Made by a program: the position numbers and the translations under genes. DNA of 32,463 nt from Promethearchaeota archaeon (lineage in GTDB: Archaea; Asgardarchaeota; Lokiarchaeia; Sigyniarchaeales; SOKP01). The stretch lies in the NCBI GenBank assembly GCA_004524535.1, contig SDNY01000032.1, forward strand, positions 1 to 32,463, in the 5' to 3' direction. Shown here in pieces: positions 1 to 32,463 of the stretch. The notes beneath the pieces are model-generated. The model did not search any database. It saw only the letters and a program-made list of their open reading frames with translations, and was not told the origin of the DNA. How positions within the stretch are numbered: position 1 is the first letter of the stretch; each line of letters begins with the position of its first letter.

Positions 1-153
1 AATTTAAAAAAATATTGAGAAATTTATACTACAAATGCATACAAGATAATCTTTCTTAATCTAGATTTACAAATGAATATATATATTTGTTTTTTATATT
101 TAGTTTTCTTCATTATATTTGTAAAGAAAAACGAAAATTGAGATTAAAAAATT

Positions 154-477
154 ATGGAAATTTCAGAAAATGAGATATTGGCAGTTGAGTTAATAAACAA
201 GAAGCATTCTATTGTAATTGAATCCGATAACCAAATAGAAGAAATTGTAAAAGCATTATCTAGTCAAACTAGACGCCAAATTTTACGACAAATCCAAAAT
301 GAGCCCATGGATGTAAGTAAAATTGCGGCGAAATTAGAAATGACTGAGGCAAATATATCTGCCCAAATAAAGAAATTGGAGAAAGCAGAATTAGTCTTAT
401 GTGAATACAAATCAGGACAGCACGGTGTAAGAAAAATTAGTCAATTACAATACGATGAAATAAAAATAAGATTTTAA
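154..477 (+). CDS. ArsR-family winged-helix transcriptional regulator
   Basis: 107 aa; KALSSQTRRQIL...MDVSKIAAKLEMTEANISAQIKKLEKAELV matches the ArsR/HTH_20 pattern. Confidence 0.85.
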   Translation: MEISENEILAVELINKKHSIVIESDNQIEEIVKALSSQTRRQILRQIQNEPMDVSKIAAKLEMTEANISAQIKKLEKAELVLCEYKSGQHGVRKISQLQYDEIKIRF

Positions 478-549
478 TGTTTCAATATTCTTGATTACGA
501 TAAAGAACCAAATATTAATTAAATTTAACTTTCTTAAACTATTCAAATA

Positions 550-2103
550 TTATTTTTCTGAAGTTAATATAACTTCTTCCTGTGGAGTCGATATTGAAAT
601 GTTATTAACAATATTTTCTATATTTTTTTTATAATTATTCATTCCTATTAATTCCTCAGAAATTATACGGTGTGTCATTCCATTCATATGGAGCATGCTA
701 AGACCACCTTTAATTCCTTGCGTACCCAATCGTAATATACATTTAAGCATCCAATTGAATTTACCAAAAGGATTGAGATATTCCTTAAGCCTTTTTTTGA
801 ACCAGACGCTGTCTAAATAATAATAAGAATATGCTTCCGCTACTAAACGATACAATTCTATATTTGTTAATTGATCAGTTCGCATCATAGAATGAAAAAG
901 ATCATAATGCTTGTAATTGTGGCTTGTAATCATGCCTTTAGCTTTCATCTCGTCGTAAAAAGGAGTTCCAGGGAAGGCAGTTATTGGAGTAAATTGTACG
1001 CAATCCATATCAAGTGATTTAGCGTATTGGATATTTTGTCGTACCATTGTCTTTGTTTCTCCTGGAAAGCCAATTATTACCCCTCCGAAAATTGAGATTC
1101 CTCTGTCTCTCAACATTTGTATAACTTTTCTTACCATGATAGGAGTTAAGTTTTTTTTATTCATGGCATTAAGACTTTGTTGATGAACAGATTCAACCCC
1201 TAAGAAAACTTGCCTAAAATTCGCTTTTTCCAAAAGATCTATTAGCCATGGATTGCGATATAGAGTATCAACTCGAGATTGACAACTAAATTGAATTTTA
1301 TTATTAACTCCTGAGCGTATGATTGTGTCTAATATTTTATGAGTACGTTTAACATTAATAGTAAAATTATCCTCGCAGAAGAATATAAAATCATTTTTCC
1401 AATCAATATCATAGATTTCTTTCATAATTCTTCGTAGGCTCTTTGTTCGATATACAATATGTTGAGTTGGATCTTTCCACATTTTAATTATACAACAGAA
1501 TTTACAATTATGTGGACAACCCCTTGAGGTCTCTATTTGTTGGGTTGTTGTACCCAAATAAGTGTAGAGTTTACCTTTTAAAAGATCTCGGTTTGGCATA
1601 GGAAAATTGTCTAAATTAGATTCTAATTTTCTGTCGTTGTTATGAATAACGTTCCCTTCTTTATTTTTATAAGAGACACCATCAATATCCTTTATAGAGA
1701 CGTTATTTTTATTACCATCAATAAAATCTATAATTTCTTTAAATGTGTGTTCACCCTCTCCTCGAACTGTATAATCGATATCGGGATTTTTAGCCACAAA
1801 TTCTGGTACCAAGGTTGGGTGATATCCTCCTAAAATTGTAGTACACCCCTGTTCCTTAGCCATTTTTGCCACTTCAAAAGCATGATAAATTTGAGGTGTC
1901 ATACTAGTTATCGCAATTACATCATATCGATTTAATTCACGACGGAATCGCTTTTCTCGATATTTATCAACTTTAAAGTCAAATAATTTTGCTTCGTGTT
2001 CAGGAACCATAGCTGCAATTGAAATGAGACTTAATGGAGCCCCTTTAATGATAGCATCCATTCCTGATTCTATTCTCGCAGGATTAATATATAATATTTT
2101 CAC
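550..2103 (-). CDS. B12-binding domain radical SAM protein
   Basis: N-terminal cobalamin-binding domain (ILGGYHPT, VRGEGE) followed by ETSRGCPHNCKFC (CxxxCxxC), LGVES and IIGFPGET. GTG start preceded by GAGGA. Confidence 0.9.
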   Translation of the reverse strand: MKILYINPARIESGMDAIIKGAPLSLISIAAMVPEHEAKLFDFKVDKYREKRFRRELNRYDVIAITSMTPQIYHAFEVAKMAKEQGCTTILGGYHPTLVPEFVAKNPDIDYTVRGEGEHTFKEIIDFIDGNKNNVSIKDIDGVSYKNKEGNVIHNNDRKLESNLDNFPMPNRDLLKGKLYTYLGTTTQQIETSRGCPHNCKFCCIIKMWKDPTQHIVYRTKSLRRIMKEIYDIDWKNDFIFFCEDNFTINVKRTHKILDTIIRSGVNNKIQFSCQSRVDTLYRNPWLIDLLEKANFRQVFLGVESVHQQSLNAMNKKNLTPIMVRKVIQMLRDRGISIFGGVIIGFPGETKTMVRQNIQYAKSLDMDCVQFTPITAFPGTPFYDEMKAKGMITSHNYKHYDLFHSMMRTDQLTNIELYRLVAEAYSYYYLDSVWFKKRLKEYLNPFGKFNWMLKCILRLGTQGIKGGLSMLHMNGMTHRIISEELIGMNNYKKNIENIVNNISISTPQEEVILTSEK

Positions 2104-2249
2104 TTATATCCTCACATAATCAATTTTAAATTTTTAGGGTTAATTAAATGTATCAAAAAATTTAATAGGTAAAAATTAAATTTCCATAAAAAACAATTGT
2201 TAAATATATTGAATTTAAATTACTTTATAAACTTGTAGATAATAGAATA

Positions 2250-3395
2250 CTAAGTTTCTAAGAAGTTAGAAATTAAAGTATTTTTAATTTCTTCGAAGTG
2301 TCCTAAATTTACTTTCAGTAAATCGACTAAAGTCTCTTGAAGACCAATTTTATCAATTTTTTTAGTAATTTTAAGATATGGCGTTTGTTTTAACGCTTTA
2401 ACTAATAATTTATTTTTTTCGCAATCTTTTAAAAGGAATTCAATAGAATTTATTTCTTGGAAATTTATCAATTTTTGAAGGAAAGACAACAGCATTGTAT
2501 CAAATGTTATCCTCATTATATCCTCTTTATCGAAATCGGTTTTTTTAGAAATTAAATAAGTTTTCAGCAAGTTTATAGATTCTTTAAACAATTTAATAGA
2601 GTCAACACCGAGCTCTTTTATTTTCTCATTGTAAGCTCGATCTTTAGAAACTGTTAAGCATAATGCGGCAACGGTTTGATATTCAGCAACAAAATGTATA
2701 AATCGGGCTTTAGCATTAAGCATTGAATCTTTAGATTTTTCCTCATCAATAATTTCTCCCAAATTTTTTAGGGATTTTCTAAAATAAGTAGCAATATCGT
2801 AAAATTTGTTTGCTGCAGCTCCAAATTCTTCCATAACTAATAAATTATGTGCCCGCTTTTCCTCTAATTCATAGAGCTCGTCAAATTCATTCATTTTCAT
2901 TACCGCTTTCAAAATCAAACGTTTTCCATATTTCTTTTTAGAATGAGATTTTTCAAAGACCTGCCCTGCTTTCAACAGAAATAGAGAAGAGACGTTCTTA
3001 AATTCCTCAGAGTCCTCCTCTTGAAGGTGCTCAGAAGCGCGTTCCCAACTTTCACCCGCTGTTTCCCAATCGTTCATTTTATAAGAAATATTGCCTAATT
3101 GTATTAACAGTTTAGCAGAGATTTCATTAAGTTTTAATTCTTCTGTTTTTCTTAAGATTAGTTTTAATCGATTTACAGCATGAATGTTATGTTTGAATCT
3201 TGAGATTATTTCAGCAATTCTTATATATAAATCATCTAACTCGAGATATGAACCTAGATCAAGATAAATTTGAGCTGCTTGTTCGTAAAATTTTATTGCT
3301 TCCTCGCCATTCCCGGAATCTGCAAGATCTTCAGCTTTATCTATTAGTTGAATTGCTTCGATTTCTTTTTGTTCTCTGTCGTAGTTATTAATCAT
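2250..3395 (-). CDS. Alpha-helical repeat (TPR / alpha-SNAP-like) protein
   Basis: 381 aa; repeated helical motifs EEAIKFYEQAAQIY, ETAGESWERASEHL and GAAANKFYDIATYF. Confidence 0.6.
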   Translation of the reverse strand: MINNYDREQKEIEAIQLIDKAEDLADSGNGEEAIKFYEQAAQIYLDLGSYLELDDLYIRIAEIISRFKHNIHAVNRLKLILRKTEELKLNEISAKLLIQLGNISYKMNDWETAGESWERASEHLQEEDSEEFKNVSSLFLLKAGQVFEKSHSKKKYGKRLILKAVMKMNEFDELYELEEKRAHNLLVMEEFGAAANKFYDIATYFRKSLKNLGEIIDEEKSKDSMLNAKARFIHFVAEYQTVAALCLTVSKDRAYNEKIKELGVDSIKLFKESINLLKTYLISKKTDFDKEDIMRITFDTMLLSFLQKLINFQEINSIEFLLKDCEKNKLLVKALKQTPYLKITKKIDKIGLQETLVDLLKVNLGHFEEIKNTLISNFLET

Positions 3396-3469
3396 TTGCT
3401 CTATTTAGAATTTTTTCAATAATTGTTTTTAAAAAATTTATTATTATAATATAGTTAAATTTAGTTTTT

Positions 3470-4354
3470 TTATAGTTTATCAAGTAGTTTAATATTCTTA
3501 TTTTTCAGTAAATTTTTGAACTCTAAAGCTTGATAAGTTGAAGCAAAACTTTCTTTGGCGTCTTCAATGGCTCCGTAAAAAATAAAATTTGAAAACCATG
3601 AAGCTATAAACATTATACTTGCCCTTCTATAGCGAGTATGGAATTTTACATTTAATCGAGGTGAAGAATATTTGAATAGAAAAAGGTTTGGTGCGGTGCC
3701 AACCGGGAGTTTTAATGAGGTACAGATTAACTGTTGAGTCTCTAATATGTGAGCTAAACTCTCTAGAGTGATAACACCTCCATCAATCCATATTTTCTCA
3801 ATACCTAAATTGTTTAATCCTTCTAATAAATTATTATTAGTAGATTCGTTTTTCTTAGTTATATATGCATACCTTTGAGTGGATGTCATATTTTCTGAGC
3901 CAAGAATCAATACTACAACAGAGTTAATTTTATATTTTTGAAGAATTTCAATTTCTTTTTTATTTTTAAGGTTTGAAATCGCATTATATATATATTCTTC
4001 TGGGTTAATACCCCTTTCTCTAAGATATTCAATTCCTGCAACCCGTGCGTCAAATGATCCCCCTAAAACGAATGGAGTTTCAAAATGATCTAAATAAAAT
4101 TCCAGATATTTTATCATCGCTTTTGGCGTGGTTCCCGAGATTTCTATTAAATCTGGCAAATTATATTTTTTGGCTAAAGATTTTTGTGTTAAAATTCGTT
4201 TTTTTGCCTTCTCTTCATTAAAAATTTCTTCATTTTTTCGATCTAGTAAAGTTTGTCCTTGATAAAAAAGAGTTCCTATCAATATAGGGGGAAGTTCAAA
4301 ATTTCCTCGACCCAATTTTATATTACCGTATAGATATGGACTAAAATCTGTCAT
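3470..4354 (-). CDS. mtrH: MtrH-like tetrahydromethanopterin methyltransferase (pterin-binding TIM barrel)
   Basis: PPILIGTLFYQG, EYIYNAIS, LPVGTAPN and FIFYGAIE resemble MtrH motifs (PTVLxGTIFY, IYNSI, PVGxGxHN, LYGPIE). Divergent, with no other mtr genes adjacent. Confidence 0.7.
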   Translation of the reverse strand: MTDFSPYLYGNIKLGRGNFELPPILIGTLFYQGQTLLDRKNEEIFNEEKAKKRILTQKSLAKKYNLPDLIEISGTTPKAMIKYLEFYLDHFETPFVLGGSFDARVAGIEYLRERGINPEEYIYNAISNLKNKKEIEILQKYKINSVVVLILGSENMTSTQRYAYITKKNESTNNNLLEGLNNLGIEKIWIDGGVITLESLAHILETQQLICTSLKLPVGTAPNLFLFKYSSPRLNVKFHTRYRRASIMFIASWFSNFIFYGAIEDAKESFASTYQALEFKNLLKNKNIKLLDKL

Positions 4355-4471
4355 CTTCCAACTGGCTTTTAATAGTTTTTAATTTTGATCTGTTATCATT
4401 AAAATTATGAAGCAATATTTAAGAATTAATAATTACATACAAAAATAATTAAACTTTTTTATTATATAAGC

Positions 4472-5671
4472 TTAATAAAGGTGCAATTTAACTCCACATC
4501 TCTTGCATCGTCCATTCTCTAAGTTTTGAAAGCATTCTACATGATATAGCGTTTCACATTCCGGGTTACCGCATTTAACAACTTGTTGATTTTCTTCAAA
4601 GATATAAGAACAAACTGGACAAGATTTATAAATCGCATCAGCCCCTAACTCTGAGATATTCTCTAGACGTGCGGGAACAACTTCAGATTTTTGAGAACCT
4701 TCTTGCTTTTGATACTTGGTTCCTGATAAGGAACGTAGTTTTTGTGCTTGAGTTACCTCTGAGGGAATTTTTAATAAATAAAAGCAGTGAGGGCATCTAC
4801 ATGTTCCTGATTCTATCAGCGAATTATCTGATTGAGACATTGCCCATCCGCCTAGACAATGAATATGGTATGGCGTTTGACAATTTGGGCAATATCGACC
4901 AGTAAGAAAGAAATTACCTTTGGTTGTGGGATCCTCTTCTTGAAAACAGATAGAACACTTTTTAAAATCCCCCTCACCTCTTAGTTGTTTTATTCTTAAT
5001 TCTTGTGATTCAGTTAAATCTTGAACTCTTAATAGATTAGCAGCGATTTTTCTAAGAAAAGTTGGATTTTCAGAAAGAGATTCCATTCCTAATCCTGAAA
5101 CTTTAATATTTGAAGCAGCAAAATCTTGAGCAGAATCGATTAATGATTTATAATTATTTCCGTAATAATATCTTCCTTTGGTAAGATCAGTTAATCTTTT
5201 CAGAATATTAAGTTGACCTATCACACCTATTCTGAAAGCGTCAATTTTTATACTAAGCCCTCTCGCAAGTTGAGCCATTTTCATAGGATCAATAGCGGAT
5301 TGAGTATAATTACCATCAGAAATTATAAGAATTCTAGGAATATTAGCCATAACTTTTCGTAATTCTGCGATTAAGACTTTAATCGAAATTCCTAATCCAT
5401 CTGCCATATTAGACTTTCCTCCAATAGTAAGCGAGTCTAATATCTCAATGATTTGATCTTCAAAATTGGTAAAATCTAAAACCTTCTGAGCGCTATCTGA
5501 AAATTTTACAATTGCAAAAGCACTTTTACTATCTTTTTCAAATCTTGTCTTAATTAGTTCTTTTATGGCATTTATGCAACAGGAGAACCTATTGGGTTCA
5601 TAATCAGTTCTAAACATACTTCTGCTTGTATCTAAGCAAATAACAACATTTTCAGAGACTCTACTTGGCAT
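4472..5671 (-). CDS. VWA-domain protein with two C-terminal C4HC3 RING/PHD-like zinc fingers (Ssl1/p44- or Rpn10-like VWA)
   Basis: VICLDTSRSM (MIDAS DxSxS), DYEPNR, IISDG; fingers CSIC..CPNC.YHIHC..CPHC and CPVC..CGNPEC..YHVEC..CKRC. Confidence 0.8.
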   Translation of the reverse strand: MPSRVSENVVICLDTSRSMFRTDYEPNRFSCCINAIKELIKTRFEKDSKSAFAIVKFSDSAQKVLDFTNFEDQIIEILDSLTIGGKSNMADGLGISIKVLIAELRKVMANIPRILIISDGNYTQSAIDPMKMAQLARGLSIKIDAFRIGVIGQLNILKRLTDLTKGRYYYGNNYKSLIDSAQDFAASNIKVSGLGMESLSENPTFLRKIAANLLRVQDLTESQELRIKQLRGEGDFKKCSICFQEEDPTTKGNFFLTGRYCPNCQTPYHIHCLGGWAMSQSDNSLIESGTCRCPHCFYLLKIPSEVTQAQKLRSLSGTKYQKQEGSQKSEVVPARLENISELGADAIYKSCPVCSYIFEENQQVVKCGNPECETLYHVECFQNLENGRCKRCGVKLHLY

Positions 5672-5709
5672 GTTCTCAGAAACTTTTAGTAAACTATCTT
5701 TTTTATATA

Positions 5710-5817
5710 TCTTAATTTATAAAGATAGATCCTTTAAGGTAAAATAATGCTTTTAATTATAATTCTTTTATTATAAAAAATTTTTTGCGAAATTTTTATT
5801 TATAAAATAAACAATTA
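5710..5817. repeat. Degenerate direct repeat, copy 1 (flanks LRR gene)
   Basis: TCTTAATTTATAAA..AAAATAATGCTTTTAATT..CGAAATTTTTATTTAT..ATAAACAATTA is collinear with 8151..8249. Confidence 0.75.
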
Positions 5818-6025
5818 TAGTTTATCTAAGTAATTACTTTACATTAATTATCAAACAATAGATTGAAATCCATAAGGCTCAAGGAACATTATTAACCAAT
5901 TTATTTCGTGTAATAATTAAGAAGAAAAATTTGTAAGATTTGTGAAATTTAAATAATTAAATAGATAAATGTAAGTAAAGACAAAAATAAAATTTATTAT
6001 GAAAGAATTCAAGGTAAATTAGTGT

Positions 6026-8104
6026 ATGAACAGAGAAGAATTTGAGCTTATATCCAAAGTGATTGAAACAGGTAATATCGCAAAAATCCAAGAAACGATC
6101 ATATTGGAGGGAGACTTTTTGAAACTAAAGGATTTACACATTCTAAGGGAAAGATTAGATTCTAAAGTTGAAAGCTTTGTATTTCTTGACGCAGAGCATC
6201 CAAACAAACTAAATTTGATTAGAGACCCTAATGTTATTTTGTTTCTGGGAGAAGACAAACTAATTGAGATCTTTCGTAGACACTTAATTATTGAAGATGA
6301 TAATAGAAGGCGGGTAAATTGGGAAATCATTAAGAATATAGAAGCAATTTATTATGAAGCACCAGAGATCCTTAAACAGATTGATTGTCCAGATAAAGAA
6401 TTAAAGCTCAAGAAAATTGAAGAATTGGGAAGAAAAGCCATTGATTTGATAAAACCAATCTTTATTGAACTTATGGATGATAAAGAATTTCGAATTGATC
6501 TTGATGGACACAAAGTAATTTACAATCTATATTTTTTTATTGGAAAAAAGGCTGTTATAGAAGCACTTAAGACAATGAGAGCATGCAAAGGAATTATATT
6601 ATATGGAGATTCTTATTATATTGAATCAAATTTAGGTGACGATATTAATATCGGACTAGGTAGCGATGATTATGATTATCAGAAATTATCAGAAAGAGTA
6701 TTTATGAATTTTTTCAACATTTTTAAAAATATAATCAGCAAAAAGGATGTTGAATTTTCATGGTTCGACAGGATATTTAGCATATTAGGACCGACTTATT
6801 ATGGTCATAAAAAGAATTTTATACTTCAGTACCTAGATGAACTCTTAAATCAAGAAAAGAAAAGATTTATTGAATTAATTCAGGAAGCAGATTATATATT
6901 TAAAAATAGAAATTCAATTAAATTTGCTCATTCTATAGCAAAGCATTTTAAAATAGAAATTGATATTGAAGATAAATTTTCGGACGAAAAGAAAGAACCT
7001 TGGACACCAGAATTCTTTTATTCTTCAGAAATTAATGTATGTAAAAGATGTGGGAAAAAAAGGTGGACTTCCGAATGTTATAGATGTAAAGTATGGATAT
7101 GTAAGGCTTGTGAAGAAGACCATATTAATGAATATCACACAGAGATATGTGAGGAGGACATCAGTTTCTCCAATAATATCGAAGTCTTTAAAGTAAAATT
7201 TTATGAGAATGGTTTATGGGAGTGTACCTGCCCGACATGGGTAAATACAAAAGAAGATTGTGATCATATTGCACAATATAAGAGCCACTTTTTCGATCCT
7301 TCCTTCATTCCTGATAGTTACGACCATTATGATGAATATTCTGATCTTGAACCTCAGATGTTTAAGTTTTCTGAATTGATAAAAGAATATCCCAGATGGA
7401 TTTTGAAATATCTATTCGATAAATGGCGTCGGTCTTGCTCTAAAAGCCAGCTAGCAGAAATACTTGATACAAGTGTATATATGATAAACAAACTTTTGAA
7501 GAAAATAGATGAGTTTCAGGAAAACAGAATTAATTCTATTTACCGTGATGTTGAATCAAATCTTCAAAATAAAGATTTAGAAATTTTATGGCTACCAACT
7601 GAGGCAACATTTGGAGAACTAACCTCACTTCCAGAAATCCCAGAAGATGTTAAATCTATAAAGTTCATAAATCTGGAAGGAAATCGCTTAGAATCCTTGC
7701 CTTCTTCAATTGGTAATTTCACAGCAGTAGAAAAAATTCAATTAAGATTTAATAAATTAAGATATTTACCAGAAGCCATTGGCAAACTTATAACTCTTAA
7801 AAAATTATATATGCAGTATAACCAACTAAGAGAACTTCCAGAATCGTTTGGAAATTTAACTCAATTAGAAAAACTAAAATTAAATAATAATATAATAAGG
7901 ATACTTCCGGAATCATTTGGTAATTTAAAATCACTTAAATATCTTAATCTTTCTAATAATAAATTAATTCGACTTCCCGATTCATTTCATAATTTAAAAT
8001 CACTTGAATATTTAAACTTAAGTTCTAATAAAAACCTCTATATAGAACATCTTATGGAATTCTTTAAAGAGTTAAAAGACAAGGGAGCTAAAATAAAATA
8101 TTAA
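6026..8104 (+). CDS. Leucine-rich repeat protein with central zinc-binding modules
   Basis: C-terminal 23-aa LRRs (LRELPESFGNLTQLEKLKLNNN); CKRC..CYRC..ICKACEEDH (B-box-like); WECTCP..DCDH (SWIM-like). Confidence 0.85.
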   Translation: MNREEFELISKVIETGNIAKIQETIILEGDFLKLKDLHILRERLDSKVESFVFLDAEHPNKLNLIRDPNVILFLGEDKLIEIFRRHLIIEDDNRRRVNWEIIKNIEAIYYEAPEILKQIDCPDKELKLKKIEELGRKAIDLIKPIFIELMDDKEFRIDLDGHKVIYNLYFFIGKKAVIEALKTMRACKGIILYGDSYYIESNLGDDINIGLGSDDYDYQKLSERVFMNFFNIFKNIISKKDVEFSWFDRIFSILGPTYYGHKKNFILQYLDELLNQEKKRFIELIQEADYIFKNRNSIKFAHSIAKHFKIEIDIEDKFSDEKKEPWTPEFFYSSEINVCKRCGKKRWTSECYRCKVWICKACEEDHINEYHTEICEEDISFSNNIEVFKVKFYENGLWECTCPTWVNTKEDCDHIAQYKSHFFDPSFIPDSYDHYDEYSDLEPQMFKFSELIKEYPRWILKYLFDKWRRSCSKSQLAEILDTSVYMINKLLKKIDEFQENRINSIYRDVESNLQNKDLEILWLPTEATFGELTSLPEIPEDVKSIKFINLEGNRLESLPSSIGNFTAVEKIQLRFNKLRYLPEAIGKLITLKKLYMQYNQLRELPESFGNLTQLEKLKLNNNIIRILPESFGNLKSLKYLNLSNNKLIRLPDSFHNLKSLEYLNLSSNKNLYIEHLMEFFKELKDKGAKIKY

Positions 8105-8150
8105 AATAATTGAAAAGAAATATTATAAGTAAAATGACTTAAATCTATCT

Positions 8151-8249
8151 TCTTAATTTATAAATATATATCTTTTTAGGCAAAATAATGCTTTTAATTT
8201 TATTAAAAAAATTTTTATACGAAATTTTTATTTATGAGATAAACAATTA
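8151..8249. repeat. Degenerate direct repeat, copy 2 (flanks LRR gene)
   Basis: Same ordered blocks as 5710..5817. Confidence 0.75.
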
Positions 8250-8340
8250 CTACTTAAAGCAATATTAATAAACATATTTTTAAAGAAGAAATTTATATCC
8301 TCATTTAATTAATAAAGAAAACAAAAAAGTCTGAGTTCCA

Positions 8341-9534
8341 ATGTCAAATATTCAGAAGATTAAAGATTTTTTTAAATCAAATGTTATTATTAATGAAATT
8401 AGAGAAGTTTTAGATTTTAAACCGGATACATTATTTGGTATTGATAAATATAATGCCGAAAAGCTTAAAGATTCAAATATTAAAACTATTTCAGATTTAG
8501 CGAATATAGACATCGATAATCCTCCTAAAGTAGATGTTCTACCTCAAATTTTAATTAAATGGATCAAGGTCGCTAAGGTTCTTGAAAAAGCAGTAAAAGA
8601 ACAATTAAAGGCACAAAAGAAACTTTTACTCATAGGATTGGATAACGGTGGCAAAACATCAATTTTAGCCGTTCTCCAAGATAAATTCTCAATTATTAAA
8701 GATCTATTACCTACAAGAGGTGTTTCGAGAGAGAAACTTGACTTCTTCGGATACCCTATCATCAGTTGGGATCTTGGAGGACAGGCGCAATACAGAGAAA
8801 AACTTTACTTTAACAAACCTGAATTATTTTTTGGAGAAGCAGATCTTATTCTATACGTTCTTGATGTACAAGATATTACAAGACTTGAAGAAGCGGCTAA
8901 TTACTTTAGTCAAGTATTAGACATTTTATTGGATTTAAAGGAGTTTCCCCCAATTTTAATAATTTTAAATAAATCAGATCAAGATGTTAGGCGAACCTTG
9001 ACGTGGCAGAAAAATGTAGATGTTATTAAAAGTAAATTTGATGTTATTCTTGACAGACATGAAAAGTTCAAAGCTGAATATTGTGATACTTCAATTTTTC
9101 AAAAAGAGACAATAATGCAAATGTTCAGTAATGCATTAATGAAAGTTTCCGAAACTTCTGAAATCGTAGAAAACATTCTTGAGGATTTTTCAACTCAAAT
9201 TGAAGGGAGAGCATTAAGTTTGATCTCAATGGATGGATTAATTTTTGGAAATTATTTTAAAATAAAAACAGATGAGATATTAGTTAATAATTCAGCCTTG
9301 TTATTACAAACGCTTTCCAACTTTCATAATTCTCTTGGTTTACTCAGGGAAAAGAGTATATCTTTAGAACTTCCTTTAAATAATTTAACAATTCGCGGAG
9401 AAAAGTTATTTGAATATTCTGAGTTAGAGATTCCAGTTTACCTATGGCTCCTCTCGGATAACCCAGAAAAATTAGATGAAAAATTAGATTTTTTTAGATC
9501 GCAACTGCTACCATTAATTAATTTGTTCATTTAA
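8341..9534 (+). CDS. Arf-family small GTPase with N-terminal HhH-like domain and C-terminal roadblock-like domain
   Basis: G1 GLDNGGKTS, G2 PTRG, G3 WDLGGQ, G4 NKSD; N-terminal LFGIDKYNAEKLKDSNIKTISDLA; C-terminal RALSLISMDGLIFG. Confidence 0.85.
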   Translation: MSNIQKIKDFFKSNVIINEIREVLDFKPDTLFGIDKYNAEKLKDSNIKTISDLANIDIDNPPKVDVLPQILIKWIKVAKVLEKAVKEQLKAQKKLLLIGLDNGGKTSILAVLQDKFSIIKDLLPTRGVSREKLDFFGYPIISWDLGGQAQYREKLYFNKPELFFGEADLILYVLDVQDITRLEEAANYFSQVLDILLDLKEFPPILIILNKSDQDVRRTLTWQKNVDVIKSKFDVILDRHEKFKAEYCDTSIFQKETIMQMFSNALMKVSETSEIVENILEDFSTQIEGRALSLISMDGLIFGNYFKIKTDEILVNNSALLLQTLSNFHNSLGLLREKSISLELPLNNLTIRGEKLFEYSELEIPVYLWLLSDNPEKLDEKLDFFRSQLLPLINLFI

Positions 9535-9571
9535 ATTTTAAATTAAAATTTCTTCTAATTTCAATTTAAAT

Positions 9572-9787
9572 TTATTCTAAATCCTTTTGAGCATCGAGCA
9601 AATATTTACTAGATTTCTCCATCATTTCTATTGCTTTATCTAAATTTTCAACGACGCTTTTTAATCCTTTAACTTCTGCGATATTCCGCCATTTTAGAAA
9701 ATTTTCTTTATGCGAATCATTATGATTTGCCCAATGTTGGCATAATTTCGATAATTTTAAAATATCTTTATCTTTTTTAGTAAAAAT
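9572..9787 (-). CDS. Small helical His-motif protein (HWxxHNxxH), not in the ORF track; start uncertain
   Basis: Manual translation IFTKKDKDILKLSKLCQHWANHNDSHKENFLKWRNIAEVKGLKSVVENLDKAIEMMEKSSKYLLDAQKDLE*. Directly downstream of cdhA on the same strand. No in-frame ATG/GTG/TTG at the 5' end. Confidence 0.7.
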   Translation of the reverse strand: MFTKKDKDILKLSKLCQHWANHNDSHKENFLKWRNIAEVKGLKSVVENLDKAIEMMEKSSKYLLDAQKDLE

Positions 9788-9859
9788 TCATCACTTTATC
9801 TTTAATAGATAGTAAAACTCGTAAATTAATTAATAAAAAAAAAATAAAAAAAATAAAAT

Positions 9860-12241
9860 TTAGCCTTCTCGGCACAATCTTTTCAGTAAGGTAGGATCAA
9901 TTATCTCTTTTGGTTCCCAATTTTTACTTTTCAAATATTCCTGTATTTCAGACTTCAAATTGATTGGAATGTCAGCTTCAACGCGAATGTATTTTTCTAA
10001 ATCGGTTGGAAGGTCAACGCCTTTATATTTTCGTTCTAAGTCAATCCAATGAGATAATTTTATCATACGTCCTTTGGAATTATCAGCTGGCCTCAAACAC
10101 ATTTTAGCAACTAAACAAATTGCCTGTTCGATAGATTCGGCGGTTGTTAATAGGTGTTCAGGACAAGGACTAACTAAATGGTCGCCAGTGCCATCTCGTG
10201 CATTCCATACTTTCCATGTATCCTCATCATCAGTTCTACCTATATACATACGTCTGTATTCAGCTGAATGGGGTCCACATACTGCTGGAATACCCATTCC
10301 ATTACAACTACTTGCTATACTTGCTGCTTTTTGCGACATTGCGCCCCAGGCAACTCCACAAGCTCCAACTCGATTTAAGATATAATCCGCTATTTCTTCA
10401 TAATTACCTCTTAAAGGACGTCGAGCAAATATATTTGCAACTTTAATTGCCGCACCATTTATATGTGGATTTGAGACACATGAGCCTACATTAACTAACC
10501 CTCCTCGGTCGAAATCACCAGGATATCTATCATATAATGTCTTACCTTCTTCGTCTTTTACAAGACCTATATCCATAGCACCACAGCCAGACACTACAAC
10601 AATATAATTCCTATTGCAGAATTCTTCAGCCATTGTATATAATTCTTGGATTTCTTTTCCATAATTGGCACAACCGATAATGGCTACAATTCCAGGAATT
10701 TCTCCTAAGACGATCGGAGCCCCTACATTTCGAATTTCAGTATCCTGAATGGGACCACGCCCTACTCTTAGGTTGAATTTTTCGTTTCTAATCTTTTCAC
10801 GCCCTGCATACATAATTAGAGTGAGAGGTGAAACATCTTTCATGCATTCGGCTTCACATCTACCACAATCTAAGCATGCATCAAATGTGTCTGATAATAT
10901 GGAAAAATCTCCGTCCTTTGCAGCATTTACACCTGCAACTAGTGGAAGATCATTAGGACAATTTCTCTGGCAATTTCCGCAGCCATTACATCTCATTGCC
11001 ATATCTATACATCCTTGCTCATCTGGAACTGCGCTTTTACTCTTTCTAATTGGCCTTACCTTTATTGCCGTTTCTACTGCAACTTGCCCCGCTTTTACGG
11101 GATCTAAAATTAATACACCTTTAGCTTTTCCACTAACTAAATCGTCTACAATTTCATCAACCGGATCATCAGTTCTATCTGGTAATCCATTCATATTTTT
11201 CTCATTTGAAGCGATAAATGGTGCATTTACTAGTTGCGCTTGTTCAAAGCTTCTCAAGTTAACGCATTGCTCATCGACCATCACTACATCTGCTAACCCA
11301 GAACGAATGAAATGCATTTGACGGGCGAGAGAACCAACAACTTTAGCTCCACTGTAATATCTTGTTAAATCCAAAGCAGTACAACAGATTGCTCCTACAT
11401 CAACTTTGCTTTCATATCCCTTCTCCCGCATATAATCAACTAATTCGATTCCAGGTGCTACATTATGGCCAATCATTAAAATTGTAGCCTTATTTTCCGT
11501 ATCTAAAGTACCCATTCCCAATTCAACAATAGGTACATCAGGATCTCCTACAGGAAAACCATATGCAGCAATTTGAACGGCATCAGCTATTTCCATTCCA
11601 ACAGCATCACATAATCCCGCTAAGAAACTTTTTGATTCATAATCTAAATAACTTGATTCTTGACCAGTATGACCCGCCGCAAGAAGATGAGTAATATTGA
11701 ATTGAACCCATTTCATTGCTTCTTCCAAATCTTCTAACGTTTCTGGTTTCATCCCTACTATCAATCGTGTACATGGCATTTCTACAGCAATATTGTTTCC
11801 AAAATTTATTGGGACATTTCCGTATTTTTCTTTGAGCCAGTGAAGCAAGTGATCTCCGTGAGCGCTGTGGCACGAGGCCCCGATACAGCACGCAATCTCT
11901 ACTATCTTTGCACATGCCGTTTCTATATTAATACCACAAGCCCCTGTTCTTCCCTTTGAGAGGTTGCATTTACCGAAGGTACAAAGGCAACACATATCAC
12001 AAATTTACCCAATTATTCCAACAGAATAATTGTTTGGCATGTAATATGGCTTGTACCTCTCCATTAATTTGAAAAACCAATTTCGCAATGTTGGAATATG
12101 GGGCATTGGAGTTGGACCCATTGGCTCCCATTCAGTCTCGTCTCCGAAGCTTACTTTTCCTGTCGTTAATTCGAAGCCCTTAATACTTCCTAGTGGGCCA
12201 GAGTAAGAATCTATTTTTATTTTTGCGCCTTTTTTACTCAT
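9860..12241 (-). CDS. cdhA: Acetyl-CoA decarbonylase/synthase complex subunit alpha (CO dehydrogenase), interrupted by a 30-nt insertion; predicted join(12034..12241,9860..12003), 783 aa
   Basis: Upstream ORF carries WEPMGPTPMP..LRNW..RYKPYYMP. Downstream ORF carries CDMCCLCTFGKC, GHNV, AICCTA, VDEQC, two ferredoxin motifs, GSCVSN and WGAMSQKA. Both ORFs are in the same frame. Confidence 0.92.
12004..12033 (-). other. Putative 30-nt bulge-helix-bulge mRNA intron in cdhA
   Basis: mRNA sense: CAUAUUACA UGCC AA^A CAAUUAUUC UGUUG GAAUAAUUG GGUA AA^U U UGUGAUAUG. Removal gives AUG CCA AUU UGU GAU (M P I C D) and deletes an in-frame UAA. Confidence 0.8.
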
Positions 12242-12402
12242 TTTTACATCAAATTAATTTTTATTTTGTTTTTTTTTAATAATATTTAATCAAATTTTTG
12301 ATTTTATTAAAGTTATTCTATGGAGAATATATCTTTGAGAATTTAAAAGATATTTATTATATTCAAAAGCTTAATAGAAGAAATTTCAAATAATTTATGA
12401 GT

Positions 12403-12414
12403 GTGAAATTTCAC
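12403..12414. promoter_or_regulatory. Perfect 12-bp palindrome upstream of cdhA, possible transcription factor site
   Basis: GTGAAATTTCAC, about 160 nt upstream of the cdhA start. Confidence 0.3.
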
Positions 12415-12511
12415 TCAATGCGAAATTATAGTGAGTCAAATTAAAAACAAAAAGTTAAAAAAAATTGATTAATTTGGAAAAAGAATTTGCGTAAGATTCG
12501 ATTAAGCTAAC

Positions 12512-13117
12512 TTATACGTTATATCTTTCCATATAATTTGAAATTGGGCCTGAATCTATCTCTGAATCAATATCCTTTGCGTCAAACTCATCTATTAACA
12601 AGTCAAATTTAAATATATCTGCTTCATCGTCTTTTAAAAAACACTGAACTTCTTCACCATCAGCATCGATTCCTATTTGTTCTAAAACCCCATTAAAAAT
12701 GCCTTGATAAAGAATACATATATTTTTTGCCATGATATTATCTTTTTCTTCTTGAGAGATAGGATTTTCTACAGAAATAAAGATTTTATCTTTTAAAAAG
12801 GCAGATGTTAAAATACCATATCCTAAATGCTCGAATGCGTCTAAGACGTTGATAATTACTTCCTTTTTATTAGATAAAGTTTCTTCACTCCAATTTGCGT
12901 CACCATATAATTTTTCAATAAAGTATTTTGCCACCGTTTTTCCAACCCATATGACTATATCTTCTGAATTTGCGCCTGCAAACTCTGAAAATTCAATTAA
13001 ATCAATTGGTCTTAACATTAATAACCTTAAATCTAAATCTCTAAAGAAAAGATGTCCTATACTATCATCGATGGTTATTTGCTCTTCTTTCTTAGATTTT
13101 TTAAATCTCTTAGACAT
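12512..13117 (-). CDS. V4R-domain protein
   Basis: RLLMLRP..WVGK..HLGYG..ICILYQGIFNGV..EEVQCFLKDDEADIFKF follows the V4R / TRAPP-Bet3-like fold pattern. Confidence 0.75.
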   Translation of the reverse strand: MSKRFKKSKKEEQITIDDSIGHLFFRDLDLRLLMLRPIDLIEFSEFAGANSEDIVIWVGKTVAKYFIEKLYGDANWSEETLSNKKEVIINVLDAFEHLGYGILTSAFLKDKIFISVENPISQEEKDNIMAKNICILYQGIFNGVLEQIGIDADGEEVQCFLKDDEADIFKFDLLIDEFDAKDIDSEIDSGPISNYMERYNV

Positions 13118-13218
13118 AATTACTCTCTTTTATACTATTTTATTCAATAATTATTATTTATATCCTTAAAAATTTAACTTTTTTTTAAAAAAATAATTTA
13201 TAAAAATTTTATAAGAGA

Positions 13219-14241
13219 TTAAATTAGGTCAAATATCATTTCAGTTACGTTGTTAATATTGAAATTCGTCTTAACTGATGTAAATAGTAACTTCCATTCT
13301 CTATTGTCGATTTTTTCGAATTCAAAATATTCAATAATTTCCTTGGTAAGTCTACCAATTTTTTCTTTATTATTCTGAACGGAATGATCAAATAAATCGA
13401 TTTTATTAGCTAAAATCAATAAGGGAATTCCAAATAATTCGTATCTATTTATAATTTTCCAAAATTCTCTTTTTGACTCTTCGAATCTTATTTGATTTGC
13501 GACATCAATCATAAATATTATAATATTAGATTCTTGAAGTCCGATTAACCATTTATTCCTGAAAGAGAGTTGTCCTGGCATGTCCCATAAAGCTAAAATC
13601 CCTCTAGATTCATCCTGAATGTATTCTATATTAAATTTTCTCGTCGGAACAAAATAATTATCATTATATTTGCCCGTTTTTATCCTTCTTATTAAAGATG
13701 TCTTTCCTACTTCATCTAAACCAAAAAGAAATACCTTATTGAACGAATCATGGTAATGAAATTGAATTTCAGGATGTCTTTCCACATATTCATCTCCATA
13801 TCTACGAATATCAATAAACACTGTAATTAAGAAATTTTCGATTTCAATTTCATCTTTAAATGTACATATTTTTTCGATATTTAACAATTCGTTTAATAGT
13901 TCTTCAAATATGTCTTTATAATCGTAGGGATTATCTTCTTTATCAAGAATTAATCCAATAATGATCTTCCCGTTAATGCAAGTTGTATAAATATTTAAAC
14001 CGTCCATTATTTGAGGGACTGGAGTATCAATTAAATAAAGATAATTAGCGTTGTTGGACTTGCTAATTGATTTACGCGTTCTATATCTATGGATAAGATC
14101 GCCATGATCATGTCCATAAATTATTTTGCTGAGTTGATCTTTATCATCTATCGTAATAATGTCATTTGGATAACTGTAAATATTGAGTTGATCCAAATCT
14201 TGGAAATTTTTACCCTTAAGAAGAAAAATGTTGTATAACAA
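13219..14241 (-). CDS. Arf-family small GTPase with N-terminal extension domain (longin/DENN-like by inference)
   Basis: GLDEVGKTS, PTRK, WDMPGQ, LANKID, TSVK; about 165-aa N-terminal alpha/beta domain (IIIGLILDKEDNPYDY). Confidence 0.85.
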   Translation of the reverse strand: MLYNIFLLKGKNFQDLDQLNIYSYPNDIITIDDKDQLSKIIYGHDHGDLIHRYRTRKSISKSNNANYLYLIDTPVPQIMDGLNIYTTCINGKIIIGLILDKEDNPYDYKDIFEELLNELLNIEKICTFKDEIEIENFLITVFIDIRRYGDEYVERHPEIQFHYHDSFNKVFLFGLDEVGKTSLIRRIKTGKYNDNYFVPTRKFNIEYIQDESRGILALWDMPGQLSFRNKWLIGLQESNIIIFMIDVANQIRFEESKREFWKIINRYELFGIPLLILANKIDLFDHSVQNNKEKIGRLTKEIIEYFEFEKIDNREWKLLFTSVKTNFNINNVTEMIFDLI

Positions 14242-14387
14242 TTATTATTTCAAGATTGTTAATTTCTTTAAGTGGGTAAATAAAAAATGTTTAAAAAATG
14301 TTTTGAATAAGATTTCTTATAATATGTTAAATCTTAATTAAGAAAATCATCGTAGATTTTTTTCAATTTAAAGGTTTCGCTTTATTT

Positions 14388-15839
14388 TTAAGAGGAGGAA
14401 TTTTCATTTTTTTTTGATCCACTATTTTTTGAAGATTCTAAGGATTCTGAAGGTTCTGTTTTATCACCTACCTCTTCTTTTGTATCTTTATCTTTGTCTG
14501 CCTTATCTTCTGGAGGGGGACTTGGTGTTGCAGAGGACGCAGATGACACAGGAGTGTTGCAAATAGGGCATTCAGACCACCCCTTCCTAAGACTATAACC
14601 GCATTTTACGCATTCTGTTAGGTCATTATCTGCTTCCCATTCAGGAATATCTGAAACACCTCCTTTTCTTTTACGAGCTAATTCCTCTAAATCTTCTTCA
14701 GTCCAGACTTCCATACCTTGAGGTATTCCGTCGGTTCTTTTTTCGGCCATCATTCTTAAATTTTCTTCAGTCCAAAATTCCATTCCTGGAGGAGGTGCTC
14801 CACCTCTTTGTTGGGCTGCTTCAGCAAGCTCTTCTACGGTCCAAGCTTGCAGTTCTTGACCTCCTGGGGTTCTTACAGTTCCTGTTGGCTGTGAAGGTAC
14901 TTGAGTTTGTATTCCGCCTGCTTTTTGAGAAGATGGGATCTCACAACACGCTGCTGAAAATTTTATCAATGCTTCAAAACATATTGCAAATCTATCTTGA
15001 TCATTTCCCTCGTCTATAATTAAAATTAATGAAGTATTATCATTAATTAAAGGAATTCCTATTCCACATACTGATGCATTAGAGTCGCGACTAGATTCTA
15101 ATCCACTGCGAATTTTCCCCATTGATGTTAATAAATCCCTTTTACTCATTAAAAAATCGCATATCGGGTCGCCGTGCCTCTGATACCCCTCATGATATTT
15201 TTCTAATTGGGTACTTGTCAATTTAGAATCCAAAGCCTTTATTATCGCACTTACGTAAGAATAGATTTGAGATTTTGGCTCTTTTTGAGAATCATCTAAT
15301 TTATACCCTTCTAAATCAAGATCACCCATAAAAGGCGCGAATAATGGCTCAGCATCCTTCATTTTACCGTAAATGATTGTTTTAGAAAGTAAACACTTGA
15401 TTTCTCCATAATAAGCTATTGAATTATCTAAAAAATTAACATTTTTTTTATCTATTACTAGTCGAGGCACGCTCCGAAATATAACGTCCACCCAAGGCAT
15501 TTCCTTAACAGGTATTATTGCTACACACGTTTTTTCAATTAGTTTACGTAACGCTTTCGAATACTCCTTAAACATCTGTTTTAATTCCTTTTGAACATCC
15601 TTGTATTGTTCTCCCTCTAATTCTTTCTCTGCTTTGACTAAGAAACTTTGAAATTTTTCTTTATTTTTTTTGAGATTTCCGCCTAATTTCTTAATTTCGC
15701 CAATAATATTATCTTTAAAAATGAAAGTAGCGTCTTCAATCAAATTATTTTGAAATTCAGTAAGTTCTGAATCTAAATACTCAGAAACATCAATCTGAAG
15801 ACTATTTATAAATTTTTCAAATAATTTTTGTTCTGCCAA
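14388..15839 (-). CDS. Hypothetical protein with 23-aa WTEE repeats, a zinc ribbon and a disordered tail
   Basis: 483 aa; three W-T-(V/E)-E-x-L repeats, CVKCG..WSECPIC and a Ser/Pro/acidic C-terminus. Confidence 0.75.
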   Translation of the reverse strand: MAEQKLFEKFINSLQIDVSEYLDSELTEFQNNLIEDATFIFKDNIIGEIKKLGGNLKKNKEKFQSFLVKAEKELEGEQYKDVQKELKQMFKEYSKALRKLIEKTCVAIIPVKEMPWVDVIFRSVPRLVIDKKNVNFLDNSIAYYGEIKCLLSKTIIYGKMKDAEPLFAPFMGDLDLEGYKLDDSQKEPKSQIYSYVSAIIKALDSKLTSTQLEKYHEGYQRHGDPICDFLMSKRDLLTSMGKIRSGLESSRDSNASVCGIGIPLINDNTSLILIIDEGNDQDRFAICFEALIKFSAACCEIPSSQKAGGIQTQVPSQPTGTVRTPGGQELQAWTVEELAEAAQQRGGAPPPGMEFWTEENLRMMAEKRTDGIPQGMEVWTEEDLEELARKRKGGVSDIPEWEADNDLTECVKCGYSLRKGWSECPICNTPVSSASSATPSPPPEDKADKDKDTKEEVGDKTEPSESLESSKNSGSKKNENSSS

Positions 15840-16448
15840 TTATATTACCAATTTTAAATAGTTCATTTTTATTTCTAATTGTTCATAATTATATCAACGA
15901 GAACTATATAAAAATTTAATTAAAATAGATGAGCAATAATATTTTAATAAGTAGGGGTTGATTTAATTAAACGAATTTTTGATTCGTTTCGAGCTCCTTT
16001 CTAACAAACTTCTCTAAAAATAGTGTTCAATGGTATTTAAATATTATAAAAAAGATTTTCAACGATATATTAGAGAGTATCCCTAATATTTTTAATAAAT
16101 TATTAAGAGCAATAAAAATAATTAAAAAAAAATTTAAATTTTGAACTTCACTTTAAATTTGAGGAGAAGAGAATCTTTTAAAAAACATTAATCCAATAAT
16201 ATAAAACATTAATAAGAGAAAACATTTATAGGGGAAAAACAAAATTCACATATTAACCCGAAAAAAAAAACATTTAAATATCAATTTATAATAAATATTA
16301 TTATAATAAAATTTATCAAGAAGGCGGTTGTAAGTACCTTTCTGCAACAATTAATGTTTTTTAGTCCTATTTTCATATCAGTTTAAATTAGGCAGGCGTA
16401 AATGGACTATTTTCATTGGTTGTAGCAATAAAAAAATGGTGTTATAGA

Positions 16449-16736
16449 ATGAAAATTGTAACTGTAAACGTTCCAGAATCTTATATAGACGCAATCGAAA
16501 AATTAGTAGGAGAAAATGGTCTCTACCCATCGAGGTCAGAATTAATAAGATGTGCCGTGCGCGAATTCTTGTTAAAAGAGTTAAGAATGGCAAAAAACAT
16601 GACCAAATATGATGAGACTAAAATTGACGATTTTGACAGCGAACATTTTGTGAGGATTCCAATAGAAAGTAAAGATAAAGAGGAACCCGTGCGTTCATTT
16701 AAAACCTATAAAATTCTCAGAAGGCTTGAAATTTAA
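16449..16736 (+). CDS. Ribbon-helix-helix (CopG/Arc/MetJ-type) transcriptional regulator
   Basis: MKIVTVNVPESYIDAIEKLV..YPSRSELIRCAVREFL. ATG at 16449 preferred over the TTG at 16416. Confidence 0.85.
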   Translation: MKIVTVNVPESYIDAIEKLVGENGLYPSRSELIRCAVREFLLKELRMAKNMTKYDETKIDDFDSEHFVRIPIESKDKEEPVRSFKTYKILRRLEI

Positions 16737-16789
16737 AATTCTCAAAATTAAGGATTTGCATAAAAATATATAGTGTATGGCCATCTATT

Positions 16790-16820
16790 AGGGAATATCT
16801 CCCTTCTTTTTTTATTTTTT
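16790..16820 (+). terminator. Hairpin plus oligo-T terminator-like element
   Basis: AGGGA-ATATC-TCCCT followed by long T tracts, about 55 nt after the RHH stop codon. Confidence 0.45.
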
Positions 16821-17128
16821 TTGAAACTGACGCCTCAAATTTTCTGTTCAAAAAAAGGTTTTTTTTTTACATCAATATAAAATTTTTTCATTTTTTTATT
16901 TGTATTATTGTTGTTTTTTCACAAAATTTGAGTTAAGTTAAAAGAAATTAGAAGCTAATATTTATTAAATACAATTGTTAAATTAATTCTGATAATAAAA
17001 TAAAAACAGAATAACCCTAATAGATTTAATTTATAAAAAGATATAATTGAAGAGGTCCATAAAAGGAGGTTTTTTTTATTTCGGTTAACAATGAAAAATC
17101 CGCTAAAGGAAGGTATACTCCTAAGTTT

Positions 17129-18346
17129 ATGGAATGGGGGATTATTACTAATGAAAATTTCAAGTCAACTTACGATGTTCCGATAAAGAGATGGGATCCC
17201 TTATCTACAGTTTCTATTACTACAAAAGATTTTGGCCTTCGAAAAGAGCGAGTAAGATACTATGGTCATTATTCTTATATCTCCCCAATCCGGGGTGAAA
17301 GACCTAAGGGATTTAAGAGAGGAGAAATTAGCTATGAACATCTAGATTGTACAGAATATCCAATTGATGAAGTTAAAGACATATTTATGAGTATTTCTGA
17401 GGGAAAAAAAATATATTATAATGATGGAACTCCGATTGGAGATGGATTTACGATTATTGTAGCTGAGGATGAGAAAAGAAGAGATTCGCCTTTTTCAAAA
17501 ACACCTCATAAGATTGAAAAGATTCCTGATTCTTGTAAAGCAATTACTTTGATAAATCGATATCCTTCAATGGCTCGTATTGTGTCTCCTGAGATTAAAA
17601 CTTCAATGGAAGAAATTTTACCTGCTCATATAAAACTTGCACAGGGTATAAATTTGGTTACCATTTCAAGACATTTTTATCCTTCCCTATGTTTTAACTT
17701 AATTCCGGAAAATGTTTTGTTGGGCATTTTAATTTCAATGAAAGCTGCAATTCTTTACTCTGTTGAAGAGGCTATAGAAAGAGATTATTACGATATTCCT
17801 GTTTCACCTTTTTTTAATATAGGGACAAAAGCAGGGGGTTCACAACCTAGAATCCATGGTCAAGTTTATATAGATTTGAATATGGATGGTCATGGGTCAC
17901 GATTAGAGGGATATCTTAGAGCATTTAAAGAAATGGGTGATAACTGTCATCTATGTGAAACTACTCATGGAGATAGCGATCGAATCATTTTAAAAACTAC
18001 ATATTGGACTTTTTATACTACAGGAAGTCCCGTAAGAAATTATCACATAAGATTTCATCCAAACGAGCATATTAGAAGATTTAGCCAATTAAATGTCAAC
18101 CAATTACTTGATTTGGCAAAATCTTTAAAGATCATATTTGTAGCGTTAGACGATATTGAAGTTGATAAAAATCGAAATATTTTATTCAATTGCTGTCCTT
18201 TTGGATACAACGCGAATTTCCATTTATTTGCTGACATTATCCCACATGAGATAATTGGGGGTCTTGAGATGGCTGAGGATATGCGCGTTGCAAGAAAATT
18301 ACCTAATGAAGCAGCAAAAGAAATAAGGAGAGCAATTTCTGGATGA
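17129..18346 (+). CDS. GalT-like (HIT superfamily) hexose-1-phosphate nucleotidyltransferase
   Basis: RGERP, NRYP, FNIGTKAGGSQPRIHGQ (variant of GxSxxHPHxQ), CHLCE, FHLF..IIP and GGLE. Confidence 0.75.
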   Translation: MEWGIITNENFKSTYDVPIKRWDPLSTVSITTKDFGLRKERVRYYGHYSYISPIRGERPKGFKRGEISYEHLDCTEYPIDEVKDIFMSISEGKKIYYNDGTPIGDGFTIIVAEDEKRRDSPFSKTPHKIEKIPDSCKAITLINRYPSMARIVSPEIKTSMEEILPAHIKLAQGINLVTISRHFYPSLCFNLIPENVLLGILISMKAAILYSVEEAIERDYYDIPVSPFFNIGTKAGGSQPRIHGQVYIDLNMDGHGSRLEGYLRAFKEMGDNCHLCETTHGDSDRIILKTTYWTFYTTGSPVRNYHIRFHPNEHIRRFSQLNVNQLLDLAKSLKIIFVALDDIEVDKNRNILFNCCPFGYNANFHLFADIIPHEIIGGLEMAEDMRVARKLPNEAAKEIRRAISG

Positions 18347-18459
18347 GGAATTTACGATGGAATAATATTAATAAATAATGGATTATAAATTAAAAGAAGC
18401 TTGAATAAAATCCTTAGTTTTAAATCTATAAATTTTCTTATTATTAATAATAATAGAAT

Positions 18460-19623
18460 ATGGTTTCAACAATGACAAGAGAATGGTCTGCAATAATCCT
18501 TGCTGGCGGTAAAGGTTCTCGATTAATGCCATTAACATCGGAAATTCCAAAACCATTAGTGAAAGTAACTAATAAACCAATGATTGATTATTCTATAGCA
18601 CACTTGATATATGCAGATATAAAGCATATCATTCTCGCATTAGCATATATGGGCGAAGATATTAAAAAGCATGTTAAAAATACATGGACTCCCGATAAAC
18701 TCGGTGATGTTGAGTTAGAATGTGAAATTCATGATAGTAAAGGTACTGCGGACGCCTATAGATTACTAGCAGATAATATTGACTCGGAAAATGTTGTTGT
18801 CAGTATGGCAGATATAGTTACTTCTCTTCCAATGAAAGATTTTATGAGCTTTCATAAAGAAAAGAACGGTATTGCCACTATTTCAATGAAGATGGTTGAA
18901 AGCCATACTTCTCAATACGGGGTTGTTTTATTAGATAAAAATAGAAAAATTTATTTATTTTTGGAAAAGCCAATGCCTATGGAACTGTATTTAAGCAGCA
19001 TGGCACAAAGGACTGATTTGTTCCTACATACGAACATAATCAATACAGGAATTTACTGTTTTAAAAAAGATATTGGAGATATTCTTCATGAAACAGGATT
19101 AATAGATTTTGGCGGTGAAGTTTTTCCATATCTTCTTGAAAATAAATATGATTTGTATGGTTTTGTCAGAGATTATTACTGGATGGATGCTGGTAATTAT
19201 CAAACCTATATGTGGGCGAATTGGGATTTATTGAGGAAATATGCATGGCCAATTTCGCCAAATGGGGAGGAATTTGATGGAGTTTATGTCATGGGAATAA
19301 TTAATTCGGGTAAAGAAATAACTATTGAGAAACCAACTTGTTTTGGAGATTGTGTTAAGCTTCACAACAATGTAAAAATACGCGAATTAACTTCGATTGG
19401 AAGCAAGGTGACCATAGGAGAGGATGCTATAATAGAAAAAAGTGTTATATGGGATAACGTGAAAATAGGTCCTGGATGTTATATTAACGAATCAATAATC
19501 TGTAACGATTGTACAATCGGAAATAATGTTGTTTTAGAAAGAGTAATAGTACCTCCATATTGTAAGATTTCAAGTAATAACCAATTGAGAGATATGACAC
19601 TAGAAGTTGGAAAACATATATAA
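18460..19623 (+). CDS. NDP-sugar pyrophosphorylase (mannose/glucose-1-phosphate nucleotidyltransferase) with left-handed beta-helix
   Basis: AIILAGGKGSRLMPLT..PKPL, FLEKP, INTGIY, YWMDAG and C-terminal hexapeptide repeats. Confidence 0.9.
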   Translation: MVSTMTREWSAIILAGGKGSRLMPLTSEIPKPLVKVTNKPMIDYSIAHLIYADIKHIILALAYMGEDIKKHVKNTWTPDKLGDVELECEIHDSKGTADAYRLLADNIDSENVVVSMADIVTSLPMKDFMSFHKEKNGIATISMKMVESHTSQYGVVLLDKNRKIYLFLEKPMPMELYLSSMAQRTDLFLHTNIINTGIYCFKKDIGDILHETGLIDFGGEVFPYLLENKYDLYGFVRDYYWMDAGNYQTYMWANWDLLRKYAWPISPNGEEFDGVYVMGIINSGKEITIEKPTCFGDCVKLHNNVKIRELTSIGSKVTIGEDAIIEKSVIWDNVKIGPGCYINESIICNDCTIGNNVVLERVIVPPYCKISSNNQLRDMTLEVGKHI

Positions 19624-19654
19624 TCTGATTTTTTCCGAATTACCTTTAAAAACG

Positions 19655-21370
19655 TTATTTTTTGGCAAACGGTTCAAGATCCAAATCCATAAACACGCCA
19701 TCGTTGGATTCGAGTGTTCCTAAAAAGTTCCATTCACCCTCATCTACATTTTGCCCACTTCCGTATTTTGAAGCCATATTATACAATCTCTTAAAGTTTT
19801 CGTAATGTAGCGCCACTCGATTTTCAGAGTAATCTCTTGCTGACCAAGTCGTTATTAAAAATTGCCAATCACTACTTTCCAAAAGTAATAGCTCTCGCAC
19901 CAATTGTTTTAATATTTTCGATAGATTCTCATCAGCCGAGTCTTTATATTTTGCAATTATCTCTTCACTTTTAGCTTCACACTCATAAATCTTCTCCCAC
20001 GTCCAAGTTGTCCATTCATTCAACCATACCCAATGACTAGAAGCCTGCCCCCACGAGCCTTCAATGATCTGTACAACTTTATTTGGCGGATTTTCTTCGA
20101 GATAAAGCCTGGTGTTAGTTAATTCTATCTCATCATCATCTTCTATCCATCTTAATACTCTCGCTAACCACCAATTTCCTTCAAACCACCAATGCCCAAA
20201 TAATTCACAATCATAAGGAGCAACAATAATTCCGTTGTTTCCAAAATTATTTTTATAATCTCTCAAGATATCCTTAACGAGATTAACATAATGACTTGCA
20301 TTTTCGTCAAGTTTTCCTGGAACATCCTCTGGCCAATACAACATTTTCGAACCCAAATCAATTTTAGGGCTAGTACACTTCCAATATCGTAAACCCCCAG
20401 GATAGTGCTTTTTATGAAAATCTAAATATTCAGCACAGCCAGGATAACCATGTTCACCTGACCATACAACAATCCCTGTCTTTTCATCCCTTGTAAAGAA
20501 TCCAACAGGGGCTGGGGTGGATGGATCTGTAGATACTAAATAGGCTTCATATTGTGATTTTTCAAAAGTAGTGGGAATTTCTTCATATTGCGATTCAAAT
20601 TGTTTCCATAATTCTGCAAGCAAAGGAAATCGCGCTGCATAAACACCTTGGGACTTTCCACCTAATAAAAGGGTAGTATCAACAAAAAAATATTTAAGAC
20701 CATTTTTAGCAACAAAATATTCAACACCAGGTCGTTCATACTCCTCGCCTGAAATAGGGTTTTTCCATCGATACCCAGGACGATACCCACATTCTGGAAG
20801 CCAAACTCCTGTAGGTGCCCTCCCAAAATGATGTTTATAATTATCAACTGCCGTTTTAAATTGAGCATCAATTGAAGTATCTTTGGATAATAACGGGCAA
20901 TATCCATGAGTAGCACCACATGTGATAATATCGATCAAATCCATATCTTGGAGTTTTTTAAAAGCACCAATGATATCTCTATTAAATCTATGAAGAAAAT
21001 CATCTCTTGTTCGTTCGAAGAATTCCTCCCACCATTTCGTAAGTCTAATCCTTCCTTCCTCGTATTTATTTTTCGTAAAATCGTCAAAATCATGGAGAGC
21101 AGCCCCTACTTTCTCGTCTAAGTAGTCGAGGAACCCATTAATGAAAGAGGGGTGTCTAAGCATTTCACATAATACTGGTGTGAGTCCAATAGTTAATTTA
21201 GGATGATAATCATCATCAATCAATTTATATAATTCTTGAAGCAGGGGGATATATGTCTCTGCAGCAGCTTCATTTACCCAACTAGTACCATGTGGCCAAA
21301 TACCGTGTCCCAAGACCCAGGGAAGGTGAGAATGTAATACAAGACAAAATGAGCCCAATATCTCTGGCAT
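19655..21370 (-). CDS. GH57 1,4-alpha-glucan branching enzyme
   Basis: VLHSHLP, ETYIPL, ATHGYCPL, WLPEC (nucleophile), PYDCELFGHWWFEG (acid/base) and ELLLLESSDWQF. Start likely the ATG at 21370 (MPEILG). Confidence 0.92.
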   Translation of the reverse strand: MPEILGSFCLVLHSHLPWVLGHGIWPHGTSWVNEAAAETYIPLLQELYKLIDDDYHPKLTIGLTPVLCEMLRHPSFINGFLDYLDEKVGAALHDFDDFTKNKYEEGRIRLTKWWEEFFERTRDDFLHRFNRDIIGAFKKLQDMDLIDIITCGATHGYCPLLSKDTSIDAQFKTAVDNYKHHFGRAPTGVWLPECGYRPGYRWKNPISGEEYERPGVEYFVAKNGLKYFFVDTTLLLGGKSQGVYAARFPLLAELWKQFESQYEEIPTTFEKSQYEAYLVSTDPSTPAPVGFFTRDEKTGIVVWSGEHGYPGCAEYLDFHKKHYPGGLRYWKCTSPKIDLGSKMLYWPEDVPGKLDENASHYVNLVKDILRDYKNNFGNNGIIVAPYDCELFGHWWFEGNWWLARVLRWIEDDDEIELTNTRLYLEENPPNKVVQIIEGSWGQASSHWVWLNEWTTWTWEKIYECEAKSEEIIAKYKDSADENLSKILKQLVRELLLLESSDWQFLITTWSARDYSENRVALHYENFKRLYNMASKYGSGQNVDEGEWNFLGTLESNDGVFMDLDLEPFAKK

Positions 21371-21606
21371 AAAAACAAAAATACGTAATTTCTTAATAAT
21401 TTTGCCACATGCCAAAAATCTCTAGAAAAAACACAATTAATCGATTTAACTAATTCAAAATTGGATTTTTCATTAAACATTTGATTTCTTAAATACAGGG
21501 AAATTTTCTTTTTTTTTTAAAATAGAAAAATTTAAGAACTTAAACTATATGAAATTAGTAATACTTTCCAATTGAAATTGAAAAGAAAATATAAATATTT
21601 GATTAA

Positions 21607-22989
21607 ATGGTTGAAAATCTTAAAGAACTTACAAAGGACGGACGTATCATCGGAAGAGCTAATTATGTATTCACGCCAGAGATAGCAAGCAGCATCGGTT
21701 CAATTCATGGTAGTTTATTTAAGCAAAACGAATCTGTAGTCATGGGGAGGGATTATCATAACGATTCTCGAATGCTTAAGCGAGGATATACGTCAGGTTG
21801 CATGAGTACTGGAGTAAATCTGTTAAATTTATCAGATTGTGCATATCCTTTATTACAATTCACAATTAGAAGATTTGGAGCGAGTGGCGGTGCTTATTTT
21901 TCGGCAGGACATTTATATAGTGAAGATGTTGGAGTAAGATTTGTTGATGCTGGGGGAATTGAATTATCTTCTTTAGAAATTCAAAAAATAATTAATGCTT
22001 ATAATAATTACCCCGAACAAATACGTAGAGTAGATCCAAATGAAATAGGTCAAATAACCTCAATCCCTCAGACTAAAGAAATTTATATTAAATCTTTACA
22101 GCAATTTGTTAACAAGAAAAGAATACGAAATGAGGATCTTAAGATTGTAGTTGATTGTTCTTATGGTCCTAGCGGGAAGATTACGCCATTGTTATTAAAT
22201 GAGATTGGGGTAGAGGTTATTGCATTAAATACACATTATCGTCAGAGATCGAGTAATCCAGTTCCTAACATTCATACTATTAGAAACTGTGCAGATATAG
22301 TGAAAGCATCCAACAGTCATCTTGGTGTATGTTTTGATGTCGATGGTTCCAGAATTCTAGTATTAGACGAAAGTGGATTAGAAATAAATTTTGAAGATTT
22401 ACTAATGCTATTTATATCCTACGACGAAAGAATAACAAAATCTAAATCAAATACCATTATAACTACTCCTACAATTTCTTCAACCGCAAAAGAATTTATC
22501 AAAGAATCTGGATATCCATTAAAGGAAGTTCAAAATGATCCTGGAGAGATTTCAAGGCAAATTAGAGAAGAACGGGCGTGTTTTGCCGCAGCGGATACAT
22601 TAAAATTTTATTTTCCAGAATATGCTCCATTTAGCGATGGAAACTTCATTCTCTTAAAGCTGCTTGAAATTATGACGATTCAGGAGGATTTATTAAGTTC
22701 ATTAACTAGAGGGTTCCCTAAAGGGATAAAGATTAATAAATCAATTACAGTCTCTCAAGATATAATTGAAAATTTTCACAATCAATTAAGAAAGGTTGTT
22801 GAGGAAAATGGTTTTAAATATCATGACATCATAAATGAGTTAAAGATTATTGATAAGGAGCAAAAAATTTTTACTCAGGTAAAGATTTCTTTATACAGAA
22901 ATGCGATACTTCTTTCTGCAGAATCTGATGACGTTAACGCAGCAAAAACTATGATAACCGAGCTTGAGGAAATTATTACTAATTTATAA
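21607..22989 (+). CDS. Phosphomannomutase/phosphoglucomutase-superfamily protein with degenerate active site
   Basis: GRANYVFTPE, VVMGRD..SRMLKR and VVDCSYG are present. FSAGH replaces TASHN and FDVDGSR replaces DxDxDR. Confidence 0.8.
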   Translation: MVENLKELTKDGRIIGRANYVFTPEIASSIGSIHGSLFKQNESVVMGRDYHNDSRMLKRGYTSGCMSTGVNLLNLSDCAYPLLQFTIRRFGASGGAYFSAGHLYSEDVGVRFVDAGGIELSSLEIQKIINAYNNYPEQIRRVDPNEIGQITSIPQTKEIYIKSLQQFVNKKRIRNEDLKIVVDCSYGPSGKITPLLLNEIGVEVIALNTHYRQRSSNPVPNIHTIRNCADIVKASNSHLGVCFDVDGSRILVLDESGLEINFEDLLMLFISYDERITKSKSNTIITTPTISSTAKEFIKESGYPLKEVQNDPGEISRQIREERACFAAADTLKFYFPEYAPFSDGNFILLKLLEIMTIQEDLLSSLTRGFPKGIKINKSITVSQDIIENFHNQLRKVVEENGFKYHDIINELKIIDKEQKIFTQVKISLYRNAILLSAESDDVNAAKTMITELEEIITNL

Positions 22990-23119
22990 ATCAATTGTTA
23001 TAAAAAATATTCCTATTTTTTTAAATTCCTTTATAGAAGAATTAAAAGTTTAAAAATATGTGAGATTTAATAATAATAATATAAACTATATTAAATTAAA
23101 AAATAAAAAGATGTGAATT

Positions 23120-23821
23120 ATGGCATTAGATGCAGCTGGAATGATCTTATTAGTATCATTTTTTATAATATGGGGAGTCTTCCTGGCATGGGATTTCTTT
23201 CGTAGAATTTCATGAATCTCTCATGAAGTACGCAAAGGAGAAAAATATGGCTTCCTAGCTTACATATTGGCTGTAATTCCAGTTAATATGTTATGGGGCT
23301 ACGGTTTTAATATTTTAGGGGTTTATATTGTCCTTTTTGTATTATGGATAATTTGTCTTTTTCGTGATTTAATATTAGTATATGGCAAAACAAAAGAATA
23401 TGATGATATTTTGCTATTTTTAGGAATTGCAATTCTAGTTCAAGTAATTTTAACAGGAATATTGCCATATATGAATGAGCAAATGCAAAGTAATTGTGTG
23501 GCAGCCTGGGTCTTTTGGTTTCCTGATGTTTATAATCCAAATACAAATGCTATAAAAAGTTGGGTTAATGCTAACTATCTATTAGGATTTAGAGTAGCAG
23601 CAACAGGCATGGTAATATTAGCTATTTTACCAATGATCTTAGATTTATACTACACGGAAGAACATGTTAATCTTTTAGCAATAATTTTTATCGATTGTAT
23701 TTTTGTGGCCCCTTTTCTCTGGCTGGCATACGTTTGGATGGGAGGCATCGGTTGGCCATTGACTTTCTTGTTTGCGGTGCTTTTATTTATAGTTTTATTA
23801 CTATTAACAAGGGAGAGATAA
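23120..23821 (+). CDS. Multi-pass membrane protein interrupted by a 30-nt insertion; predicted join(23120..23205,23236..23821), 223 aa
   Basis: ATG at 23120 gives MALDAAGMILLVSFFIIWGVFLAWDFFRR (one TM helix), in frame with the hydrophobic ORF 23267..23821. The two are separated only by a TGA at 23213..23215 inside a hairpin. Confidence 0.75.
23206..23235 (+). other. Putative 30-nt relaxed BHB/BHL mRNA intron
   Basis: UCGU AG^A AUUUCAUGA AUCUC UCAUGAAGU ACGC AA^A GGAG: 9-bp stem, 5-nt loop, central helix with 3 of 4 pairs. Removal gives F F R R G E K Y G. Confidence 0.62.
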
Positions 23822-23942
23822 TTAAATATCTTTTTTTTTATTTTTTTTTTGGTTTGTTATTAAATTTTTTATGCTTATTTTTATATATAATTATAGGTTA
23901 AAGAGTGATAATCTATATTTTAATTAAAAAAGAGATTGTATA

Positions 23943-24938
23943 ATGGCAAAAAAAAAAGGTCAATTAGATACGGATGATAAGAGCAAGGAGTCAAATCTTA
24001 ATAAAACATACTCTTTAAAAGATTTACCGGGAGTAGGAGAAGCGACTTTAAAAAAATTAAAAGAGGCTGGAATTACATCTATTAGATCCCTTGCGATGGT
24101 TCCCAAACAATCATTAATGGATGATGCATCTATTGGCGAAAAGACAACTGAGAAATTAATTAAACTTGCCCAAGATATTGAAAAAATGGGATTTAAATCT
24201 GCGAGTGAAATTTGGGAAAAAAGAAAAGTATTGAAAAAATTGACTACGGGAAGTCAAAATTTGGACGAATTATTGGCTGGGGGTATAGAAACAGGGGCGG
24301 TAACAGAGGTTTTTGGGGAATATAGAACAGGTAAAACTCAACTTGCACATCAGATTTGTGTTAATGTACAACTGAAAGAAGAGGAAGGAGGGCTTGAAGG
24401 TAGCGCTCTATATATCGATAGTGAAGGAACTTTTAGACCTGAAAGAATAATTCAAATGGCAGAAGCAAGGGATTTGGATTATAATAAAGTATTAAAAAAT
24501 ATTACAATTGGGCGAGCTTACAATAGTGACCACCAGATTCTCTTAATAAAGGATGCTCCAAAAGTCATAGAAGAAAAAAATATTAAAGTAATTATAGTTG
24601 ATTCGCTAATTAGTCATTTTCGCGCCGAATATATTGGAAGGGGTACACTCGCCTCTAGACAGCAAATATTAAATAGCCATATTCATGATTTATTAAGATT
24701 AACCGAAACTTTTGAATTAGCCGCCGTTTTTACAAATCAAGTCTCATCTAGACCAGATGTATTTTATGGGAATCCTATAATCCATACTGGAGGTCATATA
24801 GTCGCCCATGGTGCTACAATTAGAATTTATTTGAGAAAAGGAAAAGGAGAGCAGAGAGTTGCTAAAGTTGTTGATGCTCCTCATTTGCCGGAAGAAGATG
24901 CTGTTTTTTCTATAACAGAAGATGGGATAACAGATTAA
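23943..24938 (+). CDS. radA: DNA repair and recombination protein RadA
   Basis: N-terminal HhH (LPGVGEAT), FKSA polymerisation motif, Walker [22 protein letters not shown], Walker B IIVDS and GGHIVAH. No intein. Confidence 0.97.
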
Positions 24939-24949
24939 AAATTAAGTTA

Positions 24950-25501
24950 TTATGTGTCCACTGCGATATAATCCCACTCTTCATTCTCTTTAATTACCCA
25001 TTCTAATGCATAATGCCACTCATAAATAATAGAAGGATGATAGCCAGCTGGGAGTTCCTTATCATTAATTTGAGCATCTCTTAATTCCCAGTTGATTTTA
25101 TAAACACGTTCAAACATATCTCGAATCTCCTCTGGATCTCTTAACTGAACATTATCTGAATCAATTTTTGAATAAAAATCATCAGCTTTTAATAACTCTT
25201 TGATCTTATCTAAATTAGTTTCATCTTTAGGAAGCTCCGAGAAATTAAAATAATTCAAAGCCCATAACAAAATATACACTGCTTCTGCTCGCCAACCTAA
25301 TTGCAGAGCAATAAATCGTGAGTCCTCTTCCGGACTGAGAAGAAAGTTTTTTTCATTTTCAGAAACTTCAGACCAAAGGCCCTTATCTTTGAAAATTTTT
25401 ATAACTTCTTCTTTTTTTCTTCCAGTTGCAGATTGGAATACTCCAATTAAAGTCTTTACTCTTCGGGCAACTTCTTGGGGGTTTCTTATATTGAATCTCA
25501 A
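24950..25501 (-). CDS. DUF4272-like protein
   Basis: VSENEKNFL, GWRAEAVYILLWAL, LRDPEEI and EWHYALEWV..EWD match the DUF4272 pattern. Confidence 0.75.
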   Translation of the reverse strand: MRFNIRNPQEVARRVKTLIGVFQSATGRKKEEVIKIFKDKGLWSEVSENEKNFLLSPEEDSRFIALQLGWRAEAVYILLWALNYFNFSELPKDETNLDKIKELLKADDFYSKIDSDNVQLRDPEEIRDMFERVYKINWELRDAQINDKELPAGYHPSIIYEWHYALEWVIKENEEWDYIAVDT

Positions 25502-25636
25502 CTCATTTTTTTTAGGAATTTTCTTAATAAATTCAAAAAATTTTTAGTATTTTTACTTAAGGATTATATTATATTAATTAATCTTTTAGATTTTTCTTAA
25601 TTAGTTCTTATTAAGATAGAGAGAGAGTAGATAATC

Positions 25637-26356
25637 TTGGTAAAATTGACAATTCTTATTGATGATATTGATGATTCAGAAGTCGGGTATAAAAAATCAT
25701 TTGGTTTTGCCGCGCTGATTGAAAAAGATAACAAGAAGATATTGTTTGATACGGGAACATATTCAGAGCCATTATTAGCAAATCTGAGAACACACGGCAT
25801 TTCTCCATCTTCTTTGGATGCAATCATTTTATCACATAATCATAATGATCATACTGATGGACTTCCAGGTATTTTGAAAGAGAATAATGATATCCCGACA
25901 TATGTGAATAAAGATTGGGATGTTCCAGTAAGTTTTCAAGGTAAACGAATTCCTAAGAGGAATTTAGTCGTAAATAATGAAGCTCGTGAACGTAAAGATA
26001 TAGCATCCGGAATTTATTTGACTAATTCTCATTATTCTTCTGATTATGGACGGATATATGAGCATGCCTGCTATATTGATACTGGAAACTCTTATATATT
26101 AATATGTGGGTGTTGTCATCCGGGATTAACAATATTTTTACAAGACCGAACTCAACTTGGTATTCCCTTAGATTTCGATTTACATCTAATTGGGGGGATG
26201 CATGGGTTTAGGTTTTCTGACAGTGAAGCTGAAGAATTGGATTCAATAGTGAAATCAGTCATCTTATGTCATTGTACATCTTATGCAAGCGATTATAGAA
26301 GACAATTTGGAAAAAGATGTACTCTAGGGATAGTCGGTCATACTTTAAAATTTTAA
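25637..26356 (+). CDS. MBL-fold metallo-hydrolase
   Basis: ILFDTG, LSHNHNDHTDG (HxHxDH), GCCHPG, IGGMH and CHCT. Confidence 0.9.
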   Translation: MVKLTILIDDIDDSEVGYKKSFGFAALIEKDNKKILFDTGTYSEPLLANLRTHGISPSSLDAIILSHNHNDHTDGLPGILKENNDIPTYVNKDWDVPVSFQGKRIPKRNLVVNNEARERKDIASGIYLTNSHYSSDYGRIYEHACYIDTGNSYILICGCCHPGLTIFLQDRTQLGIPLDFDLHLIGGMHGFRFSDSEAEELDSIVKSVILCHCTSYASDYRRQFGKRCTLGIVGHTLKF

Positions 26357-26454
26357 TAGTTTTCCATGACACACTTTAGAAAAATATGGATATTATACTT
26401 TGACATCCACACATATTTTAATTCCTTCTATGATAGATACAGTAATTATGCAAG

Positions 26455-26916
26455 TTATTTTGCTATTTGTAAATTTATTTCAATAGCAGGAGCTTCTCTA
26501 TTTTTTGAACAACTCTGCTTAAAGAAATTGATACAATTTTTAATCTCCAATATTCGTTCCGCTTTAATCTTCTTCGGATCAAATTTTAGCGTTATTGAAT
26601 TAATTCTCCAAATTCCCATAGAATCCTTTTCTACATGAAATTCTGCTTCCTTATATACATCTGATACTTTAAAATCGTCGTTTTTAACACATATAGATAA
26701 ACCATAGTCAAGACAGTTTAAAATAGAGGATGTTAATAATCTTGAATAAGGATCTTCGGAAATCAAATCCTCCTCTGATTTACCAGCTTTTTCCACAATA
26801 CAATCTTTTAATTTATTTTCCGATAAATCACAACTAAACCTAATTTCCTCTTTACCTAACCTTGAGTCAATTAATTCTTTTAATTCTTCATACATCGCAT
26901 TTAATCTATCGATCAT
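26455..26916 (-). CDS. OsmC-like protein (divergent)
   Basis: PYSRLLTSSILNCL..WRINSITL..NCINFFKQSC retains the two-cysteine spacing typical of the OsmC/Ohr fold. Confidence 0.55.
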   Translation of the reverse strand: MIDRLNAMYEELKELIDSRLGKEEIRFSCDLSENKLKDCIVEKAGKSEEDLISEDPYSRLLTSSILNCLDYGLSICVKNDDFKVSDVYKEAEFHVEKDSMGIWRINSITLKFDPKKIKAERILEIKNCINFFKQSCSKNREAPAIEINLQIAK

Positions 26917-27024
26917 TCTAATGTTTTTCTCGTTTTATATATCTAATTAACAGATCTATTAGCTTTTTTTTAAAGTTTAATGAAATATTTTATAAATTTC
27001 ATATTCACCTCAATTCTCATTCTA

Positions 27025-27615
27025 TCAGCTCGATTCAATTTTTTTCAAATGAAAGTGGCGTGATAGATGAAAATATAAACCTAAAAAATATAATAGAGTA
27101 ATAAGTATATATTCAAATGCGAGAAGAAGAATCAATATCATCATTAGTATAAATAAAAGTATTTCAATTGTAACGCTTATTTTACTTTTATAATATTTAA
27201 AATCAAAAAAACTCGCTGGACTTTTATATTGATCTAAATATTGGGGCAATTTTTCCTCCTCTTCTTTAGATATAAAAAATCTTGGACCGAATGTTTTTTT
27301 TGGAAAATATAAAACATTTGTACCCCAATCAAATAAATCAACAAAAATATGTATAAAATATGAAAAGCCACTGATTATTAATGCAGGCCAATAAAATATT
27401 ATTCCAAATACAAATATAATGATGCTTGGTATTATAGAATGAGTAATCAAATTTCTATGATTGTGATCTTTTGCATATTTGGAAAAAAAAACGTCAAAAT
27501 CACTTATAACAGAAGCTAAAACAATCATAATAAATTCAAACAAGGAAAAGCAGAAATAATAATGAAAGACAGACGCAATTATAACCCCAATTGCGAAATG
27601 ACTATTAATATGGAT
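27025..27615 (-). CDS. Membrane-bound metal-dependent hydrolase (YdjM-like); probable ATC start
   Basis: The frame extends 24 codons beyond the ORF-track start to (M)HINSHFAIGVIIAS, restoring the N-terminal His. It also has SDFD, HRNLITHS and HIFVD. AGGTGA lies 7 nt upstream of the ATC. Confidence 0.8.
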   Translation of the reverse strand: MHINSHFAIGVIIASVFHYYFCFSLFEFIMIVLASVISDFDVFFSKYAKDHNHRNLITHSIIPSIIIFVFGIIFYWPALIISGFSYFIHIFVDLFDWGTNVLYFPKKTFGPRFFISKEEEEKLPQYLDQYKSPASFFDFKYYKSKISVTIEILLFILMMILILLLAFEYILITLLYFLGLYFHLSRHFHLKKIESS

Positions 27616-27631
27616 AAGATATTCACCTTAA

Positions 27632-28609
27632 TTATAAAATATAATTTTTACTTTTTACTCTCTCTAAAACCTTTTCTTTTATTTCAAATCCTGCTGGACC
27701 AGTCTTTTCGACATTAAAAGAAGCAGCAGAGGATGCTAAATAAGCTGCTTTTTCAATAGATTGCCATGTTTTATCAGACTTTATAAATTCATATAAAAAT
27801 ATGGCAAAATAAACATCGCCCGCGCCAGTTTCGTCAACGACACCCCGAGATTTGAAAGCCGGTATCTTTAATATCTTTTTTCCTTTTTTAACAATTAACG
27901 ACCCAGCTTCTCCCAAGGTCATTATAAATATTCCTTTTAATTCCATGAAGTTAAAATATTCCATAGCTTCATATATATCATCTTTTTGAGACAATATCTT
28001 CATTTCTTCTTCGGAACCTTTTAAAATCAGTTTATCTCCGATTAAATTTACTATTTTTTCAATATTTGAGAGAATTTTTTCATCCCTTATGATAGAAACA
28101 TGACCATCTTCAATATTTCTAATAAACCCTTGAAGTTCTACGGCGATATAAGCATTTGGGAAATAATTTAAAATATCAGTAATGTACTCGTAAGAAATTT
28201 CATTACATAATGGTGCTAAAACAATTACATCTGGAGGGTTATTAAGATAGTCCTCAGGAATATCCTTAATTTCAAGATTAGGACTCTTTGATTTAAGGGT
28301 TAAAGTTCTTGAATGATTAAAATAATTTAAGATAAAATTAGTATTATTTTCTTCAGACCATTTTAATCCTTTTAAATCAATATCTTTATTTTTAATTAAT
28401 TTTAACAGACTTTTATCGAAATTTAAGCTACCTAAATTGGAAATAATTTTGATTTTAATATCATTCGTATAGAAAGAGAGAGATAAAGAGCCAAAAGAAA
28501 CGCTTCCCCCCAGAGAGGGTTTGTGTTTTTTTTGAAATCTTATAATAGTATCAATTGCGATGTGTCCAATAAAAAATATTGAGGGACGATTTCTTATATT
28601 ATTCCTCAT
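27632..28609 (-). CDS. PfkB-family carbohydrate kinase
   Basis: IGHIAID, LGGS, TLGEAGS and VDETGAGDVY. Confidence 0.92.
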   Translation of the reverse strand: MRNNIRNRPSIFFIGHIAIDTIIRFQKKHKPSLGGSVSFGSLSLSFYTNDIKIKIISNLGSLNFDKSLLKLIKNKDIDLKGLKWSEENNTNFILNYFNHSRTLTLKSKSPNLEIKDIPEDYLNNPPDVIVLAPLCNEISYEYITDILNYFPNAYIAVELQGFIRNIEDGHVSIIRDEKILSNIEKIVNLIGDKLILKGSEEEMKILSQKDDIYEAMEYFNFMELKGIFIMTLGEAGSLIVKKGKKILKIPAFKSRGVVDETGAGDVYFAIFLYEFIKSDKTWQSIEKAAYLASSAASFNVEKTGPAGFEIKEKVLERVKSKNYIL

Positions 28610-29461
28610 TTATTTTTTCTGTAATTCTTCAATTTTTTTATTCTTTTCCTTTAATGCTAGTTTTAACTTATTAATTTTACCTTGTAAGTCATCGATTAAT
28701 CCGGACATAGGACCGCCGCTAGGTGTTGACGCTTCGTCTGCCTTAGAAATTTTCAACTCATTTATCATTTTATCCTTTTCTTTCAATTGCTCCTGAAGTT
28801 CTTCTATTTTACTTTCGGATGCCTGTCCTTCGGTAGCTGCTGCAGGTTTTTCTTGGAGTTCTTCCTTCAATTTTGAGATTTCGTTATTAAGCATCTCGTT
28901 TTCTTTCTTTAATTCCTTAATTTCCTCAGACATTCCTGAAGTATCACCTGATTGGGTCTGTTTAAGTGTTTCATTCTCTTTTTTTAATTTTGCTACAGCT
29001 TTCTTATATTTATTTATTTTGCCTTGTAATTCATCGACTAATCCGGACATAGGACCGCCGCTAGGTGGTGATGCTTCTTGTGTTACAGGTTCTTCAACAG
29101 GTGTTACAGAATCAGCCGAAGGTTTTTCTTTCATTTCTACTAATTCTTTATTTAACGAAACATTTTCTTCGGTTAAGTTGGTAATTTTAGCTTGAAGATC
29201 ATTTTTATCATTTTCTAAATCTGAAATTTTATTTGTTAAATCTTTCTTTAAATCATCCTTCTCTCCCATAGTTTGTTCAAGGGTTTTTTCTAAACCTTGA
29301 AGCACTTCATCTCTTTTTTCTATTTTCTCTTTCAATTCCTCATTTTGTTTTTCTAGTGCTTCAATTTTTTCTAGTGTATCGCCGATTATTGAAGGTGATT
29401 TACCATCTGATTTCATCTTTTTCAACTTACTTATAAAATCTTCCTTTGACATTTTTCTCAA
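28610..29461 (-). CDS. Coiled-coil protein with a duplicated C-terminal module
   Basis: Heptad-rich; PSGGPMSGL(V/I)D(E/D)LQGKINK occurs twice. Confidence 0.75.
   Translation of the reverse strand: MRKMSKEDFISKLKKMKSDGKSPSIIGDTLEKIEALEKQNEELKEKIEKRDEVLQGLEKTLEQTMGEKDDLKKDLTNKISDLENDKNDLQAKITNLTEENVSLNKELVEMKEKPSADSVTPVEEPVTQEASPPSGGPMSGLVDELQGKINKYKKAVAKLKKENETLKQTQSGDTSGMSEEIKELKKENEMLNNEISKLKEELQEKPAAATEGQASESKIEELQEQLKEKDKMINELKISKADEASTPSGGPMSGLIDDLQGKINKLKLALKEKNKKIEELQKK
28697..29067. repeat. Intragenic direct repeat with an identical 29-nt core
   Basis: TAATCCGGACATAGGACCGCCGCTAGGTG at 28697..28725 and 29039..29067. Confidence 0.9.
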
Positions 29462-29559
29462 TTAATTTATTTTTTAGAATTCATTTACTAATACTTATAA
29501 TTCCAGAACATTTCTCAATTAATATATTTTTTCAGAATCCATTTACTTATAATTTCGGA

Positions 29560-29625
29560 ATCTGATTTCATCCATTTCAACTTACTTATGAAATCATCCT
29601 TTGATATTTTACTTAATTTATTTTT
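29560..29625 (-). repeat. Degenerate duplicate of the 5' end of the coiled-coil gene
   Basis: TCTGATTTCATC..TTCAACTTACTTAT.AAATC.TCCTTTGA.ATTTT matches about 29405..29474 and encodes ISKDDFISKLKWMKSD versus MSKEDFISKLKKMKSD. Confidence 0.8.
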
Positions 29626-29648
29626 CTATATGGGTGAAATTTGTTTGT

Positions 29649-30557
29649 TTATTTTATAATAAGACCAGAAAAGTATCCCACCGAATATTCACAGGGTCCA
29701 GTGCCCCCTCCTTTATCGTAAGACATATAATACTTTAAGGCTTTATTTTTACATTGATTATTAGTTAATTTATTACAAATTAGCATTAACGATGTAATCG
29801 TTTGTGGTCCACATACTGAGGTATTTTGAGCGGTTTTAAAAGTCTTTTTCGGGTCACCCTCTACAAATGCATCTATAACCGCTTGATCTTTTTTACGCAT
29901 ATCATCTAAATCATTTTTTGGATTTGAAATGTTTCTAGGCTGTTTATGTGTCATATCAGAAGATGCTACAATAACGCAATCTTTTTCACAAGATTTAATC
30001 GCATTTGAGATATCTGTTGATAATTTTTCCATCGTTTCATAATTTTTCGAAGAAATTTTTATTGGAACTATTTTAATATCTTTATCTTGAGCACAATATT
30101 TAATAAATGGTAATTGAACCTCTATGTTGTGCTCTCTCCCAAAAGGAAAACCTATAAATGCCGAATTGTCTGAAATAATTATGTCACTATTTTTAACAAT
30201 TTCCTTTGATAATTCTGAATCTATACTTAAATTTCCTAATGGCGTTTCCCAGATTCCTTCTTCCATCAAACCGACTTTTCCATACCCTACATGATCGGTA
30301 CCTAACACTATAACTGTATCAGGAATTTTTTCTTTAAATAAATTTAAATAAGTAAATGCCGAAGCACATCCTGAATAAATATATCCTGCGTGAGGAGATA
30401 CTCCACCAATATTAGTTCTTTGTTCTTGGTTTAACGTACTAAATTCCTTTCCAGGACCAAAATCTTTATTTAAGAAAGATTCGTTTAGGATTCTAAGTAA
30501 ATCTGGTTTATATCGTGGATAAAAACTTCCTGCGACTGCAGCTTTTCTTACAATCAA
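29649..30557 (-). CDS. MEMO1-family protein (AmmeMemoRadiSam system protein B)
   Basis: RKAAVAGSFYP, SPHAGYIYSG, WETPLG, EHNIEVQLPF, VASSDMTH, SVCG and SVGY. Confidence 0.95.
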   Translation of the reverse strand: MIVRKAAVAGSFYPRYKPDLLRILNESFLNKDFGPGKEFSTLNQEQRTNIGGVSPHAGYIYSGCASAFTYLNLFKEKIPDTVIVLGTDHVGYGKVGLMEEGIWETPLGNLSIDSELSKEIVKNSDIIISDNSAFIGFPFGREHNIEVQLPFIKYCAQDKDIKIVPIKISSKNYETMEKLSTDISNAIKSCEKDCVIVASSDMTHKQPRNISNPKNDLDDMRKKDQAVIDAFVEGDPKKTFKTAQNTSVCGPQTITSLMLICNKLTNNQCKNKALKYYMSYDKGGGTGPCEYSVGYFSGLIIK

Positions 30558-30772
30558 TTTTTTTCTATTATTTTATGTATATAATATTAAAATTATTCAC
30601 TTAGTAATTTAAATAATTTCATATTAAATAAAGAGATTGCAGATTCATTATTTTAAATCAGACATTGATATTTAGACCAAAAAGGCTATTATATTGAAAA
30701 ATTCACATATTTGAATAAATAAAAGTTCTTAAGTTATTCAAAGGGTTAATAAATTATCCAAGATAATTCTAC

Positions 30773-31378
30773 TTGATGGAAAAAAAGGAAAACATTCAGA
30801 TTTCGCTTGATGATATAAACGAAGATGATATACCAGCCAAGATTCCAGCTAAATTTATTAATTCGAGAATTGTTATTTTTAATCCTCTTTATGCCTCTTA
30901 CTTATATGTGAAGGAAAAGTTTTTTGGCTCTCCCCTTGGAATAAGTAAGCCCCGTTTAGAATATTTCCATAAACCTTCAGAGTTGTCTGTTATTGAGGCT
31001 TATTACCTATTAGAAAAAGGTAAGATTACTATTTTTGATGTTAAAAGAGAGAAGGATCTTAATGCTAAGGAATTTTTTGAAATTGCCAAACAAATACACC
31101 ATAAATTTGAGGAAAAATACGTAATTTATAAAGATTTAAGAGAAAAAGGATATATTCCTCGACCAGGGTTGAAATTTGGAGCAGATTTTGTAGTATATAA
31201 GAAAGGCCCCGGATTAGAACACTCTCCCTTCATTGTACACGTATTACCTCATGATTCTAAAATTAGTGCAATTGATATGGTCAGAGCTGGCAGATTAGCT
31301 ACATCAGTTAGAAAAAAATTTGTTATCGCAAATCCCCAAACTATAAACTACTATTTCTTTACGTGGTTTAAGCCGTAA
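30773..31378 (+). CDS. endA: tRNA splicing (intron) endonuclease, catalytic subunit
   Basis: ELSVIEAYYL, VIYKDLREKGY, GLKFGADFVVY (Tyr), GPGLEHS (His) and RLATSVRKK (Lys): catalytic triad intact. Confidence 0.95.
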   Translation: MMEKKENIQISLDDINEDDIPAKIPAKFINSRIVIFNPLYASYLYVKEKFFGSPLGISKPRLEYFHKPSELSVIEAYYLLEKGKITIFDVKREKDLNAKEFFEIAKQIHHKFEEKYVIYKDLREKGYIPRPGLKFGADFVVYKKGPGLEHSPFIVHVLPHDSKISAIDMVRAGRLATSVRKKFVIANPQTINYYFFTWFKP

Positions 31379-31396
31379 ATATTAAGAAAAAGAATA

Positions 31397-32035
31397 TTAT
31401 TGATATATCAGAACTCTTATTAAATCTGCTATATCGTGAATACGATCTGAGAGTTCTTCTAATATAATAATACTGTCACGAATTCTTAGAACCTTTCTAA
31501 CATCCAAATCTTTATTATCATATATATAATTTAAACAATCTCGATATAATGCATCAATATCATTTTCGATTTTATGAATAGTTGTAGTATTATCCAAAAC
31601 AACTTTAGGATTATCTCGTAGATTTTTAATGGTTGTTTTAAGCACATCTGCCATTTTAATGATCTTATTTATAAATTTATCATATTTTTTTTTCATCTCA
31701 TCATCTATCTTGAAATCTAAGTAGGTTAAAATATCGACAAATTCGAGGGCACTATTTATAACATTGTCCATCCTTAAAACGAGCGCTACATAATCCCCTA
31801 ATCCTCCCGTTTGAGCTCCAACTTCTGCAAACTCTTGAATTACCCGTATTTTGATCTGATCTCCATCTTCCTCAGATAATATCATTTTTGTGTGTTTCTT
31901 CTTAAGCATGTCTTTATTTTTTTCGTAATTCTCTGCCCAACTGGAATAAAAGACGCCCATATCGCTAATTACGGAGTATATTATTCGAGAATGATCAATG
32001 AGCATGGTAATTATTTGTTCTTTAATTTTATTCAT
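31397..32035 (-). CDS. DUF47 / PhoU-like phosphate transport regulator family protein
   Basis: SEEDGDQIK, IENDIDALYR and LEELSDRIHDIADLI form a tandem helical PhoU-like repeat. Confidence 0.8.
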   Translation of the reverse strand: MNKIKEQIITMLIDHSRIIYSVISDMGVFYSSWAENYEKNKDMLKKKHTKMILSEEDGDQIKIRVIQEFAEVGAQTGGLGDYVALVLRMDNVINSALEFVDILTYLDFKIDDEMKKKYDKFINKIIKMADVLKTTIKNLRDNPKVVLDNTTTIHKIENDIDALYRDCLNYIYDNKDLDVRKVLRIRDSIIILEELSDRIHDIADLIRVLIYQ

Positions 32036-32197
32036 CAGTAACCATTACTTTTTTTTTAATTCTGCTTTTTAATATAATTTATATTTAAAAAAATAAAAAT
32101 AATATATTTTTTATAGGATTTAATTACATAATTTATTTAGTATAATTATACATTAAATCTTTGTGATGTTAAAAAAAGATAATATTGAGGGTAAAAA

Positions 32198-32463
32198 CTG
32201 GGTAAATTTAAAACTTATAACGAAATAACGGGTTACGCAAAAATAGCCAGAAGATATTTTGTAAATAACTTCTATGATGGAATGCTAACGTCGTTGGGCT
32301 TGCTTTTGGGATTCTTTGTAATTCTTCTTAGTAAACCTAGCCAACCTATCCAATCTAATTATGTTATTTTAACAGGATTAAGTACTTCAATTTCTATGCT
32401 TATCTCAGGAATTTCAGGGTCATATCTTTCTGAAAGGGCAGAACAGAAAAAAGGATTAAAAGA
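32198..32463 (+). CDS. VIT1/CCC1-family membrane transporter, 5' part (truncated by window end); probable CTG start
   Basis: Manual translation (M)GKFKTYNEITGYAKIARRYFVNNFYDGMLTSLGLLLG..GLSTSISMLISGISGSYLSERAE. In-frame TAA two codons upstream of the CTG; GAGGG at 32187..32191. Confidence 0.8.
   Translation, partial: MGKFKTYNEITGYAKIARRYFVNNFYDGMLTSLGLLLGFFVILLSKPSQPIQSNYVILTGLSTSISMLISGISGSYLSERAEQKKGLK

Follow-up and report, generated by a model that had tools for sequence, protein, structure and literature searches.

We put at about 0.9 the probability that a 30-nt insert in cdhA, the gene for the alpha subunit of the CO dehydrogenase/ACDS complex, is a real bulge-helix-bulge (BHB) mRNA intron and a member of a genome-wide set. 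The gene lies in the window, the whole stretch of 32,463 nucleotides analysed here, and is present in a single copy in the genome concerned (G000; 3.66 Mb, 99.1% complete, 198 contigs). The initial annotation had read this apparent pseudogene as a BHB-interrupted gene, a reading that the predicted fold, the exact restoration of the protein motif and the dN/dS values support. Its account of the cdhA insert stands, but it understated the scope, as G000 has about two dozen such inserts. The features of the window are as follows.

12034..12241, minus strand: cdhA exon 1 (69 codons and the first base of an Ile codon)
12004..12033, minus strand: putative 30-nt BHB intron, with an in-frame UAA at 12007-12005
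9860..12003, minus strand: cdhA exon 2, CO dehydrogenase/ACDS alpha subunit (PF03063 and 4Fe-4S dicluster)
12040..12048, minus strand: predicted exon-exon helix, 5' strand (from the fold)
11993..12001, minus strand: predicted exon-exon helix, 3' strand, codons C-D-M (from the fold)
12033..12039, minus strand: central helix strand UGCC (12039-12036) and 5' bulge, predicted cut 12034/12033
12003..12009, minus strand: central helix strand GGUA (12009-12006) and 3' bulge, predicted cut 12004/12003
12010..12032, minus strand: predicted intron hairpin of 9-10 bp, stem 12032-12024 with 12018-12010
23206..23235, plus strand: second BHB-type insert of 30 nt, breaking a membrane-protein gene at about 23120-23821
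30773..31378, plus strand: tRNA splicing endonuclease EndA (PF01974 and PF02778)

The cdhA insert and the integrity of the gene

The sequence and coordinates claimed for the BHB at 11993-12048 agree with the DNA on the minus strand. Positions 12048-12040 pair with 12001-11993 to give an exon helix of 9 bp, and the central helix UGCC/GGUA forms 4/4 pairs. The bulges are AAA (12035-12033) and AAU (12005-12003), followed by a single unpaired U at 12002; the 5' bulge therefore has 3 nt, and the 3' bulge has either 3 nt and an extra U or an A-U pair and a bulged U, so that in the model it appears slightly relaxed. Folding 11993-12048 by minimum energy returns the proposed structure (-18.1 kcal/mol, 64% of the ensemble), with a z of -4.78 and 0 of 200 shuffles equally good. 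The folding program places one further U-G pair at the tip of the hairpin.

If read through, the frame runs YYMP-NNYSVGIIG-stop, as the annotation had it, and 78 aa are made before the stop. Cutting after the second base of each bulge excises 12004-12033 and gives a CdhA of 783 aa that starts with the ATG at 12241. The junction motif of the gene spliced in silico is the same as in uninterrupted orthologues, and exon 1 is 97% identical to one of these (L002). Shifting the cut by up to 2 nt leaves the product unchanged because of an AA repeat. The cysteines of the junction motif presumably ligate the B and D iron-sulfur clusters, and a translated 10-residue loop would therefore not be tolerated there. 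A group I/II self-splicing intron was considered and rejected, since such introns need a core of hundreds of bases and the insert is a single hairpin of 30 nt.

Decay of the gene, which the annotation had named as a reading to be checked, is not what the substitution rates indicate. The dN/dS of cdhA spliced in silico is 0.022/0.262 against L002 and 0.047/0.52 against L003, compared with 0.052/0.608 for the intact pair L002-L003. The resulting ratios of 0.08-0.09 are like those of intact congeners and point to purifying selection. The neighbouring genes are the same as in an intron-free congener. Just downstream of cdhA (about 9572-9787, minus strand) lies a small ORF of ~70 aa with a HWxxHNxxH motif and no Pfam match, which stays beside cdhA in many relatives; its product is possibly a metal (nickel) binding accessory protein, although this is a guess.

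cdhA inserts in relatives

cdhA was sought in 59 relatives and matched in 32 of the 35 genomes of the same family; the full-length copies in other families appear to have long open frames. As the annotation had assumed, CdhA is normally insert-free: the motif YMPICDMCCLCT stands without an insert in 24 of 30 copies (loci L001-L030), and the remaining six, that of G000 included, hold inserts. No translated 10-aa loop occurs at the site in the cdhA copies examined. G016, with a short cdhA frame, holds an insert too, and the six relatives carry seven inserts between them, one genome (locus L023) having two. In 7 of the 8 inserts (these seven and that of G000), YMPICDMCCLCT[FY]GKC is restored by the BHB cut with the highest score; the exception is the first insert of L023, whose restoring cut comes second, after the other intron of that locus, and ties one rival. 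A tandem pair of intact cdhA copies is found in G012 (L009).

A pattern that demands an insertion was run on GTDB genomes and on metagenomes. It gave 18 matches in GTDB, of which nine are archaeal and obey the cut rule without exception (9/9), five of them repeating inserts already found; the nine bacterial matches are due to chance and were left out. All 18 metagenome matches are cdhA and obey the cut rule. In total there are 27 distinct cdhA inserts of 30-34 nt, at five sites spanning 21 nt (with 3, 11, 1, 5 and 7 sequences per site), and each has at least 3 of 4 central pairs at the motif-restoring cut. Inserts of 30 and 33 nt bear a stop where read, and those of 31, 32 and 34 nt shift the frame.

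The sequence of the 30-nt insert was found in G000 alone among the assemblies searched. Its site is shared with L023 (32 nt) and L196 (33 nt), the ends being the same and the stems different; these two inserts form weak folds in isolation (z -0.48 and -1.75), and the site offers three sequences for covariation. At the cdhA site between L and C, eight pairs show two-sided change, a number that 0 of 500 shuffles reach. The 34-nt site shows no more covariation than shuffles do (36-57 of 500), and one of its central pairs is broken in 6 of 11 sequences.

Inserts elsewhere in the genome

A census that makes no use of the motif compared 1.055 Mb of the congener G008 with G000 (821 aligned genes, 246,677 codons; two G008 tiles were picked first because they hold rpoA' and S10). 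It found 14 frame-breaking inserts in G000, of which 12 measure 29-33 nt and all 12 are BHBs by prediction, and nine in-frame open inserts. The two longer ones (39 and 77 nt) are situated at the 5' fringe of stop-to-stop frames, have no good BHB and were not counted. In G008, 874 genes yielded two frame-breaking inserts, of which one is a BHB of 30 nt. Central pairs number 44 of 48 in the 12 inserts of G000; a slid cut gives 14-23 and the mirror geometry 22. The cut was picked among protein-equivalent placements, which the swap control takes into account: inserts swapped among loci give a mean of 30.5 central pairs, and 0 of 20,000 swaps reach 44. The three inserts whose placement is uniquely defined by the protein have 4/4 central pairs each, and two of them split a codon. 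At 105 loci in other relatives, frame-breaking inserts are BHBs in 11 of 11 cases and the eight in-frame open ones are not, although these 11 are the known cdhA and rpoA' cases and amount to a check, not to a new sample.

Three inserts are common to G000 and G008, with identities of 29/30, 30/30 and 30/30, the sole difference changing a U-G pair to U-A; private inserts number 12 in G000 and one in G008. From the 15 inserts among 821 aligned genes one would expect several dozen genome-wide, by an extrapolation that is biased to conserved genes. The count of inserts with orthologue or Pfam support now stands at ~24 in 22 genes and comprises the census cases, argG and further Pfam-backed cases; two more inserts are common to G000 and G008 and have no intron-free orthologue. 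The genes hit include rpoA' (twice), S10, EF-2, RNase HII, Sec61-beta, argG, cdhA, cdhC (twice) and cdhD, and three ACDS subunit genes (cdhA, cdhC and cdhD) are thus interrupted in one genome. The positions of some of these inserts are listed below.

G000:C17:309-338 and G000:C17:449-479: rpoA' inserts
G000:C32:3640-3669 and G000:C32:3790-3818: cdhC inserts
G000:C8:3057-3086: cdhD insert
G000:C135:24666-24695: S10 insert

When the pieces of 20 hand-picked loci were scanned with Pfam (three pieces of <20 aa omitted), 16 of the 20 showed a domain that runs on across the insert, or starts or stops abruptly at it. Rpb1_1 ends at model position 73 and resumes at 74, CdhD passes from 135 to 138 at residue 3, and S10 from 56, at residue 62 of 63, to 59. 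Pfam gave no such support at Elp3 and three other of the 20 loci; Elp3 (C98:11116), C188:175 and C189:15035 are candidates on the basis of sequence motifs only. The candidates C101:21656 and C169:3646 were set aside, having no homology support. A genome scan by structure was unspecific, with 352 real against 340 mirror sites (45 against 31 once tightened), and requiring the minimum-energy fold kept 25 sites only and lost good cases; homology-backed cases alone were therefore counted. Some inserts are relaxed, with 3/4 central pairs, among them the second rpoA' insert.

In the window itself, the insert at 23206-23235 has a fold z of -2.25 and is identical in G008. No intron-free orthologue was seen and the gene has no Pfam match, and it is a weaker case than the cdhA intron. 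The window gene at 19655-21415, which is probably GH57-like to judge from a motif, is intact, and its G008 orthologue holds a 30-nt BHB insert with a stop (L154:12035-12064, minus strand). G000:C118 carries a second copy of the first 25 argG codons, 96% identical and corresponding roughly to argG exon 1.

Several of the interrupted genes belong to the core of the cell. rpoA' has a single match in G000, carrying two inserts, and is broken in the same motif in 6 of 55 other genomes with a match, all from the family of the window; the break falls at the same nucleotide in five of them and 4 nt onward in the sixth. The site shows 15 two-sided covariation cells, and its central helix is 100% paired while the Gly codon varies. 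Two relatives (L134 and L135) have longer rpoA' inserts (50 and 40 nt) with a central helix that is still 4/4, and the putative class of inserts extends past ~30 nt in this respect. The split rpoA' of G052 was rejected as a case, being explained by a scaffold gap and an in-frame insertion with no BHB. S10 is broken in G000 alone among 51 genomes; cdhC is broken twice inside one domain, in G000 alone among 46, and removal of both inserts gives 478 aa. A search of the 99%-complete assembly for second copies of rpoA', S10, RNase HII, Sec61-beta, cdhA, cdhC and cdhD found none, and the other EF-2 match in G000 is partial (30%). As single-copy core genes are broken, a living cell must get past these stops and frameshifts.

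Splicing machinery, rival readings and meaning

Of the enzymes that splicing would need, the EndA encoded at 30773..31378 is probably the catalytic alpha subunit; its Tyr/His/Lys triad was identified by eye from the motif of the family. A second EndA paralogue is found at G000:C84, and a stop-free RtcB at G000:C101. The EndA pair fits the two-subunit enzyme known for Asgard archaea, which is described in the available text of PMC5829648 and in section 2.6 of a preprint on Asgard tRNA introns; according to the former, Asgard EndA in general has an L1 loop for relaxed substrates. ARAGORN finds just 20 tRNA genes in the 99%-complete G000, a low number that points to many tRNAs with more than one interruption.

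Four metatranscriptome contig sets were compared with window positions 8300-24500 at 85% likeness and contain 7-15% of the words. Among the RNA contig matches listed, no joint of 12003 with 12034 appears and none from the strain itself spans the insert; one contig that is 99% alike (X1) ends at 11991, 12 nt before the cdhA site. An intron-free loose end of RNA at 12036 has different synonymous bases and hence comes from a relative.

The inserts could instead be DNA-level hairpin insertions, MITE-like or produced by replication slippage, that inactivated cdhA and the other genes. The inserts are indeed inverted repeats that each bring in a stop or shift the frame, and cdhA is uninterrupted in the closest congener. 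However, the same class breaks single-copy essential genes, the dN/dS of cdhA is unchanged, and the pairing between insert and exon is particular to each locus; neither multiple similar copies nor a target-site duplication, as expected of a MITE or an insertion-sequence relic, was found, and we regard such inactivation as very improbable. Ribosome hopping is known from T4 gene 60 and from the yeast mitochondrial byps, and a ribosome that hops across inserts remaining in the mRNA would suit their similar size, their hairpin and a stop that is often near the junction. Hopping requires matched take-off and landing codons, however, and these are present in 1 of the 12 census inserts (cdhA has CCA versus TAA). 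Moreover, 2 of the 3 uniquely placed inserts split a codon, and hopping, which we also regard as very improbable, would leave the 4-bp exon-intron helix in BHB register unexplained.

The BHBs might also be cut and mostly left unligated, as a decay or control signal, with protein made from unassembled intact copies or after removal at the DNA level. Yeast TSEN cleaves mRNAs for decay, according to the text available from PMC10485636, and the assembly is in 198 contigs. Against this stand an assembly that is 99% complete with no second copy of the core genes found, and exact frame restoration at dozens of independent sites, which makes sense only if the exons are joined. A DNA circle of 30 bp is, moreover, too small for recombinase excision, which argues against removal at the DNA level, and we give cutting without ligation only a slight chance. 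Misassembly of the cdhA insert is unlikely because L023 and L196 hold different BHB inserts at the same nucleotide. The exact 30-nt insert being private to G000 would suit an assembly artefact in that genome, yet the near-identity of the three inserts shared with G008 speaks against it too, and an artefact seems the most remote of these explanations.

In the preferred reading of the insert as a BHB mRNA intron, an (alpha-beta)2 EndA would cut the cdhA pre-mRNA after the second base of each bulge, and RtcB would join the exons, as we infer from archaeal tRNA and cbf5 splicing. The full CdhA would arise only after joining, and the unspliced message would yield a stub; the intron presumably circularises after cleavage. 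The class would consist of BHB introns 29-34 nt long, in a lineage that we place in Lokiarchaeia (Promethearchaeia). They would often be gained or lost, in conserved, hairpin-prone coding motifs, and have their shape, not their sequence, in common.

As to the origin of the inserts, intron-free sites in G008 fold better than random coding sites (mean -6.7 vs -3.7 kcal/mol, p about 1e-4), which fits gain at anticodon-like stem-loops and could also be a trace of loss. The cdhA exon hairpin folds more strongly in G000 than in G008 (-11.3 vs -5.8). Of the 30 bases upstream of the cdhA intron, 8 differ from G008, compared with 35 of 240 further away; over 11 loci, the difference is 18.6% near the insert vs 13.2% far from it with one misaligned locus dropped, and 135/720 vs 397/2446 with this locus kept. 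The raised divergence near inserts suggests co-conversion or selection for the helix. None of 29 inserts searched against the genome recurs there at full length (the best other match has 20 nt, E 0.013). No sign was seen that introns are copied from one another or from tRNA introns, the longest shared word being 10 nt in a comparison that used the 20 tRNAs of ARAGORN with rough intron limits. End repeats measure 0-4 nt, and a scan for promoters and terminators gave chance-level hits only. An intron with an adjoining free-standing homing endonuclease was rejected: the cdhA contig has no LAGLIDADG match, no endonuclease family was found among the 12 neighbour proteins of cdhA, and the neighbours are those of the intron-free congener. 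Elsewhere, a LAGLIDADG domain (G000:C148:1425-1985) lies in a 930-aa frame, ~1 kb from the candidate insert C148:3002-3031. Our best guess is that the introns arrive by insertion into anticodon-like mRNA stem-loops and may spread by recombination between relatives, taking along some flanking exon.

With the exception of cbf5, whose intron is reportedly also covered by Watanabe 2002 and Yoshinari 2006, archaeal coding sequences are taken to lack introns. The BHB intron of cbf5 pre-mRNA occurs in Desulfurococcales and Sulfolobales and its splicing was demonstrated by cDNA, according to the available text of Yokobori 2009 (PMC2738675). The annotation had called cbf5 the only well-established archaeal mRNA intron; cbf5 is established in print, but it is not alone, since Haloferax HVO_1309 has a BHB intron of 46 nt in its 5' UTR that circularises, as stated in the accessible parts of PMC7714728 and PMC10485636. 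So far as these sources describe it, cbf5 resembles cdhA in having a short intron with BHB boundaries in a conserved catalytic or ligand motif, in a frame that is restored by cutting between bases 2 and 3 of the bulge, and in a two-subunit host EndA. It differs in being one gene with one site, whereas G000 has about 24 homology-backed inserts, with two each in rpoA' and cdhC, and cdhA has five sites within 21 nt across relatives. cbf5 splicing is known from cDNA, while that of cdhA is predicted from sequence. HVO_1309 is likewise an mRNA substrate of EndA, but it is a single case in a non-coding position with no frame to restore, whereas the cdhA intron breaks the frame. Asgard tRNA introns share with the G000 inserts an (alpha-beta)2 EndA, repeated independent gains at BHB-compatible sites and the lack of sequence families, but the papers on Asgard introns deal with tRNA genes only and the G000 inserts are in coding genes. 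The preprint has Jordi-, Freyr- and Atabeyarchaeia as its focal groups, and neither 'mRNA' nor 'cbf5' occurs in its main text. Full-text literature, mostly outside subscription journals and supplements, yielded no description of BHB introns in cdhA or in other coding genes of Asgard archaea, nor was any further archaeal mRNA case found in the available portions of PMC13149111 and PMC12397907.

The mechanism is already known; the novelty lies in the gene, cdhA, in its hot spot of five sites and in the extent to which single-copy core genes are affected in an Asgard lineage. We think it fairly likely that in this Asgard family several dozen tRNA-type introns are spread over the protein-coding genes of the whole genome, as a population that is still changing, and that the RNA polymerase, ribosomes, EF-2 and Wood-Ljungdahl complex of the family depend on EndA/RtcB splicing. 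If true, mRNA introns would have spread without a nucleus and independently of a spliceosome in close relatives of eukaryotes, with hairpin-forming conserved motifs as insertion hot spots. Gene callers will truncate or drop such genes, which can distort estimates of Wood-Ljungdahl completeness and Asgard marker-gene sets. XBP1/HAC1-type splicing employs the same ligase family as RtcB, and splicing of these genes would bear on a possible source of such protein-catalysed mRNA splicing. At least one Asgard family would then splice its mRNAs as a matter of routine, and protein synthesis itself could not do without EndA and RtcB. The family would offer a living system for how introns invade coding genes without a nucleus and for asking how splicing competes with coupled translation, and as near relatives differ by about ten introns per 800 genes, gain and loss could be studied directly.

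Follow-up and report, generated by a model that had tools for sequence, protein, structure and literature searches.

Probable BHB-type mini-introns in protein-coding genes of an Asgard-type archaeon

Two interrupted genes and a splicing endonuclease gene

The window, i.e. the whole stretch of 32,463 nucleotides analysed here, contains two protein-coding genes that are each interrupted by 30 nt, and a gene for a subunit of the splicing endonuclease EndA (Table 1). The product of the first gene, cdhA, is also matched by the Pfam family Prismane. The cdhA reading frame that begins at 12241 stops at the TAA with which the insert ends, and beyond this codon the frame stays open to 9860. When the stop is read through, CdhA aligns with the solved structure 8riu_A (E 2.5e-263) with a sole insertion of 10 residues, located at the insert, which follows approximately codon 69 of ~784. 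The frame of the membrane-protein gene, starting at 23120, meets a TGA within its insert (after ~codon 29 of ~224) and goes on to 23821. Each 30-mer is unique in the window, with one match apiece at the listed position, and both share a common layout of 1 nt, a 9-bp stem, a 5-nt loop, 4 nt and AA. The original prediction had described the pair as in-frame, stop-containing inserts near the 5′ ends of unrelated genes on opposite strands, and this description holds; in close relatives precisely the 30 nt are absent. No tRNA gene or Rfam family was found within the window.

Table 1 Features of the interrupted genes and of the EndA gene in the window
Feature	Position	Strand	Remarks
cdhA (CODH/ACS alpha subunit)	9860..12241	-	exon 1 = 12034-12241, exon 2 = 9860-12003
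Putative BHB-type intron in cdhA, 30 nt	12004..12033	-	1 nt + hairpin + 4 nt + AA; in-frame TAA
Predicted central-helix exon half UGCC in cdhA	12036..12039	-	4 bp with GGUA near the intron 3′ end; from folds and sequence
Membrane-protein gene, no Pfam family	23120..23821	+	exon 1 = 23120-23205, exon 2 = 23236-23821
Predicted central-helix exon half UCGU in membrane-protein gene	23200..23203	+	3 of 4 positions pair with intron ACGC
Putative relaxed BHB-type intron in membrane-protein gene, 30 nt	23206..23235	+	in-frame TGA
EndA catalytic (alpha-type) subunit	30773..31378	+	PF01974 E 7.6e-31, PF02778; intact

Predicted folds, cut positions and processing enzymes

The predicted fold of 55 nt at the cdhA insert has an energy of -15.8 kcal/mol (z -4.57; none of 200 shuffled sequences equally good), and that of 60 nt in the membrane-protein gene -14.0 kcal/mol (z -2.29; 4 of 200). 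Such fold statistics alone are little proof, and it is the comparative data that carry the case. Both inserts show the BHB motif in a relaxed form. In cdhA the motif is 3-4-4 with an inner helix of 10 bp, and the 5′ bulge consists of the two exon bases after UGCC and the first intron base; in the membrane-protein gene it is 3-(3 bp + mismatch)-2/3. The strict 3-4-3 motif is found in neither predicted fold of the window; it was seen in the cdhD intron of the same genome (C8) and in the cdhA intron of the relative G019. Relaxed BHB forms are described as known substrates of loop-bearing EndA in PMC3241643.

The geometry originally proposed was more regular than these folds. Complementarity of four nucleotides to the upstream exon is present in cdhA, but in the membrane-protein gene one U·C mismatch is included. 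The 9-bp stem with its 5-nt loop stands as a layout, whereas the minimum-energy fold of cdhA has a 10-bp stem and a 3-nt loop. Bulges of 3 nt on each side do not describe the 3′ side, where 4 nt (cdhA) or 2-3 nt (membrane-protein gene) are present, and the outer helix between the exons, though good in cdhA with 8 bp, is weak in the membrane-protein gene.

Predicted cuts after the second base of the bulge on both sides reproduce the sequence and the frame of the intron-less orthologues. The same positions are found in the canonical 37/38 intron of tRNA-Pro(UGG) of the same genome, the layout of which is identical to that of the mRNA inserts: bulge 1 is composed of two exon bases and one intron base, and the 3′ end consists of 4 exon-pairing nucleotides followed by two further ones. 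This comparison is limited to tRNA-Pro; the intron calls by ARAGORN in this genome are mostly unreliable. The insert boundaries thus fit cleavage in the bulges, as the mechanism initially suggested implies.

EndA of the window aligns end to end with the alpha subunit of A. pernix (3p1z_B, E 7.6e-37), and the residues K44-P45-R46 as well as the catalytic histidine column are conserved. PMC3241643 describes a role of K44 and R46 in the crenarchaeal specific loop (CSL). The retained K-P-R agrees with the proposal of an intact EndA with a CSL-like loop. Asgard EndA has been reported as an (alpha-beta)2 enzyme with this broad-specificity loop (PMC5829648). The genome has two EndA paralogues (C100 and C84), and the second subunit maps to the region C84:30615-30863. 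It also encodes the ligase RtcB (C101), which scores 561 bits, above the Pfam cut-off, in a match free of stops.

Inserts in relatives and throughout the genome

Among 20 aligned cdhA loci, four carry an insert and 16 are uninterrupted, the latter including the closest relatives (86% and 81% identity). One site is occupied in G000 (30 nt) and in G007 (32 nt, with a different hairpin), and a second site, 9 nt downstream of the first, in G010 and G019 (31 nt each). Homologues of the membrane-protein gene are present in 38 of 40 relatives; of 13 loci that were aligned, 11 have open frames and lack precisely the 30 nt, and the insert is present in two, being identical in G008. Inserts are gained or lost between congeneric genomes. 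Alignments to solved structures contain exact 10-residue gaps in CdhA, ArgG and the gamma subunit of a 2-oxoacid oxidoreductase. Inserts of 31, 32 and 34 nt break the frame, yet conserved coding sequence resumes downstream; because of this frame shift, read-through or a tolerated insertion of 10 amino acids is ruled out for them. Indel screens without motif bias against G008 (336 kb) and G005 (329 kb) yielded approximately one such insert per 100 kb.

The structure can be followed best at one site in the gene for RNA polymerase A′, where 14 of 18 inspected relatives have an insert, nine of these being 30-nt introns that were used for covariation. In these nine related sequences, from which the structure itself was read, 92.3% of the cells are paired compared to 71.2 ± 2.9 after shuffling, and none of 500 shuffles was as high. 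Both partners have changed in 10 of 13 pairs, and the covariation score was likewise reached by 0 of 500 shuffles. When the partner was slid by 1-3 columns as a control, pairing fell to 32-46%. In all nine cases the wobble base of the exon is matched by its partner in the intron (AU, GU, GC or UG). Structure is therefore maintained by compensatory change while sequence is not, as had been postulated from the two inserts of the window.

The genome contains approximately 18 inserts of 30-34 nt. Their hosts are cdhA, cdhC, cdhD, argG, RNA polymerase A′ (two), RNase HII, AOR, Elp3, two AMP-forming ligases, the 2-oxoacid oxidoreductase gamma subunit and others. Several sites may occur in one gene, with hot spots 5-9 nt apart, and the inserts often lie within conserved motifs; a Pfam domain crosses the insert or is split by it in cdhD, cdhC, two AMP-binding ligases, AOR, Rpb1 domain 1, Elp3, ABC and DeoC. 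All of the ~18 cases were read in detail: nine are identified by a Pfam match that continues or a structure alignment that starts again, and two by structure and reading frame only; checks by alignment to an intron-less orthologue concern cases outside these 11.

A tight descriptor, combined with the test that removal restores the open reading frame and that the insert breaks it, gave 14 matches with a 3-nt bulge versus 3-6 for each of seven decoy bulge sizes. A folding census of candidates of 30-31 nt gave 33 versus 14-21 for decoys, and 14 versus 1-7 when the AA end was required. In loose scans, which accepted any inner and outer helices of 4 bp or hairpins of 7 bp (~6,700-7,300, ~2,200-2,400 and ~21,500-22,500 matches, respectively), the 3-nt bulge was no commoner than bulges of other sizes; such scans are too noisy in a genome with 30% GC, and a loose ORF-fusion test was uninformative. 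The forecast of many cases genome-wide was hence borne out, the cases clearly outnumbering those of decoy geometries, and the descriptor search proposed for it succeeds under tight but not under loose criteria. The suggestion that others are hidden as 10-residue insertions found no support, as stop-free in-frame candidates showed no excess in the tight census.

Several candidates were rejected as introns: C98:14225, C173:1755, C34 and C138:29441 lie upstream of the real start, and C132:1448 and C100:20251 are real coding sequence in another frame. Also not counted were a 15-nt in-frame hairpin inside a Pro-rich repeat of G008, a 22-nt in-frame indel of G005, a non-coding hairpin (C72:1723) and a structured, apparently non-coding stretch (C90:714).

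Transcripts, competing explanations and known systems

Nine RNA runs were found, and in none of them was at least half of the sampled words present. Contig sets, not reads, from four metatranscriptome runs were compared with the window. Only one contig spans the cdhA site at ~97% identity (X4 record 28, 11972-12086, depth 4.5); it keeps the insert, and its depth resembles that of neighbouring exon contigs. DNA carry-over is not obvious as its source because the adjacent 11 kb are without cover, and an unspliced cdhA transcript seems to be abundant enough for assembly. No contig of the four runs contains a spliced junction; contigs cannot reveal a minor or short spliced form. Most contigs near the cdhA site represent a G008-like relative, the DNA of which lacks the insert, and loose contig ends at 12001 are explained by the sequence of this relative. 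Outside cdhA the window has almost no contig cover. A 111-nt ‘skip’ joint in X1 was discarded; one of its sides measures 21 nt and the record matches poorly.

The inserts very probably represent a stereotyped family of BHB mini-introns that occupy protein genes in this archaeon as well as in its relatives and are spliced by EndA and RtcB; cleavage and ligation in the cell we infer. One could suppose instead that the inserts remain in the mRNA and that ribosomes hop across them. Bypass elements such as T4 gene 60 and the mitochondrial ‘byp’ hairpins known from a yeast are likewise short, stop-bearing hairpins in coding sequence, and the RNA-library contig with the cdhA insert would suit such a mechanism. 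Bypassing, however, needs matching take-off and landing codons, and these were not found: the boundary identity amounts to 2 nt in cdhA and 1 nt in the membrane-protein gene, and the codon before the insert differs from the last insert codon in both (CCA/UAA and AGA/AAA, respectively). Bypassing also leaves unexplained the 4-bp exon-intron helix, the covariation of this helix with the exon wobble base, by which our inserts differ from bypass elements, and a layout identical to that of a tRNA intron. We regard it as very unlikely.

Hardly credible, too, is the assumption that hairpin insertions at the DNA level, MITE-like or by replication slips, have broken the genes and left pseudogenes or truncated products. 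It would explain why the inserts contain stops and appear or vanish between congeneric genomes, and spliced RNA was not seen in the contigs of the four runs. Yet the genes, among them those for RNA polymerase A′, RNase HII and three CODH/ACS subunits as well as argG, are otherwise intact, with conserved sequence before and after the insert, no decay (frameshifts, stops, relaxed constraint) was detected downstream in the cases checked, and cdhA and the rpoA′ N-terminus, the two examined for this, are single copy. The original argument against a MITE family is confirmed, since the 3.66-Mb genome holds no further copy of any of the 18 inserts (best other matches at most 24 nt, E at least 0.013); MITE-like elements would be expected in many near-identical copies with terminal repeats and target-site duplications, whereas the flanks here share at most 2 nt. 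Preservation of an RNA structure by compensatory changes over many genomes is also at odds with DNA insertion. An artefact of assembly or sequencing might be suspected in a metagenome-assembled genome of 198 contigs (99% complete, 4.4% estimated contamination), but this is already refuted in practice by independent assemblies with the same or homologous inserts at the same sites, namely G008 (membrane-protein gene and argG), G007, G010 and G019 (cdhA) and 13 further genomes (rpoA′), and the cdhA insert recurs in an RNA-library contig from another study.

For the favoured mini-intron reading the following sequence of events is conceivable. The gene would be transcribed with the insert included, and a tetranucleotide of the exon shortly before the insert would then pair, within the pre-mRNA, with four bases close to the 3′ end of the latter. 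The remainder of the insert would form a hairpin of 8-10 bp, leaving a 3-nt bulge on each strand. Two-subunit EndA, one subunit of which is encoded in the window, would cut after base 2 of each bulge, and RtcB would join the exons and restore the reading frame. An unspliced message can give only a truncated product because the inserts hold stops or shift the frame. Most likely, the introns spread in the same expansion that interrupts the tRNA genes of this genome; the finding of only 12 tRNA genes by ARAGORN at 99% completeness fits heavy interruption of these genes. The introns are probably tolerated rather than useful.

A more far-reaching view, which we consider doubtful, is that mRNA and tRNA introns form one actively spreading family that enters by reverse splicing or a homing-like route where the site supplies the exon half, and that slow or regulated removal gates whole pathways. 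It would account for conserved motifs of cdhA and rpoA′ having been hit repeatedly within a few bases. If so, stop-containing unspliced message would accumulate, the three interrupted CODH/ACS subunit genes being one example, and an Asgard-type lineage would already use protein-only, RNA-structure-guided mRNA splicing as gene control.

The nearest known case is crenarchaeal cbf5, the pre-mRNA of which holds a tRNA-type (BHB) intron (Watanabe 2002; Yoshinari 2006; Yokobori 2009, PMC2738675). Its splicing has reportedly been demonstrated by experiment. No archaeal mRNA BHB intron beyond crenarchaeal cbf5 was found in the literature searched; a 2025 structural paper on splicing endonucleases cites only the cbf5 work for mRNA, and in the available text on tRNA introns ‘mRNA’ has 0 occurrences in a preprint, while the 19 occurrences of ‘intron’ in a Nat Commun paper concern tRNA or references. 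Common to cbf5 and the present inserts are a tRNA-type intron in coding sequence, a hetero-oligomeric endonuclease of broad specificity and gain or loss among related species. However, cbf5 is one gene of hyperthermophilic Crenarchaeota with splicing known from experiment, whereas ~18 genes of one genome in another lineage are concerned here, with splicing deduced; the architecture is stereotyped at 30 nt, a gene can hold more than one site, and hot spots are separated by 5-9 nt. Archaeal tRNA introns share the motif, the cut positions and, for tRNA-Pro, a similar length, and presumably the enzymes; the host is an mRNA here. In eukaryotes, the small non-spliceosomal intron of HAC1/XBP1 mRNA is removed by unconventional splicing, in which the endonuclease IRE1 cuts in stem-loops, an RtcB-type ligase joins the exons in animals, and removal changes the reading frame. 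The likeness consists in the small non-spliceosomal mRNA intron, cutting in stem-loops, the RtcB-type ligase (in animals) and the frame change. In contrast, IRE1 is not EndA/TSEN, and one regulated substrate stands against many apparently constitutive ones here; homology of the motifs is not claimed. The XBP1 intron is named in the abstract of bioRxiv 10.1101/2025.06.17.660180.

If the mini-intron reading is correct, gene callers annotate these genes wrongly as split or truncated, which skews metabolic reconstructions: the ~18 introns of this one genome hit central genes (RNA polymerase, arginine synthesis, RNase HII, CODH/ACS), and relatives have more. Spliceosome-free mRNA splicing would then be routine in a lineage resembling, in its gene content, Asgard archaea, the closest prokaryotic relatives of eukaryotes. 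It would become possible to test directly how non-spliceosomal mRNA splicing arose and how introns spread, and the exon-intron covariation would constitute a natural data set on substrates of broad-specificity EndA.

Note that Arf, Gtr1/RagA and LRR families were detected in the window by Pfam, a gene content that fits Asgard, as does the EndA type.

Two interrupted genes and the fold of their inserts

The original prediction held that two 30-nt insertions in unrelated genes of the window are endonuclease-spliced mRNA introns, and its description of the sites was confirmed: both 30-mers are unique in the window and bring in-frame stops, and CdhA carries an exact 10-residue insertion. The cdhA ORF starts at 12241 and stops at a TAA made at the 3' end of the insert, with the same frame continuing to 9860. 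Translated with X in place of the stop, CdhA matches solved structures over its full length (8riu_A, E 2.5e-263) with exactly one insertion, of 10 residues, located at the insert and flanked by conserved residues on both sides. The membrane-protein gene (23120-23821, without a Pfam family) opens at 23120, meets a TGA within its insert and runs on in the same frame to 23821.

In folding calculations both regions adopt the layout originally described, but the modelled motifs are relaxed rather than strict bulge-helix-bulge (BHB) structures. The predicted cdhA fold comprises an 8-bp exon-exon helix, a 4-bp helix between exon UGCC and intron GGUA, a 3-nt bulge (AAA) ahead of a 9-10-bp intron hairpin, and a 4-nt 3' bulge; its energy is clearly better than that of shuffled sequences (z -4.57, 0 of 200 as good). 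For the membrane gene the central helix is reduced to 3 pairs and a U.C mismatch, the 3' bulge is 2-3 nt, the outer helix is 6 bp including G.U pairs, and the energy difference is modest (z -2.29, 4 of 200 as good). At cdhA three alternative 30-nt excisions are compatible with the sequence, at the membrane gene two; in each gene one of these would cut past the second base of both bulges. A tRNA-Pro(UGG) gene of the same genome (G000) contains an intron whose boundaries are fixed, since it occupies the canonical 37/38 position of tRNA numbering. Its layout is that of the mRNA inserts: two exon bases and one intron base form the first bulge, followed by a hairpin, four exon-paired bases and two more.

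Only 12 tRNA genes were called in G000 by ARAGORN, several with doubtful intron calls, in a genome 99% complete; this would fit tRNA genes interrupted heavily enough to escape standard tools.

Census of inserts in the genome

Loose structure descriptors over G000 (30% GC) gave no signal. In an unbiased indel screen, G000 was aligned with parts of two related genomes, G008 (368 kb; aligned length 336,516 nt, 87.6% identity) and G005 (400 kb; aligned length 329,162 nt, 76.4% identity). Besides the two window cases it returned inserts in cdhD, in RNA polymerase A' and, in G008 only, in the orthologue of a window ORF, all with a layout of one base, hairpin, four bases and two bases. A tight descriptor, demanding this layout, an AA ending and a long ORF broken by the insert and restored by its removal, yielded 14 matches in G000 with a 3-nt bulge versus 5, 4, 5, 6, 3, 5 and 4 at seven decoy bulge sizes. 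A folding census of 30-31 nt gave 33 candidates versus 14-21 for decoys, and 14 versus 1-7 once the AA ending was added; the decoys overestimate the background because they re-use the same hairpins. Among in-frame candidates lacking a stop there was no excess (21 versus 24-32 for decoys), and the filters give nothing certain on stop-free introns. After the census matches had been read and checked, about 18 inserts remained in G000, which bears out the expectation of many cases genome-wide; the number is a lower bound for one type, since only inserts with a near-perfect hairpin that also bring a stop or shift the frame could pass the filters.

For seven of these the support is either an insert-free orthologue or a gap of exactly 10 residues in alignment with a solved structure; for nine it is a Pfam domain that spans the insert or is broken by it, or a structure alignment resuming immediately beyond it. 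Junctions often fall within conserved motifs, as in SGGL|DTS of ArgG and GHFGH|IEL of Rpb1 domain 1. The first intron base is A in 15 of 18, and as many end in AA. No second copy of any of the 18 was found in G000.

Candidate inserts and other features of G000 (C, contigs of this genome)
Feature	Location	Strand	Insert or indel (nt)	Support or remark
cdhA	window 12004-12033	minus	30	orthologue/exact-gap seven
Membrane-protein gene	window 23206-23235	plus	30	orthologue/exact-gap seven
cdhD	C8:3057-3086		30	orthologue/exact-gap seven
RNA polymerase A', sites 1 and 2	C17 (one at 449-479)		31 (449-479)	orthologue/exact-gap seven
argG				orthologue/exact-gap seven
2-oxoacid:ferredoxin oxidoreductase gamma subunit				orthologue/exact-gap seven
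cdhC	C32:3640-3669			Pfam/structure-alignment nine
AMP-binding ligase	C74			Pfam/structure-alignment nine
AOR				Pfam/structure-alignment nine
Acetyl-CoA synthetase				Pfam/structure-alignment nine
RNase HII				Pfam/structure-alignment nine
Elp3			31	Pfam/structure-alignment nine
ABC ATPase			34	Pfam/structure-alignment nine
DeoC-type aldolase			32	Pfam/structure-alignment nine
Metallo-beta-lactamase-fold protein				Pfam/structure-alignment nine
Insert on C165	C165			structure and reading frame only
Insert on C101	C101			structure and reading frame only
Window ORF 19655-21415	near 21306	minus	30	insert in G008 orthologue, none in G000
cdhC, +2 frame shift	C32 about 3790-3815
rpoA', assembled part	C17:3-606
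Folded stretch	C90 about 700-760		29	indel versus both G008 and G005
LRR protein and two small GTPases	window 6026-9534 and 13219-14241

Several further features were seen in G000. The 5-nt hairpin loops in G000 are often of the form A-N-N-U-C (AUCUC, AGUUC and AUUUC twice each, AGAUC), far commoner than expected from base composition; loops like these are also seen repeatedly in relatives. Three CODH/ACS subunit genes (cdhA, cdhC, cdhD) are each interrupted, which may be coincidental or may point to coordinated control. About 48 codons past the cdhC insert there is a +2 change of frame, over a stretch containing a 7-bp hairpin with an AUUCC loop; a second intron of 26 nt whose cut geometry differs slightly may account for it, as may a frameshift error. 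The C90 stretch folds strongly (-22 kcal/mol over 89 nt), has stops in all frames and may be an unannotated structured RNA.

Distribution in relatives and covariation

The cdhA 5' region found matches in 26 of 40 related genomes. Among 20 aligned loci 16 are uninterrupted, including those of the closest relatives G002 (86% identity) and G008 (81%). G007 carries a 32-nt insert with a different hairpin at the G000 site; the 31-nt inserts of G010 and G019 lie 9 nt downstream of it, that of G019 with a clean 3-4-3 motif and a perfect 9-bp stem. The 31- and 32-nt inserts shift the frame. The membrane protein has matches in 38 of 40 genomes, with an internal stop only in G000 and G008; in 13 aligned loci these two share an identical insert, and exactly those 30 nt are missing in the other 11. 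For window ORF 19655-21415, the G008 insert has the same layout with an 8-bp stem, a 7-nt loop and an in-frame TAA, so that presence varies gene by gene among congeners.

RNA polymerase A' of G000 holds two inserts within 130 nt. The N-terminus of intron-less G008, used as query, found matches in 149 of 160 genomes, most of 540 nt without stops and a minority of 570 nt with stops or split near residue 80. With G000, G008 and G002 added to 17 interrupted or split stretches, 18 loci were inspected. In 14 of them, all from one family-level group (f1), the insert directly follows the GHFGH codons, measuring 30 nt in nine and 31, 40, 50, 65 or 85 nt in the rest; two of the nine have a second insert 6 nt downstream (65 nt in all). 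G077 and G078 have theirs elsewhere in the stretch.

The nine 30-nt inserts were aligned ungapped, leaving out those of 31, 40, 50 and 85 nt. In the BHB structure 92.3% of cells are paired versus 71.2 +/- 2.9 in shuffles, and the covariation score is 0.637 versus 0.248 (0 of 500 shuffles as high), figures that are not probabilities because the sequences are related and the structure was read from them. The argument for covariation rests instead on slid partners, with which pairing falls to 32-46%, and on double changes, 10 of 13 pairs having changed on both sides. In every one of the nine, the third base of an exon glycine codon is paired with its intron counterpart (AU, GU, GC or UG).

In G101, G067, G020, G095 and G114 (loci L195, L196, L198, L194 and L197), inserts of 50-85 nt occupy a site some 5 nt downstream of the 30-nt one, and G101 and G067 have a tandem pair separated by 6 exon bases. 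In G000 only the first ~181 codons of rpoA' are assembled, the gene running off the contig end; a tblastn search of the genome did not find the remainder.

Alternative explanations, transcripts and splicing enzymes

Skipping by the ribosome of inserts kept in the mRNA fails on its own terms: take-off and landing codons are unmatched and the exon-intron helix is left unexplained. Neither ribosome-skipped sequence nor a DNA insertion would need the exon-intron pairing seen in rpoA'. Gene-killing DNA insertions do not fit either, as the genes with inserts are intact and conserved (single-copy where checked), and the inserts are not repeats. Recurrence in independent assemblies excludes an assembly or sequencing artefact. 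The evidence thus supports the original reading of tRNA-type mini-introns in mRNAs, a stereotyped family with about 18 members in G000 and more in relatives, whose splicing we infer.

Among the assembled contigs of four RNA libraries no spliced junction was found; minor and short forms drop out of contigs, which are therefore no test of splicing. Several contigs derive from a relative without the insert in its DNA. One crosses the cdhA site (X4 record 28, 115 nt, 3 differences), retains the insert and has a depth like the exon contigs beside it. It is probably transcript rather than DNA because the adjoining 11 kb have no RNA-library cover. An unspliced cdhA message appears to exist, so that the insert may be removed slowly or under regulation.

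Searches of the literature outside subscription journals found no report of BHB introns in protein-coding genes, Asgard or other, beyond crenarchaeal cbf5. The accessible text of two papers on Asgard tRNA introns discusses tRNA alone; where mRNA is concerned, the cbf5 work is all that is cited in a 2025 paper dealing with these endonucleases. In contrast to this one gene, there are about 18 candidates in one genome here.

The ligase RtcB, named as a check in the original prediction, is encoded in G000 (C101, 561 bits, match without internal stops). G000 has two paralogues of the splicing endonuclease EndA, one in the window and one on C84, in keeping with the (alpha-beta)2 composition that the enzyme is reported to have in Asgard and TACK archaea (PMC5829648). 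The window EndA and the alpha (catalytic) subunit of the Aeropyrum pernix enzyme can be aligned from end to end (3p1z_B, E 7.6e-37); K-P-R is conserved where the latter has K44 and R46, residues described as lying within the crenarchaeal specific loop (CSL) that confers broad substrate range (PMC3241643). As judged from the alignment, the conserved K-P-R bears out the predicted CSL-like loop. The LRR, Arf and Gtr1/RagA families are eukaryote-like signatures typical of Asgard genomes. An LRR protein and two small GTPases of the Arf/Gtr1-RagA type are encoded in the window, and together with the EndA type they fit an Asgard archaeon.

Follow-up and report, generated by a model that had tools for sequence, protein, structure and literature searches.

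A candidate 30-nt BHB-type mini-intron in an Asgard gene for a membrane protein, and a probable lineage-wide class of similar inserts

In this work we are describing a 30-nt insert (positions 23206..23235, + strand) in an Asgard archaeon, in the gene of a conserved multi-pass membrane protein that belongs to no known family, and judging from the sequence we regard it as most probably a BHB-type mini-intron of the pre-mRNA, spliced by EndA and RtcB. The whole stretch of DNA that was analysed, called the window below, comprises 32,463 nucleotides. The evidence consists of direct observations: the insert is an exact indel when compared with orthologues, its architecture is common to other inserts, its junctions fit the cutting rule, sister introns covary and the genes of the enzymes are encoded in the genome. 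The insert very likely belongs to a lineage-wide class of 28-32-nt introns, essential genes included, and comparison of the genomes suggests that this Asgard lineage probably splices many of its messenger RNAs.

The host gene is located upstream of radA and runs in one frame from the ATG at 23120 to the stop codon at 23819-21, the sole interruption being the TGA at 23213-15. Exon 1 (23120..23205, + strand) provides the start codon and the first transmembrane helix, ends at the predicted 5' splice site after the second nucleotide of the AGA bulge and is in frame with exon 2 (23236..23821, + strand, stop codon included); in two relatives, G002 and G005, the coding sequence is continuous at this point. 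A preliminary description of this DNA had proposed that the helix frame starting at 23120 is blocked by a TGA inside a hairpin, which proved correct, and that removal of 23206..23235 yields a protein of 223 aa. The latter holds as well: excision leaves a 223-codon frame reading WDFFRRGEKYGFLAY with the junction FFRR|GEKY, and the product is the G002/G005 sequence letter for letter. Since an A is present at both ends, removal of 23206..23235 is equivalent to removal of 23207..23236. The putative intron carries the TGA in frame, and its BHB register is the same as the protein-optimal one. The window is AT-rich, with G+C of about 30%. No Pfam or NCBIfam family matched the host protein, and searches of the window with Rfam and ARAGORN gave no matches. 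Among the candidates obtained by scanning the window only two inserts are credible, the one described here and one in cdhA.

The predicted structure of the insert is built around a hairpin (helix h') composed of ATTTCATGA, the loop ATCTC and TCATGAAGT (23207..23229, + strand), which has 9 bp including one U-G and a 5-nt loop, AUCUC. The central helix pairs UCGU at the end of exon 1 (23200..23203, + strand) with ACGC of the intron (23230..23233, + strand); 3/4 pairs are formed and the outer U-C is mismatched. Cuts are predicted in the 5' bulge AGA (23204..23206, + strand) between 23205 and 23206, and in the 3' bulge AAA (23234..23236, + strand) between 23235 and 23236; the latter bulge grows to 4 nt by taking in C23233 in the double-bulge folds of lowest energy. 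The entire BHB-like motif (23194..23243, + strand) includes an outer exon-exon helix of 7 pairs, two of them G-U (23194-23200 with 23237-23243). Cutting between the second and third bulge nucleotides would join 23205|23236 and give the same protein junction as in the intron-less G002 and G005. The double-bulge fold in this productive 30-nt register has an energy of -12.5 kcal/mol, against -14.0 kcal/mol for the MFE fold, in which the 3' bulge is reduced to one nucleotide. For the 58-nt stretch folded, shuffled sequences reached -8.4 +/- 2.4 kcal/mol (z = -2.4), and 3/200 of them were equally good. The local fold by itself is just moderately unusual, and the decisive support is comparative.

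For the comparison, the read-through protein was searched against 40 related genomes, among which G000 is the genome of the window. The gene was matched in 38/40 of them and contains a stop only in G000 and G008, where the open frame has 234 codons with one TGA in each. G008 is the closest relative (95% aa identity); the insert and its flanks are identical to those of G000, and the exons differ at several positions. As the two copies of the insert are identical, no covariation can come from the membrane-protein insert itself. In G002 and G005, which belong to the same genus (86% aa identity), precisely 30 nt are absent and the uninterrupted frame, with TTT AGA AGA GGC GAG AAA at this site and no stop, is shorter. 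The preliminary description had anticipated about 10 fewer residues in intact orthologues, and exactly 10 codons fewer were found in both; the loop of unchanged length with a sense codon at the TGA, which it had named as pointing to a simple nonsense mutation or readthrough, is not what these orthologues have, since the entire 10-codon block is missing from them. Public protein sets contain 177-aa versions of the host protein produced by gene callers (P0004, P0006, P0009, P0012). Nothing closer than 82% to the 223-aa form was found in public protein data, which is uninformative either way with regard to spliced transcripts.

A second sequence copy of the insert was not found in the genome with blastn-short, so the class to which it is assigned is structural and not a repeat family. 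Members were sought by their geometry: 4 exon nucleotides followed by a 3-nt bulge and a hairpin, then 4 nt that pair with the exon nucleotides, and a bulge, with the cuts placed after the second nucleotide of each bulge and with every match required to join a broken ORF. The initial strict BHB-plus-ORF scan gave 934 matches, and extra filters were then applied; a naive search for pairs of long ORFs separated by a single stop was discarded as too noisy (1126 matches). The matches showed a peak at an insert length of 30 nt: there were 62 of them, in comparison to 25-78 at other multiples of 3 (25-49 at lengths 24-42, the number rising with length). With the stem restricted to at least 9 bp, 19 matches were obtained at length 30 and 0-10 at other multiples of 3. 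The length-30 scan was rerun without any central-helix requirement, and 24 of the 43 ORF-joining hairpins (56%) had at least 3/4 central pairs, 7 of them 4/4; among all 23-nt hairpins genome-wide (n = 5109) the share with at least 3/4 pairs was 18.8% (15.9% with 3/4 and 2.9% with 4/4). The central helix is not a filter artefact. The remaining 19 ORF-joining hairpins, with two or fewer central pairs, were judged by eye and none resembled a genuine interrupted gene.

At least 14 supported inserts of 30-32 nt are present in G000, in rpoA1, rpl11, argG, RNase HII, cdhA, cdhD and other genes. This count leaves out three candidates, C101 i21653, C104 i6343 and C180 i17522, in the last of which the Pfam match stops at the insert. 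In the layout of the class, 4 exon nucleotides precede a 3-nt bulge and a hairpin of about 23 nt, after which come 4 nt that pair with the exon and an A-rich bulge; in the strong candidates the hairpin has 23 nt, usually with 9 bp and a 5-nt loop, and the 3' bulge is A-rich. The 23-nt hairpin format of the membrane-protein insert occurs also in 13 other 30-nt inserts of the genome. A layout shared with the cdhA insert had been asserted in the preliminary description, and it was indeed found there and in at least 12 further genes. The cdhA gene (9860..12241, - strand) hosts a 30-nt sister mini-intron (12004..12033, - strand) with an in-frame TAA and a canonical 4-bp central helix, UGCC/GGUA; an alternative 28-nt register exists here as well. 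The cdhA insert is missing from 10 intron-less copies of the gene, that of G008 included.

Excision restores conserved motifs across the candidate genes. The restored junctions are YYMP|ICDMCC in cdhA, SGGLD|TS in ArgG, GHFGH|IELA in RpoA', DEAGR|GPVIGP in RNase HII, PPIGPAV|GPTGIN in L11 and WMM|WNW in an acetoacetyl-CoA-synthetase-like protein. Inserts are spanned by Pfam or NCBIfam domain matches in ArgG, CdhD, Rpb1 domain 1, AMP-binding, RNase HII, AFOR_N, L11, HMG-CoA synthase and the gamma subunit of 2-oxoacid:ferredoxin oxidoreductase. Two 32-nt inserts split a domain at the exon end: in a DeoC-family aldolase the profile match ends at 220 of 229, and in a B12-binding domain it begins at 12 of 121. 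In G000 the rpoA1 gene is interrupted once more, by an insert of 31 nt. Where the stop lies varies from one insert to another, and TAA, TAG and TGA are all represented. Several scan matches were rejected: C44, C45, C28, C37, C39, C61, C140, C148, C173, C3, C51 and C98 i18873 are of low complexity or are adjoining gene ends and starts, and at C120 (31 nt) the thiolase match begins at profile position 29 and the putative exon 1 is unlike the missing part.

The same 40 genomes were searched with five other interrupted genes, and the loci were aligned to intron-less references. There were 32 alignment gaps of 20-60 nt, of which 4 were dropped because they fell in badly aligned ends (reference position 600 in RNase HII of G011, position 11 in L11 of G008, position 70 in L11 of both G005 and G002), leaving 28 homology-defined inserts. 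Their lengths fall within a narrow range: 28 nt (x2), 29 nt (x1), 30 nt (x19), 31 nt (x5) and 32 nt (x1). As many of these copies are orthologous, the counts across related genomes are not independent samples. To each insert we applied a junction test, in which the register with the most BHB pairs among 19 was compared with the best protein match to the intron-less orthologue. The BHB-chosen register was among the protein-optimal ones in 26/28 inserts, with 2.84 expected by chance. Both misses are rpoA1 inserts of G000. The 31-nt one has a 7-bp hairpin and does not fit the canonical geometry; the 30-nt one was scored against the wrong reference frame, and in its BHB register it reads GHFGH|IELARPVIHVGY, as does the intron-less reference. 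The central helix has 4/4 pairs in 20/27 homology-defined inserts and 3/4 in 7/27, the 3' bulge is AAA in 19/27, and AGA is the commonest 5' bulge (11/27). The loops are recurrently A-N-N-U-C, and many of the junctions fall within a codon.

Some of the retained inserts show paired changes. The L11 insert occupies one site in five species, with a length of 30 nt in G000, G008 and G004 and of 28 nt with an 8-bp stem in G005 and G002; it is missing in G001, G017, G018, G013 and others. From the five L11 copies, with no structure supplied, RNAalifold recovered the outer exon-exon helix, the 4-bp central helix, the two 3-nt bulges and the hairpin, and three pairs are retained through two-sided changes, one of them from G:C to A:U in the central helix. 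G000, G003, G018 and G017, which represent three genera, have the RNase HII insert in common, with a stem change of U:A to C:G. In ArgG the insert of G011 differs from that of G000/G008 by A:U to G:C at the closing pair of the stem. Since such inserts reside in essential genes, they cannot be inactivating lesions.

All genomes bearing inserts belong to one family of the order (f1), and no inserts were found in the six genes examined in families f2-f4 (16 genomes). Within the family some sites have been used more than once. The RNase HII site holds unrelated insert sequences in G013, G011 and G023, and the RpoA' site in G021, G006 and G010; in cdhA, three insertion sites fall in a stretch of about 8 codons, one occupied in G000 and G007, another in G010 and G019, and the third in G016 and G007.

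Genes for both a splicing endonuclease and the RtcB ligase are present in G000. One of two EndA (tRNA-intron lyase) subunit genes, the presumed splicing enzyme, lies in the window itself (30773..31378, + strand; PF01974 107.9 bits, TIGR00324 118 bits); the PF01974 matches at C100:31106-31336, within the window, and at C84:30615-30863 define two EndA paralogues. RtcB was identified by PF01139 with 561 bits. In this genome, which is 99% complete, only 18-22 tRNA genes are detectable, and some contain 28-29-nt BHB introns whose geometry is that of the inserts in protein-coding genes, which is consistent with the reported intron-rich Asgard tRNA genes; ARAGORN intron calls on the genome were unreliable and served as leads only. 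According to the literature, Asgard EndA is an (alpha-beta)2-type enzyme with an L1 loop and a broad specificity that is linked to cleavage of relaxed BHB motifs (PMC5829648), BHB motifs are cut between the second and third bulge residues (PMC2738675), and introns were gained in Asgard tRNAs repeatedly and independently where the motif can form (bioRxiv 10.64898/2026.10.13.758758; PMC11291895).

From these observations we infer removal of the insert at the RNA level, with EndA and RtcB as the agents and with use of the productive 30-nt register. In the transcript, UCGU at the end of exon 1 would pair with ACGC of the intron, and the 9-bp hairpin would fold within the intron, leaving the bulges AGA and AAA. 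Heteromeric EndA would then cleave both bulges between nucleotides 2 and 3, and RtcB would ligate the exons, restoring FFRR|GEKY and the 223-aa protein. On unspliced mRNA, translation would stop at the TGA after 31 codons.

One caveat of this scheme concerns the register. As the preliminary description had cautioned, a rival register with a perfect CGUA/UACG helix (4/4 central pairs) removes 28 nt (23207..23234) and shifts the frame to a nearby stop; this rival is real, and its double-bulge fold has an energy of -12.4 kcal/mol, only 0.1 kcal/mol apart from that of the productive one. As the two are isoenergetic and the MFE fold collapses the 3' bulge, the enzyme might cut unproductively. The strict canonical hBHBh' motif is formed at the membrane-protein insert solely in the 28-nt register; in the productive register UCGU/ACGC has 3/4 pairs and the 3' bulge 3-4 nt. 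The sister introns of L11 and cdhA do conform to strict hBHBh', and the productive register of the membrane-protein insert conforms to the relaxed BHB definition (HBh'/hBH-like), with its 5' bulge AGA, 9-bp h' and 3 central pairs. Structure alone does not decide which register is used, and the orthologues reveal just which one is productive. If EndA cut mostly or only in the canonical 28-nt register, the gene would be silenced or down-tuned and the 30-nt product minor or absent, and real 28-nt introns with 8-bp stems are known in the set, in L11 of G005 and G002. We nevertheless consider this unlikely, because both exons are open and conserved in G000 and G008 and because cdhA, a core enzyme, likewise has an alternative 28-nt register. 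Moreover, 3/4 central pairs are found in 5/25 other homology-defined inserts (the two copies of the membrane-protein insert left out), including the RNase HII intron kept across 3 genera; central helices of this kind are common enough among sister introns for the productive register to be nothing unusual in the class. A tuning of expression by the competing registers, as was also suggested in the preliminary description, is pure speculation.

The remaining alternatives deny splicing by EndA altogether. A recent insertion could have killed the gene, leaving a pseudogene, or translation could start internally and give a protein of 177-184 aa without the first helix. Such a reading would agree with a host gene of no known function, with the public gene calls of 177 aa and with an insert that, of the 40 genomes searched, only G000 and G008 carry; we find it rather improbable, as the ATG of exon 1, its frame and its orthologue-aligned helix are intact in two species that differ elsewhere, and inserts of the same design are present in rpoA1, rpl11 and RNase HII, for which a pseudogene is out of the question, and are maintained from species to species with compensatory changes. 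Translational bypass elements, such as that of T4 gene 60 and the yeast mitochondrial byps, are short hairpin coding gaps with a stop, absent from orthologues, and a hairpin bearing a stop in a coding gap resembles them. Ribosomal bypass as in T4 gene 60 or the mitochondrial byps is nevertheless very improbable: matching take-off and landing codons were found in 0/27 inserts (here CGT vs AAA in the cut register, AGA vs AAA by codon), many junctions split a codon, the stop position within the insert varies, and the covarying exon-intron helix, which sets the inserts apart from bypass elements, has no role in hopping. The same low probability covers readthrough by way of Sec or another code. As the orthologues are without the 10 codons, readthrough or Sec would insert foreign residues; the absence of the entire block from orthologues and the occurrence of all three stop codons exclude Sec or reassignment, and since 9/28 inserts shift the frame, readthrough and recoding are excluded as a general explanation. 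Finally, the insert could be removed from RNA by another, still unknown hairpin-recognising nuclease together with a ligase. The uniform sizes of 28-32 nt and the recurrent A-N-N-U-C loops could reflect a dedicated factor, one insert misfits the BHB geometry, and a hairpin-triggered, RtcB-dependent excision, SOS splicing, is reported for animals (PMC12779559). This too has very little probability in our estimation, given that the EndA rule is obeyed at the junctions of 26/28 inserts, that tRNA introns of the same genome match in geometry and size range, and that EndA and RtcB genes are both present.

With splicing by EndA and RtcB as the preferred reading, the closest known case is the BHB intron of the cbf5 pre-mRNA in Crenarchaeota (Desulfurococcales/Sulfolobales), for which cuts are predicted between the second and third bulge residues, heteromeric EndA is presumed and gain and loss are lineage-specific (PMC2738675). 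In contrast to cbf5, the inserts described here are found in an Asgard and not a crenarchaeal lineage, in at least 14 genes of one genome and in 6 gene families across relatives, and they are narrow in size (28-32 nt) with a stereotyped 9-bp/5-nt hairpin. They share motif geometry and cutting rule with archaeal tRNA BHB introns, and the size range with those of the same genome. They differ from tRNA introns in that they reside in mRNA, where coding sequence has to supply the exon half of the motif; reading frame and in-frame stops matter, and splicing must precede translation. In the unconventional mRNA splicing of HAC1/XBP1, IRE1 acts together with tRNA ligase or RtcB. Both that system and SOS splicing resemble the present case in the spliceosome-independent excision of a short, structure-defined mRNA segment with RtcB-type ligation; they differ in employing IRE1 or an unknown nuclease and another motif, and in being eukaryotic and regulatory or defensive, not constitutive in housekeeping genes. 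In SOS splicing, transposons are reported to be removed from animal mRNAs in an RtcB-dependent manner (PMC12779559). In the openly accessible literature covered, cbf5 was the only archaeal protein-coding gene found with BHB introns, and for Asgard archaea we found only tRNA, rRNA, group I and group II introns and no report of mRNA mini-introns.

Among archaeal genes that encode proteins, BHB introns were formerly exceptional and, in the literature covered, known essentially from cbf5 in some Crenarchaeota; here they form a class in Asgard archaea, the lineage that gave rise to eukaryotes, with several insertion sites per gene across genera. Taken together, the comparative data make it likely, if somewhat less firmly than for the single insert, that the family harbours a population of uniform BHB mini-introns of about 30 nt, including those of the largest RNA polymerase subunit and L11, which were gained repeatedly at 'hot' sites and long kept, that expression of core genes depends on genome-wide mRNA splicing by EndA and RtcB, and that the stops found in frame in nearly every in-frame intron guard against translation of unspliced RNA. 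If splicing is confirmed, annotation of Asgard genomes would be systematically wrong at such loci, where essential genes resemble pseudogenes; the seeming fragmentation of Asgard gene models would be explained in part, and a simple rule for in silico repair would be at hand. The inserts would also offer a natural system for intron gain at defined sites. Asgard cells would have to order mRNA processing before translation, which is directly relevant to hypotheses that connect introns with how the nucleus arose. Among prokaryotes, the closest relatives of eukaryotes would already be confronted with the task of splicing messages ahead of translation, and would already have mastered it.

Insertion hot spots are apparent among the genomes compared, in that the same or adjacent codons of highly conserved motifs hold unrelated insert sequences in different genera, and such loci comprise the cdhA N-terminus (gene loci L065 and L077-L080), RNase HII (L100-L113) and RpoA' (L086-L093). 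In cdhA, three insertion sites fall inside about 8 codons. The predicted mini-intron of the window's cdhA (12004..12033, minus strand) is present in the window's own genome, G000, and missing from its closest relative, G008 (locus L066; 96% amino acid identity), and in the related genome G007 this site is occupied by an insert of 32 nt with an identical 3' end, GGGUAA. On these sequence comparisons, the pattern would therefore reflect either a recent gain or loss, or else independent gains.

The N-terminal part of rpoA1 in G000 (contig C17, locus L086) carries two inserts, both in the first ~80 codons. The 30-nt one has canonical bulge-helix-bulge (BHB) geometry; the 31-nt one forms a hairpin of 7 bp with an AUUUC loop and departs from that geometry. 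A second insert is also suggested for rpl11 of G005 and G002, both of the same genus as G000, because their genes (L045/L046) show a divergent N-terminus and, some 36 nt before the 28-nt intron on its upstream side, an additional 36-nt alignment gap. Genome-wide in G000, the supported inserts show a 5' bias, with about 10 out of 15 located no further than ~75 codons into the host gene, and A-N-N-U-C is a frequent form of the hairpin loop. The loop AUCUC is common to the inserts of the membrane-protein gene (23206..23235, plus strand) and contig C180 and to the L11 insert of G004.

Public protein sets contain versions of the membrane protein (P0004, P0006, P0009 and P0012), each of 177 aa and 79-93% identical, which start at the internal Met that directly follows the position of the insert. 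Probably other lineages carry this insert too, and it has shortened their gene calls.

An in-frame stop was found by script in 18 of all 19 frame-neutral (30-nt) inserts; for the remaining one, RNase HII of G013, the genome search lists stops, so the frame call of the script is probably wrong. Such stops possibly reflect selection against translation of unspliced mRNA, or they may simply follow from the A-rich sequence at the 3' end.

As to the presumed splicing enzymes, G000 has two genes for subunits of EndA (tRNA-intron lyase). The first (30773..31378, plus strand) shares the window with two of the mRNAs presumed to be its substrates; its paralogue is located on contig C84 (30615-30863). 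RtcB is encoded on contig C101 (22508-23815), immediately downstream of a helix-turn-helix protein gene, the region of both being C101:21487-23815. The latter gene contains i21653, a 30-nt insert that is a candidate only, as it is not backed by any domain match. Only 18-22 tRNA genes were detectable by ARAGORN or the Rfam tRNA model in G000, a 99%-complete genome, which suggests that many of its tRNA genes are too interrupted for detection by either.
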